From Chiloscyllium plagiosum (lineage: Eukaryota), in NCBI RefSeq assembly GCF_004010195.1, contig NC_057718.1, positions 73,430,234 to 73,494,233 of the forward strand: a DNA stretch of 64,000 bases. Reading direction: 5' to 3'. A program made the translations under genes and the position numbers. Of the stretch, positions 1 to 64,000 are shown one piece after another. The notes under the pieces were generated by a model, which saw nothing but the letters and a program-made list of their open reading frames with translations, was not told the DNA's origin and ran no database searches. How positions within the stretch are numbered: the stretch's first letter is position 1; each line of letters starts with the position of its first letter.

Positions 1-255
1 GCCCCCACCCCAGTCTGACCTTTCACCCTCACCTTGACCTCTTTCCACCTATCACATTTCCGACGCCCCTCCCCCAAGTCCCTCCTCCCTACCTTTTATC
101 TTAGCCTGCTGGACAAACCTTCCCCATTCCTGAAGAAGGGCTTATGCCCGAAACGTCGATTCTCCTGTTCCCTGGATGCTGCCTGACCTGCTGCGCTTTT
201 CCAGCAACACATTTCCAGCTCTGATCTCCAGCATCTGCAGACCTCACTTTCTCCT
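1..255 (+). mobile_element. Penelope-like element 3' end (family A), truncated by window edge
   Basis: Same terminal sequence as 3744-3941, which lies downstream of PLE coding sequence; contains HHR core and ~32-nt tail. Confidence 0.85.
127..160 (+). ncRNA. Minimal hammerhead ribozyme motif (family A)
   Basis: CTGAAGA-A-GGGC-ttat-GCCC-GAAA-CGTC; palindromic ACGT in place of helix III; stem I weak. Confidence 0.75.
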
Positions 256-257
256 CG

Positions 258-520
258 TAGAAATATAGAAAATAGTTGCAGAAGTAGTCTATTAGGCTGT
301 TCGAGTCTGTACCACCATTCAATATGATCATGGCTGATCATGCAATCTCAGAATCCCATTCCTGTTTTCTCTCCATACCCCTTGATTCCTTTAGTCACGA
401 GGGCCACATCCAGCTCCCTCTTGAATATATCTAATGAACTAGCCCCAACAGCTTCCTGTGGGAGAAAATTTCACAGGTTCACAACCTTCTAAGTGAAGAA
501 ATTCTTCTTCATCTCATCTA
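258..520 (-). mobile_element. CR1 LINE 3' fragment
   Basis: Reverse complement resembles the ORF2 C-terminus/3' UTR of other CR1 copies in the window. Confidence 0.7.
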
Positions 521-2026
521 GCCACTGACACCATGCACCTATGACTAGTGCAATGGAAAGTAGATTCATGATACCCACAGACTGGACCTGTGTGTATGCA
601 TTGAACTTGTCTCTTGAAGGTAGTAACCAACCTCTCCATCGAGGCAGCCAGACACATGTACGCTAGAGTCAGCATGGTGTAAATAATTCATGCTTCAATT
701 CCATATCTGAAGACATTTGACAAACTACCTATTGTTCTTGTGCCTGTCTATGCTTTTTGAGTAAATCATTAATGATTGAGACCATGGGATTTTCTTCAGT
801 CCAGGGATGAACAGATGACAAGTCTTTGCCAGCTTTTGGATGCCAGCAGCCTGGAGTAGTTCTTCCTCAACCAGCTATGGAAACATGTCAGTGATGTTTT
901 CACCAGATTGCCAAGTCTAATGTAGGTAGAGGTTAAAGTCTCTGAGCTGGTGAAAGTGAATACCTTGTTGGTGTAGCCTCTGAGAGTTTATTAACTTCCA
1001 CCTCAGGAGGGAGCTGGAGATGGAGTTAAGCTTCTCTGGTGCTGATCTCTTGCTGGTAAAGACTTGTGGGGGTGCCATTAGTGTCTAGATAACAGGTGGA
1101 TTTAGTTGTCTAAGAAGGATAAAAAGACTCATTGATTTTTACAGCATGGCAGGAGGCCTTCATGTCCATACTGGACAAAAGAAAGATCTGACTACATTAA
1201 TCTCATTGTCATCTTTTGCCCCATAATCATGTAGGTTATGGAAACTCAATTGAATATCTAAATATTGATTAAATATTTCAACAGTTTCTGCCGCAAACAC
1301 ATCTTTAAGCAGTGATCTCCAGACTTGTACCACCCTCTGAATGAAAAAAAAATTCTCCTGAACTCTCCTCTTCACCTTCTATATCTTACCTTAAACCTGT
1401 GTTCCCTGTTTATTGAGCCCTCTAGTAATGGAGAATAGTGCCTTCTTATATACCCTTTCTATGCCCTTCATATTCAAAAACATGTCTATCAGGTTCCCTT
1501 AACCTTTGCTGCTTCAAGGAAAGCAAAACTAGTCTATCCCAAACTTTCTACATATATAGCCCAAACCCTCCAACTTAGGCAGCATCCTACTAAATCTTCT
1601 TTCCACCCTTTCCAGAGCAAATACGTCTTTCCTGAACTGCAGCCAGTACTTCAGTGTTTCATATTTCCAGCAAAATCTCCTTGCTCTTGTCTCCTGTGCT
1701 TCAGCTAATAAAGGCATAAAACCCATGTACCTTTTAAACCATTTTATTTAATGGGCTTCCAGAAACAGAAACATTCTTCCACATCACCCTCTGCTTCTTG
1801 CCTCTTGGCCAATTTTAGCTCTAACTTGGATCCAATGTGCCACTTTGGCTTGGAACCCATGGGCTCTTACTTTTTTGGCGAGTCTGCCATATCAAAGGCC
1901 TTGCTAAAGATCATGTAGGTCAAGTCAAATGTATTATCCTCATCAACATTCCAGGTTGCCTCCTCAAAAATTCAATCAAATTTACAAACACATCTGTCCC
2001 TAACAAGTGCGTGCTAACTTACCATG

Positions 2027-2331
2027 ATTAGATTAGATTACATTGGTGTGGAAACAGGCCCTTCGGCCCAACAAGTCCACACCGACCCACCGAAGCGCAA
2101 CCCACCCATACCCCTACATTTACCCCTTACCTAACACTACGGCCAATTCATGGCCAATTCACCTGACTTGCACATCTTTGGACTGTGGGAGGAAACCGGA
2201 GCACCCGGAGGAAACCTACGCAGACACGGGGAGAACGTGCAAACTCCACACAGTCACCTGAGGCGGGAATTGAACCCAGGTCTCTGGCACTGTGAGGCAG
2301 CAGTGCTAACCACTGTGCCACCGTGTTGCCC
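2027..2331 (-). mobile_element. HE1/V-SINE tRNA-derived SINE
   Basis: A/B-box head, V-domain GTGTGGAGTTTGCAC..., CR1-like tail ending (AATCT)n. Confidence 0.92.
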
Positions 2332-2587
2332 ACTATTAATCCATATCTCTCCAAGTGCAGATATGTTCTGTACCTCAGAATTCTTCCTGAAAACATCCCA
2401 GCCATTGAGCTTAGACTGACTGGCCCGTAATTTCTTGGTCTTTCCTTTCCTTCCATTTTTTTAGTAATGGGACAACATTAGCACTCCTGTAATCCTCTGG
2501 AGCTTCAATTGAGGCCAGACAGGATTTTAAGATCACAGTCATGGTCCCTGCTATCTCTTCTCCTGCTTCTTTCAATAAGTGATCTGG

Positions 2588-2899
2588 ATGGTGAGACAGC
2601 TTAGTGGTTATCACTGCTGCCTCAAAATGCCAGGGACCTCAATTCCAGCTTCGGGCGACTGTCTATGTAGCGTCTGCATATTCTCCTAGTGTCTGTGTGG
2701 ATTTCCTCCCACTCTACAAATCCGTGCAGGTTAGGTGGATTGGTCATACTAAATTGCCATAGTATCCAGGGATATGTAGGTTAGGGGGGTGAGCCAAGGG
2801 GATGGAATGAGGTGGGTTAGGGTGGGATGCGCCTCGGAGGATCAGTGTGGACTTAATGTGGCAAATGGCCTGCTTCCATTCTTCGGGATTCTATGATTC
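2588..2899 (+). mobile_element. Older diverged HE1/V-SINE
   Basis: Degenerate head and V-domain; GATTCTAT tail. Confidence 0.75.
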
Positions 2900-3009
2900 A
2901 CATTTATTGATTTAATCACTTTTAAAATTCCTAAAACCATCAGTGCCTCCTTTCTTAATGTTAATTTCTGCTAAACCTTTGCAGTCCCACACCTTGATAT
3001 CTGTACTTG

Positions 3010-3941
3010 ATATCCACAGCTACCTAGACTACACCTCCTCCCACCCTGCCCCTGTAAAAACGCCATCCCATATTCCCAATTCCTTCGTCTCCGCCGCATC
3101 TGCTCCCAGGAGGACCAGTTCCAAAACCATACAACCCAGATGGCCTCCTTCTTCAAGGACCGCAATTTCCCCCCAGACGTGGTCGATGATGCTCTNNNNN
3201 NNNNNNNNNNNNNNNNNNNNNNNNNNNNNNNNNNNNNNNNNNNNNNNNNNNNNNNNNNNNNNNNNNNNNNNNNNNNNNNNNNNNNNNNNNNNNNNNNNNN
3301 NNNNNNNNNNNNNNNNNNNNNNNNNNNNNNNNNNNNNNNNNNNNNNNNNNNNNNNNNNNNNNNNNNNNNNNNNNNNNNNNNNNNNNNNNNNNNNNNNNNN
3401 NNNNNNNNNNNNNNNNNNNNNNNNNNNNNNNNNNNNNNNNNNNNNNNNNNNNNNNNNNNNNNNNNNNNNNNNNNNNNNNNNNNNNNNNNNNNNNNNNNNN
3501 NNNNNNNNNNNNNNNNNNNNNNNNNNNNNNNNNNNNNNNNNNNNNNNNNNNNNNNNNNNNNNNNNNNNNNNNNNNNNNNNNNNNNNNNNNNNNNNNNNNN
3601 NNNNNNNNNNNNNNNNNNNNNNNNNNNNNNNNNNNNNNNNNNNNNNNNNNNNNNNNNNNNNNNNNNNNNNNNNNNNNNNNNNNNNNNNNNNNNNNNNNNN
3701 NNNNNNNNNNNNNNNNNNNNNNNNNNNNNNNNNNNNNNNNNNNGCCTATCACCCTCACCTTGTCCTCCTTCCACCTATCGCATTTCCAACGCACCTCCCC
3801 CAAGTCCCTCCTCCCTACCTTTTATCTTAGCCTGCTGGACACACTCTCCTCATTCCTGAAGGGCTTATGCCCGAAAGGTCGATTCTCCTGTTCCTTGGAT
3901 GCTGCCTGACCTGCTGCGCTTTTCCAGCAACACATTTTCAG
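3010..3941 (+). mobile_element. 5'-truncated Penelope-like element (family A) spanning a gap
   Basis: Encodes SYLDYTSSHP..KNAIPYSQFLRLRRICS; 11-bp TSD ATCTGTACTTG at 2999-3009 and 3942-3952; damaged HHR near 3856-3883. Confidence 0.88.
3196..3743. other. Assembly gap
   Basis: N run. Confidence 1.
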
Positions 3942-4594
3942 ATCTGTACTTGTGTCATCCTTTTTCATTTTGAAGACTGACATAAAGTAAGCATTGAAGA
4001 CTCTATGTAAGTCTTCCTCATCCACAGATCACCTCAATGATTCCGATTGCAGCCTTACTCTTTCCCTAGTGATCTGCCTCACTGAGGTATGCATTAGAAA
4101 TCAAGCCATGCTATTCCCAAAGTCATGACAGAAGTTAAAGATTTCAAAAAGTTCACAGAATTCCCCAAATTTTATGACTTATAGACTCAGGTTAGTGGAA
4201 AACATGGACCACGTTTACTTACTTAAGATTATTATGTATTACAAATAAATAGATTTTAACTACAGATAAACAATATAGAGGTATCAACATATAACACTAT
4301 ATGATTACAAAGTGGTTAAAACTCTAACCACTTGTAAATTCCCCTCTGTACACACATGCAGACAAAAGCAGACACGAAAGAAAATATGAGTGTGATGGCA
4401 GATGGAAGATTGAGAGGGCAATTAAATGGTGCAATGTAATCCACAAGTTGCTGCTGCCAGTCCATTTGGGTCAAATGATACCTTAGTAAAATCAGTCTTT
4501 GTCCAGTTTAGAACTTTTCATCCCAGTCCATCCGTATCCTTTTCCATTACTATCCTAAATCAAATTGAGTTATAGTCACTATCTCAGGAAGCTC

Positions 4595-5245
4595 AGAAGA
4601 ACAAAGGGAGGATAGGTTAATCAGGTAGCTAAGAAGGCATATTGGTCATGGCATAGATTGCAATGCAAGAAGGTCATGTTGTATCTGTACAAAACTTTAA
4701 TTAGGCCACAACTGGAATACTATGTGCAGTTCTGGTCACCACACTGTAGGAAGTTTTAATTGCTTTGGAGGGGGTGCAGAGGAAACTCGCCAGATTTTGC
4801 CAGGAGGGAGTACTTCAACCAGGGATAGAGGCTGGATTAGAGCGGGTTATTTTCTTTGGAATGGAAAATGTTGAGGGTATCCTTAATAGAGGTCTATAAG
4901 ATTATGAGAGGCATGGACAGGGTGAATAGAATGTAGCTTACTCCCCTTAGTCCAAGGGTCAGTAACAAGGGGCACAACTTTCAGTAAAAGTGAAAAGCAG
5001 GGGGTTTTGAGGGTTGTTGAGTTAAACCTTTTCACTTGGGGAGGGTGGTGGTCTAGAATGGAATGTCTGGGAGGATAGTTGAGGCCGGAAATCTCACTTC
5101 CTTCAAAAAGTATTTGGATGAGCACTTAAATTATCATAACATTCAAGGCTATGGGCCAAGAGCAAGAAAGTGGTACACATGTAAATTGTGTTATATTTTT
5201 GCCAGCAGTGGGCCCAAAGTCCTCTTCTGAACTGGATGATTCTAT
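4595..5245 (+). mobile_element. CR1 LINE 3' fragment
   Basis: LIRPQLEYYVQFWSP-type coding followed by 3' UTR and GATTCTAT tail. Confidence 0.85.
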
Positions 5246-5489
5246 TTCCAAAATGCTCCCCTATTGATCAGCCTGCAAATCTGCTGAGGTTGTTTCTGAA
5301 TACCAAGTTTAGAATTGCAACCCCCCACTCCCACCCTCCCACTTTTTGGGCTTTCTTTGGGCAGGCTGAAAAAAGGTTCTCTTGGATGCAGTTTAATTTA
5401 TTTTGTTCCCTCCCTGCTTATACATTAAAACTACTCCAGTTAATGTTTTGTTCATGCAAATCCCCTCCTACTACTGGCCTATTAGAACT

Positions 5490-6610
5490 TTGAACAGGGC
5501 AACACAGGAACAGTCCCTTCGGCCCACCATGTATGTGCCAACCATGATGCCATTCTAAATTGATCACATCTACCTGAACATAACTCATATATCTCTATTC
5601 CTTATTTATTCATGTGCCTCTCTCAATGCCTCTTAAATGTTGCTATCATCTCTCCTTGTACCACCTCCCCCAGCTGCGCATTTCGGGTATCTACCACCTC
5701 TGTGTAAAAGACTTGCCGCACACATGTCCTTTAAACTTTCCACTGTCACCTTAAACCTATGCCCCCTTGTATTTGACATTTACACCCTGGGAAAAATACT
5801 CCAACCATCCATCCAATCTACAGGCAGAATGGTGGAACAGTGGTTGGCACTGCTGCCTCACAGCACCAGGAACCTGAGTTTAATTCCAGCCTTGGATGAC
5901 TGTCTGTGTGGAGTTTGCACATTCTCCCCGTGACTAAGTGAGTGTCCTCTGGTTTCCTCCCACAGTCCAAAGATGTGAAGGTTAGGTGGATTGACCAGGC
6001 TAAATCACCCAGAAATGTGCAAGCTGGGTGGATTAGCCATGGGAAATGTATAGCTGTGGGGATTGGTTGTGGATGTTTTCTGGAGAATGATGTCAACTTG
6101 ATAGGGATTCTATGATTCTGTTTCTCTCATAACTTAATATACTTCTATCAAAATGCACCTCAGCCTCTGATGTTCTGGCAAAAACAATCGAAGTTTGTCC
6201 AATCTTTCCTTACAGTTTATACACTCCAATCCAGGCAGTATACTGGTAAAATTGGTTGCACACTTCTCTGAAATTGGATTACATATTTGTTCCTCTATTT
6301 CTCCCTGAATCTTTGGGATCTATAGCATACACCCAGCAGTGTGTTTGCCTCTTTTGTATTTTCTTACTCCTACCCATGTAGCTTCATTTAATGATCGATC
6401 CAAGATATGATCTCTCCTCACTGCAATAATTGATTTCTTATTCAATATCACACCTCTCCCTCCTTTTCTATCCCACTATCTATCTTGTCTGATCACCCAA
6501 TATCCAGGAATGTTGAGCTTCCAAGTCTTGGATATAGCAACGTTGTCATACTCCCATATGCCTATTAGTGCCCTCAGACTATCTAGTTTATTCTTCAGAC
6601 TCTGCTAAAA
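5490..6610 (-). mobile_element. CR1 LINE fragments with nested SINE
   Basis: Antisense 3' end and endonuclease-like segments similar to other copies. Confidence 0.7.
5822..6119 (+). mobile_element. Older HE1/V-SINE
   Basis: Head TGGTGGAACAGTGGTTGGCAC, V-domain, GATTCTAT tail. Confidence 0.8.
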
Positions 6611-7094
6611 GTTTGTGAAGTTTGCAAATGTTTTTGCACTAGTGTTAATGGAAGAGCAACAAAGTTCAGTACAATAAAGCTCACTAGGTTGTTTGTCCAT
6701 TGAGGTCTCTCTATCCTCACATGGGTGGTCATTCTCTTCACATGCTAATTCTTGAGGAATCTCATGTCCTTAGCTCACACCCCACCTCATAGCTCCTGAC
6801 GCTGTCAGCTTGGTCATGGGACAATTTCTCAATGTCTCTTGCGATGAGACAAAAAGAGGAATTGAGTATGCTGGAAGTGGAAGGAAAAGCCGTTCATGGT
6901 GATGTCAAAGTAAGATTGGTGGTAAGGCATATTCCAGTGAGTGAATAGTAATGACAGATTGTAGGAAAGGTTAATATTTGGAAGGATGCGGTAGATGAGA
7001 ATCATTGAATAGATCTGCTGCATGCTATAGTTGTAGTTAATAGACAGATTGCTGGCCCTACGGACTATGAGGTAGCAGAGAGAAGATGTGGCAT

Positions 7095-7240
7095 TTTTTA
7101 AAAATTCATTTATGGGAATATGGAAATTGATGGCTGGCCAACATTTATTGCCCGCCCCTAGTTGCTCTTGAGATGTTGCCTTCTTGAATCACTGAGGTTG
7201 ATTTGCTGTAGGTAAACCCACAATGCCCTAAGGGAGGTCC
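7095..7240 (-). mobile_element. LINE/SINE 3' end fragment, related to 60195-60260
   Basis: Shares GCTGGCCAACATTTATTGCCC-like motif with the 60.2 kb element. Confidence 0.5.
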
Positions 7241-8594
7241 AAACTAGTGTTGTTTGTAGGAATGGTCTTCTGTGACATTTAGCTGGAAAAAGGACTGACT
7301 GCCTACCCACTACCATGTCCACCAACATCCCCAGAACCTGTCCACGAAGCAGAGAGCAAGCTTCATTTCCCCTGAACCATAGCTTTCGAAGTGTAAAAAT
7401 GACAGTAACATATCAGTGACTCATGTCTGTAGAAAATAGTTCACTTGTAGTCGACTATGATTTCATAAACTTCAATCTAAAGTCATGCTGCTGCCAATGA
7501 TTTGTGTAGTGGTAAAAGCTGCTTTGTAATAATTGTCAGAAGTCATAGTATTAAAACTGAGCATTCAGTAAAGGTGACAGGCAATTGTCTGAAGAAGTAG
7601 CATTTGTCCTGAGTTGTAAACCAGATTTTAAAGGAATCCCATTTAATTTGAGTTCTCCTCTTATTTTTATGAATGAATTATTGAGTAATAAATTTTAAGA
7701 GTTCACAACTTTAAAGTGGATGGAAATGTTCAAGGCGGAACATGCTGGCTAGATGGTTTCTGCCAGTAGAATTATTGAATTTATGAAGACAAGTCTAGAT
7801 GAAAAGAACCCAACAGTTTAGCTGATCCTGATTTAACCCATGATCAATCATCTTTAAGTTTTACTTAGAGCCAAAATCCCTGCACACATTATATAAACTA
7901 CCAACACTTGGGATGACTTCCACATGTTACCAGTAAGGTAATTAGATGGATTATCACAACTCAAAGTGCTGACTTCTATTTTAACTGCCCCCAGGGAACG
8001 GGTCTAATTCTGCAATGCAGTACAATAGGATAGAAAGGTCATCACAAGTTTGCTGAAGGACATCAGTCTGAGAAGAAAGAAAATGCTTTTAGGGTAATAA
8101 AGTTCTATACCATTCTACATTTTCCAAATGTACTTACTTATTTCTTGAGTAAAATCCATTTTATTTCATATTTGCCATTAAAATACATGTTAAAATATAT
8201 CTGTAAATAGAAATAATATAACAGGCAATTCATTAAATGCAATCTCATGAAACCATTACATGCACTATAAAGGCAGATAAAGGCAGGTGGAGATCTAGAT
8301 TAGGTTTAAAACAGCAGATAAATTAACTGTCCTTCCATCAATAAAGGCATAAGACAAGGTCACTAAACTCTTGGCCTGCAATGCAATGATACTAGAAATT
8401 ACCTGAGGTTGATAAGAACTCGGGATGAAACCTACTTCTTCGGGACCTCACTACATTTCATTTAATGTTGCTAAATTCCAAAATATGTTGTTGGGGTGGA
8501 GTATTTCTAGGACTTGCTATTTGCACATCTAACTTGATTTCACTCAAGAAACAGAACTCTCTGGTTAAATGTTTAAAGTGTACCAATTACAAGA

Positions 8595-8760
8595 GGTCAG
8601 TTATGGCTTGATGGTAGTGCTGTTGCTTCAAATTCAGAAGGTCAGGTAGGCCTGGGATGTTGGTGTCATGTTTTAGGTTCCACGCTTAAGTGCATAGTCT
8701 AGACTGACATCCAGTATGGTTCATAGGGTTTGTTTGTACTGTCAAAAGGATCATCTTTTT
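8595..8760 (+). mobile_element. Ancient tRNA-SINE remnant, possibly DeuSINE/SacSINE1-like
   Basis: Degenerate A-box head then TCTAGACTGACATCCAGT, recalled as similar to this family; highly diverged. Confidence 0.35.
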
Positions 8761-8789
8761 TGTTTTGGAAGCAGCAATAAACTATTGTG

Positions 8790-9235
8790 AGGAAGAGGAA
8801 GTAAATGGGCAGGTGTTACACCTTCTGCAATTGCATGGGAAGATGTCTTGGAGGAATGGGGAGATGTTTGGAGTTGAGTAGGAGTGCACCAAGGTGGTCC
8901 AGCGGGAATGGTCCCTGTGGAAGGCTGACAAAGGAGGGGAATATGTTTCTGGTGGCAGCATCCCACTGGAGTTGGCGGATATGTCGCTTAATGATCTTTC
9001 GGATGTGGAAGCTGGTAGGATGGTAAGTGAGGATGAGGAGGACCGTGTCACTGTTATGGCAGGGTAGAGAGGCAGTGAGAGCTGAAATGTGGGAGATGGA
9101 TTAGATATAGCTGAGAGCCTCGTCAACCACTGTGGTGGGAGTCCTTGTTGAGGAGGAAGATGGACATTTAGAAGGCCCCCTTTCAACGTTATCATCTTTG
9201 GAACAGGTGCATTAGAGGCAAAGCAACTCAGAGAA
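8790..9235 (-). mobile_element. Penelope-like element internal fragment (RT thumb to GIY-YIG linker)
   Basis: PPLSAFHRDHS..LVHS..FPCNCRRCNTCPF, Cys-rich linker typical of Neptune-type PLEs. Confidence 0.82.
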
Positions 9236-9259
9236 TAGAGTATTTACAGGGAGCTGTAA

Positions 9260-9430
9260 ACATAATAGAGTAGTCATCATAGGGGATTTTAACTTCCCCA
9301 ACAACTGTTGGGTAATCATTGTGTGAAAAATTTGGAGGCACAGAATTCTTAAAATGCATCAGAATACCTTATTAAGCTGTTAAGTAGAAGGCTGTTTAAA
9401 AAAGGGGAGAGTCCTGGACTTAATTTTAGA
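9260..9430 (+). mobile_element. CR1 endonuclease fragment
   Basis: VVIIGDFNFP motif and downstream LDLIL-like motif. Confidence 0.65.
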
Positions 9431-9489
9431 TTCTTAAAAAGCTATTGTCAGCAATTCTGCTCAACTTTGCTTTGTAACTCATTATATCA

Positions 9490-10155
9490 TGTAAGCTTTG
9501 CAACAGTCGACATGTGCTTGTGTGGTTAGTCTGAGGCTTTATTTTAGTCTGGAATTGTCTCATGGTGTCTCTGATGGCTTTGCAAACACCATATCTAGAT
9601 TTGCTATTAATGACAGGGTCACCCGACTTTCACTAGGGAGTGTATCCTTCTGTTCATCCATGGTTTCTGGTTGGGGAGCACTCAGATTAACTTCGTTGGC
9701 ACGCAGTCCTGTATACTGATGAAGTCTGTGAGAGTAGTGGCATACTCATTTCATTTGGCCACTGATTTTTTGAATATGAACTCTTCCACCGAATCTTAGC
9801 AGTAGGGGCTCATCTGTTACCTCAGACTAGCACTGTACAATCACTGTACTGTATCCTCATGCTTCAGTTTCTGCTTGTAATCCGGGAGAAGGAGCACAAC
9901 CTTATGGTCTGATTTACCAAAATACAGGCGGGAGTGAAGTGGTAGGCATCTTTGATGGTTGTTTAGCAATGGTTAAGCATGTTTGAGCCTCTGGTGGGAC
10001 AGAAGACATATTGATAGCATCTTGGTAGCACATTCTTGAGGTTGGCCTTGTTGAAGTCATCGACTATGATGAACAAAGCCTCGGGTTATTCCATGTCAAC
10101 CCTATTTGTAGCAATATATATTTCATCAAGTGTGCTCTTCACTTCCGCATGGGAT
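9490..10155 (-). mobile_element. Rex1/Babar LINE endonuclease-region fragment
   Basis: Antisense EALFIIVDDFNKANLKNVLPR..CPTRG..LNHC..IKDAY. Confidence 0.75.
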
Positions 10156-10164
10156 GATCAGTGA

Positions 10165-11240
10165 TAAATGGTATTCCATTCAGATAAATGTGAGGTGATG
10201 CACTTGGGCAGGACAAATAAGACAAGGGAATACATAATGAATGGTCAGACCCCAGGAAGCATGATGACCAGAAGGATCTTGGTGTCATGTATACATATCC
10301 CTTAGGGTATCAGGACAGGTGAATGAAGTGTTTAAGAAGACATTTGGTATGCTTGCATTTATCAGTTTAGATTAGATTACATTACAGTGTGCAAACAGGC
10401 CCTTTGGCCCAACAAGTCCACACCGACCCGCCGAAGCGAACCCACCCATACCCCTACATTTACCCCTTACCTAACACTATGGGCAATTTAGTATGGCCAA
10501 TTCACCTAGCCCTGCACATCTTTGGACTGTGGGAGGAAACCGGAGCACCCGGAGGAAACCCACGCAGACACGGGGAGAACGTGCAAACTCCACACAGTCA
10601 GTCGCCTGAGGCGGGAATTGAACCCGGGTCTCTGGCGCTGCGAGGCAACAGTGCTAACCACTGTGCAAAGAGTTTAAGAGCAAGGAGGTTATGATGAGAC
10701 TGTGTAAAATTTTGGTTAGGTCATAGCTAGAGTACTGTGTGCAGTCCAGAATCCACATTATAGGAGCAATGCAATAGCATTGGAAAGGGTGTGGAGGACA
10801 TTTAGCAGGATGTTGCCTGGGCTAAAGAGTTTCAGTTATAAAACGAGATTGTAAAGTCTGGGGTTGTATTCCTCGTTACCAAGACGATTGAGAGGGGCCG
10901 TGATTGAAATGTTAAAAATTGAGGGGCACAAATAGAGTGAGCAGGAAGAAACATTTCTCCCGAATGGAGGGATTAATGATGAAAGGCATAGATTTAAAAT
11001 AAGGGCCAGAGATGCAAAAAAAGCTTTTTCACTCGAGGGTGATGGGAATCTGGAACTGACTGCCTATAATGTTGGTAGAGGCAGAAACTCTGACCACATT
11101 TACGGATGTGCATGTATGATGCGAAGGCATACATGGCTATGGGCCAAATGCTGGAAAATGGGATTAGAATACATGTTGTTTTTGACTGACATTGATGGCT
11201 GTGTTGAAGAGCCTTTACCTGTGCTATAGCTTTCTATGAC
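10165..11240 (+). mobile_element. CR1 LINE 3' portion with nested SINE
   Basis: DKCEVMHLGRTN, DLGV, LEYCVQ motifs and 3' tail. Confidence 0.85.
10367..10666 (-). mobile_element. HE1/V-SINE (young)
   Basis: Near-identical to other young copies. Confidence 0.92.
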
Positions 11241-11689
11241 TGAATGAGCACCACTGAAGTATCAGGGTGGGAAGAAGTTGAAATTCACATTGGTAGATCT
11301 GATGGTTTAACTGGAGATCTCTACTGAATTTCCCCAATAATGATTTCAGTGCTTTTATGTCCTTCTCACTAATCTACCAGCTATTAAAGTAATGTAATCT
11401 GGATCGTGCCCACAAAAGGATAGAGCTGATGCTTTGTACTTAACTAATGACTTTGAGAAAACGATTGAATGTCAGCCTGCACTTTTCTTTCTCCTTATGA
11501 CTTTTACCATGATACATAGGGTCACCACAAACATCGTAATGTCAATCATCCTTTTTGTTTTGGAAATGCTGTCCTGCTTAATAGCCAGACACCCTTTCCT
11601 CCCAGAGGGCTGGAAGTGTGGCTAACCAGGGGTCTTTCCTGCTCTTGCTGTCTAGTATGTTACAAGGTTTGTAGTCTTCTTCCTTCGCC

Positions 11690-11765
11690 ATCAAGTCCTG
11701 GAGTGGAACTTGAACAGAAGACATCTGGCTCAGAAGGAGGGACTGCGCACCGTGTTACAAGACCC
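11690..11765 (-). mobile_element. tRNA-derived SINE head remnant
   Basis: Antisense B-box-like GTTCAAGTTCC and A-box-like segment. Confidence 0.4.
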
Positions 11766-13257
11766 CAGTATGCACTTTTCTTTAACTTTCTCAAATACCT
11801 TAAATCCATTGTCACGTTCCCAATTTATTAAGGGCTAGAGCTGTGCATTTATTGTTGTGGCAGCAGCCAATTTTATCTCACACAATTCTCTTCATTACTT
11901 TTCATTCTCTGTGACACTGATTCAGTTAGATTTTTCTCAATTTAATACAACATTAAATCATTTAAAATGCTGTGCTACTTATGCACCCTTTTATGCTGCT
12001 ACCATTTTATGTCTTGCCTTTTCCATTTTGCTCACCAAATAGCACTTTATATTTAAAATATTTGATGGTTTATAGTTGTAATGACTTTGCATAGGGTACC
12101 TTTCGTAAATGCTGGACAACACAAAATATTCATAACTTTAGATTTGCGTTCAATGGAGCTCCAGCATTTTGCAGCTTCCTGCTCTCCATGGACTGATACA
12201 TTTCTGTTCAGTACCTGACTGCAGTGCAGCCATAAACATGACACCCTGGATGACCATCCAAACAACAATTAGTTGCTGGCTCTTTATGAATATGTAACAA
12301 TATATCAGCATACTTGTGTAAGATTCTGAAATTGTTGTGTACCTTTTCAATGTCCCCAATGAATGTTACAGAATCCTACTAGTTTCAGTAGGATACGGGT
12401 TAAAATGGAAACATTTACCATTTATTATAATCTCTCCCCCACAGAGTTTTCTGATTAGGATTATATGTTACAGGAAATTATCTGAATACTTGAAGAAAGA
12501 TTTTAATCAATTAAACATCCCTGCAGTCAGAATGCTCTGGTGTGGTACTGCCTATTTATTCTTGACATGGCATTTGTATTCCTTGCATGAAACGCACAAA
12601 CATATGGAATGTTCATTATTAGTTATACTGCAACTGACAAAATTCACTAATTTTCTGATTCAAATTTTCTAAATTAAATTTGTATATTGTACATTTCAAG
12701 TCCATACTTATTATTGAATATTCTGAAGATATATGCAGGTTTTATTGGGGTTAGCAATCACTTGTAAACATTCTTTGCAGTTCTTATAATGTGGAGTGAT
12801 TCTTACTTAAATTAGCAAAGGCCAGTAACTATTTTGTATACTAATGTCCAATTGTTATAAAAATTGTTAGTTGGTGATTGTGTTGAATCAAACCTCAAAA
12901 CAAAATCACAATTTCACAACACCTGTGTTCTTAAGTTATTTCAAGTAGTGGGGTCTGTACTACCAACATTTAACATCAGGATTCAGGATTGCAGCATGCA
13001 GTCCTTGCTCCATGTGCTGGCACCTGTAATTGCATATGGGCTAGTAAGTTGCATTTTCTTGCATTTATAGAAGATGTCACATCTACCGTCAAACAAAAAT
13101 AAAATACAGATCACACAGGGAGATATTCAATTTTTCTAGTCATGACATGCTTAGGTTTTAAACTGGGCATTCCCAAGCCAACTAGCTCTGTATTTTTTAT
13201 AATAAAAACAATGAAGTATAGTTTCAGTTTCAGATTTGAAAATATGCAAAAAAACAT

Positions 13258-13360
13258 TCTGACAAAGGGTCAATGAATTCTAAATGTTAAATCCACTTCT
13301 CTCTGTATAGAAGTTGCCAAACTTGCTAAGTGTCTCCAACACTTTGTGTTAGTGTTTCAG
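13258..13360 (+). mobile_element. Old PLE-type terminal fragment
   Basis: Degenerate match to the family A terminus; similar fragments near 14220-14300(-), 22295-22370(-), 42240-42345(+). Confidence 0.45.
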
Positions 13361-14357
13361 CTCTATATTTCTGTTATCTATGATCCTGTGCCTTACAAAG
13401 ACTTGGAGCAATCTCAAATGTCCCTTAATCTGTGTGATCATGGCTTTGGCCTGTTGGTAAGGAAGGGATTAATTAAACTGTTCTGACGTTTGTTCATGTC
13501 ATACTGCTGGTTTGTATTTATATAGTAGTTATGGTCAAGGACAAGTCAAATTAAACGTAATGATTACCAAGCTCTGAAATACAAGATTCTTAGAGCAATG
13601 GTTACCACCATCAATTTAGCAAATCTAATTTGAGACAATTAATATGATAGACTTCAAAATTTCAACTGGTCTACAACAGCAGTGTGTGGGGTATCAGGGA
13701 GTTTCAGAAGTGAATTTGTCAGTACATTTTTAAAGCAATCCCTGCATTTGCATTGGATTTCCACTTTCCTAATCAATGAGCACCAGCAGTCTTGATGACA
13801 GTCCTCAATTGCTTATTTCCGATCAAATGTGTAAAGGGATTCTGCTGTCGAAGGAGCCTGGTGAATTTCTGCGGAAAACTCAATTGGTGTGCAGTTTTTG
13901 AAACAGATACTGAACTAGAGACAATGAAAGCACACATTTCAACTCAATAGTGTGCTTCAGCAATGTCTTCTTGCAGGGATGCTGTGAGAAAAAGCTGACA
14001 GGGAGGTTATTTTCCTTCTCTGATAGGTAAAGGACTCTTGCTGCAATGAACAGGATCACGTGGTTTGATCAGTGAAGATGTCAGCAGCAAGTATGTGGTG
14101 CCATATCCTACATACAGTACTAGAAGAGGCTTAAATAACTTATCAGGGCAGGGAAAATAAATTACTTGGCACATTCAAGTATTTCCTGGCAAATATCTGA
14201 TTCCAACCCCATCTTATTCTGAAATAAAAACAGAAAATGTTGGAAGAACTCAATAGGTCTGGCTGCATCCATGAAGAAAGAATATAAATCTATAGTTGCT
14301 TCATCAATGACTTTCCCCCTATCATAAGATCAGAAGTGGGGTTGTTTGTTAATAATG

Positions 14358-14485
14358 AGAGAAAATGAGGGCTGCAGATGCTGGAGATCAGAGCTGAAAA
14401 TGTGTTGCTGGAAAAGCGCAGCAGGTCAGGCAGCATCCAAGGAACAGGAGAATCGACGTTTCGGGAATAAGCCCTTCTTCAGGAA
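14358..14485 (-). mobile_element. Mini PLE insertion (HHR + terminus + tail, family A)
   Basis: 15-bp TSD TGTTTGTTAATAATG at 14343-14357 and 14486-14500. Confidence 0.9.
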
Positions 14486-14519
14486 TGTTTGTTAATAATG
14501 GCATAATGCTCAGCCCCAT

Positions 14520-17122
14520 TAGCACAGCAGCATGCTACAACTTTTTACCATTCAAGTAGTAATCTATTTTGCTGTTAGTCCTATCAAAATGTATGATTTC
14601 ACTTTTATTAACATTGTATTCCATCTGCCAGACCTTTGCCTACTCACTCAATGTATCTGTGTTCCTCTGCAAAGTTTCACAGTCCTCTGCTCGCTTTGTT
14701 CTGCCACTCATCTTACTGTCATCAGCAAATTGTGACACCGTACATGCCGCCCCCAACTCCAACTCATCTATTTAAGTTGTAAATAATTGTGATCCCAACA
14801 CCGATCCCTGAGGGACACCATTCATCACTGATTGCCAACCAGAATAGCACTTATTTATCCCCGCTCTTTGCTTCTTGTCAGTCAACCAATCCTCTATCCT
14901 CATTTATTTTCTACCCCTAACACCAGGCATCTTTATCTTACACAACAGCCTCATGTGCGGCATCTTGTCAAAGGCCTTTTGGAAATCTAGGTATACCACA
15001 TCCACTGGGTCCCCGTTGTCCACCTTGCGTGAAATGTCTTCATAGAATTCCAAAAGATTTGTGAAGCATGACCTGTCCTTCATGAACCCAGGCTGTGTCT
15101 GTACAATGAGACAATTTATTTCCCGATGTCCTGCTATTTCTTCCTTGATAACAGACTCAAACATCTTCCCCACTACAGAAGTTAGGCTTACTGGCCTATA
15201 ATTCTCCATCTTTTGTCTACTTCCCTTTTTAAACAGTGGTGTCATAATTACTCTTTTCCTATCTGCTGGGACTGCCTCAGAGTCCAGCAAATTTTGGAAA
15301 ATTACTGCCAGTCCTCCTGTTATTTCTCCCACCATCTCTTTTAATACCATGGGATGCATTCCATCAGGGCCAGGAGACTTGTCTATCCTTAGCTCCATTA
15401 GCTCACTCAGCACTAGCTCTTCTGTAATAATAATTGTTTCCAGGTCCTCGGCTACCTTTGTCTCTTCGTCACTTACTAGCATGTTATTAATATCTTCCAC
15501 CGTGAAGACCGATGCAAAGTACCTGTTCAATGCCTCAGCCATTTCATCACATCCCATAACTAACTGCCCCTTCTCATCCTGTAAAGGACCAACATTTACT
15601 TTAGCCACTATTCTTCATTTTATATATTTATAGAAACTTTTGCTATCTGTCTTTATATTCCATGTTAGTTTTTTTCTCATACTCTTTCTTACTTTTCTTT
15701 ATCGCTCTTTTTGTGGCTTTTGGTAGACTTTTAAAGTTTTCCTAATCTTCTAGATTCCTGCTGTTTTTGGACACTTTGTATGCCTTCTCTCTCACCTTGA
15801 TAGCCTGCCTAATTTCCTTACATGCCCATGGCAGATTACCCCTCCTCTTATAGTCCTTCCTTCTCACCGGAATATACTTTTACTGAGCACTTTAAAAAAT
15901 TTCTTTGAAGGTCCTCCACTGCATGTCAACTGTCGCACCATAAAGTCTCTGTTTCCAATCTATGTTAGCCCGGTCCTCCCTCATTCTGTCATAGTCCCCC
16001 TTATTCAAGCACAGCACCCTGGTATTGAATCTTATCTGCATACTATCCAGCGGTATTTTAAGTTCAACCGTACTGTGATCACTCCTGCCAAGAGGATCCC
16101 TACCTATGAGGTCATTAATTATTTCTGTCTCATTACACAGGACCAGATCTAGCTTGCTTCCTTATTGGTTCCATTATATACTGTTCAAGAAAACTATCAT
16201 GGATACACTCAAAGAACTTCTCCTCAAGGCTACCCTGACTGAGCTGGTTGGATCAATCTACATGCAGATTAAAACCCCCCACAATAATAGCCGTACCATT
16301 TTTGCAGGCATTAGTTATTTCTTTGTTTATTGATCACCCCAATGTGATGTTATTATTTGGTGGCCTGTAGACTCTGCCTATCTGTGACTTTTTCATCTTG
16401 GAATTCCTAATTTCCACCCAAATGGATTCGACCTCATGATCCATTGAACCTATATCATCTCTCAGCACTGCCCTGATGTTGTCCTTGAATACCAGAGCTA
16501 CACCACCTCTCTTACATTCCTGGCTGTCCTTCCTAACAGTCTGGTATCCCTGGATACTTAATTTCCAGTCATGGCCATTCTGCAACCATGTCTCCATAAT
16601 GGCTACCAAATCATATTCTTTCACAATGATTTGTGCTGTTAACTCATCAAACTTGTTACGCATGCTATGAGCATTCAGGTAGAGTGCCTTTACGCTAGTT
16701 TGCTTACCCGTCATGATTCACAACATCATTAATATCTCCTAAGTTATCCTTCATTTTTGCTTCTTTCATAGTCTGCATTCAACTTAAACCCTCCTGCACA
16801 TATGCTAACTTGCTGCTTACCTTTTCATTTATCACCATACGTCCTGTTGCTTTCCCTCTCCCTTCCCCCGACTCACAAGTTTAAAGTCCTGGTGACCACC
16901 CTATTTATCCTTTTTGCTAGAACATTGGTTCCAGATCGGTTTAGGTGGAGACTGTCCCATTGGTATAGATTCCCCCGGTTCCCAAACTGATGCCATTGTC
17001 TCCTGAAGTGGAACCCCTCTTTCCCACACCAATCCCTTAGCCACATGTTTACTTCCCTAATTTTCTTATCCCTAAATCAATTTGCATGTGGCTCAGGCAG
17101 TAATCCAGAGATTATGACCTTG
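14520..17122 (-). mobile_element. CR1 LINE, ~2.6 kb (ORF1 end, endonuclease, RT), disrupted
   Basis: LYLNAHSMRNK, YRPPN, NYRPVSLTSVVGK, VYLDFQKAFDK. Confidence 0.95.
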
Positions 17123-17264
17123 CCACTCCCCAAATACATTGCCAGCAACGTTCCTGACAGCCTTCTGCTCAACGCTCCTGCACCTTCCTGCTGCTGGAAT
17201 AATAATGATGGGCCCCGACGCTAGAGGGGAGTTTTTATATTTTTTGCTCACCTTCCCGATAATC

Positions 17265-19290
17265 AAGGGAGAACAGTCTCAACTTTTCCAATCTATTTTC
17301 AGAACTGTTCGAGTAAATTGCTACTGCCCAATATATTGCCCACAACTGTACACAATACTTCAACAAATAGTATGGTCCAACAGGGGTATTGCACAAATTC
17401 AGCATGATCTCCTTGCTCTTATTCTCTATGCCCCAATTAATAAAGCCGAGAACATTCATTGCTCTCTCCACTGTCCTCCCACTTTCAATGATCTGAGCAC
17501 ATAAAGACAGAGGTTCCTCTGTTCCTGCACTCCTTCAGAATGGCGCTCTTGATGTTGATGTTGTCATTCTATGATCACTGACTAAAGTGCATCACAACAC
17601 ATTTCTCTGCACTGAAGCATATTTGCTAACAACCCACCCACTCCACCAACTTATCAATGCCCTTTTCATGTTCCAAACTGTCCTCCTCACAGTTTACAAT
17701 TCTCCCAAGTTTACTTTCATAGAACCAAAGAGGTCTACAGCACAAAAAAGTCCCTTGATCCCATTGCGTGCAGGCTGAACAAAAGCAACCACCTAACTAT
17801 TCTAAGCCCATTTTCCAGCACTTGACCCATAGGCTTGTATGCTTTAGTACATTTAAATATTTCTGAAATGTTATACAGATATCTGCCTCTACAGGCAGAC
17901 AGTTCTGGTTTCCTACGTACCTCTGGGTGAAAAGGTCTTTCCTCTCATCTCCTTCTGCACCTTACCTTTAATCAATGCCCCTATCATTGATCTCTCTATC
18001 AAAGGGAGAAGTTTCTTCCTGTCTACCCTTTGTATGCCCCTCATAATTTTAAACATCTCAATTATCCCCTCTCAATCTCCTCTGCTCTAAGGAAAACAAC
18101 CCCAGACTGTCTAATGTCTCTTCATAATTGAAACTCTCTAGCCCAGGAACACCCTCGTAAATCACCTCTGCATCCACTCCAGTAGTACTATCACATCCCT
18201 CCTTTAATGTGGATTCCAGAACAGCCCACAATACCCTAGCTGTGGCCTAACCAACATTTCATACAGTTCCAGCATAACCTCCCTGTTCTTAAATACTGTG
18301 CTTTAGCTAATTAAAGCAGGTATCCCATATGCCGCTTTAACCAGCTGTCCTGATGTCTTATGGGATTGGTGTACGTACACAACAAGGTTAATCTGATCCC
18401 GATTTCCAGGGTCCTACAATTTATCATGTATTCCCTTGACTTGTTTGTCCTGACCAAGTGCATCACCTCACACTTATCTGGATTGTGCCACTGCACACCA
18501 GGTTCCAGTCACACACAGCCCTCTCACATCATCCTCTGTCTCTGTCACTACACCACTTTTGGATCCATCTTGGCAGGTTACCCTTGATCCCATGAGCTTA
18601 ACTTTTTTAACAGTTTCCTACGTGGAACCTTATCAAAAGCCTTGCTGAGATCCATATAACTTTCATCAAGTGCCTTGCCCTTATCCAAACACTTTGTCAC
18701 TTCCTCGAAAAATTCTACCAGATTTGTTAGGCATGATCGCCCTCTGACTAAACCATGCTGACAATCCCTGAAGAAACGTTGCCTCTCTAAATGCAGATAA
18801 ATTTTCACCTTCACTATTCGCTCTAATAATTACCCTACCAATGATGTTTGATTCACTGGTCTACAGTTTCCCTGGTCTATCTATATGACCCTTCTTGTAA
18901 AATGGAACCACGTTAGCTGTATTCTGACACCTCTTCTGTGGCCAGAGATGTTTTAAAAGTCAAGGCTCCTGTAAGTTCCTCCCTTGTCTCCCACAGCAGC
19001 CTGGGATATGACTCGTCCAGACCTCGAGATTTGTTCACTTTTAAATCTTTCAAAACCTCCAACATCTCATTGCTTCTTAAATTAGTCATCTCGAAAACTT
19101 TAAAGTTCACCTTCTTGAATTCTATACTTCCATCCTCTTTTTCCCAACCAAATACAGACATGAAATACTTACTTAACACACTACTAATGCCCTCCAGCTT
19201 CACGCACTGATTGCATTCTTGGCCCTACTCTTTCCCTGGCTATTCTCTCCACCTTGATATACTTGTAGAATATCTTAGGATTCTCCCTCA
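17265..19290 (-). mobile_element. Two adjacent decayed CR1 fragments
   Basis: QHGLVRGRSCLTNL, YMDLSKAFDKV, KCEVMH; second 3' end begins near 17718. Confidence 0.85.
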
Positions 19291-19544
19291 TCTTGCCCAC
19301 CAGCATTTTCTGTCTGTTAATTCGAGTCTTTGGATCCTGGCAGTTTGCTGTAAAAAATTTGTTATACAATTTAACCTGCCTTGTGTCCTACATTATGATG
19401 TGCCAAAAGACCTAGCATCAAACAGTCACTGAAATTTATTTAGTTACCACATCACTCATTTGAGTAATATGCAGAATGTATTTCAGTGCTGGTGTTAGCC
19501 ATATGTCCCAAAAACTGACAGATCATATGAAGCAGCCTATCCCT

Positions 19545-19987
19545 TTTGCCCGAAACGTCGATTTTCCTGCTCTTCAGATTAGATTAGATTACATTACATT
19601 ACAGTGTGGAAACAGGCCCTTCGGCCCAACAAGTCCACACCGACCCACCGAAGCGTAACCCACCCATACCCCTACATTTACCCCTTAACTAACAGTAAGG
19701 GCAATTTAGCATGGCCAATTCACCTAACCTGCACATTTTTTTTTGGACTGTGGGAGGAAACTGGAGCACCTGGAGGAAACCCACGCAGACACGGGGAGAA
19801 TGTGCAAACTCCACAGAGTCAGTTGCCTGAGGCAGGAATTGAACCTGGGTCTCTGGCGCTGTGAGGCAGCAGTGCTAACCACTGTGCCACTGTGCCGCCC
19901 ACAGATGCTGCTTGACCTGCTGTGCCTTTCCAGCACCTCTCTAATCTAGACTCTGGTTTCCAGCATCTGCAGTCTTTGTTTTTACCT
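19545..19987 (+). mobile_element. Mini PLE terminus split by a SINE
   Basis: GCCCGAAACGTCGA..tail; 25-bp direct repeat at 19520-19544 and 19988-20012. Confidence 0.85.
19577..19900 (-). mobile_element. HE1/V-SINE
   Basis: Full head, V-domain and tail. Confidence 0.92.
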
Positions 19988-20140
19988 AGATCATATGAAG
20001 CAGCCTATCCCTCTGGCTGTTTTTGACAAGCAAGTTAATGATCACATTCAACCAGCAGGTGCTTGCACATCTCAGGTCACAGTAGACTATAGATGTGATG
20101 TTGTAATTGGACAATATTCGCTAAATAATTCTGAGTATGA

Positions 20141-20457
20141 GTGTGTGGCACAGTGGCTCAGTGGTTAGCACTGCTGCCTCATAGCGCCAGGAACCTGGGT
20201 TTGATTCCAGCCTCGGGCGACTGGCTGCGTGGTGTTTGCACATTTTCCCTGTGTCTGTGTGGGTTTTCTCCGGGTGATCTGGTTTCCTCCCACAGTCCAA
20301 AGATGTGCAGGTCAGGTGAATTGACCATGCTAAATTGCCCATAGTGTTAGGTGCATTAGTCAGAGGGAAATGGGTGTGGATGGGTTACCCTTTGGAGGGT
20401 CGGTGTGGAATTGTTGGACTAAAGTACCCATTTCCACGCTGTAGGAATCTAATCTAA
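20141..20457 (+). mobile_element. HE1/V-SINE, second subfamily
   Basis: Diagnostic GTGCATTAGTCAGAG segment shared with 42533 and 52451 copies. Confidence 0.9.
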
Positions 20458-20839
20458 GAAAATGCAGATGAATTGCATTATCAATTGAGTATTTTCAACG
20501 GGGTTGGCTGTATCAAGCTTGTGTTTACTGAAAGCCATATATGCTAATACATAGGGTCCCGTTGTTCACAGACAGAAATAAAATATACACACACTGTTCC
20601 TGTTTCAACTAAGCAAAATAGGTGAAAGCCATCGTCAGATTAATTTCCCATGACTATCTCTTGACCTATCAGAGTTAATCTGCCTGGTTTTAACTTCAAA
20701 CAAAGCTTGACAGTTAACTATCAGTCTCTGGTACATTCTCCACACCAATTAGTGTCACTTGCAAACCAATTAACACTCCCCATTGATATTTTTTATGAAC
20801 TATCCTGACGAGTACAAGACAAAAACATTGAATGAAGTA

Positions 20840-21420
20840 ATAGAATCATAGAATCATGTCATTCAGCACCTTGAATCTGCACCAACACATGAGAAACACC
20901 TGACCTTCAATCTAATCCCATTTCCAGCACTTGGCTCATAGTCTTGAATGCTATGATGTGCCAAGTGCTCATCCAGGTACTGCGTAAGTGATGTGAGGCA
21001 ATTTGTCTTTACCACTCTCCCAGGCAGTGCATTCCAGACCATCACCACCTTCTGGGTAAAAGCATTTTTCCTTGCATCCCCCCTAAACTTCCTGCACTTC
21101 ACCTTGAACCTGTGTCCCCTCATGACTGACCCTTCAACAAAGGAGAGCTGCTGCTGCTTATCTACTCTATCCAAGCCCCTCATAATCTTGTATACTTCAA
21201 TTAGATCACCCCTCAGTCTTGTCAGTTACAACAAAAACAACACAGGCCGATTCAACCTTTCCTCATAACTTAAATTTTTCATTCCAGACAACATACTGGT
21301 GAATTTCTTCTGCACCCCCTCTCGTGCAATCACATCCTTCCTGTAATGTGATGACCAGAACTCCAGCTAGTATTCTAGATATGGTGTCATCAAAGTTTTA
21401 TACAACTCCAACATAACTTT
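20840..21420 (-). mobile_element. CR1 LINE 3' fragment
   Basis: MRGLDRVD..RGHRFKV..WNALP; (ATGATTCT)n tail. Confidence 0.88.
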
Positions 21421-22140
21421 GGTAGGAGTAATAGTAAAAAGGACTATTACTTGAATGATAAAACATTGCAGCATGCTGCTATGGAGAGGGACCTGGTGTC
21501 CTTGTGTATGAATCACAAAAGGTTGGTTTGATTAGAAACAGTGTGGAAACAGGCCCTTCAGCCCAACAAGTCCACACCGACCCGCCGAAGCGCAAACCAC
21601 CTAGATCCATTCCTCTACATTTACCCCTTCACCTAACACTACGGGCAATTTAGCATGGCCAACTCACCTCACCTGCATATTTTTGGACTGTGGGAGGAAA
21701 CCGGAGCAAACCCACACAGACACAGGGAGAATGTGCAAACTCCACACAGTCAGTTGCCTGAGGCAGGAATTGAACCCAGGTCTCTGGCGCTGTGAGGCAG
21801 CAGTGCTAACCATTGTGCCACCGTGCCGTGCAGGTACAATGAGTAATTAGGAAGGCAAATGGAATTTTGTCCTTCATTGCTTAAAGGGATTGAATTTAAA
21901 AGCAGGGAGGTTGTGTTGCAATCGTATAGAGTGCTGGTGAGGTCACACCTGGAAAAGTGCATGCAGTTTTCGTCTCCCTACTTGAGAAAGGATGTACTGG
22001 CCCTGGAGGAGGTTCACTAGGTTGATTTTGGAGTTGAGGGGATTGGCTAATGAGGAGAGTCTGAGCATTCATTGGAATTTTGAAGAATGAGGAGGGATCT
22101 GATAGAAACATATAAAAACAATAGATAAGATATGGGTGGC
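21421..22140 (+). mobile_element. CR1 LINE fragment with nested SINE
   Basis: RDLV, KANGILSFI, YRVLVRSHLE-type coding. Confidence 0.8.
21530..21828 (-). mobile_element. HE1/V-SINE
   Basis: Full head, V-domain and tail. Confidence 0.92.
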
Positions 22141-23019
22141 ACGGTAAGTTATGTTGATGGGTCTGTCTAGGGACCAAATCTTCATTCAGAAGGACATAAA
22201 TGCCAGTCACTACCTCCCTGGACAGCCAAAAAAAGTGCTTACTGGTACTTAGAGAATACCAGGTAGATAAACCTGTTAGGGTGCTCATGGTCAAAAACAA
22301 TAAAACAGTAATTGCTGGTCTGGCAGCATCTGTGGAGACAAAGTAGAGTTAATGTTTCAGGTACAGATTCTTCTAACAATCCTGTGCTTATTGACCTTCA
22401 CTAGCTTCTGATAAAGAAACAATTTGGTTTTAAAATGCACATTCTTGTTTCAATCCCTCAATGGCCTTGTTCCTTGCTATCTGTGTAATCACTGGACCAA
22501 TTTGAAATCCAGCCTTCTCTGAGAATGTAACCTTGAGAGAATAGATCATTCCATAAGATATTATGTGTTAACATACATTTTGCTCCTGAAATAGGGGCAA
22601 GGTATGTGCCAGATTCTCATCATCATCAAGGCTCATTCAAAAACAGTCCCAAGAGCACGATTAGTTGGAGACAAGCCTTCTATGTGAGGCAAAGCTTCTG
22701 TTAGCTCCATTTCTGGAAAGAATTCAAGCAGATTTCTCTGTGCAGTTAGAATGAAGTGAGCACAAAGCTCTCGGAATTAGTAAGCAGCTAAGAGTTAGAT
22801 TTAGGACTCAGATGTCTTTGGGAGTTGAGAAGGTGAGATGATTGTTGGCTTTTTGTGCTGAGAGAAAACCACAAGGAATAATTTAGCTGAGTGAAGTCAG
22901 TTAGCTATCATTAATGTTTGAATTTAGTTGAGAATAGGTGTTGAAAAATCTATATGGAATATTTGCTTCACCCACCTCAGCAAGATCAGACTCAGGGCCA
23001 TATAAGATCGTTTTGCTTT

Positions 23020-23218
23020 AATGTGTTTCATTAATGCAAATTCACTATAATACGATTGACGAATTGAGGGCACTATTTCTATAGTGCAAACTTTTAAAGG
23101 ATGTATTGGTTATAATGTGATTCCGCCCCATTCATTTAAATTGTGCTGATATTAAGCAATTTTCTTATAACATAGGATTGTACGAGAACTGAACTACCGT
23201 GTTATAGCAGAACTGACT
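23020..23218. mobile_element. Probable Tc1/mariner-type MITE remnant
   Basis: Ends GTTATAGCAGAACTGACTG (CAGT-type TIR) with internal ATAA(C/T) subrepeats; left TIR not found. Confidence 0.4.
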
Positions 23219-23559
23219 GCATCTAGTTGAAGAAAATCTGTTGGTGAGAAGCTGAAGTTGTGTTAGTGAATACATACTGGAGTGCAGAGTCACAGTCAAA
23301 AGCAGAATGCACCAACGCCAAAAGGGTGATTGACTAGACAAGGAATAGTAATTGAGGCAGTCCATGATGGAATGGTTCTAGAGAGGGAGTTTCAAGGCTA
23401 AGTCAAAAATTAAACTGCAATATTTTGTGAAGTTAAATGAGAATTGATGATCCACTGCATCATTAACATCTGGCGGGGGAGCAAGGGGGAGGCAAGGGGG
23501 GGAGGGTGGAGGGGGAATTGTTGAGAAATCCATGGGATCTTCCTTGATAGTATTTGCTA

Positions 23560-24200
23560 TATTTGATACATGTTATTGGTTGTTTGCTCAGTCTATTACC
23601 TACATTTATGTTGTTAATTTTGGGTCTTAGAAATAAATTGTACATATATTGCAGACTTTACTACTGTTCTAACATTATATAGTAAAGCTTGCTGTTATTT
23701 GTTCAAACTCAGAATTTTGTGGCTTTATTTTCTTAGTAAGTCCCTTATCTCACCTTTTGACTACTTTAAAAATAAAAATAAAGGTTACTAGTTACTAACT
23801 GGATAACATAAAGCTGGTAGTCTGATCTGGAATCAAAATAACTGGAGGCTTTTCTGGGATTGGTAACATAAAGTTGGCAATCTGGTCTGAAATTATAACA
23901 GTAAAAAAAAGTAGGAACAATTGCAACTTGGAGTAGCTGCACTTATTCAGGATATTTTGACTGGAGAAAAAGGGTATACAGCTATCAACAAGACACAGAT
24001 AGAATTTATAATGGATTGAACCTTAAGTTAATAAAGGATTAATCATAATAATTTTAGTCTAAAAACTTGTAATAATGGAAAGGAGTTGGAGAAAGAAGTT
24101 ATACAATTAGGGAAGGGAGTTTTAAACATAGAATAGTCATCACTAAGGTTCAACCACTCTGATGTTAATAAGACTGAAGAGGTACATAAAGGTGATAAAT
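23560..24200 (+). mobile_element. Possible decayed LTR 3' end and leader
   Basis: AATAAA, duplicated TAACATAAAG..ATAAC(A) unit at 23804-23842 and 23864-23900. Confidence 0.3.
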
Positions 24201-24317
24201 GATGTATCGTCCTATATGTTCAGTTTTTTGATTTGGCCTTGAAATCTCGTATGTAACCAGTCCAACAGGAAAGGTGCATTATTGTATGTAATAATAATGT
24301 AATGAATTGGAACCAGA

Positions 24318-24843
24318 GTAATCCTATCCATGCCCCTCATGATTTCGTAAACATCTATAAAGTCACCCCTCAACCTCCGATGTTCCAGGGAAAACAGCCC
24401 CAGCCTGTTCAGCCTCTCCCTACAACTCAAATTCCCCAACTCTGGCAACATCCTTGTAAATCTTTTCTGAACCCTTTCAAGTTTCATAACATCTTTCTGA
24501 TAGTTTGCTGTCCACTACACCTCCAATTTTGGTGTCATCTGCAAACTTACTGAGGTCAGGCTCACTGGCTTCTCCTTACCACCCTTTTTAAACAGTGGCA
24601 CCACGTTTGCCAACCTCCAGTCTTCCAGCACCACCCCTGTGATTATCGATGATACAAATATCTCAGCAAAAGGCCCAGCAATCACTTCTTTAGCTTCCCA
24701 CATAGTTCTCGGGTACACCTGATCAGGTCCTGGGGGTTTATCCACCTTTACTCGTTTCAAGACATCCAGCACTTCCTCCTCTGTAATCTGGGCATTTTGC
24801 AAGATGTCACCATCTATTTCCCTACAATCTATCTCCTCCATAA
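24318..24843 (-). mobile_element. Internally deleted young CR1
   Basis: Three non-contiguous segments of the same family as 60575-62562. Confidence 0.88.
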
Positions 24844-24844
24844 C

Positions 24845-25590
24845 TCATTTAAGCAAGTGGAGAGTATTCCATCACATTTCATGTAGATAGTGGACAGGTT
24901 TTGGGACAAATGAGCAGAGTTACTTGCTGAAGACTTCCTAGCCTCTGACATAGTCATGTAGCCATTATATATATGTGATTATTCCAGTTCAGTTTCTGGT
25001 CAACAATAACCCCCAGGGGTTTGGTAGTGGGAGAGTCAGCAATGGTAATACCATTAAATATCAAAGGAAGATGGCTGAAGACTCTTTTGTTAGCGATGGT
25101 CATTGTCTGTCACAAATCTTATTTGCTACCTGACAACCCATCCAAGGAGTTCTTATTGGTATTGAACATTGCACAATCATTAGCACACATCTCCATTTCT
25201 GACTTTAAGATGGAAGGGAGGTCATGGATGAAGCAGCTAAAGATGGTTGGGTGGAAGACACTACCTTGAGGCATACCTGCAGGGTTGTTCTGGGGCTGGG
25301 ATGACTGACTTCCAACCACAATAACCTTCCTTTGCTCAGGCATGATTTCAACCAAGCAGAGAGCTTTCTACCCAATACCCATTGATTTATTTTTGCTAGG
25401 GATCCTTGATGCCATATTCAGTCAAACATGGCGTTGATGTCAAGAACAGTGACTCTTGCCTCAGCCCTGGAATTCAGCTCTTTTGACCATGCTTGAACCA
25501 AGGCAGTAATAGGTGGTCAGTGAAAAACATATTGCTAAGTAAGTGCTGCTTAATAGCATTGCTAATGACACCTTCCATCTACCTTCATGG
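24845..25590 (-). mobile_element. LINE RT fragment, second CR1/L2-like family
   Basis: GMPQGSVFHPTIFSCFIHDL..MCAND (decayed FADD). Confidence 0.8.
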
Positions 25591-25782
25591 ACAAGCTTCT
25601 GACTGACAATGGAGAGCCAGGCCCAACACACTGGGGGCTTGTTGGAAAGATACCAACACCTGCATCTCATCATCCATCCACAGGTACTCTGAATTAAAGG
25701 TCTAGCAATAGGGAAATCATGAATATTGTATGCACTGCAGGTACCCCATTCTCACAATGAGAAGGGCGGTACTAGGAGACAG

Positions 25783-25871
25783 CGCTGAAAATGTGTTGCT
25801 GGAAAAGCGCAGCAGGTCAGGCAGCATCCAAGGAACAGAAGAATCGACATTTCGGGCATAAGCCCTTTTTC
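25783..25871 (-). mobile_element. Mini PLE insertion (family A, tailless, HHR mutated)
   Basis: 9-bp TSD AGGAGACAG at 25774-25782 and 25872-25880. Confidence 0.85.
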
Positions 25872-26429
25872 AGGAGACAGGAGACACCCAAGCAAAAAGA
25901 AACCACATACAGGAACCTCAGGGCAGTGCAGAATTGATGGGACCCTCCATCTTTTCCTCTATCCTACCTACTCCCTCCAAGCCTTCAAGGTTCTAGCCAA
26001 GATGAGTCAACATAACTGTCAGGAAGACACATACCATGTCTGGCCCATCCAAACAGAAGCACTCCTGGAGTTGCCTGATGAAGCCTGCAGGACGTTTGGA
26101 AAAATATATCTGTCTTAACCAGACATCGGATTGTCAATCTCTGTGTAGGGCCAAATGGCATTTTAACATCATCCTAACTACAGACCACATGGAGGTCTGT
26201 GCTGAGAACCTGCTGCATCATGTGGGAGCAAGACAATCAATGCATATACATGGTATGGGTCATGCTGATATCTTTGGCCTCTTGTAGAATATCCCTATTG
26301 TTTCACAGCCTCAATGGACAAAGGCGTAACCATCAAGGAGTTCTCCAGCCATATCTGGGGTAGAGATGTACAACAAATGGAGGGAGGGTAATGGTTGTAA
26401 GTTTGTTTGCTGAGCTGGAAGGTTTGTTT

Positions 26430-26464
26430 TCAGACATTTTGTCACCAGACGGTGTCGTCAGTGA
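26430..26464 (-). ncRNA. Decayed hammerhead motif (family D)
   Basis: Antisense TCA-CTGACGA-..-AAAA-TGTC-TGA; differs from GAAACGTC by CpG-type changes; stem I UCA/UGA intact. Confidence 0.5.
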
Positions 26465-28173
26465 GTCTCTGGTGAAGCACTAGTATTTTGTCCTGCTTTC
26501 TATTTTTGTGTCTTGCTTTCTTAGGGTTGGTGATATCATTTCCAGTTCTTTTTCTCAGAGGATGGTAAATGGGGTCCAAATCAATGTGTTTATTGATGGC
26601 ATTCTGGTTAGAATGCCATGCCTCTAGGAATTCCCGTGCATGTCTCTGTTTAGTTTGTCTTAGGATGGATGTGTTGTCCCAGTCAAAGTGGTGTCCTTCT
26701 TCATCTGTATGTAAGGATACTAGTGATAGTGGGTCATGTCTTTTTGTGGCTAGTTGGTGTTCATGTATCCTGGTGGCTAGTTTTCTGCCTGTTTGTCCAA
26801 TGTAGTGTTTGTTACACTCCTTGCATGGTATTTTGTAAATGACATTCATTTTTATGGTTGTTTCTATAGGGTCCTTTAGGCTCATAAGCTGCTGTTTAAG
26901 TGTGTTGGTAGATCTGTGGGCTACCATGATGCCAAGCGGTCTGAGTAATCTCGAAACTATTTCAGAGATGTCTTTGATGTAAAGTAATGTGGCTGGAGTT
27001 TCTGGGCATGTTGTGTCTGCTTGTTTGGGTTTTTTGTTGAGAAATTGGCAGACTGTGTTTATTGAGTAACCATTCTTCTTGAATACGCTGTATAGGTATT
27101 TGTTTTCTGCTCTTCGTAGTTCCTGGATGCTGCAGTGTGTATTTAATGTCTTAAATACAAACTACCGCTCAACACCCCACAGGCCAAAAGAATAGCAGAA
27201 CAGAACGGTTGCAGAATGCTTAGAGAAATGAGTAATGATTCCCACAACTGACTCCATAAATACAAATCGGGAGACTTCATGCCAAAAAACTTTATGCACT
27301 AACATGACAGACACACTAGAATGAGACATAAGCATCAAACAGCAGGAAACAAAGAATGGAAAGAAGAACCCTTCAGGAAAAACTAGACAAGCTCACACAA
27401 GAAAACAACACAGAGAACGCTGAGGCTTGAATTTAAAAAAGCTATCAAACTGACCACTAACAGATACAGAAACAGCCATCCTAGTAAGAGGGCTAAACTA
27501 CAACTACAGGGACATGGACAAAAAGGACTTCCTGGCAGCATTAGAATCAACACTGAAAGACAATGGACTCACAGATGAAACCCAGCAGACCATCAGGCAG
27601 ATAGTTGACCAATATTAAGCAGGAAAAAGGCAGTAAACACACTCAATACACAGGAAAGGAAAGCCCTAGAAAGACTTTAGAAAAATTGCAATCCGACCTG
27701 CAGACAAAGGGCACAAGACTGTCATTCCAAACAGAAAGGATGACAATGAAAAAAGTGAACTCACAGCTTGCAGATAACAACACTTACCAACAGGTGGTGA
27801 TAGACCTGACTCCACAACTAGAAAACAGAGTCACATCCTTTCTGAAAAAGGCTTCAGAAATTCGGAGAAATAAACAAGACAGATTTGCAAAAAAATGAAA
27901 CTGGATGGATCCTTCTGTGGATTACCTAAAGTACACAAACCAAGGGCTCCCCTCAGTCCCATAGCCTCACTACCTGGAACACCGACACACAGGCTAGCCA
28001 AGGAACTCCACCAAAATCTAAAATACCTAGCGGAAGACTCATGCCACTCCATCCATGAATTCCTGAACACCATCAAGGACACTAAAACAGAAGAGGATGA
28101 AATAATGGTCTCCTTTGACATATCAATTCTGTTCACATCAATTAACATCAACCTGGTGAAAGAAACACTGACT

Positions 28174-28353
28174 GATTAGATTACATTGCACATCTTTGGA
28201 CTGTGGGAGGAAACCGGAGCACCCGGAGGAAACCCATGCAGACACGGGGAGAATGTGCAAACTCCACACAGTCAGTCACCTGAGGCTGGAATTGAACCAG
28301 GGTCTCTGGCGCTGTGAGGCAGCAGTGCTAACCACTGTGCCACCGTGCCGCCC
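28174..28353 (-). mobile_element. HE1/V-SINE with internal deletion
   Basis: V-domain joined directly to (AATCT)n; interrupts PLE RT at KETLT/ALLEE. Confidence 0.9.
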
Positions 28354-28872
28354 ACTGCACTACTAGAAGAACCAAAGACACAAACACCAGACAGCGCCAG
28401 CTTCATCAGCAAAGACAACATCCTCAAGCTAGTAGACCTGTGCCTTACCACCCACTTCACATTTAATAACAAGACCTACAAACAAATCAATGGTACACCC
28501 ATGGGATCACCAATATCAGGATTCCTAGCTGAAGCAGTAATGCAGAGACTTGAACAAACAGCCCTCCCAACTATTCAACCCAAACTTTGGGTCCCCCATG
28601 TGGATGACATCTTTGTCATCACAAAACAGAACAAATTGGAGGAAACCAACAACACCATCAACAATATCCTCACTGGCATAAAATTCACAAACGAGGAGAA
28701 CAACAACAGATTCCCATTCCTGGATTTCACAGTAGAGTGAACTTCAAACCAGTGTCTACAGGAAAACAATACACAAACCAAATACTTAACTACAGAAGCA
28801 ATGTTTGTGAGAAGATTTGTAGCTCGGGTGCTCATTGCTGTGGTTCTGTTCACCGAGCTGGAAGTTTTTGTT

Positions 28873-28912
28873 GCAAACGTTTCGTCCCCTGGCTAGGCGA
28901 CATCCTCAGTGC
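28873..28912 (-). ncRNA. Minimal hammerhead ribozyme motif (family B)
   Basis: Reverse complement of 29158-29197. Confidence 0.75.
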
Positions 28913-29157
28913 TTGGGAGCCTCCTGCGAAGCGCTTCTTTCCTCCGGTGTTTATAGTGGTCTGTCCCTGCCGCTTCCGGTTGTCAGTTTCAGCTGGCTAG
29001 TTGATGTAACGACACGCCATTAACAAACACATCGACCTGGACCCAATATTCCAACCATTACAGCGGACAGCTGAAACTGACAACCGGAAGCGGCAGGGAC
29101 AGACCACTATAAACACCGGAGGAAACATCAAAGAAGCGCTTCGCAGGAGGCTCCCAA

Positions 29158-29197
29158 GCACTGAGGATGTCGCCTAGCCAGGGGACGAAACGTTTGC
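29158..29197 (+). ncRNA. Minimal hammerhead ribozyme motif (family B)
   Basis: GCA-CTGAGGA-T-GTCGCCT-agcc-AGGGGAC-GAAA-CGTT-TGC; stem I GCA/UGC; stem II 6 of 7 pairs. Confidence 0.78.
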
Positions 29198-30031
29198 AAC
29201 AAAACCTCCAGCTCGGCGAACAGAACCACACCACAGAAGCAATCATCCCAACTGTTATCTGGTATGGTGACAAAATGTCTGAAAACAAACCTTCCAGTTC
29301 AGTGAGCAAACTTACAACTAGGACCTCAACCTAGGCTACAAATCTTCTCAAAGATTACGGGAGGGTAATTCTTCAGGATGACTAGGGAATAGGGACCCTG
29401 CAGGTCTCATCATGCAGAGAACATGAATTTGTGTAGAAAATTCTTCCCTTCTATAAGCCTTAATATTGGTACGTCCTCAGCCCCCTTCCTGCCAGGTTTG
29501 GTCACTTACCCTAACCATTCAAAATGTAGTTGCAACCATTTACTTCACTTTTAGAGACCTTCGATTTCCAACACAATGGAAAATGATTGAGCGCTCATTA
29601 GCTACTGGTTTCCAGCTGGTAAATCCATTCCATTCCTCGTAGTTCATTCCATAAAACCCACAGACCTTACATTCCCGAGGTCCTGACTGGACTCACCATC
29701 CTGAGCCTGCACCTGCCTGCCCTTCCCACCCACCCTCTGGCACAGAAGGTGATCATGCCAGGTGTAGTCATTCACTGCCATCACCTTCAAGCCAGACAGC
29801 TCCCAGCTATGGATGACTGCCGCCAGCCACCCTTCATAATCCCTTCCCAGCAATCACTACTATATCCCTCCCCAGCAGATACTGTTGTCCTCCTCACAAC
29901 TCCTATCCTTCCTTCTCCAAAGCTTACAGTCCCTAGTGCCAAAGATTAATTTTCTAATCTCATTCCTACAGCAATTCATTTGCAATCTCCATGAGTATTG
30001 GCTTTGGCTCCTTGTAATTATGTTTCCATGT

Positions 30032-30341
30032 GGGCGACACGGTGGCACAATGGTTAGCACTGCTGCCTCACAGCGCCAGAGACCCGGGTTCAATTCCCGC
30101 CTCAGGCGACCGACTGTGTGGAGTTTGCACATTCTCCCCGTGTCTGCATGGGTGTGCTCCGGTTTCCTCCCACGCTCCAAAAATGTGCAGGTCAGGTGAA
30201 TTGGCCACGCTAAATTGCCTGTAGTGTTAGGTGCAGGGGTAAATGTAGGGGAATGGGTCTGGGTGGGTGCGCTTCGGCGGGTCGGTGTGGACTTGTTGGG
30301 CCGAAGGGCCTGTTTCCACACTGTAAGTAATCTAATCTAAT
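30032..30341 (+). mobile_element. HE1/V-SINE
   Basis: Full length. Confidence 0.92.
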
Positions 30342-31094
30342 TAAGCCTGTAAGATCTTATCCATTAACCTCTATTTGTGCTGTTAAATCATTTAGTTTAT
30401 TCCAAATACTATGCAAACTTAAGTAAAGAACCATTAATTTTGCCTTTTTAAGCATTCTCTACTTGCACCCATCAATGTTTACCCTATTTGCTGCTTTTTG
30501 AAAATGGTTGCAGTCTGTTCCTTCCTGTCTCTGGGTAACATTACCTTCAATGGCTGACCTGCAATGTTGCCATATCCACTTGCTTTGTAAACGTACCAAT
30601 CCCCTCTCCAGATCCCATTTCTCCTTATTCAGTTTAAAAGTCTCTCTGCACCTCGAGGTATTCCATTCACCAGGACACTGGTTCCAGCAGGGATCAAGTG
30701 AAATCTATCAAACTGGAACAGTTTCTCCTAAGAAAATGGGTGCGACACTAAATGAATATTTTGCATCAGTATTTACTGTGGAAAAGGATATGGAAGATAT
30801 AGACTGTAGGGAAATAGATGGTGACATCTTGCAAAATGTGCAAAGAGGAGGAAGTGCTGGATGTCTTGAAACGATTAAAGGTGGATAAATCCTCAGGACC
30901 TGATCAGGTGTACCCGAGAACTGTGGGAAGCTAGAGAAGTGATTGCTGGGCCTCTTGCTGAGATATTTGTATCATTGATAGTCACAGGTGAGGTGCCGGA
31001 AGACTGGAGGTTGGCAAACGTGGTGCCACTGTTTAAGAAGGGCAGTAAAGACAAGCCAGGGAACTATAGACCGGTGAGCCTGACCTCAGTGGTG

Positions 31095-31739
31095 NNNNNN
31101 NNNNNNNNNNNNNNNNNNNNNNNNNNNNNNNNNNNNNNNNNNNNNNNNNNNNNNNNNNNNNNNNNNNNNNNNNNNNNNNNNNNNNNNNNNNNNNNNNNNN
31201 NNNNNNNNNNNNNNNNNNNNNNNNNNNNNNNNNNNNNNNNNNNNNNNNNNNNNNNNNNNNNNNNNNNNNNNNNNNNNNNNNNNNNNNNNNNNNNNNNNNN
31301 NNNNNNNNNNNNNNNNNNNNNNNNNNNNNNNNNNNNNNNNNNNNNNNNNNNNNNNNNNNNNNNNNNNNNNNNNNNNNNNNNNNNNNNNNNNNNNNNNNNN
31401 NNNNNNNNNNNNNNNNNNNNNNNNNNNNNNNNNNNNNNNNNNNNNNNNNNNNNNNNNNNNNNNNNNNNNNNNNNNNNNNNNNNNNNNNNNNNNNNNNNNN
31501 NNNNNNNNNNNNNNNNNNNNNNNNNNNNNNNNNNNNNNNNNNNNNNNNNNNNNNNNNNNNNNNNNNNNNNNNNNNNNNNNNNNNNNNNNNNNNNNNNNNN
31601 NNNNNNNNNNNNNNNNNNNNNNNNNNNNNNNNNNNNNNNNNNNNNNNNNNNNNNNNNNNNNNNNNNNNNNNNNNNNNNNNNNNNNNNNNNNNNNNNNNNN
31701 NNNNNNNNNNNNNNNNNNNNNNNNNNNNNNNNNNNNNNN
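31095..31739. other. Assembly gap
   Basis: N run. Confidence 1.
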
Positions 31740-32092
31740 GCATGCAATTCTGGTCTCCTTCCTATCGGAAAGATGTTGTGAAACTTGAAAGGGTTCAGAA
31801 AAGATTTACAAGGATGTTGCCAAGGTTGGAGGATTTGAGCTATAGGGAGAGGTTGAACAAGTTGGGGCTGTTTTCCCTGGAGCGTCAGAGGCTGAGGGGT
31901 GACCTTATAGAGGTTTACAAAATTATGAGGGGCATGGATAGGATAAATAGACAAAGTCTTTTCCCTGGAGTCGGGGAGTCCAGAACTAGAGGGCATGAGT
32001 TTAGGATGAGAGGGGAAAGATATAAAAGAGACCTAAGGGGCAACTTTTTCATGCAGAGGGTGGTATGTGTATGGAATGAGCTGCCAGAGGAT

Positions 32093-32409
32093 ATTAGATT
32101 ACGAACAGTGTGGAAACAGGCCCTTCGGCCCAACAAGTCCACACGACCCGCCAAAGCGCAACCCACCCAGACCCATTCCCCTACATTTACCTCTTCACCT
32201 AACACTACAGGCAATTTAGCACGGCCAATTCACCTAACCTGCACATTTTTTTTGGATTGTGGGAGGAAACCGGAGCACCCGGAGGAAACCCACGCAGACA
32301 CGGGGAGAATGTGCAAACTCCACACAGAGAGTCGCCTGAGGCGGGAATTGAACCCGGGTCTCTGGCGCTGTGAGGCAGCAGTGCTAACCACTGTGCCACC
32401 ATGCTGCCC
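32093..32409 (-). mobile_element. HE1/V-SINE
   Basis: Full length, nested in CR1. Confidence 0.92.
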
Positions 32410-33614
32410 CTATGATGGAGGCTGGTACAATTGCAACATTTAAGAGGCATTTGGTTGGCAAATGAATAGGAAGGGTTTGGAGGGATATGGGCCAGGTGCT
32501 GTCAGTGGGACTAGATTGAGTTGGGATATCTGGATGGCATGGAAAGGTTGTACCGAAGGGTCTGTTTCCATGCTGTACATCTCTAGGACTCCATGGGTTC
32601 CTCTCTACCCCAGCACTGGTGCCAGTGCCCCATGAGTTGAAACCCATTTCTCCCACTCCAATTTTAAACAATGCATTTAACTGCTTTAGTTTATTTACCC
32701 TATACCAGTTTGTCTGGGACTCAGGCAGCAGTCCTGAGATTACCACCTCGAGAGTTCTGTTTTTCAATTTAGTTTCTAACCATTCAGCTTCTTTCAGCAG
32801 GACCCTCTTTCTAGTCCTATCTATGTCAACAAATGTAGATGATAACAACTTTTCCAAGTTCTTCTCCAGCCCTGACATTAGACAGGCAGCTCAACCTTTG
32901 GGACTCATGCTTATATAACCCCTTATATAATACTCACGCCTACCACTGCAATATTCCTATTGCCTCCTTTCAGTTGAATGGTCCCCTGAACAACAGTATC
33001 ATGGTCAGATTGCTCAAATCTCCCTAACGTACACACTCTGATCAACACAGTTTGCAAGAACCTTGTAATTGTTTTACAATTGTAGGAGCCACCTGATGTG
33101 GAAGAATATCAGGCTTTGAACTCGAGCTCCTCACCTTGGATCTGAAGTTCTTTGGGCTGGAAATAATTGCTGAAGGTGTATTTTCTTTTGAACACTTTGG
33201 TGTCTCGAAGCTCCTCATTATGTGGCAGTAAAACATCCACCCTGCTATCTCAGTTGTCCTTTATTTAAGTTATGAATTCAATATTCTTGTTTTCCTGCTC
33301 TTGACAATTGTAGAACCCCCAACTCTTTACAATTTAGTATAATTAATATTTCTTTGTACACCAGTATCAATCTTATACTTGTCAAGCTTTTTATACAAAA
33401 GTGAAAAAAATCTCGAGACACAAACTGAAGAATGTATTTTTAACTTTAAAGATCATAAATATTCACCATTCACTGCTTTGTTTCAGCACAATCAACCAAA
33501 TGTTTCTTTTCCTTTTTGCCCTTCACTATCTCAATGCTGAACTCTATTGTGAGTGGCACTGAAGTGCTAAGTTGTTCTGTTGGCCTCTTATATATGTTTC
33601 CTACACAAATGGTC

Positions 33615-34010
33615 TGTCTGAGTCATTTAAAGAGAATCCAGTTTCAGCTGATTCTCAAATAAGCTGCTCTTTCACTGGAACACTTGAAAAAATTCTCTAT
33701 TTAAGGCCAACAGCTACAGAATTTAAATGGTAAATTTCAGTTAAATGCCAACCATAAACTACAAACAAATTAGGACAATTGGATTTGTATAAAATAAAGA
33801 TTCGGACTTCCTTGCCCAACAAAAGCACTTTATCAGTTATTAGTTAAACTGAGTTTGCTTGCTGAATTTACATGTTCCTGACATAGAAAGGCTGAGTCAC
33901 TTAATGAGAATCCAGTTTCAACTGGTTATTGATTAAGCTGCCCTGTCGCTAGAACTTGAGGAAAGAAAACCTGGCTTAAAGCTGGCAACTACAGAATTTA
34001 AATTGTTAAT
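33615..34010. repeat. Degenerate direct repeat, ~120-bp matching block, period ~275 bp
   Basis: CTGAGTCA..GAGAATCCAGTTTCA..AAGCTGC..CTACAGAATTTAAAT occurs twice. Confidence 0.75.
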
Positions 34011-34510
34011 GCCAAATAACATGGGCTAACATATAGTAAACTACAAAACTACATCAAGTTGTAGCAAATGGGCACAAAACACTGGTCATGACAGTGAGTT
34101 AGTGGTTAAGACGCAAAAAAGTGATAAGGTGAAAGCAGCATCAGAGTTTGAAATGTCTTTTCCCACCAGTCTGTTCAAGCTGAGGTTACAACTACAATCA
34201 AGTCAAAAGTGCTCCAACCAAAACTAAAGACTACAAGCTATGCATAGAAACATAGTAACTAGACTATCTCTTTCTCTCTCTCTTTAAAAGAAATAATACT
34301 TTACAAGGCACCCAAGACAGCTTAGCTTAAAAAAAAGTAGCTAGAAGTGATGAAGGACAGCTTCAACCTAAGAAGGCATATCCGAAAGAAAGTACAGAGA
34401 AAAAAAACCGAAAAAAAACACTCTTTACAATAAAGAGGTCTAACTGTGTCAAAACATCAGCTGATTCTATCATCTGTTTTCCAGATCAGCATGGAATTTA
34501 AGAAAATTGT

Positions 34511-34833
34511 GGGTGGCACAGTGGCACAGTGGTTAGCACTGCTGCCTCACAGCGTCAGAGACCCGGGTTCAATTCCCGCCTGAGGCGACTGACTGTGTGG
34601 AGTTTGCACGTTCTCCCTGTGTCTGCGTGGGTTTCCTCCGGGTGCTCCGGTTTCCTCCCACAGTCCAAAGATGTGCAGGTAAGGTGAATTGGCCATGCTA
34701 AATTGCCCGTAGTGTTAGGTAAGGGGTAAATGTAGGGGTATGGGTGGGTTGCGCTTCGGCGGGTCGGTGTGGACTTGTTGGGCCGAAGGGCCTGTTTCCA
34801 CACTGTAATGTAATGTAATGTAATCTAATCTAA
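34511..34833 (+). mobile_element. HE1/V-SINE (young)
   Basis: Full length; (TAATG)n(AATCT)n tail. Confidence 0.93.
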
Positions 34834-34877
34834 AAAAAAAACATGTGTAACATCATTGCTGCTTCTTTCTTGCCAAG

Positions 34878-35256
34878 ACCTTATAGAGGCATATAAAATC
34901 ATGAGAGTCATGGATAGGATAAATAGATAAGGTCTTTTCCCAAGTGGGGGAATCCAGAACTGGAGTTTATAGTCTTAGGGTGAGAGGGGCAAGATTTTAA
35001 AGGGACCTTTTTCACACAGAGGGTAGTGCATGTATGGAATGAGCTGCCAGAGGAAGTGGTGGAGGCTGGTATAATCACAGCATTTAAAAGGCATCTGGAT
35101 TGGTATATGAATAAGAAGTGTTTAGAGGGATATGGACCAAATGCTAGAAATTGGGACTATATTAGGTTAGGATATCTAGTAAGCATGGTCGAGTTGGACA
35201 GAAGGGTCTGTTTCCATTCTCTACATCTCGATGACTCTATGACTCTATGATTCTCT
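34878..35256 (+). mobile_element. CR1 LINE 3' end
   Basis: WNELPEEVVEAG; (GACTCTAT)n tail. Confidence 0.88.
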
Positions 35257-35467
35257 ATAAAACACCTGGCAAGAAAGAAAATCAGGAGAAGTGTTCCACG
35301 CAATATAGATTATTTTACTGACACTATTAAAGAGCATAAAACTATAAAAACAAAAGATGAAAGCAAATTTCTCACAATGGTCTGGCAATCCATTAACGTT
35401 TTGTCGCAACGTTAGCTATTTAAAGAAATAATCAATCTTTATGATCAGCAGACAGTTGAAAAAGAAT

Positions 35468-35598
35468 AGGCAAAGGTGAGGACTACAGATGCTCGAGATT
35501 AGAGTCAAGATTAGAGTGGTGCTGGAAAAACACAGCAGATCAGGCAGCATCCAAGGAGCAGGAAAATCAATGTTTCGGGCAGGAGCCCTTCATCAGGG
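35468..35598 (-). mobile_element. Mini PLE insertion (family A variant)
   Basis: Antisense CTGATGA-A-GGGC-tcct-GCCC-GAAA; TSD AAAAGAAT at 35460-35467 and 35599-35606. Confidence 0.82.
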
Positions 35599-37075
35599 AA
35601 AAGAATGACAGGCTATGTTCTATGTTCTATGTTCTATGTAGGCTGTCAAAGTTCTTGTTTTTGGGCCCTAAAAGCTTTAAAAGAATATAATCTTTTGGTA
35701 TTTCTGACAATGCATGCAATGGTCTGACAACAATTTTCAGATTTTAAAAGAGCTATTTAAAGTTTGAGTCAATTTCAAGATTCACCGGCTTAAGTTCATG
35801 CCAAACTGACAAAAGCTAAGTGAAACAACCACCCAATTTCACCCAATAGTCAATGCAAAACTACAGAACGTGATTTCACTGAAGCTAGCCATTCTGAAAG
35901 GATTATGGGATTGGTTATTGTCTATGCCCATCAAATTAATCAAAAAAGCTCTTCTGGACAAACCCAAGGAATAAAGCATTGATACTAGAAAAAAGGATGT
36001 AAGCTTGAGGAAATTTGTTGCTAGTCATCAGTATCTGCAAGTGCTCGACATTGGAACAAGTGTTGCAGTTGTCAACAGGTTCAGTAGAACATTGTATAGC
36101 TTGCCTCACTCACATAGGCAGTATCCAGAAGTTCGTGACATAAGGAACCTATGTTCTACAAAAGGACATTGAGCTAAAATGAACAAGAAGTTGTAATTGC
36201 CCAGAGAAATCCAAAATACAACAGTATATTGCACAACAGCATGTGAAGAACAGCCAATCATGGAATAATGCCAAAAACATTTTCAAAGTTTCATCTAGAT
36301 CATGTCAATGAAGTTTAAGAAATCACAATGTCATAGTTTACAGATCTATTATCAATTTGACATGTCACCTGGATACCGTTGGGAAAGTTGAAGTTTTTAC
36401 CTCCATTCAAGTGATAATCACCAAGACAAATCGACAACATGTATCAATTGCCAAAACTGACACTAGTGCTGGGGTTGTTATTATCTCTTCCATGGAATAT
36501 ATTAAGGAAACTGGCTCAATGTTGTACTTACCATACAAGATAAACTAACTGCTTACAACAGATCTGACATTGTCAGTGTCTGTGTTCAATTCCAATATAT
36601 ATCCTTGGATTGAACACATGAAATCTTTTTAGATGATCAAAATAGATGGGCCAACTATTAACGGTCTATCAGTACATATGGATCGACATATTCTTATGAT
36701 CAATGAGATAACAAAGCTGTCGGTATAACAAACATTCCAGATCGCAACATCAATCTAATACATCTTGGTAATTACCAAGCAGAGCAGATTCAGCAAACCA
36801 TGCCAGAAGATCACCTGTCACAAGATCTCAAAAAGATCATCATCAACGAATACCCAAATATATCAATAGGTTCTCTGAGATAGTACATTATTCCTGGTCA
36901 TTCAGAGAAGAGTTAGCACTGTCTGAGAATGTAATCTTCAAAGGCAAACAAGTCATACTTCCTTCAGGCTCTACATCTGGAAGTACTAGACCATGCACAT
37001 ACAGGCCGTACGGATGCAGAAAAAAGCATGCAGATTGTCATGTGAATCCATATATTGACCTGGCATTAATAAGGA

Positions 37076-37769
37076 GAACACGCCCCCACCTACATCAACA
37101 GAGCTGAGGTTGAGAGGGTTGGGAGCATCAAACTCCTCGGAGTGACGATAACCAACAATCTGTGCTGGACTTTCCACATAGATGTGAATGCCAAGAAGGC
37201 ACAACAACGCCTCTTCTTCCTCAGGTGGCTCAGGAAATTTGGCATGTCCATAAAGACCCTCACCAACCTTTACAATGCACTACTGAAATACTGGTAAGGG
37301 AACTGCTCTGCCCAGAACTGTAAGAAACTACAAAAGGCTGTGTGCACACCCCAGACCAGCACAGAAGTCAATCTTCCATCCATGGACTCCACTTAGATGG
37401 CTCGTTGCAGCGGAAAGGCTGCCAACATCATCAAAGACCCATCACACCCCAGTAATGCTCTCTTACAACCTCTTCCATCAGGCAGAAGGTACAGAAGCCC
37501 GAATACACGCACCAACAAGTTCAGGAACAGCTTCTTCCCTGCCATTATAAGACTGATGAATGGAAGCCCTAACTTCAAATAATACTGTTCTTGCTAATGT
37601 TGATCTTGCCTAGTGCATGCCCTGTGCAATGTAACCTGTATGCCTCTGTCTGAGTTTTATTTTACCCTATGATCTGTATGTCCTTGCTTATTATGGTCTG
37701 CCTCTACTGTTCGTTAACAAAGCTTTTCACTGTACTTAGGTACACGTGACAATAAATCAAATCAAATCA
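37076..37769 (+). mobile_element. Rex1/Babar LINE 3' fragment
   Basis: VERVGSIKLLGVTI..KKAQQRLFFLR..LPSGRRYRS..FRNSFFP; AATAAA(TCAAA)n tail; short AAGGA duplication. Confidence 0.88.
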
Positions 37770-38195
37770 AAGGACATTAATCAACCAATCAAGTCAATTC
37801 CATCAATTTCAATAACTGAGAGAACTCTCCTTCCACACAAGTTTCCTTCTGAACCATGGTGTAAGATTGTAACTGACACATTCTATGTCCAAGAACATGA
37901 TTACATTTTGGGAAATGACCATGCAGAAATTCCATTTTGTGTGACAAAGCAAAGGTAGCACCAGTGCAACAATTGTTGACACATTTACTACCACATTTGG
38001 TTTGTTTGCTATATCTGAACAAATTGTATTTGACAATAGTCACGGTACATAAAAGCATCCTTCCAAGATGTGTGCAGGGAATGGGTTTCAGTATATTGCT
38101 ACCTTTGCTCACTATCCTCAGGCAAACAGCCTTGTAGAAAGCACTATTCATATTGTATGATCTGTGATCATTAAACATAAAGCAACATTTTTGAT

Positions 38196-39218
38196 GATGT
38201 AGAGGTGCCGGTGTTGGACTGAGGTGGTCTAAGTTAAAAATTGCACAACATCAGGTTATAGTCCAACAGGTTTATTTAGAAGTATTGGTTTTCAGAGTAC
38301 TGCTCCTTCATCCAGTAGCAGGATCATAAGGCACAGAATTTATAACAAAAGATTACAGTGTCATGCAACTGAAACGATACATTGAACAAACCCAGATTGC
38401 TGTTAAGTCTTTCATTTTTTAGAATGAGTTGCAGATTTCGCCAAGACCTTCCCTACATCTCCACTTCTCACCTTTAAACAACCACCAAACCTTAAACAGA
38501 CCATTATTCACAGCAAACTGCCCAGCTTTCAGGACAACTCACGCAGACACTCTCTCATACACACACTCTCTCTCATACACACACACACACACATACACCC
38601 CACACACTCACTAACTTACAGGCTTATACTCCATCACACTCACACACATACTTTACCAAGCAACACACACACTCTCTCATACGTACTCACACTCAACGGA
38701 CACATTCACATGCACACACTCACACACTCTCTCATGCACAAACACACACACATATTAGTCTATGGGGCAAATTTGCATTTGCAGAATTGCAATTGCAGAT
38801 ACATTCTATTTTGCTCAAAAGGCACACAATCTGCAGGCAGTCAATGTAGGGAGTCAATCTGTATAAGATTTTATAAATTCCAACTTTGGAAATAGAACCA
38901 GTCTGACTCAAGATTGCGATACGACAGACTCTGGCCTGACAAATTCAATGCATTGTCTGAGCTGAGATGTCACCTTTTTTAATAAAAGCTGAAGCTATCT
39001 CAAGAATGTGATTTAAAAGAAGTTCTGGAATTTACATATTAATGAACTTAAACCTGCAACCTATCCTAAAAGATGAAAGACTTAACAGCAAGCTAGGTTT
39101 GTTTAATATATAATTTCAGTTGCATGACACTGTAATCTTTTGCTATAAATTCTGTGCCTTATGATCCTGTTCCACAGCTACCTGATCAAGGAGCAAACCT
39201 GGTGTGTGATTTTTAAAG
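38196..39218. mobile_element. Inverted-repeat PLE (family C) with CA-rich interior
   Basis: Arms ~38321-38434 and 39054-39167; KTFPTSPLLTFKQPPNLKQ; TSD ATTTTTGAT at 38187-38195 and 39219-39227. Confidence 0.82.
38540..38755. repeat. CA/CT-rich degenerate microsatellite
   Basis: Direct inspection. Confidence 0.9.
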
Positions 39219-39790
39219 ATTTTTGATATCTATATAAATCTACATGATACTCCTTTCAGCAAATATTTACCCTTCATGGAAATTCACATTTTCGAACACA
39301 GATTCACTCAGTTCTTCCCTCCTACACTATGACTATCCCACCACATGTGCATGATACATTGCTGTAATAAAGAAAGAAAATAATAAAAGTACATGACCAT
39401 CGAGTATGCCATCGGTTATTACAGCTTGATCCAAGTTGAATGGGGATGGAGTGGGGGTGGTGGGGTGGGGACTCAAGTATGTTTGTAGATGACACAAAGA
39501 TTAGGCAGTGGTTGATGGGAGGGAGATATAGACAGATTGGTCAAATAGGTAGGTGGAATTTATACCTAACAAATGTGAGATGACTATCCCAAGAAGAAGA
39601 AGAAGAAGGCTTATATTAGGACAAAATGTGAAAACTCAGTTAGGGTGCTTGAGGAATGTCTTACAAGGAAAGGCTGAGGGCCTTGAGGCTATTCTCGTTA
39701 GAGAGAAGAAGGTTGAGAGGTGACTTAATAGAGACATATAAGATAATCAGAGGGTTAGATAGGGTGGACAGGGAGAGCCTTTTTGCAAGT

Positions 39791-39822
39791 GGGCGGCACG
39801 GTGGCACAGTGGTTAGCACTGC
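39791..39822 (+). mobile_element. HE1/V-SINE head running into the gap at 39823-39833
   Basis: GGGCGGCACGGTGGCACAGTGGTTAGCACTGC. Confidence 0.85.
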
Positions 39823-40351
39823 NNNNNNNNNNNGACATAGAAGATAATCAGAGGGTTAGATAGGGTGGACAGGGAGAGCCTTTTTCCAAGTACGGGGACG
39901 GCAAACATGAGGGAACACAACTTTAAAGTGAGGGGAGATAGGAATAAGACAGATGTCAGAGGTAGTTTCTTTACTCAGAGAGTAGAAAGGGTATGGAATG
40001 CTTTGCCTGCATCAGTAGGAGATTCACCAAGTTTAAGTGCATTTAAGTCATCGTTGGACAGGCAAATGGATGTACATGGAATAGTGTAGGTGGGATGGGT
40101 TTCAGATTAGTATGACAGGGTGGCGCAACATCGAGGGCCGAAGGGCCTGTACTGCACTGTAATGTTCTATGTTATGTGTTCTATGTTCTATGATCTATGA
40201 TGCACTTTGGAAGAAGCAACAAGGCAAGGGAGGACTCAATGAATGGCAGGACACTAGAAAGGTCAGAGGAATAGAAGGATCTTGGGGCACGGATCCCTGA
40301 AAGTTATTGGACAGGTTAGTAGGGTAGTTAAGTGGGCATATGAGACACTTG

Positions 40352-40415
40352 GTGTGGACTTGTTGGGCCGAAGGGCCTGTTTCCACACTGTAAGTAATCT
40401 AATCTAATCTAATCT
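40352..40415 (+). mobile_element. 5'-truncated HE1/V-SINE tail
   Basis: Matches the young SINE 3' end; flanked by a 94-bp duplication. Confidence 0.9.
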
Positions 40416-41596
40416 AAAGGTCAGAGGAATAGAAGGATCTTGGGGCATGGATCCCTGAAAGTTATTGGACAGGTTAGTAGGGTAGTTAAGTGGGCATATG
40501 AGACACTTGCCTTTGACAGTCCAAGCACAGATTATAAAACCATGGGGGTTATGATGGAGCTTTATAGAACCTTGGTTAGGTGACAGCTAGAGTACTATGT
40601 ACAATTCTGGTCATTATATTATAGGAAGGATATGGTTGTACTGGAGGGATGCAAAGGAGATTCACCTGGATGTTGCCTGGGATAAAGCATTTGAATTATG
40701 AAGACAGGCTAGATAAGTTTTGTTTTCTTTGGAGCAGAAAAGGTTAAGGGGAAACATGATAGATGTGTAAGATTATGAGGAGCATGGAGAGGTTGAATAG
40801 AAAGCAACTGCTCTTCTCCATCAGAGGGTGAAGAAGAAGGAGACACACTTTTAAACTGAAAGGCAGGAAGTTTAGAGAGGATTTGAGGAAAGCTTTTCAC
40901 GCAGAAGGTGGTGTGGATAGGATACTGCCTGGGAGAGTAGTTGAAGAAAACAATGTCACAACCCTTAACAATTATTTGAATGAGCACTTAAGGTGTTATA
41001 ACGTTCAAGGTAATGGGCCTGGTGTAGGAAATTAATACAACTGTACGTAGTACTGTATATTTGTTGGTACAGTCCTGAAGGGCCGAAGGGTCTCTTCTGT
41101 CCTGTATGATTCTACGCCTGCTCTGACTTCCATGTCAAAAATTCTCAGCATTTAGTTTGTTTGATGTGTTTGGTAAAATAGGAAGCTGCGTATTACTGCG
41201 GCCAGATATTGGGGCTAACAAACAATCATCCGAAAGCCCCTTAATAGATCACTTGATGCTGCCTAGCAAGAAACTTGCCAAGTGCCTAAAAGATGTGGTG
41301 AGTTGCTCCCAATTTTGAGATTGGCTTCACCAGACTTCTCCCTGATTCTGCCCTCCATCCCCCATACCAACTGCAGTCTCGTCCATCAAGTGAGTACCTA
41401 ACCTTCACTCACTCATATGTATGGCCTTAACAGTCCCTAAAAGATAACTTCAAGGGAGGTGATAAATGAAATTTGGCCATCATCAATACTTCATCTCACG
41501 TATACAGAAGAGGATGTCCTGAAGGATGCACTTTTGCAATCCTTTCAGTCAGGGATGGAGAGAGAAGAAGCTTGCAGATAACTGCTGGCAGAATTG

Positions 41597-41895
41597 TGGG
41601 TGGCACAGTGGCTAGCACTGCTGCCTCACAGCGCCAGAGACCCGGGTTCAATTCCCGCCTCAGGCGACTGACTGTGTGGAGTTTGCGCATTCTCCCCCTG
41701 TCTGTGTGGGTTTCCTCCGGGTGCTCCGGTTTCCTCTCACAGTCCAAAAATGTGCAGGTTAGGTGAATTGGCCACACTAAACTGCCCGTAGTGTTAGGTG
41801 CAGTGGTAAATGTAGGGGAATGGGTCTGGGTGGGTGCGCGTCGGTGTGGACTTGTTGGGCCGAAGGGCCTGTTTCCACACTGTAAGTAATCTAAT
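41597..41895 (+). mobile_element. HE1/V-SINE
   Basis: Near full length. Confidence 0.92.
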
Positions 41896-41964
41896 TATGA
41901 TCGTTCTGATACACACATGATGAGTTGAGTTCATCAATGACTGTTGAGAAGATTGAGTTTGGAA

Positions 41965-42070
41965 TTTTTGATTTGATTTATTACCATCACATGTACCAAG
42001 GTTCAGTGAGATGTGTTGTCTAATGTGCTTTACAGGCAGATTGTACGATACAACTGCATCAGGGATTGCA
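41965..42070 (-). mobile_element. Rex1-type 3' tail fragment
   Basis: Reverse complement resembles 37700-37769. Confidence 0.6.
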
Positions 42071-42532
42071 AAAATTATAAATTTTCATGACTAAACCTTT
42101 TGCCTTTCAGTGCAATTATTACAGGACTTCAAGAAGTATAATTCCTCAGGGCACCTTATTGCTCCACCACAGGATGCACAGCCATGCAACTGCATAGATA
42201 CTTAGACAAAGGCGACAAGAGTCATACTAGACTCCAAATATTAACTCTGTTTCACTCTTCACAGATGCTGCCAGATTTGCTAAGTTTCTCCAGGACTTTC
42301 CGTTTTTATTCCTGATTTCCAGCATCTGCAGTATTTTACTTTCATATCACTGAGATAGTTCGACCTGTTGATTCACACCTCACATGTGAGCACAAGCAGC
42401 TGCAGGGGCAGATATGGAAAGTTTGCTTCAAGTAATCCCTTTAGGTGGATTCAGATTCCGAACCCGGGGGCTGTTGTTGAGAATGCACCTGTTATAGATG
42501 CATTGGCAATTTTGACTTATACTTTGATACAC

Positions 42533-42829
42533 TGCGGCACAGTGGCTCAGTGGTTAGCACTACTGCCTCACAGCACCAGGGCCCCAGGTTCGATTCCAGC
42601 CTTGGGCGATTGTGTATGGAGCTTGCACATTCTCCCCATGTCTGCGTGGGTTTGCTCCTGTTTCCTCCCACAAGATGTGCAGGTCAGGTGAATTGGCCAT
42701 GTTAAATTGCCCATAGTGTTAGGTGTATTAGTCAGAGTGAACTGGGTCTGGGTGGGTTACTCTTCGGAGGGTAGGTATGGACTTGTTGGGCTGAAGGGCC
42801 TGTTTCCACACTGTAGGTAATCTAATCTA
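42533..42829 (+). mobile_element. HE1/V-SINE, second subfamily
   Basis: Full length. Confidence 0.9.
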
Positions 42830-42924
42830 TATAGCCACAATCACCAAGAAGATGGAGGAGTCCAATTCAATCCCTGGAATAGTGGTAGTGCTGTGAAGTA
42901 TCAAGATGTTCCCCATGAAGAAGG

Positions 42925-43498
42925 CAGTTGGGAGGTCATGTTGCATTGGTTAGGCCATTTCTGGAGCATTGTGTGCAGTTCTGGTCTCCCTCCTATTGGA
43001 AGGATGTTATGAAACTTGAAAGGATTCAGGAAAGATTAAACAAAGATGCTGCAAGAGTTGGAGGTTTTGAGCTATAAGGAGAGGCTAAATAGGCTGGGTT
43101 TTTTTCTCTGGAGTGTTGGAGACTGAGGGGTGACTTTATAGAATTTTATAAAATCATGATAGGCATAGATATTGACAACATTTTTTTCCCCTGGGGTGGG
43201 GGAGTCCAGAACTAGAGGGCACAAGTTTAGGGTGAGAGGGGAAAAATTTAAAAGGAAACTAAGGGGCAACTTCACACAGAAGGTGATGCATGTATAGAAT
43301 GAGCTGCCAGAGAAAGTGTTGGAGGGTGGTACAATTACAACATTTAAAAGGCATCTGGATGGGTGTATGAATAGAAATGAATAGGGATATGGGCCAAGTG
43401 CTGGCAAATGAGACTAGATTAGTTTAGGATATCTGTTTGATATGAACAAGTTGGACCGAAGGGTCTGTTTCTGTGCTGTACATCTCTGTGACTCTATG
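42925..43498 (+). mobile_element. CR1 LINE 3' end
   Basis: LEHCVQFWSP through GACTCTATG tail. Confidence 0.88.
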
Positions 43499-43619
43499 AA
43501 TATGAGAGAGACTTGCTCCTTGGTTCTTCACATATGGTTCTCCAAAGAGTCTATGCATGTCAGGACAATGTATGCCAACTCACCAGCCACTTTGAACTCA
43601 TCTTGCCAGAATGAGAAAC

Positions 43620-45440
43620 TACTTGGGTCAGGTTATTTTGAGGACCAAAGTTTTGGGTCCTGTTGTGGGCAAGATTGGAAAAATGTGGTCCCAGAGGCCT
43701 TGAGACAGGATGCAATATTTAAAGAGCCAACAAAGGAAGGGAACGGGAAACCCAGTTACTGAAAAGTTGTTCAAGAAAAACATCAGTTTTTTCTGGTGAG
43801 AATCCTAGATTGTCTCTGAGAATTTAAAGGCCAATTTGATAAATGAGCCAGTTCTGGCAGAGAAAGATTGTATTAACCTATTTGAGGTAGCTCTCAACCT
43901 TGGTGTAGGATCAGTTATGCTTCAAGATAATGGTGCTGTTATGGAAGGTCCAGTTTTTTTTTTCTCAAGAAAGCTTAACGAGCATCAAAAATGTACTTAG
44001 CCATTGAGAAAGAAGTTTTGAGTCTTGTCCTTGCCTTTCAACAATTTGATTTGTATGAGACCAATTTTCCTGGGGGATGTATTAGTCTTTACCATCCACA
44101 ACTTAGTAATATTTTTGAAAAGTATGGAACGAAACGCTTCAGGGTAATTTGCTGGAGTTGTTGGCTACAATCAAGAATTGTGTAAAGTGCAATGTAATTT
44201 CTGACCCTCTACCCAGATTTTAGATTAGATTATTTATCACGTGGAAACAGGCCATTCGACCCAACAAGTCCACACCGACCCACCGAAGCACACCCACCCA
44301 GACCCATTCCCCTACACCTAACACTACATGGCCAATTCACCTAACCTGCACATTTTTGGACTGTGGGAGGAAACTGGAGCACCTGGAGGAAACCCACGCA
44401 GACACGGGGAGAATGTGCAAAGTCCACACAGTCAGTTGCCTGAGGCGGGAATTGAACCTGGGTCTCTGGCGCTGTGAGGCAGCAGTGCTAACCACTGTGC
44501 CACCGTGCTGCCCATTTTAAAAAAAGGTAGATGAGGAAATAAAGATAATTAAGATAGTTTCATGCTATTATAAAACCTAAACGTTACATTAGGGGTGAAG
44601 CCAACATAGAATTGAAGTAGTTGTTAAAATGCTTATAATATTTAAATGTGTTGTATTTTGAAAGAGTAGTAAATAAAGCCTTACTTCAGTTTTTTTGAGG
44701 GGGAAACATGTGATGTCACATTTACTTGGAAAAGCCTATATATTCTTTTATGAAATGTCTCTTTAAGGCCAAACTGGAATGGGGTGTATTAATATTTCTT
44801 ATCAATCTGTTCAGAGATGTCATTTTGTACCTCTGGAGCAGATGGGATTTATACTTGAATGTCCTAGTCCAAAGGTAGAGATATTACCACAGTGCTACAA
44901 GTGCTCCTGGGATGGGAATTATTCTGAAAGAGGGTTAATTGGTTTCTTGATTATTACATAATTCGGTCCCAATAAATATTCTTGTGACTTGATTTTGCGA
45001 TGGGGTTGAATAGCTAAATAGAAAGTTTATTGTATTAGGGTTGGTCAGTTGCTTTTTTTTTGTTTGGAAGTTCAGAGCACACTGAAATGTTTTAAAAGAG
45101 GAAAGCCACAAGCTTCTCTTTGAATGGGACAGTTTATACCAGGCAATCTTTGAACTGATCCTGTTGTTAAAGTTGGGCTCCAAGAATAGAACAATTAGTG
45201 TGTGAGGAAGCTTTCCATTTGAAGTTAAAACATGCTTTATGACAATTTCATGACCCTGATGGAAAGAGTGCTTTGGAAATGAAGCTAATTGTTTCATGAC
45301 TTGTCACAGTTATGAATTATGATTAATTTAATCACCAAGATAGTTAATGTCTGACTGTGACCAGAATGTAAGATAAATTAAACTCATATCAAAGCAAAAA
45401 ATCTTATCCTCTAACAAGCAGTAAAAGAGATTGCTAATTT
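43620..45440 (+). mobile_element. Gypsy remnant: RNase H end, PPT-like tract and probable 3' LTR from ~44709
   Basis: FFSRKLNEHQKMYLAIEKEVLSLVLAFQQF..NVISDPLPR; GAGGGGGAAACA followed by TGTGATG. Confidence 0.7.
44219..44513 (-). mobile_element. HE1/V-SINE
   Basis: Near full length. Confidence 0.92.
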
Positions 45441-45447
45441 TGAATAT

Positions 45448-46215
45448 TGTTATGACACGACAGTGAACCCTTCTGCTAATTAAACCAAACATGCAGAAAA
45501 ACGCACCTCACCTCATAACCTGTTAAAGTATGAGTAAGAGAGAACTCCCAAATTCCACTATTTAAAGAAAATAATTCAATTTATCCCCTAACTCTAAACA
45601 TTAAGTAACAACTATTTATAACTCTAAGCCTCCTTTCCCTTAAATGTTTGGTATCTGCCTCCCACTCTATAACAATATACTGTTCCCATAAAAAACCCGA
45701 ATTAAAATTACATCAACTTAAGTTCAAAACCACACAGCGGCTGTCATTGTTGGTGTCTGTTTTCTTTCGGCTGAAGATTTCCCTGCATCGTCTTCTGACA
45801 TTTACTGCAAAGATGTTTCATGTGGAAAAGGTACCTTTGATAGAGAATATTTCAAAGGACAGAATCTCTCTAGATGGCAGTTACTCTTGGTCTAACTATC
45901 AAAATGTCTGCTTCTTTATACCCCTAACATCAGAGCGTCTCATTGGTTTGAGATTGGCAAAAACAATAAATTCAAAATCGATTGGGTTTTCGTATCCTGG
46001 GGCATAATTTAAACTGATTGGTTAAATTCAAATTGTTGTCAAAATAGCAACCAAAACTCAAGGTATCTGTTTCCATGCCAAATGTTACATATATTCAATT
46101 TTCCAGTACATTCTGAGACTGCTAGCTAGTCATATGACAAGTGCCTGCAAGCTCTCAGTGCAAAACTGCATTCACTCTCCCTTAAAGGTACAGGACATGC
46201 TTCAACTTCATAACA
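45448..46215 (-). mobile_element. Solo LTR (768 bp)
   Basis: Termini TGTTATGA...TCATAACA (8-bp inverted repeat); flanks ATAT/AAAT; antisense TATAAAG near 45914-45920. Confidence 0.75.
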
Positions 46216-47389
46216 AAATGCAAACTTAAAAACTATGTGCTCTTTTAAATTCAACCAAGCATGCATTTATTCACAAATACTATGGATACGAGGAGTGTGA
46301 CAAACTGCTTCCCAGGAACATCATGAGATATGAAACCTAGGCAAAGGAACAAAGCCAAAGGATCAAGAGTCCAAATGAAAATGAGTGGATGAGGTGATTT
46401 TCTCATGATTCTTTTGGTTTTTAGGCAATAATATTGCATTGTTATTGGCTGCAGAGACCCTCAAATTAGCAGCTGGTTAGTTGGACCTTGGTATTGTCAT
46501 GAGTTAGAGGTTGTTAACTTTTTTTCCGAATTCTTGCATTTTTTTTTCCAATCATAGGGGAAGAGAGTGATTTGGCTTTTCTGTATATTTTTAGAGGTCT
46601 AAAGGTCTACTGGATCTCTTTTCCCATTTCAACAAAACTACTCCTTGCAACAAAAAGCTGGTGCTGGTATGATATTATAGACTTCAGAACTTTGATAACT
46701 GTTCATGGACTGAATGAATCAACAAAAGATAAGCTATTATACACAGCAGTAACTCTGTCTGGAATAAACTGTTAAGGAACAAAAAAAAGCAGTTACACAG
46801 AGACTCAAGCAATTAGCCACATCTTGGCGAGATGGCATAAACAGAGCGGCTTTAACACTTGGTTGATAACTGGATGCTTTATCACCTCAAAAGGCAAGGA
46901 CTGCCATGCAGAAGAATCTAAGGAGTTAATCACAAGAAAGCAATGTCTTCATACAGACAGTGAAGGCCAAACTTAGCAAGGAACAGAGGAACTCCTTTGA
47001 CAAGGAAGCCAACTGCAGAGCTGCAGTAATTCAGATGAAAGGACGTTGAAGGAAATCATCAATATCTCACCTCAGAGACTAGAGGACAAAAATTTGCATA
47101 AGAATCAAACACCAGAACTCCCCTTTTGGAGAACTTAAAAGAGTAATACTGCTCAACGATCAAACCCTGGAGACTTCCTTCCTTCCCCCTGCCCCCAGTC
47201 AGACGACTGTTGATTGAAATGCTGGCCAGATTTCACCATTAATTGGGTTACAGGCTTATACTTGCTTACTTGAGGGGTCTAATATTTGGTTGCTACCTGC
47301 AACAAAGTTTGAATGATTGTTTCAGTGCTCGATTGTGATATTTCTTCATAAATAACTGCCCTGAAGCCACCGCTGATGCATGGGAGTTG

Positions 47390-48600
47390 TCCGGAATCAG
47401 CAGCTGGTACAGGGAAGGAGTCCCGGAGCAGTGGCCAGTGCAGGGAAGCCTTCCTGGAATGGCGGCAGGCACAGGGAAGCAGTCTGGAGCAATGGCCAGT
47501 ACAGGGAAGCAGCCCCGGAACAGCAAAGGGCACGGGGAAGAAGACCCGGAACAGCGGCCAGCACAGTGAGGCAGTCCTGGAATAGCAGCCGGCACGGGGA
47601 AGCAGTCCTGGAATAGTGGCTGGCACGGTGAAGCACCTCCGGAACAGCAGCCAGCATGGAAGAGCAGACCAGGATCAGCGGCCAGCATGGGTAAGCAGCC
47701 CCTGGAATAATGGCCAGCACAGTGAAGCAGTCTCAGCGCAGTGGCCGGCATATGGAAACAATTTCGGATCAATGGCCAGTGCAGGGAAGCAGGTCCAGAA
47801 CAGTGTCCAATGCAGGGAAGCCATCTCGAACAGCGGCTGGCATGGGGAAGTTAACCAGGAGCTGTGACTGGCACGAGGAAGCAGTTCCAGAACTTTGGCC
47901 AGTGCAGGGAATCAGGTCCCGTGCATGTGGAAGCAGTCCGGGAGCAGTGGCAAGCAAAGGGAAGCCATCTTGGAACAGCAGCTGGCACAGAGAAGCTGTC
48001 CCAGTGCAGTGGCTGGATGGTGAAACAGTCCCAGAGCTGTTGACGGCACAGTGAAAGATCCCGGATCAGTGGATGCCACAGGTAGCAATTCCAGATCAGT
48101 GCCCAATGCAGAGTAGCAGGTCTGGAGCAGCAGCTGGCACAAGGAAGCAGTCCTGGAGCAGTGGCTGGCAAGGGAAAGCTGTCCCGGGGCAGTGGCTAGC
48201 ACTGGGAAGCAGTCCCAGAGCAGTGGCTAGCACAGGAGAACTGTCCCGGAGCAATGGCTGGCACGGGGAAGTAGTCCCGGAGCAGTGGCCGGCACAGGGG
48301 AGCGGTCCCTGAGCAGTGGCCAGCAGTGGCCTGTTATAGTGGCCAGTACAAGGAAGCAGTCCAGTTGAGTGGCTGTCACAGGGACGCAGCCCCAAAGCAG
48401 TTGCCGGCACGGGGAAGCAGCACTGGTGCAGTGGCCAGAGCAGGGAGCCCTCCAGCAGCAGTGGCCAGCATGGGGAAGTAGTCCGAGAGCAGTGGCTGGC
48501 ATGGGGAAGTCGTCCCAGAGCAGTGACTGGCATAGGGAAGCAGTCTTGGAGTGGTGGCCAGCACAGGGAAACAGTCTTGGGAGGATGCCAGCGAAGAGAA
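47390..48600. repeat. GC-rich minisatellite, ~31-bp unit, roughly 39 degenerate copies
   Basis: Consensus approximately GGAGCAGTGGCCAGCACAGGGAAGCAGTCCC. Confidence 0.95.
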
Positions 48601-50102
48601 AACTTACCTTGGAGGCTTGCAGCAGCGCGGGGATTGTTGTTGGACTGGGGCCAGGTGTGGGCAGTCAGACCACACGTGGAAACCCCTATACTCAGCCATT
48701 GCAATGTAACATTTATTTGAATTTTTTTCTTCCTGACTGTACTGTCAATCCTTTAACAACATCTTATTTCGAACTTATTCTTTAAACATTGCAAAGTAAT
48801 GCAACTACTTTTCTTTTTATTCCTCTTTATACCTGAGATTTGTACCGAGGTACATGTATCTAAGATAGCGCCATAAGAGGTGACATTACATATTGAACAT
48901 CAAACAGAGAACAGCACAGTACAGGCTCTTCAGCCCTTGATGTTGTGCTGACCTTTTACCCTACTCTAAGATCAAACTAACTGACATACTCTTCATTTTA
49001 CTAACATCCATGTGCCTATCCAAGAGTCACTTAATTGTCCCTAATGTATCTGACTCTACTACCACCATTGGCAGTGCATTCCATGCACCCACCATTCTCT
49101 GTCTAAAGAACCGACCTCTGACATCTCCTGTAAATCTTTCTCCAAACACCTTAAAATTATGCCCCCTTGTGATAGCCATTTCTGCCCTGGGAAAGTGTCT
49201 CTGATTATTCACTCTATCTATGCCTCTCATCATCTTGTACACCACTACCAAGCCACCTCTCAAATCTTTGCTCCAATGAGAAAAGTCCTAGCTCCCTTAA
49301 CCTTTCTTCATAAGACATGCCCTCCAGTCCAGGCAGCATTCTGATAAATCTCCTCTGATCTTCTGTAAAGCTTCAACATCCTTCCTATAAAGAGGTGACC
49401 AGAGCCAAATGCAATATTCCAAGTGTGGTCTAACCAGGGCTTTATAGAGCTGCAGCATAACCTCATGACTATTAAACTCAACCCCCTGCTAATGAAAGCT
49501 AACAAACCATGCGCCTTCTTACAACCCTATCAACTTGGGTGGCAATTTTGAGGATCTATGGATATGGACCCCAAGATCCCTCTGTTCCTCCATACTGCCA
49601 AGAATCCTGTCTTTAACTCTGTATCCTGTACCCAAATTTGACTTTCCAAAATTATTTCACACTTTTCCATGTTGAACTCCATCTGCCATTTATCAGCCCA
49701 GTTCTGCTTCCTGTCAATGTCCTGTTGCAACCTACAACAGTCCTCCACACTATCCACCACTCCACCAACATTGGTGTAATCGGTAAACTTACTAACCTAC
49801 CCTTCCACTTCCTCATCCAAGCCATTTATAAACATCACAGAACAGAGGTCCCAGAACAGATCACGCAGAATATTACCGGTCACCGAGTTCCAGACTGAAT
49901 GCATTATCTACCACCACCCTTTGTCTTCTATGGCTAGCCAACTCTATATCCAGACAGTCAAATTTCCCTGTATCCCATGCCTCTTTACTTTCTCAATGAG
50001 CTACCATTGGAAACCTCATCAAACGCATTGCTAAAATCCATGAACATCACACCTACTGCTCTACCTTCATTAACATGTTTTGTCACATCCTCAAAGAACT
50101 CA

Positions 50103-50233
50103 TGATTTGGAGATGCCGGTGTTGGACTGGAATGTACAAAGTTAAAAATCACACAGCACTAGGTTATAGTCCAACGGGTTTAATTGGAAGCACACTAGCT
50201 TTCGGAGCATTGCTCCTTCATCAGGTGATAGTG
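50103..50233 (-). mobile_element. Mini PLE insertion (family C)
   Basis: TSD GAACTCA at 50096-50102 and 50234-50240; homologous to 38196-38315. Confidence 0.88.
50193..50227 (-). ncRNA. Minimal hammerhead ribozyme motif (family C)
   Basis: CAC-CTGATGA-A-GGAGC-aat-GCTCC-GAAA-GCTA-GTG; stem I CAC/GUG; AGCT palindrome. Confidence 0.8.
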
Positions 50234-52450
50234 GAACTCAATAAGGCTTGTGAAGCATGACCTCCCTTCACAAAGCCATGCTGACTATCTCTAATCAATC
50301 TATAGTTTTCCAAGTAATCATAAATCCTGTTTCACAGAATTCTCTCCCAATAATTTGCCCACCACAGACATAAGACTGACTGGTCTGTAATTCCCAGCAT
50401 TACCCCTATCCCTTTCTTGATCAAGGGAATAAAATTTGACACCCTCCAGTCATCTGGAACTACTCCAGTGGACAGTGAGGATGTAAAGATCATCACCAAA
50501 GGCACAGCAATCTCTTCCTGTAGTAACCTAGGGTATATCCTGTCTGGCCCAGGGAATGTATCTATCCTTATATTTTTTCCAAAATTTTCAGCATATTCTC
50601 CCTCTTAAAATCAACCTGTTCAAGCATATCAATCTGTTTCACACTGTCCTTACAAACGTCAAGGTCTCTCTTAGTAGTGAATACTGAAGCAAAGTATTCA
50701 TTCAGGACCTCCCCTATCTCCTCCAATCCCTGCGCTATCCCTGATCAGCCCTATCTTCACTCTGGCCATCCTCTTGTTCCTCATATAAGTGTAGAACGCC
50801 TTCAGGTTTTTCCTACCCACTAAAGCTTTTTCATGCCCCGCTTCTAGCTCTCCTAAGTCAATTATTCAGTTCTTTCCTGGCTCCCTTGTAACCCCCCAGA
50901 ACCCTGTCTGATCCTTGCCTCCTCAACCTTAAGTGAGCTTTCTTCTTCCTCTTGACTAGATGTTCCACACCCCTTGTCACCTAAGGTTCCTTCACCCTAC
51001 CATCCCTTCCTTGTCTCAGTGGGACAAACCTGTCCAGCACTATCAGCAAGTGCTCCCTAAACAACCTCCACATTTCTGTTGTGCATTTTCCTGAGAACGT
51101 CTGTTCCCCATTTAGGTATCCCAGTCCCTGCCTCATCACATTATAATTCCCCTCCCCCAATTAAACACCTTTCCACACCATCTGCTCTATATGGATATAG
51201 TAAAGGCCAGGGAGTTGTGATCACTATCACCGAAATGCTCTCCCACCGAGAGATCTGACAGCTGGCCTGGTTCATTGCCAAGCACTATGTCCAGTATGGT
51301 CTCCCCTCTAGTCAGCCTGTCGACATATTCAGTTAAGAATTCCAGGACACACTTGACAAAAACTGCTCCATCCAAACTATTTGAACTGAGCAGGTTCTAA
51401 TCAAAATTAGGGAAGTTACTTCTTTATCTTTCCAAAATTTGCCTCCCAATCTGCTCCTCTGTGTCTCTGTTGCTATTGGGGAATCTATAGAAAACTCCCA
51501 ATAAAGTGACTGCTCCTTTCCTGTTTCTGACTTTCACCCATATTGACTCAGTAGACTTTTCTGCATCTGTGATACTATCCCTGATTAGCAATGCACTTCT
51601 TCACCTCTTTTACCTCCCCACCCCACCCCCACAATTCCTTTTGAAAGATCTAAACCCTGGAACATCCAACAACTATTTCTACCTCCATGATATCTAAGTC
51701 TCTGTAATAAGCACAACATCATATTTCCAAGTAATGATCCATGCTCAAAGTTCATCACCCTTATTCCTGATACTTCTTGCGTTAAAATAGACAAACTTTC
51801 TGAATGCTGTATCTGGCTGTTCACTAGCTCCTCCATCCTTAGATCCTTAGCTCCGGTTCCCACCCCCCTGCCAAACTTATTAAACCCTGACAAATCTCCC
51901 GTCCAGGATAATGATGCCCCTTGAGTTCAGGTGCAACCTGTCCTTCTTGCACACGTCCCACTTTCCCCAGAAGGTATCCCAATGATCCACATATCTGAAA
52001 ACTTCCCTTCTACATGAACCCAGAAGCCATGTGTTCATCTGCAATTGCTCTCCTGTTCCTATCCTCACTAGCCTGTTGCACCAGAAGCAATCCTAAGATT
52101 ACTAATCTGCTTTTTCTGCCTTTTAGCTTCCAACCTAACTCCCTATATTCTCTTTTCAGGTCCTCATCCCTTTTCCTAGCTACGTTATTGGTACCGATGT
52201 GTACCAAACATTGTAAAAATTTCACAATACTTTTGTATTTTTGCACTTGAGTACACATGGCAATAAAGGATATTCTATTCTATTTGAATTAAGGTAACTT
52301 GTGGTGATTTACCCATTACACTGGGTCAGTTTCCTTTTTTTAAATTCAAGCACACTTGGTGTCAGTTGGTCTCAAAGAAGTATTAAATTTCACCTCATCA
52401 AAATTACATGCTGTTGTGTAACCAGTGATAGAACAGCACACAATCCACTT

Positions 52451-52757
52451 GGGGTGGCACGGTAGCTCAGTGGTTTGCACTGCTGCCTCACAGCACCAGG
52501 GTCCCAAGTTTGATTTCAGCCTCGGGTGACTGTCTGTGTGGAGCTTGTACATTCTGCATGTATTTCCTCTGAGTGTACTGGTTTCCTCCCACAGTCCAAA
52601 GATGTGCAGTTTAGGTGAATTGGCCATGCTAAATTGCCCATAGTGATAGGTGCATTAGTCAGAGGGAAATGGGTCTGGGTGGGTTACTCTTCGGAGGATC
52701 GGAGTGGATTGGTTGGGCTGAAGGGCCTGTTCCCAAACTGTAGGGAATCTAATCTAA
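52451..52757 (+). mobile_element. HE1/V-SINE, second subfamily
   Basis: Full length. Confidence 0.9.
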
Positions 52758-53349
52758 TTTATACTTTGAGTTATTAAAAATAAACCGATTCTTTCTCTGC
52801 AATACAGTTGTCCACGCACCCATCTCCAACTTAGATTTCAAATAAAACATATGTAGCCTTTGTATGCTTCCACCCTTGAAAAGATGAAATGAAAATTTAA
52901 AATATATTTCATCATAAGGTAAACACAACATGTATCAAAAAAACATTATTTTAATTTCCCTCACTCATTCTTTATCGAGGTTTTGTGCAATTTCTAGTTC
53001 TCAAATTTCTAACGTACCACAGCATCATTACATTCTTGACAGTGCATCTATATTTAAATTAAGCTTTATGAAAAAAAATGAACAAGTATAGTATCATGAG
53101 GTTGAATTAACAAATGCAATTGAAATATTCTTGCATTTTGAGTTTAATTTTCTCCAGAAATGCCGAGGGGTCATGATCAGTGTACGTCAGTGCTTCTTTG
53201 TGATTGACAAAGATTGAAATTTCAAAATGAATAAGGGCCAGTAACAATCAGAGAATCTCTTTTTCTTCTGATATTGTTTTAAATTCTTAGAAAAGTGCCC
53301 TACTCACTTTACAATTTTCAATTCATTATCTTGCAAAATGACTGGGCAC

Positions 53350-56300
53350 CAACTCCACAGAATTGTTGCAGCGTAGAAGGAGGCTACTCAGCCCAGCGTG
53401 CTTGCAGCAGTTATATTACCTAATGCCAACTCCTGCCTATTCCCCGTATCCCTTCAAATGTTCTATTCAAAAAAATCATTGTTTACTGCCTGAATAGAAT
53501 CTGCTTCCATCACATTTAAAGGCAATGCATTCCGGACCTTAACGAATCGCTGTTTGAAAAGCTCTTTTTCTCACGTCACCCTTGCCTCATTTGCACATCA
53601 TGTTCAACATATACCCTCTTATTCCTTTTTCCTTTAAAAGCAGGAACAGCTTCTCACCATCTACTCTGCTTAGCCTGTTCATGATTCTGAAAACTTACAT
53701 CAAATCTCTTCTCAGTCTTTATCTCTCCAGGGAGAACAGCCCCAAAATCTTCAATCTAGCCTCATAACTTAAGTTTCTCATCTCTGGAACCATTCTTGTA
53801 AATCACTTCTGTACTCTATCCAGTGCATTCACATCTCTTCTATAACATGATGCCCATAATTGTACGCATTACTCAGTTGATGTCTAACAAATGCTTTGTG
53901 TAAGTTCGATATCACATTCTTGCTCTTATACTCTATGCCACTATTAATAAAGCTGAGAACACTGCTTACCTTATTAACAGCTTTCTCCAACTGTGATTCT
54001 ACCTTCAGGGATCTATGCACACATTCACCCAGGTCCCACTTTTCCCGCATCCCCTTTAGAATTGTATTCCACATCTTATTTTGTCTTGCAAGCTTCTTCA
54101 TACAAAAGTGCATCACCTCATACTTCTCTGCATTCAACGTCACCTACCATTCCACCAATTTGCCAATGTCCTTTTGAAGTTTCATACTGTCCTCCTCACA
54201 GTTCATAATTCTTCTAAGTTTCATGTCATCTGCACACCAAGATGCACATCATTAATATATATCGAGGAAAGCAAGGATATCAAAACCAACACTGGGCAAC
54301 TCCACTACAAATTTTCCTCTAGCCTGAAAAATATCCATTGATTATTATTCTCTGTCTCCTATCACTCAGCTAATTTTGTATTCATGTTTTATATCATGAC
54401 CTATAATTTTCTTTACACATATCAACTAACACACTGCTAGTCATCAACTGTCACTTGGATAAAGACACATTTATTACCATGCTGTTTCTTTTCTGTCAAC
54501 CAATTCTCAATCCATGCAAATATATTACCACCAATCCTATATGACTTAATTTTTCCCATTTGCCTTTCTTGCATGGGATCTTATCAAAAGCCTTCTGAAA
54601 ATACCACATTTGCCCTTTTTTATTCTACTAGTTACACCCTCAAAAAAAACTCCAGATGAGTTAAGCATTATTTCCCTTTTATACAGCCATATTGACTTTG
54701 TCTAGTTCTTCTAATGCTCGAAAAGTGTTCTGTTTTCACGTCTTTTATAGTAAACTCGAGCTTTTACCCCACTGGTTATTTTAGGCTAATTGTTTGTAAT
54801 GATATTTCTCTCTCTCATTTTTCAAATTGTGGGATTATATTTTACAGTCTCCAATCATCAGGAGCTGATGAGCATCTATAGAATTTTAGAAAATGGTCAT
54901 CAATACATCCAATATTTCCAGGGCCATTTTCTTTAATACTCTGAGATAAGAAACCATGTTCTGAAGATTTGTCAGCCTTTAACCACCTTATTTTCTCTAG
55001 CAGCTTTTTTTTTCAATGAATACTGATTTTCTTCATTACTTCCCCCTCACTAGACGCTTGGTTCCTAATATTTCTGAAAAATTATTTGTCTCTTTTGAGA
55101 AGATCGATCCAAAACATACATTCAATTTTTCTATCATTTTTTTTGTTTTTCATTTCTGTGGGAAAGGACTTATATTTGTCTTAAGACTACAAAAAAAGGA
55201 GGACTGTATTCAGCCCCTTGAGCACAATCAGCCATTCAATAGGATCATGACTGATCCAACTCTCTGCATATCAACTTTTTTTTATTTTCCCGTAACCTTT
55301 GATTCCCTTAATAATCAAAGATCTATCTATCTCAACCTTAAATATACACACGAACTCTGCCCTACCACTCTCTGTGGCAACAAGTTCCAAAAACTCACAA
55401 CCCTTTCAGAGAAGAAATTCCTCCTCAGCTCAGTCTTAAATTGGCAGCCCTTTATCCTGAGACAAAGCCCTTTGACCGTAGGCACTTCTATTAGGGAACC
55501 ACCCTCTTAGCATTTGTCCTGTCAAGACCTTTAAGAATCCTAAATGTTTCAGTGAGATCACCTGTCATTCTTTTTTGAGTAAAATCCCAACCTGTTTGGC
55601 CATTGTTCATAAGACAGTCCCTCCATATTGAGGATCATCCTAGTGAACCTTCTCTGAACTGCTACCAATGAAATGATATCTTTCCCTAAATTAGGGGACT
55701 AAAACTGCCCACAATACTACAGATGAGGTCTCACCATCACCTTGTGCATTTGCAGTCAGACTTCCCTACTTTAATATTCCAAATCCCTGGAAACAAGGCT
55801 CAACATTCCATTAGCCTTCCTGATTATCAATTGCACCAATGTGCTAGCTATCTGTGTTTCATGCACAAGTACCCCCCCCAGGACACTTTGTATAGCAGCT
55901 TTTTGTAATTTTTCTCCATTTAAGCAATACTCTGCCCTTTTGTTCTCCCTTCCAAAGTGAACAACTTCATGTTTTCCCATGTTGTATTCCATTTGCCAGT
56001 TTTTTGCCCACTTAATCTATCAGTATCTATCTGTAAGCTGTTTGTATCCATCTTGCAATATCCCTTTCCACATATTTTTGTGTCATCTACAAATTTAATT
56101 ACAGTACATTTGCTTATTTCCTCCAAACCATTAGCATATATTGTAAACAGTTTCAATCTCAGCTCTGCTCCCTGTGGAACCCCACTGGTGACAATTTAGC
56201 AACCTGAAAAAGAATCCCTAATCCCTACTTGCTGTTTCCTTTCATGTCTATTAGCCGATTTTCTATGCCAATATGCAATCTCCAGCACTGTGTGCTCTTA

Positions 56301-58830
56301 CCTTTTGATTTCATCTTATTGAACATCTTCTGGAAGTCCACAACTGGTTCCCCTCTATCCACTCTGGTTGAGGCTTCCTCAAAAAACTCTAATAAATTAG
56401 CCAGGCATGATCTCCCTTTCATGAGGCCACGATGACTCTAACTTGATAATATTATGGTTTTTCAAATATTCTGCTATTACTTCTCAATAATTGATTCCAA
56501 AACTTTTGCAGAATAAATGTTTGGCTAATCAGTATATAGTTACTCTCCTTTTGGCCATCTCCCTTTTGGAATAACATTCCCACTGTGTTTTTTAGTTTTT
56601 AAATTGGCAAAATATTTCTCCAATTTACCTTTAATTTTATAATGGTCAAATTAGCAGTTATTATCAAACAATAAATTCTATGCTTTCTTCTGATGTTTTT
56701 CTTTGTTTTGTGCTGAATCCCCAATCCTGGGCTTCAATTTATCCTGTTTAAAGACCTTGAAAATTATGAACCAAAGAAAATCAAAAAGCACCTCTTTCCC
56801 ATTTACCAAATTCCCAAACTGCTCTGAAATCCCAGAAATATATACACTCTCAGACTATGCCTCACTACAAATATGATGGCTCGTGACTGACCATGAGAAA
56901 CTGACTTATCTTCAATAATCTTTTTCTCTTTGCTTATCAATAGAACCTTTTCCAGCCAGGTTTTTTTTTTGTTAGTTTTACTCTCCTATTCTTTTCCCCT
57001 TTCTTGAACAATCTTTTTGCTCTCTTTTGTTGAACTCTAAATTACTGTCAGTCCTCAGGCTTGTTACTTTTTCTGAAGATTTTGTATGTCTCCTCTTTGG
57101 ATCCCTAATACTATCCCTAATTTCTTTTGTAAGCAATACTTGAACCATCTTTCCCAATTTATTTTTGCACTAGATAAGAATTATTGTTATAATTCATTCA
57201 AGCGTTTCTTAAATATTAGCCATTGCCTATCTAATCCTAATCTTTTTGGGAAAGTTCCCCAATTCATCATTGCCAACTCACGTTTCATACTTTTGTAGAT
57301 CCCTTGATTTAGATGCAGAACCTGATTTTTGGATTCAACTTCACTCCCTAACTTAATGAAAAATTCTGTAACTTTATGGTCACTTTTCCCCATAGACTCC
57401 GCACAAGAAGATTGTTAATTCATCCTTTATCATTGCACAAAACCAAGTCTGAGACATGTTGCTGTTTAGTTGGTTTCTCAACATATTAGTGAAAAATAAA
57501 CAATACATATACATTGCAGGAAACACCCTTCCACAGTATTACCACGAGTTTGATTTGTTCAATCTATATATAGTTTAAAGTCACCCATGATTACAGCGTA
57601 CCCTTATTGTATGCATGTCTAATCTCTTGTTACATATTTTTCCTTACATCTCCACTATTGTTTGGGGCCTACAGACAATCCCAACCAATGTTTTCTGCTT
57701 CTTATCTCTACCAATACAAATTCTACATCATGATTTTTCTGAGTCAATATCCTTCCTGAGTATTGCATTGAATGACCCTTTACTAATAATGCTGCCCATC
57801 TCCTTTTATTATTCCTTCCCTTTTAAATATTGAAAACCCCTGAATGTTCAGTTCCCATCCTTGATAACCCTGCAGTCATGGTTCCATAATTGCAATTATA
57901 CCATACTTAGGTCTATCTATTTGCACTGTTAATTCATGTAGCTTACTTTGAATATTCTGCACACCAAGCTAAAATGCTCATATGCTTGTCTTTTTAGCCT
58001 TATAGTCACCTTAGCTTTATTTTGTGCAATGGCGCCATTTGTTTCTTGTCTGCTTTTTTGCTTTCTACTTGTACATTTTTTATTTTTGTGTACATTCTTG
58101 TTTCATCCTTCTATGCCTCCCTGCTCAGGTCCCCATCCTCCTGCCACTCTACTTTAAACCCTCCCAACAATGTTACCAAACAGACCCCGAGGACATTGGT
58201 CATGGTTATGCCCAGATGCAACCAGTCCTATTTGTATTGGTCCCATCTTTCCCAAAATAGCTCCAATGTGCCAGGACCCTGCATCCCTTCCACCTACACC
58301 ATTTCTTCAGCTACATATTCATCTAATACATACTACTATTTTGATGTTGGCTAGCACATAGTGCTGGTAGTAATCTTGAGATTAAAAATAGGACTTCAAA
58401 AGCACTAAATAAATATCCTGACTATCTATACTCAACTTGTTGATCCTCATTTTTTTTTAGCCTTTGTCACCTAACCAATTTGCACTGCTATCACTGCCTA
58501 TTCACCCTCCCCTTTAATGCCCTGCAGCATCTCTGAGACATCATTGACACTGGCACTGGGAGGCAACATACCATCTTACTGTCTGTCTTGTGGCCACAGA
58601 AATGCTTGCCAGAAATGCTATCCCCTCACTATTGAATTCCCTATTACTTTAGCCTTGTGATTCCTCTTCCCTCCTTCTCATGCAGCAGAGCAATCTTTGG
58701 GGCATGGATCTAGCTCCTCCTCTTTCTCCCTGACATGTTGTCTTCCCTAACATTATCCATGATGGTATATCTATTTGCCAGACTGCTGAGCTTATATCTG
58801 ATCTGTGCAGTCGCCTATCCTTGTTTGTCA
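53350..58830 (-). mobile_element. Stack of nested decayed CR1 LINEs (younger copy at ~55185-56570)
   Basis: KYEVMHF, KFVDDTKI, GRSCLANLLEFFEE, MGKSDHK motifs. Confidence 0.85.
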
Positions 58831-58908
58831 CCTACTGATTATGCTGTTTAGCATGCAAGTAATCCTGTTGTGTAGGTTCGTCAGGTAAACACCTTATTTA
58901 TAGGTAGG

Positions 58909-59122
58909 AGAAAGTGAGGTCTGCAGATGCTGGAGATCAGAGCTGGAAATGTGTTGCTGGAAAAGCGCAGCAGGTCAGGCAGCATCCAGGGAACAGGAGA
59001 ATCGACGTTTCGGGCATAAGCCCATCTTCAGGGCTGAAGAAGGGCTTATGCCCGAAACGTCGATTCTCCTGTTCCCTGGATGCTGCCTGACCTGCTGCGC
59101 TTTTCCAGCAACACATTTCCAG
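58909..59122. mobile_element. Palindromic mini PLE (family A)
   Basis: 91-bp arms 58941-59031 and 59034-59124; 16-bp TSD at 58893-58908 and 59123-59138. Confidence 0.93.
59001..59064. ncRNA. Two back-to-back hammerhead cores (59001-59031 minus, 59034-59064 plus)
   Basis: CTGAAGA..GGGCttatGCCC-GAAACGTC on both strands. Confidence 0.72.
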
Positions 59123-59138
59123 CTTATTTATAGGTAGG

Positions 59139-59930
59139 CCAGGTGCTGTTCTTGGTAAGCCCTCCTGCACTTTTCATTGAGCCAGGGTTGATCCCATGGC
59201 TTGAAGATATTGGTAGGGCAGGGGATATATTATGTCATGAGGTTTCAGGTTGTGTTTGAGTTAGATTCTATGACTATTGAATGCACAGTGCCTCATGAAT
59301 GCCTAGTCTTGAGTTACTGGATTTGTTGGAGGTCTATCCCATTTAGCACAATGGTAGTATCACATAACATGATAGAAAGTATTCCTCAATGTGAAACTGT
59401 GACTTCATCACGACAAGGATTATGTGGTGGTATCATTCATTGATACTGCAATAGACAGATGCATCTATGGCAGATAAATTCATCAGACTAAGGTCAAGTA
59501 TTTTTTTCCTTCATGTTGGTTCCCAGACCACCAGCTACAGAATTAGTCTAGCAGCTATGTCCTTTTGGACTCAGCCATTTTGGTCAGTACTAGTGGTGTT
59601 AAACATTGAAATCACCCATTCAGAATATATTCTGTGCCCTTGCCCCCTCAGTGCTTCCTCTAAGTGATGTTCAACATGAAGACGTATGATTCATCAGGTG
59701 AGGAGATGGGTGATTCAGCAGGAAGCTTCCTTGCCCATTTTTCAACTGATACTGTCAGACATCATACAGTCAGAAGTCAATGCTGAGGACTCCCAGTGCA
59801 ACTCCCACTGACTGGATACAATGCACTGCCACCTCCGGTTGGTCTGACTTGCAAGAATGAAAGGACATGCTCATTGATTGTATTGGTGCTGCCTGGGATG
59901 TTGTATGGAGCATATAATTCTGTGAGTATG
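59139..59930 (-). mobile_element. Decayed LINE endonuclease region, probably the second CR1/L2-like family
   Basis: Antisense LWVISMF (GDFN-like) segment; low similarity. Confidence 0.5.
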
Positions 59931-59931
59931 A

Positions 59932-60078
59932 CATTTGGATAAGTAAATGACTAAGAGAGGGTTAGAGGGATATGGACCAAATGCAGGCAAATGGGATTAG
60001 TTCAGTTTAGGATATCTGGTTAGCACAACAGGTTGACCGAAAGATCTGTTTCTATGCTGTATGTATCTATGACTCTAT
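59932..60078 (+). mobile_element. CR1 3' tail
   Basis: Matches 35090-35250. Confidence 0.8.
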
Positions 60079-60194
60079 CTGACTGCATCCCTACTGGTAG
60101 TCAGGAAAGAGTAAAGAACTGATTTACTCTTTCCATCACAGCTTTAACTGAAACTATCCTCAAGGGAATAGCTTCTGGAAATCAGATTGCAATT

Positions 60195-60520
60195 TTTAAA
60201 AAATCACAAGTTGTAGGTGTTGCCGGTTAGACCAGCATTTTTTGCCAATCCTTATCATACAGAGTTCAGTTTATAGTCAATCACATTTCTGTGTGCTTTA
60301 AAAAATATGTAGGTCACCAGGTATGTTTGGTAGATTTTCTTCCCTTAAGGACATTGGTGATCAGTTGGGGTTTTACAATAATTGTCAGGAGTTATATGGT
60401 CCCTTTTAAGGTAGCTCTTCACTTTTCCTCAATTCAAATTCCAAAATTTACCGAAGTATGATTTGAACTCATGCCCCCAGAACAATGGTCAGGTTTTGTG
60501 ATCCATATTATACATTCATA
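60195..60520 (-). mobile_element. Old tRNA-derived SINE of a non-HE1 family
   Basis: Antisense B-box GAGTTCAAATC near 60460-60471; 3' end shared with 7095-7240. Confidence 0.55.
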
Positions 60521-60574
60521 TCCACAACTGTAAGGTTATACTGGTGTCCTGCTTTTCTGTTCAACAATGTAATA

Positions 60575-62562
60575 CAGTCATAAATCTTAGAGATGTATAG
60601 CATGGAAACAGACCCTTCTGTCCAACTTGTCCATACTGACCAGATATCCCAACCCAATCTAGTCCCACCTACCAACACCTGGTCGATGTCTCTCCAAACC
60701 CTTCCTATTCATATACCCATCCAGATGCATTTTAAATGTTGCAATTGTACTAGTCTCTATCACTTCCTCCGGCAGCTCATTCCATACACGTACATCTGTG
60801 TGAAAAAGTTGCCCCTTAGGTCTCTTTTATATCTTTCCCCTCTAACCCTAAACCTATGCCCTCTAGTTCTGGACTCCCCACTCCAGGAAAGAGACTTTGT
60901 TGATTGATCCTATCCATGCCCTTCATAATTTTATAAACCTCTATAAGGTCACCCCTCATCCTCCAACACTCCAGGGAAAACAGCCCCAGCCTATTCAACC
61001 TCTGCCTATAGCTCAAATCCTGCAACCCTGGCGACATCCTTGCAAATCTTTTCCGAACCCTTTCACGTTTCACTACATCGTTCTGATAGGAAGGAGACCA
61101 GAATTGCTCGCAATATTCCAAAAGTGGCCTAACCAATGTCCTGTACAGCCACAACATGACCTCCCAACTCCTGTACTCAATACTCTGACCAATAAAGGAA
61201 AGCGTACCAAACACCTTCTTCACTATCCTATCTACCTGCGACTCCACTTTCAAGGAGCTATGAACCTGCACTCCAAGGTCTCTTTGTTCAGCAACACTCC
61301 CTAGGACCTTACCATTAAGTGTATAAGTCTGCTAAGATTTGCTTTCCCAAAATGCAGCACCTCGCATTTATCTAAATTAAACTCCATCTGCCACTTCTCA
61401 GTCCATTGGCCCATCTGATCAAGATCCTGTAATCTGAGGTAACCTTCTTCGCTGCCCACTATACCTCCAATTTTGGTGTCATCTGCAAACTTACTAACTG
61501 TACCTCTTATGCTCACATCCAAATCATTTACATAAATGATGAAAAGTAGTGGACCCAGCACCGAACCTTGTAGCACTCCACTGGTCACAGGCCTTCAGTC
61601 TGAAAAACAACCCTCTGTCTTCTACCTTTGAGTCAGTTCTGTACCCAAATGGCTAGTTCTCCGTGTATTCCATGAGATCTAACCAGTCTCCCATGGGGAT
61701 CCTTGTCGAACGCCTTACTGAAGTCCACATAGATCACATCTACACCACTCTGCCCTCATCAATCCTCTTTGTTACTTCTTCAAAAAACTCAGTCAAGTTT
61801 GTGAGACATGATTTCCCATGCACAAAGCCATGATGACTATCCCTAATCAGTCCTTGCCTTTCCAAATACATGTACATTCTGTCCCTCAGGATTTCCTCCA
61901 AAAACTTGCCCACCACCGACGTCAGGCTCCCTGGTCTATAGTTTCCTGGCTTATCCTTTCCTTCCTTCTTAAATAGTGGCACCACATTAGCCAACCTCTA
62001 GTCTTCTGGCACTTCAACTTTGACTACAATAAATATTGCTGTAAGAGGCCCAACAATCACTTCCCTAGCTTCCCACAGAGTTCTAGGGTACATCTGATCA
62101 GGTTCTGAGGATTTATCCACTTTTATGTCTTTCAAGAAATCCAGCACTTCCTCCTGTGTAACATTGACATTTTTCAAGATGTCACAAGTTATTTCCCTAC
62201 ATTCTATATCTTCCATGTCCTTTTCCATAGTAAACACTGATGCAAAATACTCTTTTAGTATTTCCCTCATCTCCTGTGGCTCCACGCAAAGGTTGCCTCG
62301 CTGATCTTTGAGAGGCCCTATTCTCTCCCTAGTTACCCTTTTGTCCTTAACATATTTGTAAAAACCCTTTGGATTCTCTGAACTCTGTTTGCCAAAGCTA
62401 TCTCAAGTCCCCTTTTTGCCCTCCTGGTTTCCCTCTTAAGTATACTCCTACTGCCTCCATACTCTTCTAAGGATTCACTTGATCCAGCTTGTCTATACCT
62501 GACATATGCTTTCTTCTTTTTCTTAACCAAACCCTCAATTTCTTTTGTCATCTAGCATTCCC
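60575..62562 (-). mobile_element. Young 5'-truncated CR1 LINE, ~2 kb, frameshifted
   Basis: GVLQGSVLGP, KFADDTKIG, LVRPLLEYC. Confidence 0.95.
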
Positions 62563-63439
62563 TAGCAACACTCTACTGACTGGTTCTTAACACTGGCATT
62601 GGCATTAAAAATACTGGATTGATTGTGTATTGTCATTTACTCACTACCTGACATGTAGGTACAACATCATATCTAACATGGCCTGGGAGAGTTATTTCAT
62701 CTAATCACACACTTCTCAGCTCATTATCTATGCAAGTGAGATGTTGCACAATTTGCTCAGCAAATTCCATAGTGAGTGAACCAGAAGTTATCATCAATGA
62801 CGAGACCTTCTAGGTTTGAAAGCTCTGGCACCATATTTAAAAACCAGTACATCAGATGTTGAAAGTCAAAATCTGCCACAGTGTTTTGGTTGCTCCAACA
62901 ATAGAAGAGATATCATCAAAAGTGTCTTTGTGAATCCTTTCTTCAAACGTTGCTGGACAGGATCACAGGAAAACAGGTACATCCTCCTCCCGGTGAATAG
63001 AATCAGGAGGAATCGCTCACATCTATCTGACCTCACTGTAGATAGCAGCACAGATTGGAGCAATTGAACCCCACAAAAAGGATGGCAAATTCTGCCAGAG
63101 AACAGTAAATGATCTCCTGCAATTCACATGAGTAAATGGCATCATCTTTACCCTGCTATCTTTCACTCACAGGACTACTACTACTCTCACTCTAATTCTG
63201 TCATTGCCAATGTAGCTCACAGCCTCATAGCTTCCAAGCCTCAGGATTAAGTGTATGATGTGCGCTTAAGAGTCACACCCACTTCATCCTTTCAAACAAC
63301 TAACCCTTCTGCCCACTGCACTTCCAACTTACTCACTGGGAATATATTATTGCCTTGCAAGATTATGCTTGCTCATTAACTGCTGCTGCTGCACTCATTT
63401 TTATTGAGCTCAGTCCCTTTTTATCTCCTTGCAGAATAA

Positions 63440-64000
63440 CGGGCCTCTATAGTACTCCAAGTATTCCTTCCTCTCAAAGAGACAGGATGGTGACTATAGG
63501 AATGCACAGGAATAATCATGACAGATATGCACAAGAGCAGCTTCCATCCATGACCTTCTTGGACAGCCTAATAGTAAAATTAGACCTTTGGTCTGACTGA
63601 ATCTCTCTGGGTAGCCCATACCATGTGAAGAAAGCTACTAACTCCTCTAGTACCCTTTTTTGCCTTGATACTCCGTAATGGAATTGCCTTCGGAAATCTA
63701 GTAGACGCATCCATTATGGTTAACAAGTACTGGTTCCCACCTTTAGTTCTCAGGAATGGACCTACACAATCAATTATAACCTGTGTGAAAGGTTCTTCAA
63801 ATGTGGGAATTGGCAACAAAGGTGCTGGTTTTATTACCGTCTTGGATTACCTACCATTTGGCATGTATGACACGCATGGCAAAAAGTTAACCACATCCTT
63901 GTGCATTCCAGGCCAATAAAAATGGTTTTGTACCTTAGCCTGAGTTTTTCGTACACCTAGGTGACCTCATGTGCTACCTGTAACACTTCCTGTCTGTATG
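63440..64000 (-). mobile_element. Ty3/Gypsy integrase remnant
   Basis: EPFTQVIIDCVGP..GNQYLLTIMDASTRFP..YGLPREIQSDQRSNF, frameshifted. Confidence 0.9.

Follow-up and report, generated by a model that had tools for sequence, protein, structure and literature searches.

Probable minimal type I hammerheads, with predicted cleavage, in the pseudo-LTRs of four PLE families of a carpet-shark-like genome

Results

The window, the whole stretch of 64,000 nucleotides that was analysed, carries dispersed copies of a short hammerhead-like motif that fall into four families, A to D (residues are named by hammerhead numbering: C3, G8, G12, C15.2, H17 and so on). The family A motif, CUGAAGA-A-GGGC/UUAU/GCCC-GAAA-CGU-C, is found at 130-157(+) and 59034-59061(+). 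The former belongs to the hammerhead at 127..160 (+), which has an intact core and a weak stem I (C-G, U-A, U·U, A-U) and whose parent element extends past the window's left edge. The family A insertion at 3010..3941 (+), flanked by a target duplication of 11 bp, runs from a PLE coding remnant (3044-3196; 51 aa, 80% to P0008/P0009) through an N gap into the pseudo-LTR (pLTR), and its hammerhead at 3853..3883 (+, core from 3856) has a core shortened by a 3-nt deletion, plus C15.2G. A mini-insertion at 14358..14485 (-) with a 15-bp target duplication starts 3 nt before C3 and retains an intact core (14482-14455), with one stem II pair broken. Additionally, a decayed copy lies at 25775..25876 (-) (motif from 25873(-); G8A, C15.2U), and a variant subfamily is represented by a copy at 35468..35598 (-) (motif from 35596(-); G16.2A), in which stem II is unchanged and N7, loop II and the tail differ, and by a remnant at 19543..19972 (+), whose two pieces, 19543-19572 and 19904-19972, are separated by a short repeat. 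At 58909..59122, a single event with a 16-bp target duplication produced a palindromic insertion with arms head-to-head. Neither of its two cores, 59031-59004(-) and 59034-59061(+), has a matching 5' stem-I strand; the 59034 copy lacks it because it stands at the centre of the head-to-head palindrome.

Families B and D are nested. The family D insertion, 26393..29347, is a single event with an 11-bp target duplication and an inverted 5' part, and it contains the family B insertion together with a short repeat. Its ORF is divided into a C-terminal part with the GIY-YIG endonuclease at 26442..27161 (-) (79% to P0001; PF01541 at E 0.0014, below the curated cut-off) and an inverted, broken N-terminal and reverse-transcriptase (RT) part at 27150..28805 (+) (PF00078 at E 1.2e-5, below the curated cut-off). 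The decayed hammerhead at 26430..26464 (-) has stem I UCA/UGA, G12A, C15.2U and a 3-nt deletion at the start of stem II that takes out the position of the extra base/AUG, and the opposite end of the insertion, 29262..29345 (+), holds a 3' hammerhead half, likewise with G12A and C15.2U, and the tail. Decay and stem I thus agree with the original prediction for family D, but the palindrome is not legible: at palindrome and core the sequence reads AAAA-UGU-C, neither ACGU nor GAAA, with UG at the palindromic positions, for which we infer ACGU. Copying of D from an already dead template, with G12A and C15.2U at both ends, was considered and rejected, as a third CpG has decayed oppositely at the two ends. 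Because this CpG has diverged and CpG content is at background level (0.20 in the D body, 0.24 in the background), independent decay accounts for the two changes at both ends.

The family B insertion (28803..29232; a single event, target duplication 11 bp) consists, in order, of an inverted pLTR with tail, the ORF end and a direct pLTR. The minimal hammerhead at 29158..29197 (+) reads GCA-CUGAGGA-U-GUCGCCU...AGGGGAC-GAAA-CGU-U-UGC, with stem I GCA/UGC, palindrome ACGU and a predicted cut after 29194, and the other arm carries an identical hammerhead at 28873..28912 (-) (motif from 28909(-)). Stem I and the strands GUCGCCU/AGGGGAC are as first proposed, but only 6 of the 7 stem II positions pair, the fourth pair being a G·G mismatch. 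The motif of B and D overlaps coding frames at both ORF ends. Specifically, the C-terminus of the family B ORF (29016..29171 (+); 81% to P0002 residues 411-462) crosses the hammerhead core, and its stop codon lies inside stem II. The ATG at 29167..29169 (+), composed of A9, the extra base and G10.1, opens a frame homologous to the PLE N-terminus, so that the 'extra base' of family B is the U of the AUG starting the element's N-terminal frame; in the inverted arm, 36 aa of this frame match P0041 at 47% (E 1.2e-4, 54 proteins searched). The ORF's final residues and, in a different frame, its initial residues are both encoded by this one core.

The family C motif, CAC-CUGAUGA-A-GGAGC/AAU/GCUCC-GAAA-GCU-A-GUG, occurs at 50227-50193(-) as the intact hammerhead of a mini-insertion, 50103..50233 (-), with a 7-bp target duplication, stem I CAC/GUG, palindrome AGCU and H17 = A. 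A longer family C insertion at 38196..39218, with a 9-bp target duplication, has PLE-like inverted arms: the inverted arm bears a decayed hammerhead from 38312(-) and the direct arm a broken one at 39182(+). It also holds a weak PLE coding remnant at 38428-38538(+) (26 aa, 38% to P0012, E 2e-4, 54 proteins searched), which a six-frame search missed and for which pairwise and Pfam comparisons gave nothing. Among the four PLE families originally proposed, therefore, PLE coding remnants lie next to A, B and D, whereas C has this weak remnant only, which hints at a link to a PLE. Matches at 55428, 38121, 20638, 29376 and 21312 belong to no family, have poor core or stems, and were dropped.

The type I core CUGANGA...GAAA..UH is intact in families A, B and C and decayed in D. 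In A, B and C, G10.1-C11.1 closes helix II and A9 is followed by an extra base, the latter as had been proposed for these three families; this region is deleted in the only D copy covering it. A descriptor that asks for the core, for U16.1-H17 and for 3 bp or more in stem II, applied to both strands with palindrome and stem I left unrequired, gives 8 matches in the window, compared with a mean of 0.165 and a maximum of 2 in 200 dinucleotide shuffles. The palindromic 15.2/16.2 without loop 3 is present in 7 of the 8 matches, D having UG, and the extra base in all 8, though ties favoured the extra base; truncated copies are without the short helix I. In line with the original prediction, the described motifs are present at each of its five sets of coordinates, where the stems of A (GGGC/GCCC) and C (GGAGC/GCUCC, CAC/GUG) read as given, and more copies exist than it listed. 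Rfam 15 yields zero hammerhead matches in the window, at the gathering score and to E 10, and three of 11 matches from a loose first scan fit none of the families, as would be expected if a short pattern were being matched by chance. That reading is refuted, and its probability practically nil, by the excess over every shuffle, by the unrequired stem I and palindrome, and by the fixed position at PLE ends.

The hammerheads of A, B and D sit in the PLE pLTR, sense to the ORF, and the insertions in the window have inverted arms and 7-16 bp of duplicated target, a layout described for PLE insertions (PMC3846280). No host exon was identified among the 6 of 15 ORFs scanned. In B/D, the RT is followed by a C-terminal GIY-YIG without a zinc-finger linker; such a linker between RT and endonuclease is a published clade mark (10.1101/2021.04.23.441226). 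Among relatives of the A ORF, 7 of 17 have the linker motif C-X(2-5)-CxxC (two shark proteins of 67-80% identity are among the 7), versus 0 of 5 relatives of B/D. Family A's own linker region falls within the N gap, and the family C remnant ends before the linker. From the linker alone, B and D are assigned to the Penelope/Poseidon type, and A is placed provisionally, with C as a probable further member, in the zinc-finger-linker type (Neptune/Nematis).

Stem I, unrequired by the search, is Watson-Crick at 11 of 12 positions across the four families, which 1 of 24 strand permutations reaches. With three unrelated relatives added (seven families), the count rises to 20 of 21, reached by 1 of 5040 permutations. 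This anchored count takes one copy per family, chosen for its intact 5' flank (A130 and, from L009, the minus-strand copy), and leaves out L031 and L039, which are identical to L030. In column shuffles of a MAFFT alignment, 0 of 500 reach the paired fraction or the covariation score, with family C scored as unpaired since its row was placed off by one column. Because the descriptor itself demands stem II pairs, counting them as evidence would be circular. At pair 10.2-11.2, the peptide of the distant relative P0041 forces G-C, B has U-A, and two amino acids are changed; the peptide-forced differences of P0041 are confined to the free position 7 and stem II, and the sole pair forced on both sides is compensatory. 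Such a compensatory pair, altering two amino acids, supports selection on RNA structure. Taken together with the unrequired stem I pairs, it supports the view that RNA structure was selected in the parent elements.

The covariation originally proposed is thus present between families, in stem I and in one compensatory stem II pair, but not among the window copies, where no compensatory change occurs within families. The further step from covariation to selection on catalysis does not hold, as the pattern speaks for selection on structure and not directly for catalysis, and the B/D motif also overlaps coding frames. Likewise, the excess of core over flank conservation set as a check is not seen: in six family A window copies, 1 of 66 core cells and 10 of 360 cells of the 3' tail are changed, which is no difference, in a count that omits six 5' core cells of the core-deleted copy (flattering the core) and in which two of the six copies are arms of one insertion.

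With respect to pairing between copies, pair 2.1-1.1 cannot close between A and B or between A and D, despite their common ACGU, and B×D alone is partly compatible, keeping 2 bp of stem I together with helix III. The proposal that the two palindromes isolate C from A, B and D is therefore correct as to C, but the palindrome is not the sorter, since stem I also isolates A. In a nearest-neighbour model, the best two-strand fold and two separate monomers are both more stable than the active homodimer folds, which lie 8.8-13.3 kcal/mol above the former. Compared with their shuffles, four of the five stretches gain no folding stability (z 0.20 to -1.26); D, the remaining one, reaches z -2.09, but the fold adopted is a non-hammerhead one. 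Xenopus dimers cut in 1 of 9 cases, and minimal hammerhead dimers in print cut poorly (PMC4209133).

Discussion

Minimal hammerheads of metazoan PLE pseudo-LTRs were described by Cervera and De la Peña in 2014 (PMC4209133), and the extra base, G10.1-C11.1, palindromic helix III, covarying families and the joint occurrence of ACGU and AGCU are already published there. Like the window motifs, the published ones have a type I core without a helix III stem-loop, a palindromic 15.2/16.2, a short helix I, and an extra base between 9 and 10.1 next to G10.1-C11.1; they form several families per genome, mostly as solo copies, some lying 100-700 bp from one another on opposite strands. ACGU and AGCU families coexist in Schistosoma mansoni in Fig. 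S3 of that work, and the rows nearest in layout are Clonorchis (2) for B/D, Acropora Neptune for A and Marsupenaeus for C (PMC4209133). The window motifs differ in a stem I of 2-3 bp, in the U·U of stem I in A and in the G·G of stem II in B, and the 56 rows of Fig. S3 that were compared are without cartilaginous fish. They have the catalytic core nucleotides in common with canonical Rfam 15 type I hammerheads and differ from these in having no helix III stem-loop or long helix I. A literature search, which took in neither most subscription papers nor Repbase, found no publication on shark PLE hammerheads; the supplements of a 2026 preprint may hold chondrichthyan motifs. A catalogue of such motifs would not surprise a specialist, and sharks join the animals with several minimal hammerhead families in PLEs.

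We consider it probable that these are minimal type I hammerheads in the pLTRs of four PLE families of a carpet-shark-like genome, with cleavage predicted. In a tandem transcript of a parent element, two same-family copies would fold together, the 4-nt palindrome forming helix III; alternatively, one copy may be held in the fold by the element's own protein. The folded RNA would cut slowly after NUH, and reverse transcription would start within the tail, roughly 60-130 nt 3' of the core, mainly on uncut RNA. Because uncut RNA would mostly be used, inserted copies would keep core, cut site and tail together, and all copies with core and tail do span the cut site. Many copies appear to stop a few bases 5' of the core, so that half of stem I is lost. 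The window copies would be neutrally decaying relics of source elements on which selection worked, and family specificity, given jointly by stem I and palindrome, would be a by-product of divergence.

In the Poseidon element of Anolis carolinensis (PAc), cleavage occurs only when the element's protein is present, the hammerhead is rescued by C3G/G8C, and uncut RNA is the main template (Frangieh et al. 2024, PMC11167929). Both PAc and the shark elements have a tail 3' of the hammerhead. PAc's ORF opens where stem II starts, and the cut site follows 26 nt downstream (PMC11167929); similarly, in family B the ATG has its A at 29167, 28 nt ahead of the predicted cut after 29194. Unlike in PAc, an upstream ORF also terminates within the family B motif, and cleavage in the shark is predicted from sequence.

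Alternatively, the motif might persist through its overlapping frames and because its structure serves in protein binding, as a promoter or as a start codon, with cutting vestigial, as the two-frame coding of both ORF ends by the family B core, with the extra base inside the ATG, could suggest. Anole hammerhead mutants are reported to have no effect on in vitro insertion, and no anole RNA-seq reads are reported to start or end at the cut site (PMC11167929); Naiad PLEs are described as reaching high copy numbers without hammerheads (10.1101/2021.04.23.441226), and the spanning of the cut site by all window copies with core and tail fits as well. We nevertheless regard this account as unlikely, as A and C have the core in common with B/D and yet no alignable flank, the forced differences of P0041 fall only at position 7 and in stem II with the doubly forced pair compensatory, and cutting is reported for the anole motif, as is its rescue by the double mutant (PMC11167929).

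Two further accounts bear on the short copies and on the family-specific pairing. Non-LTR retrozymes, which would cycle independently and non-autonomously via self-cleaved circular RNA, also have type I hammerheads derived from or related to PLE ends and occur in a chondrichthyan genome (PMC7229834; 10.64898/2026.07.22.740005), PLE-end-derived ones being reported from the one chondrichthyan genome sampled (10.64898/2026.07.22.740005); several window copies are only about 130 bp long, with target duplications. Retrozymes, however, are tandem repeats with mostly canonical hammerheads, whereas the window copies carry minimal motifs, lie scattered and are attached to PLE remnants. The 10 tandem-repeat rows listed include no array of these units, and the copies are collinear with ends of elements in the window that bear ORFs, start immediately 5' of the core instead of at the cut site, and have the inverted arms typical of PLE insertions, which makes a retrozyme origin highly improbable. 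We find it improbable, too, that palindrome and stem I form a selected lock against cross-family cutting in a hammerhead-crowded genome, a widened form of the earlier idea. Five of the six family pairs are blocked by helix III or pair 2.1-1.1, with only the related B×D partly compatible, but random 3-bp stems are mostly incompatible anyway (permutation mean 4.5 of 12 pairs), and three palindrome types are widespread in animals and co-occur in S. mansoni (PMC4209133). Moreover, the dimers would depend on about 4+2×3 bp, predicted to be unstable in trans, and the window has no same-family tandem on one strand.

A more speculative reading, which we hold to be rather unlikely, is that the Poseidon-type hammerhead acts as a translation switch and has no part as a tool of replication: with the conserved extra base supplying the start codon's U, a cut 26-28 nt downstream would strip the AUG from the message, and uncut RNA would serve as template. 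Since cleavage would depend on a protein encoded by the element itself or on a partner of the same family (palindrome and stem I), this would amount to family-specific negative feedback, in which sufficient bound protein would bring about the cut and end translation of that RNA. The ATG overlap and the one compensatory change are observed, and the feedback is what we infer from them. The role of hammerheads in endonuclease-bearing PLEs has been called unclear (10.1101/2021.04.23.441226), and the start-codon overlap of family B offers a specific, testable idea about it. The matched natural variants (ACGU/AGCU, four stem I types) are also cheap material for testing the dimer model.

Beyond the window, the family A pattern has 0 matches in viral contigs and 0 in metagenome contigs, and the family B end is present in 24 sequencing runs among the matches listed, none of them RNA. 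In 80 PLE-like metagenome loci, a looser scan gives 7 matches in 7 loci, too sparse for judging the motif's generality. The strict motif, with an ATG of the family B kind in none of its matches, is found 6 times in 5 of these loci, many of which are short, versus 0.52 by chance and a maximum of 5 in 50 shuffles.

Hammerhead anatomy and element context

All five predicted hammerhead motifs are present, with the sequence read at each place: family A at 130-157(+) and 59034-59061(+), B at 29158-29197(+), C at 50227-50193(-) and a decayed D copy at 26464-26430(-), which reads AAAA-UGU-C and carries a 3-nt deletion. We scanned both strands with a descriptor consisting of the core, a stem II of at least 3 bp and U16.1-H17. 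It matched the window 8 times, whereas 200 dinucleotide shuffles averaged 0.165 matches and never gave more than 2; the palindrome that replaces helix III is found in 7 of the 8 matches, though it was not demanded. Six insertions account for the matches: family A contributes four, one of them two-armed, and B and C contribute one each, that of B having two arms. Further decayed copies were recovered by BLAST within the window, and an Rfam search of the window detected none of these hammerheads. Stem II of B holds a G·G mismatch, and the stem I pairs of A are C-G, U-A, U·U and A-U. Faint A-tail remnants without a hammerhead lie at 42264-42331(+) and 14238-14289(-). The presence of the motifs is confirmed, and their original interpretation is partly supported.

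Insertions were delimited by target-site duplications. Family D occupies a single 2.95-kb insertion (26393-29347): the minus strand carries its hammerhead and endonuclease half, and the half with the N-terminus and RT is inverted and reads on the plus strand. The inverted 5' part joins the 3' part near 27160, a break that maps close to residues 230-248 of the PLE-type protein P0001; we take this split, inverted arrangement to resemble twin priming. The element also houses two younger insertions. Family B (28803-29232) is nested within D; it carries a pLTR in inverted orientation and the final 52 codons of its ORF, which are 81% identical to the Chiloscyllium punctatum protein P0002. A coding remnant of family A (3044-3196; 80% to C. 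punctatum proteins) and an A hammerhead are enclosed by one target-site duplication, with an N gap between them. Overall, the proteins nearest to the PLE proteins of the window are Stegostoma tigrinum- and C. punctatum-named, at 76-81% identity, which makes a carpet shark the likely host. Of the four PLE families to which the motifs had been ascribed, A, B and D are firmly placed by their coding remnants, whereas C is graded as probably a PLE: its insertion at 38196-39218 shares the inverted-arm layout, but the coding remnant there is weak.

The cysteine linker between RT and endonuclease occurs in 7 of 17 relatives of the A ORF versus 0 of 5 relatives of B and D. Linker presence separates Neptune/Nematis from Penelope/Poseidon (10.1101/2021.04.23.441226), and by this criterion alone the A-ORF relatives would fall on the Neptune/Nematis side and the B/D relatives on the Penelope/Poseidon side. 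An older PLE coding remnant with the linker lies at 8785-9243(-), about 40% identical to the PLE-type proteins P0009/P0012, and no hammerhead was found near it. Two C. punctatum gene models, P0005 (MAP3K7 isoform) and P0007 (EYA3-like isoform), include PLE-derived stretches, reflecting either exonisation or a prediction artefact.

Covariation between and within families

Stem I was counted with C3 and G12 as anchors, in one copy per family chosen for an intact flank. It is Watson-Crick at 11 of 12 positions across A-D, a score that the true strand pairing alone reaches (1/24 permutations), and at 20 of 21 when three unrelated metagenome motifs are added (1/5040 permutations). A tool-based covariation count is concordant, being reached by 0 of 500 shuffles, although its C row is misaligned. 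Between B and D, which can be aligned, the third stem I pair is G-C against U-A. The covariation that had been read as selection on catalysis is real between families, where it demonstrates selection on structure, but does not extend within them: window copies show no compensatory change. In the A alignment a single stem II pair is broken and loop bases vary, and a variant A subfamily differs at N7, loop II and the tail with the same stem II. Nor is excess conservation of core over flank seen among window A copies, in which 1/66 cells are changed in the core and 10/360 in the tail (the 5' core count omits one copy that carries a core deletion). The within-family pattern in the window is as expected of neutral relics.

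Overlap with coding frames

Because the core overlaps two reading frames, conservation in B and D is confounded by coding. Translated in the ORF frame, the B core gives PSTEDVT, which ends both C. punctatum B-type proteins compared (P0002 and P0057). In the other frame, an ATG made up of A9, the extra U and G10.1 opens MSPSQGTKRLQ...PELQIF, a peptide 47% identical over 36 residues to the N-terminal region of P0041, an unnamed PLE protein; the anole Poseidon ORF begins at the equivalent place (PMC11167929). U then G occupies this site in 10 of 56 published Fig. S3 rows by our own count (PMC4209133), and the extra base is A in families A and C, so that U-then-G is common, not universal.

In a comparison built from one peptide sequence alone, the P0041 codons force five differences from B, at free base 7 and four stem II positions, and none in the core. 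In one pair only are both partners forced, G10.2-C11.2 versus U-A in B, at the cost of replacing Ser with Val and Thr with Pro. This points to RNA structure outranking protein sequence. The closing stretch of another unnamed PLE protein, P0052, is 40% similar to the N-terminal frame of B, as though translation had run on through a junction into a pLTR.

Cross-family pairing, cleavage and insertion ends

The dimer model has each copy cleaved by the core of its partner, with helix III and stem I both built from strands of the two copies. In the pairing matrix, every combination of C with another family puts C·C and G·G into helix III; as predicted, its AGCU palindrome is incompatible with A, B and D. 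A x B and A x D have a complete helix III and lack pair 2.1-1.1 in both directions, whereas B x D retains helix III plus 2 bp of stem I. The palindrome therefore separates families only in part: 5 of 6 family pairs are blocked, and it explains the three with C, but A x B and A x D are blocked by stem I. A folding model that leaves out tertiary contacts gives -13.3, -21.1 and -17.7 kcal/mol for the active homodimers of A, B and C, whereas the best two-strand folds reach -24.1, -29.9 and -31.0 kcal/mol, respectively. These unfavourable modelled energies fit the reported low activity and protein requirement. A tandem-repeat search found no tandem arrays of hammerhead units in the window.

Monomers of the Schistosoma mansoni minimal hammerhead are inactive and dimers cleave weakly (PMC4209133); cleavage of the anole motif requires its own protein, mutants still insert, and RT begins in the tail (PMC11167929). 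The parent transcript would most likely be cleaved slowly, with assistance. The cut site lies inside the copies that retain both core and tail, so these came from uncut or religated RNA. The three solo copies measured begin 2, 3 and 9 nt before C3, and the turning point of the A palindrome lies 1-2 nt before C3; the B arm extends 86 nt, and one D end begins within stem II. That the Poseidon hammerhead cuts off its own start codon as a family-specific feedback seems to us improbable.

Comparison with published systems

Covarying families with the palindrome, G10.1-C11.1 and an extra base have already been described, along with the dimer model (PMC4209133). Fig. S3 of that study contains CG, GC and UA palindromes, with both CG and GC families in S. 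mansoni, and cartilaginous fish are absent from its 56 rows. One chondrichthyan genome has been searched with minimal and canonical models, and retrozymes are present (10.64898/2026.07.22.740005). Related literature was also compared (PMC6155905, PMC7229834, PMC3846280, PMC13725137); published shark PLE hammerheads were not found in the literature searched. Metagenome loci carry minimal hammerheads beside PLE-like genes at L009 617(-) and 2223(+), an inverted pair, L030 2285(+), L031 1079(+), L039 2284(+), L056 314(-) and L077 1783(-), the last with an AGCU palindrome.

Repeat content of the window

The window is 41% G+C with 1,204 N, and short repeats and broken retroelements are abundant throughout. 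Its two N gaps lie at 3196-3743, inside the ORF-bearing A element, and at about 31095-31740. A diverged 31-bp tandem array (47389-48576; 13.4 and 21.3 copies, 66-67% matches) contains no hammerhead motif. An abundant short interspersed repeat, presumably the HE1 SINE, has copies at 2032-2339, 5824-6010, 10373-10687, 19573-19909, 20134-20445, 21527-21839, 28162-28361, 30023-30369, 32094-32417, 34502-34851, 41581-41928, 42523-42859, 44225-44521 and 52443-52786; one copy divides an A remnant and another breaks the D ORF. A frame at 36772-37107(+), which has no useful Pfam match, resembles by eye what we take to be an LTR-retrotransposon polyprotein remnant. LINE-like remnants, presumably CR1-like, lie on the minus strand at 60816-61331 and 61998-62402, both without a Pfam match, and at 14904-15614 (RVT_1, E 9.8e-11) and 16334-16717 (Exo_endo_phos, E 1.2e-4).

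Follow-up and report, generated by a model that had tools for sequence, protein, structure and literature searches.

Insertions of EN+ Penelope-like elements (PLEs) are described in PMC3846280 and PMC8557442 as combining a hammerhead-bearing pLTR with head-to-head arms, a TSD and an optional tail of 30–40 bp, and as deriving from a parent that encodes RT and a GIY-YIG domain with a Cx4CxxC linker. The short inserts analyzed here share these features, the tail being 35 nt long and one-sided. They depart from the accounts in those papers at the 5’ end, which is ascribed there to variable truncation or antisense self-priming, whereas a pile-up at the probable mRNA start, accompanied by a cap G, is no part of those accounts. 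A promoter in the pLTR is known from PMC2377424, where the regeneration of the pLTR is said to have no obvious mechanism, and the function of the PLE hammerhead is called unclear in PMC8557442.

For the anole element Poseidon PAc, the in vitro work presented in PMC11167929 describes two internal RT starts and the use of both target strands, with a product length that tracks the template’s 5’ end and with ribozyme mutants being without effect. Two internal starts that define the tail, cutting and extension of both target strands and a dispensable ribozyme cleavage would be common to PAc and our inserts; the RT starts of PAc, however, lie inside the ORF, while here they would lie in the 5’ UTR, with the ATG at +163. 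L1 insertions, as described in PMC11702581, share the extra G at the 5’ joint, RT priming on the second strand and microhomology joining, but priming in L1 takes place at the poly(A) end and the inverted parts of an insertion do not repeat one another, whereas here the two arms share the first 95–130 nt. Solo minimal hammerheads (min-HHRs) occur by the thousands in metazoans, singly or on opposite strands, and are attributed in PMC4209133 to truncated PLEs; the self-cleavage and circular templates proposed in that account contrast with edges that avoid the cut and retain the whole core. Non-LTR retrozymes (10.64898/2026.07.22.740005) are likewise non-coding, PLE-derived and endowed with a type I hammerhead, but are described as head-to-tail tandem units, as opposed to the single or head-to-head stubs found here. 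A literature search covering main texts, mostly of freely accessible papers, listed no report of PLE 5’ ends at the cap, to which Fig. S2 of PMC11167929 may be relevant, of strong-stop DNA or of strand transfer.

Stubs and Longer Copies in the Window

The window, by which we mean the entire 64,000-nucleotide stretch of Chiloscyllium plagiosum DNA under analysis, had been read from its letters alone as holding six TSD-flanked inserts reduced to a hammerhead and an element terminus, and all six were found where this reading had put them. Rather than forming one set, the inserts divide into five of one family (A) and the sixth, at 50233, of a different Penelope family (B). Signed positions count from the C3 of the CUGA box, taken as +1, and the ribozyme cut is predicted after +28 in family A and after +29 in family B. 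The family A stub at 14358..14485 (minus strand) comprises a hammerhead with C3 at 14482, the pLTR end and a 35-nt tail; its edge lies at −3 (−5 with microhomology) and its TSD measures 15 bp (14343–14357/14486–14500). An older family A stub at 19545..19987 (plus strand; TSD 19520–19544/19988–20012, 25 bp) has a tail, is split by a SINE (19573–19903) and starts only at about +12 to +14 without a CUGA core, which corrects the sequence-only reading. The tail-less family A stub at 25783..25871 (minus strand) ends at about +90; its core is mutated to CTGAAAA, and its 5’ edge, at −2 to +3, overlaps the 9-bp TSD (25774–25782/25872–25880), C3 itself, next to which the edge had been set, falling inside the duplication. 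Another older family A stub with a tail occupies 35468..35598 (minus strand; C3 at 35596; TSD 35460–35467/35599–35606, 8 bp), and the family B stub at 50103..50233 (minus strand; C3 at 50224; TSD 50096–50102/50234–50240, 7 bp) has its edge at −9 (−11 with microhomology) and an ATTAAA at +41. The head-to-head family A pair at 58909..59122 (TSD 58893–58908/59123–59138, 16 bp) joins a tailed minus arm (C3 at 59031, edge −1) to a plus arm without a tail (C3 at 59034, edge +1).

Among 288 random site pairs, 33 reached at least 7 bp, five at least 9 bp and none 15 bp, so that by this null three of the six TSDs are strong and three modest. Microhomology with the TSD leaves the 5’ edges uncertain by 1–4 nt around the places assigned to them by the sequence-only reading, and their distance upstream of the predicted cut, previously taken as up to ~35 nt, is corrected to ~15–38 nt. 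Families A, B and C all show the features of a min-HHR, i.e., CUGANGA and GAAA boxes, a palindromic 15.2–16.2, a short helix I and a helix II with an extra 5’ base, and we predict the motif to be a minimal type I hammerhead, with the reservation that the 19545 stub lacks the core and that of the 25871 stub is mutated; an Rfam search of the window gave no hammerhead at E ≤ 1.

Four sites in the window that had not entered the first count run past the core. A family A copy at 1..253 (plus strand, C3 at 130), with a TTTATCT box and a CATTC start motif visible upstream of C3, runs into an assembly gap, and a second one at 3744..3946 (plus strand) is cut by the gap 3196–3743. An old family B copy at ~38194..38430 (minus strand) reaches about −125 and has kept its TATAAA box. 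The fourth, a family C head-to-head pair at 28800..29236 (C3 at 28909 on the minus and at 29161 on the plus strand), has arm ends at about −94 and −147 and thus serves as an internal control without a stop at the hammerhead.

Parent Elements

Families A and B appear to be EN+ PLEs, as judged from the contiguity of ORF and pLTR, the tail, the inverted arm and the TSD. In the family A copy L179, the GIY-YIG frame, which has a Cx4CxxC linker (CNRKKCKTC), is followed by the 3’ UTR and the hammerhead; another copy, L285, carries a 391-aa frame with RT and GIY-YIG, the latter match (E = 1.9e-4, 22.1 bits) falling just below the cut-off of 22.6. This frame has 173 homologs, with PF00078 in most of the 120 of 173 among the matches listed. 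In family B, copy L098 contains a GIY-YIG-like frame with a CKKC linker. The CX2-5CxxC linker before the endonuclease, present in L179 and as CKKC in L098, would assign both parents to the Neptune/Nematis type, for which PMC8557442 describes such a Zn-finger-like linker at this place.

Family A arms have their 3’ ends at two points, ~+90 (the pLTR end) and ~+125 (the tail end). Copies spanning the pLTR-ORF junction show that the tail continues into the ORF with its ATG at +163, which places the hammerhead, +90 and +125 in the 5’ UTR. Of 227 arms, 88 are joined head-to-head in 44 pairs, which in 42 cases unite a tailed with a tail-less arm, in keeping with the two internal RT starts and the priming on both strands described for PAc. 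The differences between the arms of 17 pairs mostly resemble later decay, and one template and two templates are indistinguishable by them.

Clustering of 5’ Edges

The gappy 3.56-Gb assembly was sampled at even intervals in 139 stretches of 10 kb (1,336,490 non-N bases, ~1.34 Mb), in which arms were recognized solely through their 3’ part, with one real family A copy, L179, as the mapping reference. Of the 183 family A arms that reach +12, 136 stop within −19 to +12, 45 pass and two are cut by gaps, which corresponds to a stop rate of 0.040 per nt in this zone versus 0.0016 in the 740 nt upstream (hazard ratio ~25; P = 4e-61 with arms treated as independent). The clustering is real: edges concentrate at the core beyond chance, with a mode at −3/−4, the distribution of endpoints over the sampled stretches is peaked rather than smooth, and random truncation, as the sequence-only reading had held, fails to explain a zone stop rate some 25 times the upstream rate. 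Simple self-cleavage, which that reading had also discounted, fares no better, for only six of 227 arms (six of the 38 ends between +13 and +50) terminate at +28 to +30 and no edge peak exists at the predicted ribozyme cut among the sampled family A arms.

Before reclassification the count of stopping arms stood at 154/183, inflated because old subfamilies diverge upstream of −5 and their alignments falsely end there. Assembly gaps break long copies as well (17 of 30 meet a gap within 660 nt), and such copies were entered as passing or as censored. When the count is confined to copies with an identity to the reference of 93% or more, 39/46 stop in the zone. The stopping share varies by region, and 61 of the first 100 family A arms listed run through the zone, long copies being over-represented in this list. 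Stop-zone family A arms amount to ~100 per Mb sampled, and genome-wide exact pattern searches gave 58,747 and 11,450 matches. In the same samples, 30 of 43 family B arms pile up; in family C, only 2/13 random and 2/25 selected arms stop at the core. Copies with an ORF start that reach the hammerhead, as inspected by eye, stop at −5 to +10 in five of eight cases and pass in three.

TATA Spacing and an Untemplated G

The edge peaks, at −3/−4 in family A and at −8 in family B, fall on a CA located ~31–32 nt below a TATA or TATA-like box, with the A at −4 and −8, respectively. In family B, TATAAA stands at −40 in seven of nine long copies and at −38 in two, ~32 nt above A(−8); a few edges placed at −12, −14, −17 and −23 by misalignment to the inverted arm were left out when the edge position was determined. 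In family A, the box is the non-canonical TTTATCT, which precedes the A(−4) of CATTC by 31–33 nt across a spacer of divergent sequence and near-constant length, as determined in 42 long copies, 16 of which were picked by that very motif. Family C has its TATAAA at −53 and no peak near −22.

A G preceded the family B edge in six of seven sampled loci, which prompted a genome-wide test. Among 2,144 exact pattern matches, A(−8) is preceded by G in 1,693 and by A or T in 451, i.e., a G share of 79% versus 25.9% expected, whereas the template base at this place is C. A hand tally of the first 100 listed family B arms gave 13 ends at −8, of which 12 are preceded by G; the neighbouring positions −7, −9, −10 and −11 have 12 ends, three of them with a preceding G. 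Only two arms stop upstream of −9, and among the 63 rows that pass through, position −9 is never a G. Some of the family B Gs could derive from the opposite arm, and at least half are without such a source. The G excess is weaker in family A than in family B: among the listed family A arms, G precedes 8/11 ends at −4 (P = 0.0015), or 5/8 (P = 0.03) after subtraction of three Gs possibly stemming from the opposite arm, and in our own sampled loci the base before the −4 edge is G in seven, A in nine and T in one case (n = 17). In full-length L1 insertions, according to PMC11702581, the end that corresponds to the cap is recognizable by an additional G. Taken together, the TATA spacing and the untemplated G point to an edge that stems from the capped end of the template RNA.

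The inserts are short copies of that end of Penelope-like retrotransposons which bears the hammerhead, and their shared 5’ edge is probably the capped end of the element’s mRNA. The element promoter would start transcription 4–8 nt before C3, and the RT/GIY-YIG protein would use each of the nicked strands of the target as a primer, starting at +125 or +90. After ~95–130 nt the RT would reach the cap and copy it as one extra base, giving rise to a ‘strong-stop’ cDNA that would yield a single stub when joined to the target, or a head-to-head pair when joined to the cDNA from the other nick. Trimming at microhomologies, often via TTC/GAA around CUGA, would spread the edges to +12, and the integrated template would be capped and would not have been cut by the ribozyme. 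Roughly one arm in four runs further, which may reflect templates extending upstream, or synthesis after a jump. The 24 of 136 family A edges at −6 to −19 lie upstream of the proposed start and would need minor starts or chance extension. The stubs are products of known elements and mechanistically informative: they form a genome-scale record with base-level predictions, namely mRNA starts at A(−4) and A(−8), a capped uncut template and priming at both nicks. The strong-stop reading would also explain the very numerous solo min-hammerheads without a new element class.

Alternative Explanations

An unlikely alternative is that a folded or protein-bound hammerhead stalls the RT once it has moved past the core and that joining or a template switch is set off at this point. 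Both clustered families do stop within ~10 nt of C3, some joints (−3/+3, −3/+6) recur and rely on the self-complementarity of TTC/GAA around CUGA, and L285 and L132 are cases of a jump out of the zone into another part of the element. Family C, however, has the same core without the pile-up, which speaks against a general hammerhead block; moreover, the edge moves from −4 to −8 with the position of the TATA box, one specific untemplated G is not predicted by stalling, and the motif would already be unwound when the RT is at −4. Product length in the anole system is likewise set by the template 5’ end in the data presented in PMC11167929. Of the earlier suggestion that the core acts as a structured RT stop or template-switch point, the stop and the switch are therefore supported, whereas family C argues against hammerhead structure as their cause.

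Considerably less credible is the second earlier suggestion, a class of non-autonomous ribozyme mini-elements that replicate from short copies with PLE proteins supplied in trans. The very high copy number (~100 stop-zone family A arms per Mb and the genome-wide matches given above) would suit such a class, and non-autonomous PLE derivatives have been described (PMC8557442; 10.64898/2026.07.22.740005). Short arms, however, share their subfamilies with long copies: their mean nearest distance is 0.066 to short and 0.063 to long copies (138 arms over a 68-nt region, which limits the power of this comparison), the commonest haplotypes contain long, single and inverted copies alike, and among the 138 arms no subfamily mutation private to short copies sets them apart. 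Edges and joints vary among copies while an identical joint recurs across subfamilies, the stubs are without the upstream TATA box, and five of eight copies with an ORF start end in the same zone. Neither a lineage of their own nor the fixed unit of a SINE-like family is evident from haplotypes and edge spread, and two or more head-to-tail units with complete hammerheads, as in retrozymes, are absent from the six inserts, which are single or head-to-head.

We give marginally less credence still to an edge that represents an RNA end produced by processing, be it an unrecognized cleavage or a splice junction upstream of the hammerhead. Such a junction is conceivable in view of a D. virilis intron that, according to PMC4209133, extends as far as the 5’ boundary of helix I, and of a pyrimidine tract plus TAG at about −27 in family A (window 90–105); but there is no edge peak at −26/−27 or at the ribozyme cut, the stubs share no upstream exon, and a cap would account for both the untemplated G and the spacing of the TATA box. 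Scarcely tenable, finally, is the notion that the stubs are solo pLTRs generated by recombination, as rotifer solo pLTRs are explained in PMC3846280, or full-length copies collapsed in a gappy assembly that does break long copies (17/30), given that neither process can yield head-to-head pairs inside one TSD (88/227 arms), that 0/215 tail ends share a continuation into the ORF, and that the A(−4) edge also ranks first among the loose ends found upstream in raw reads, with 104 reads.

Relation to LTR Retroelements

Taking the capped-end reading further, we tentatively consider that Neptune-type PLEs may replicate in an LTR-like manner with target DNA as the primer, long copies requiring a strong-stop transfer via R; we regard this as possible, if rather doubtful. 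In LTR retroelements, minus-strand strong-stop DNA is a short cDNA whose synthesis begins internally, close to the 5’ end, and runs up to the cap. The stubs would differ from it in that nicked target DNA instead of a tRNA primes synthesis and the product is inserted directly, strand transfer being hypothetical here. The pLTR would then be organized as U3-R-U5, with the TATA box, the cap site, the hammerhead in R, a poly(A) signal and two RT starts in U5, and an mRNA ending near +60 would carry RT starts only at its 5’ end. Each insertion would begin as strong-stop cDNA, transfer to the RNA 3’ end through R would give rise to long copies, and the hundreds of thousands of stubs would be failed transfers. 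If true, this would provide a mechanism for pLTR regeneration and would make the hammerhead a decapping or 3’-end switch, not an integration step.

Family B is in line with this arrangement, as its TATA box, putative cap site, AATAAA/ATTAAA (at +39/+41 in 73 of 87 arms) and subsequent GT-rich tract follow the U3-R-U5 order of LTR elements. No canonical poly(A) signal was found in family A between −260 and +170 of two long copies, nor was an A-run seen after the predicted poly(A) site in the sampled loci. Direct-orientation jumps are rare, with one among 69 single stubs in addition to L285 (L285 and L132 being the cases cited above). The missing family A signal and the rarity of such jumps are the reason for our caution. 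As to transcripts, 2,589 family A poly(A) single-cell reads from one of two runs, the other having given none, reveal no site where many molecules begin, which counts against the capped-end reading; 93% of them run on into unlike sequence, on both strands, and most stem from copies that form part of host RNAs.

In 73 of the 87 family B arms, i.e. copies of the hammerhead-bearing pLTR end of this Penelope-like element family, a poly(A)-type hexamer is present at +39/+41 relative to C3 of the CUGA box (+1). The sequence switches from arm to arm between the two principal poly(A) signals, ATTAAA (57 arms) and AATAAA (16 arms), and is followed downstream by a GT-rich tract. Hexamer and tract are found in the window at 50184-50140 (minus strand) and likewise in family B loci outside it.

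One TSD-flanked copy, the family A locus L285, shows an internal jump (2570-2600) that joins approximately -9 directly to -273 within the ORF, leaving out the 3' UTR. This junction runs through a 6-nt microhomology and reflects either a switch within the stop zone (-19 to +12 in family A) or sequence loss at a later date. In a single case (L269:1720-1745), an A8 run terminates an RT-coding piece and abuts +31 of the pLTR, near the predicted ribozyme cut. Several 5' joints (L080, L040, L089, L124) contain short additional copies of target/flank sequence between TSD and element, resembling templated end joining.

In the first 4.7 Mb of G000 C1, family A arms extend beyond the core more often than in mid-chromosome samples: 61 do so among the first 100 matches listed, a biased list. 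Long copies may be enriched near chromosome ends.

Other repeats in the window include a degenerate tandem array of a 31-bp unit (47350-48610) and, at 25900-29400, degraded Penelope fragments inserted within one another, which belong to family C and to an older relative, with RT and GIY-YIG remnants and hammerhead-like cores at 26461, 28909, and 29161. The old short insert at 19545 is itself interrupted by a SINE (19573-19903); similar SINEs, presumably shark HE1-like, occur many times across the window.
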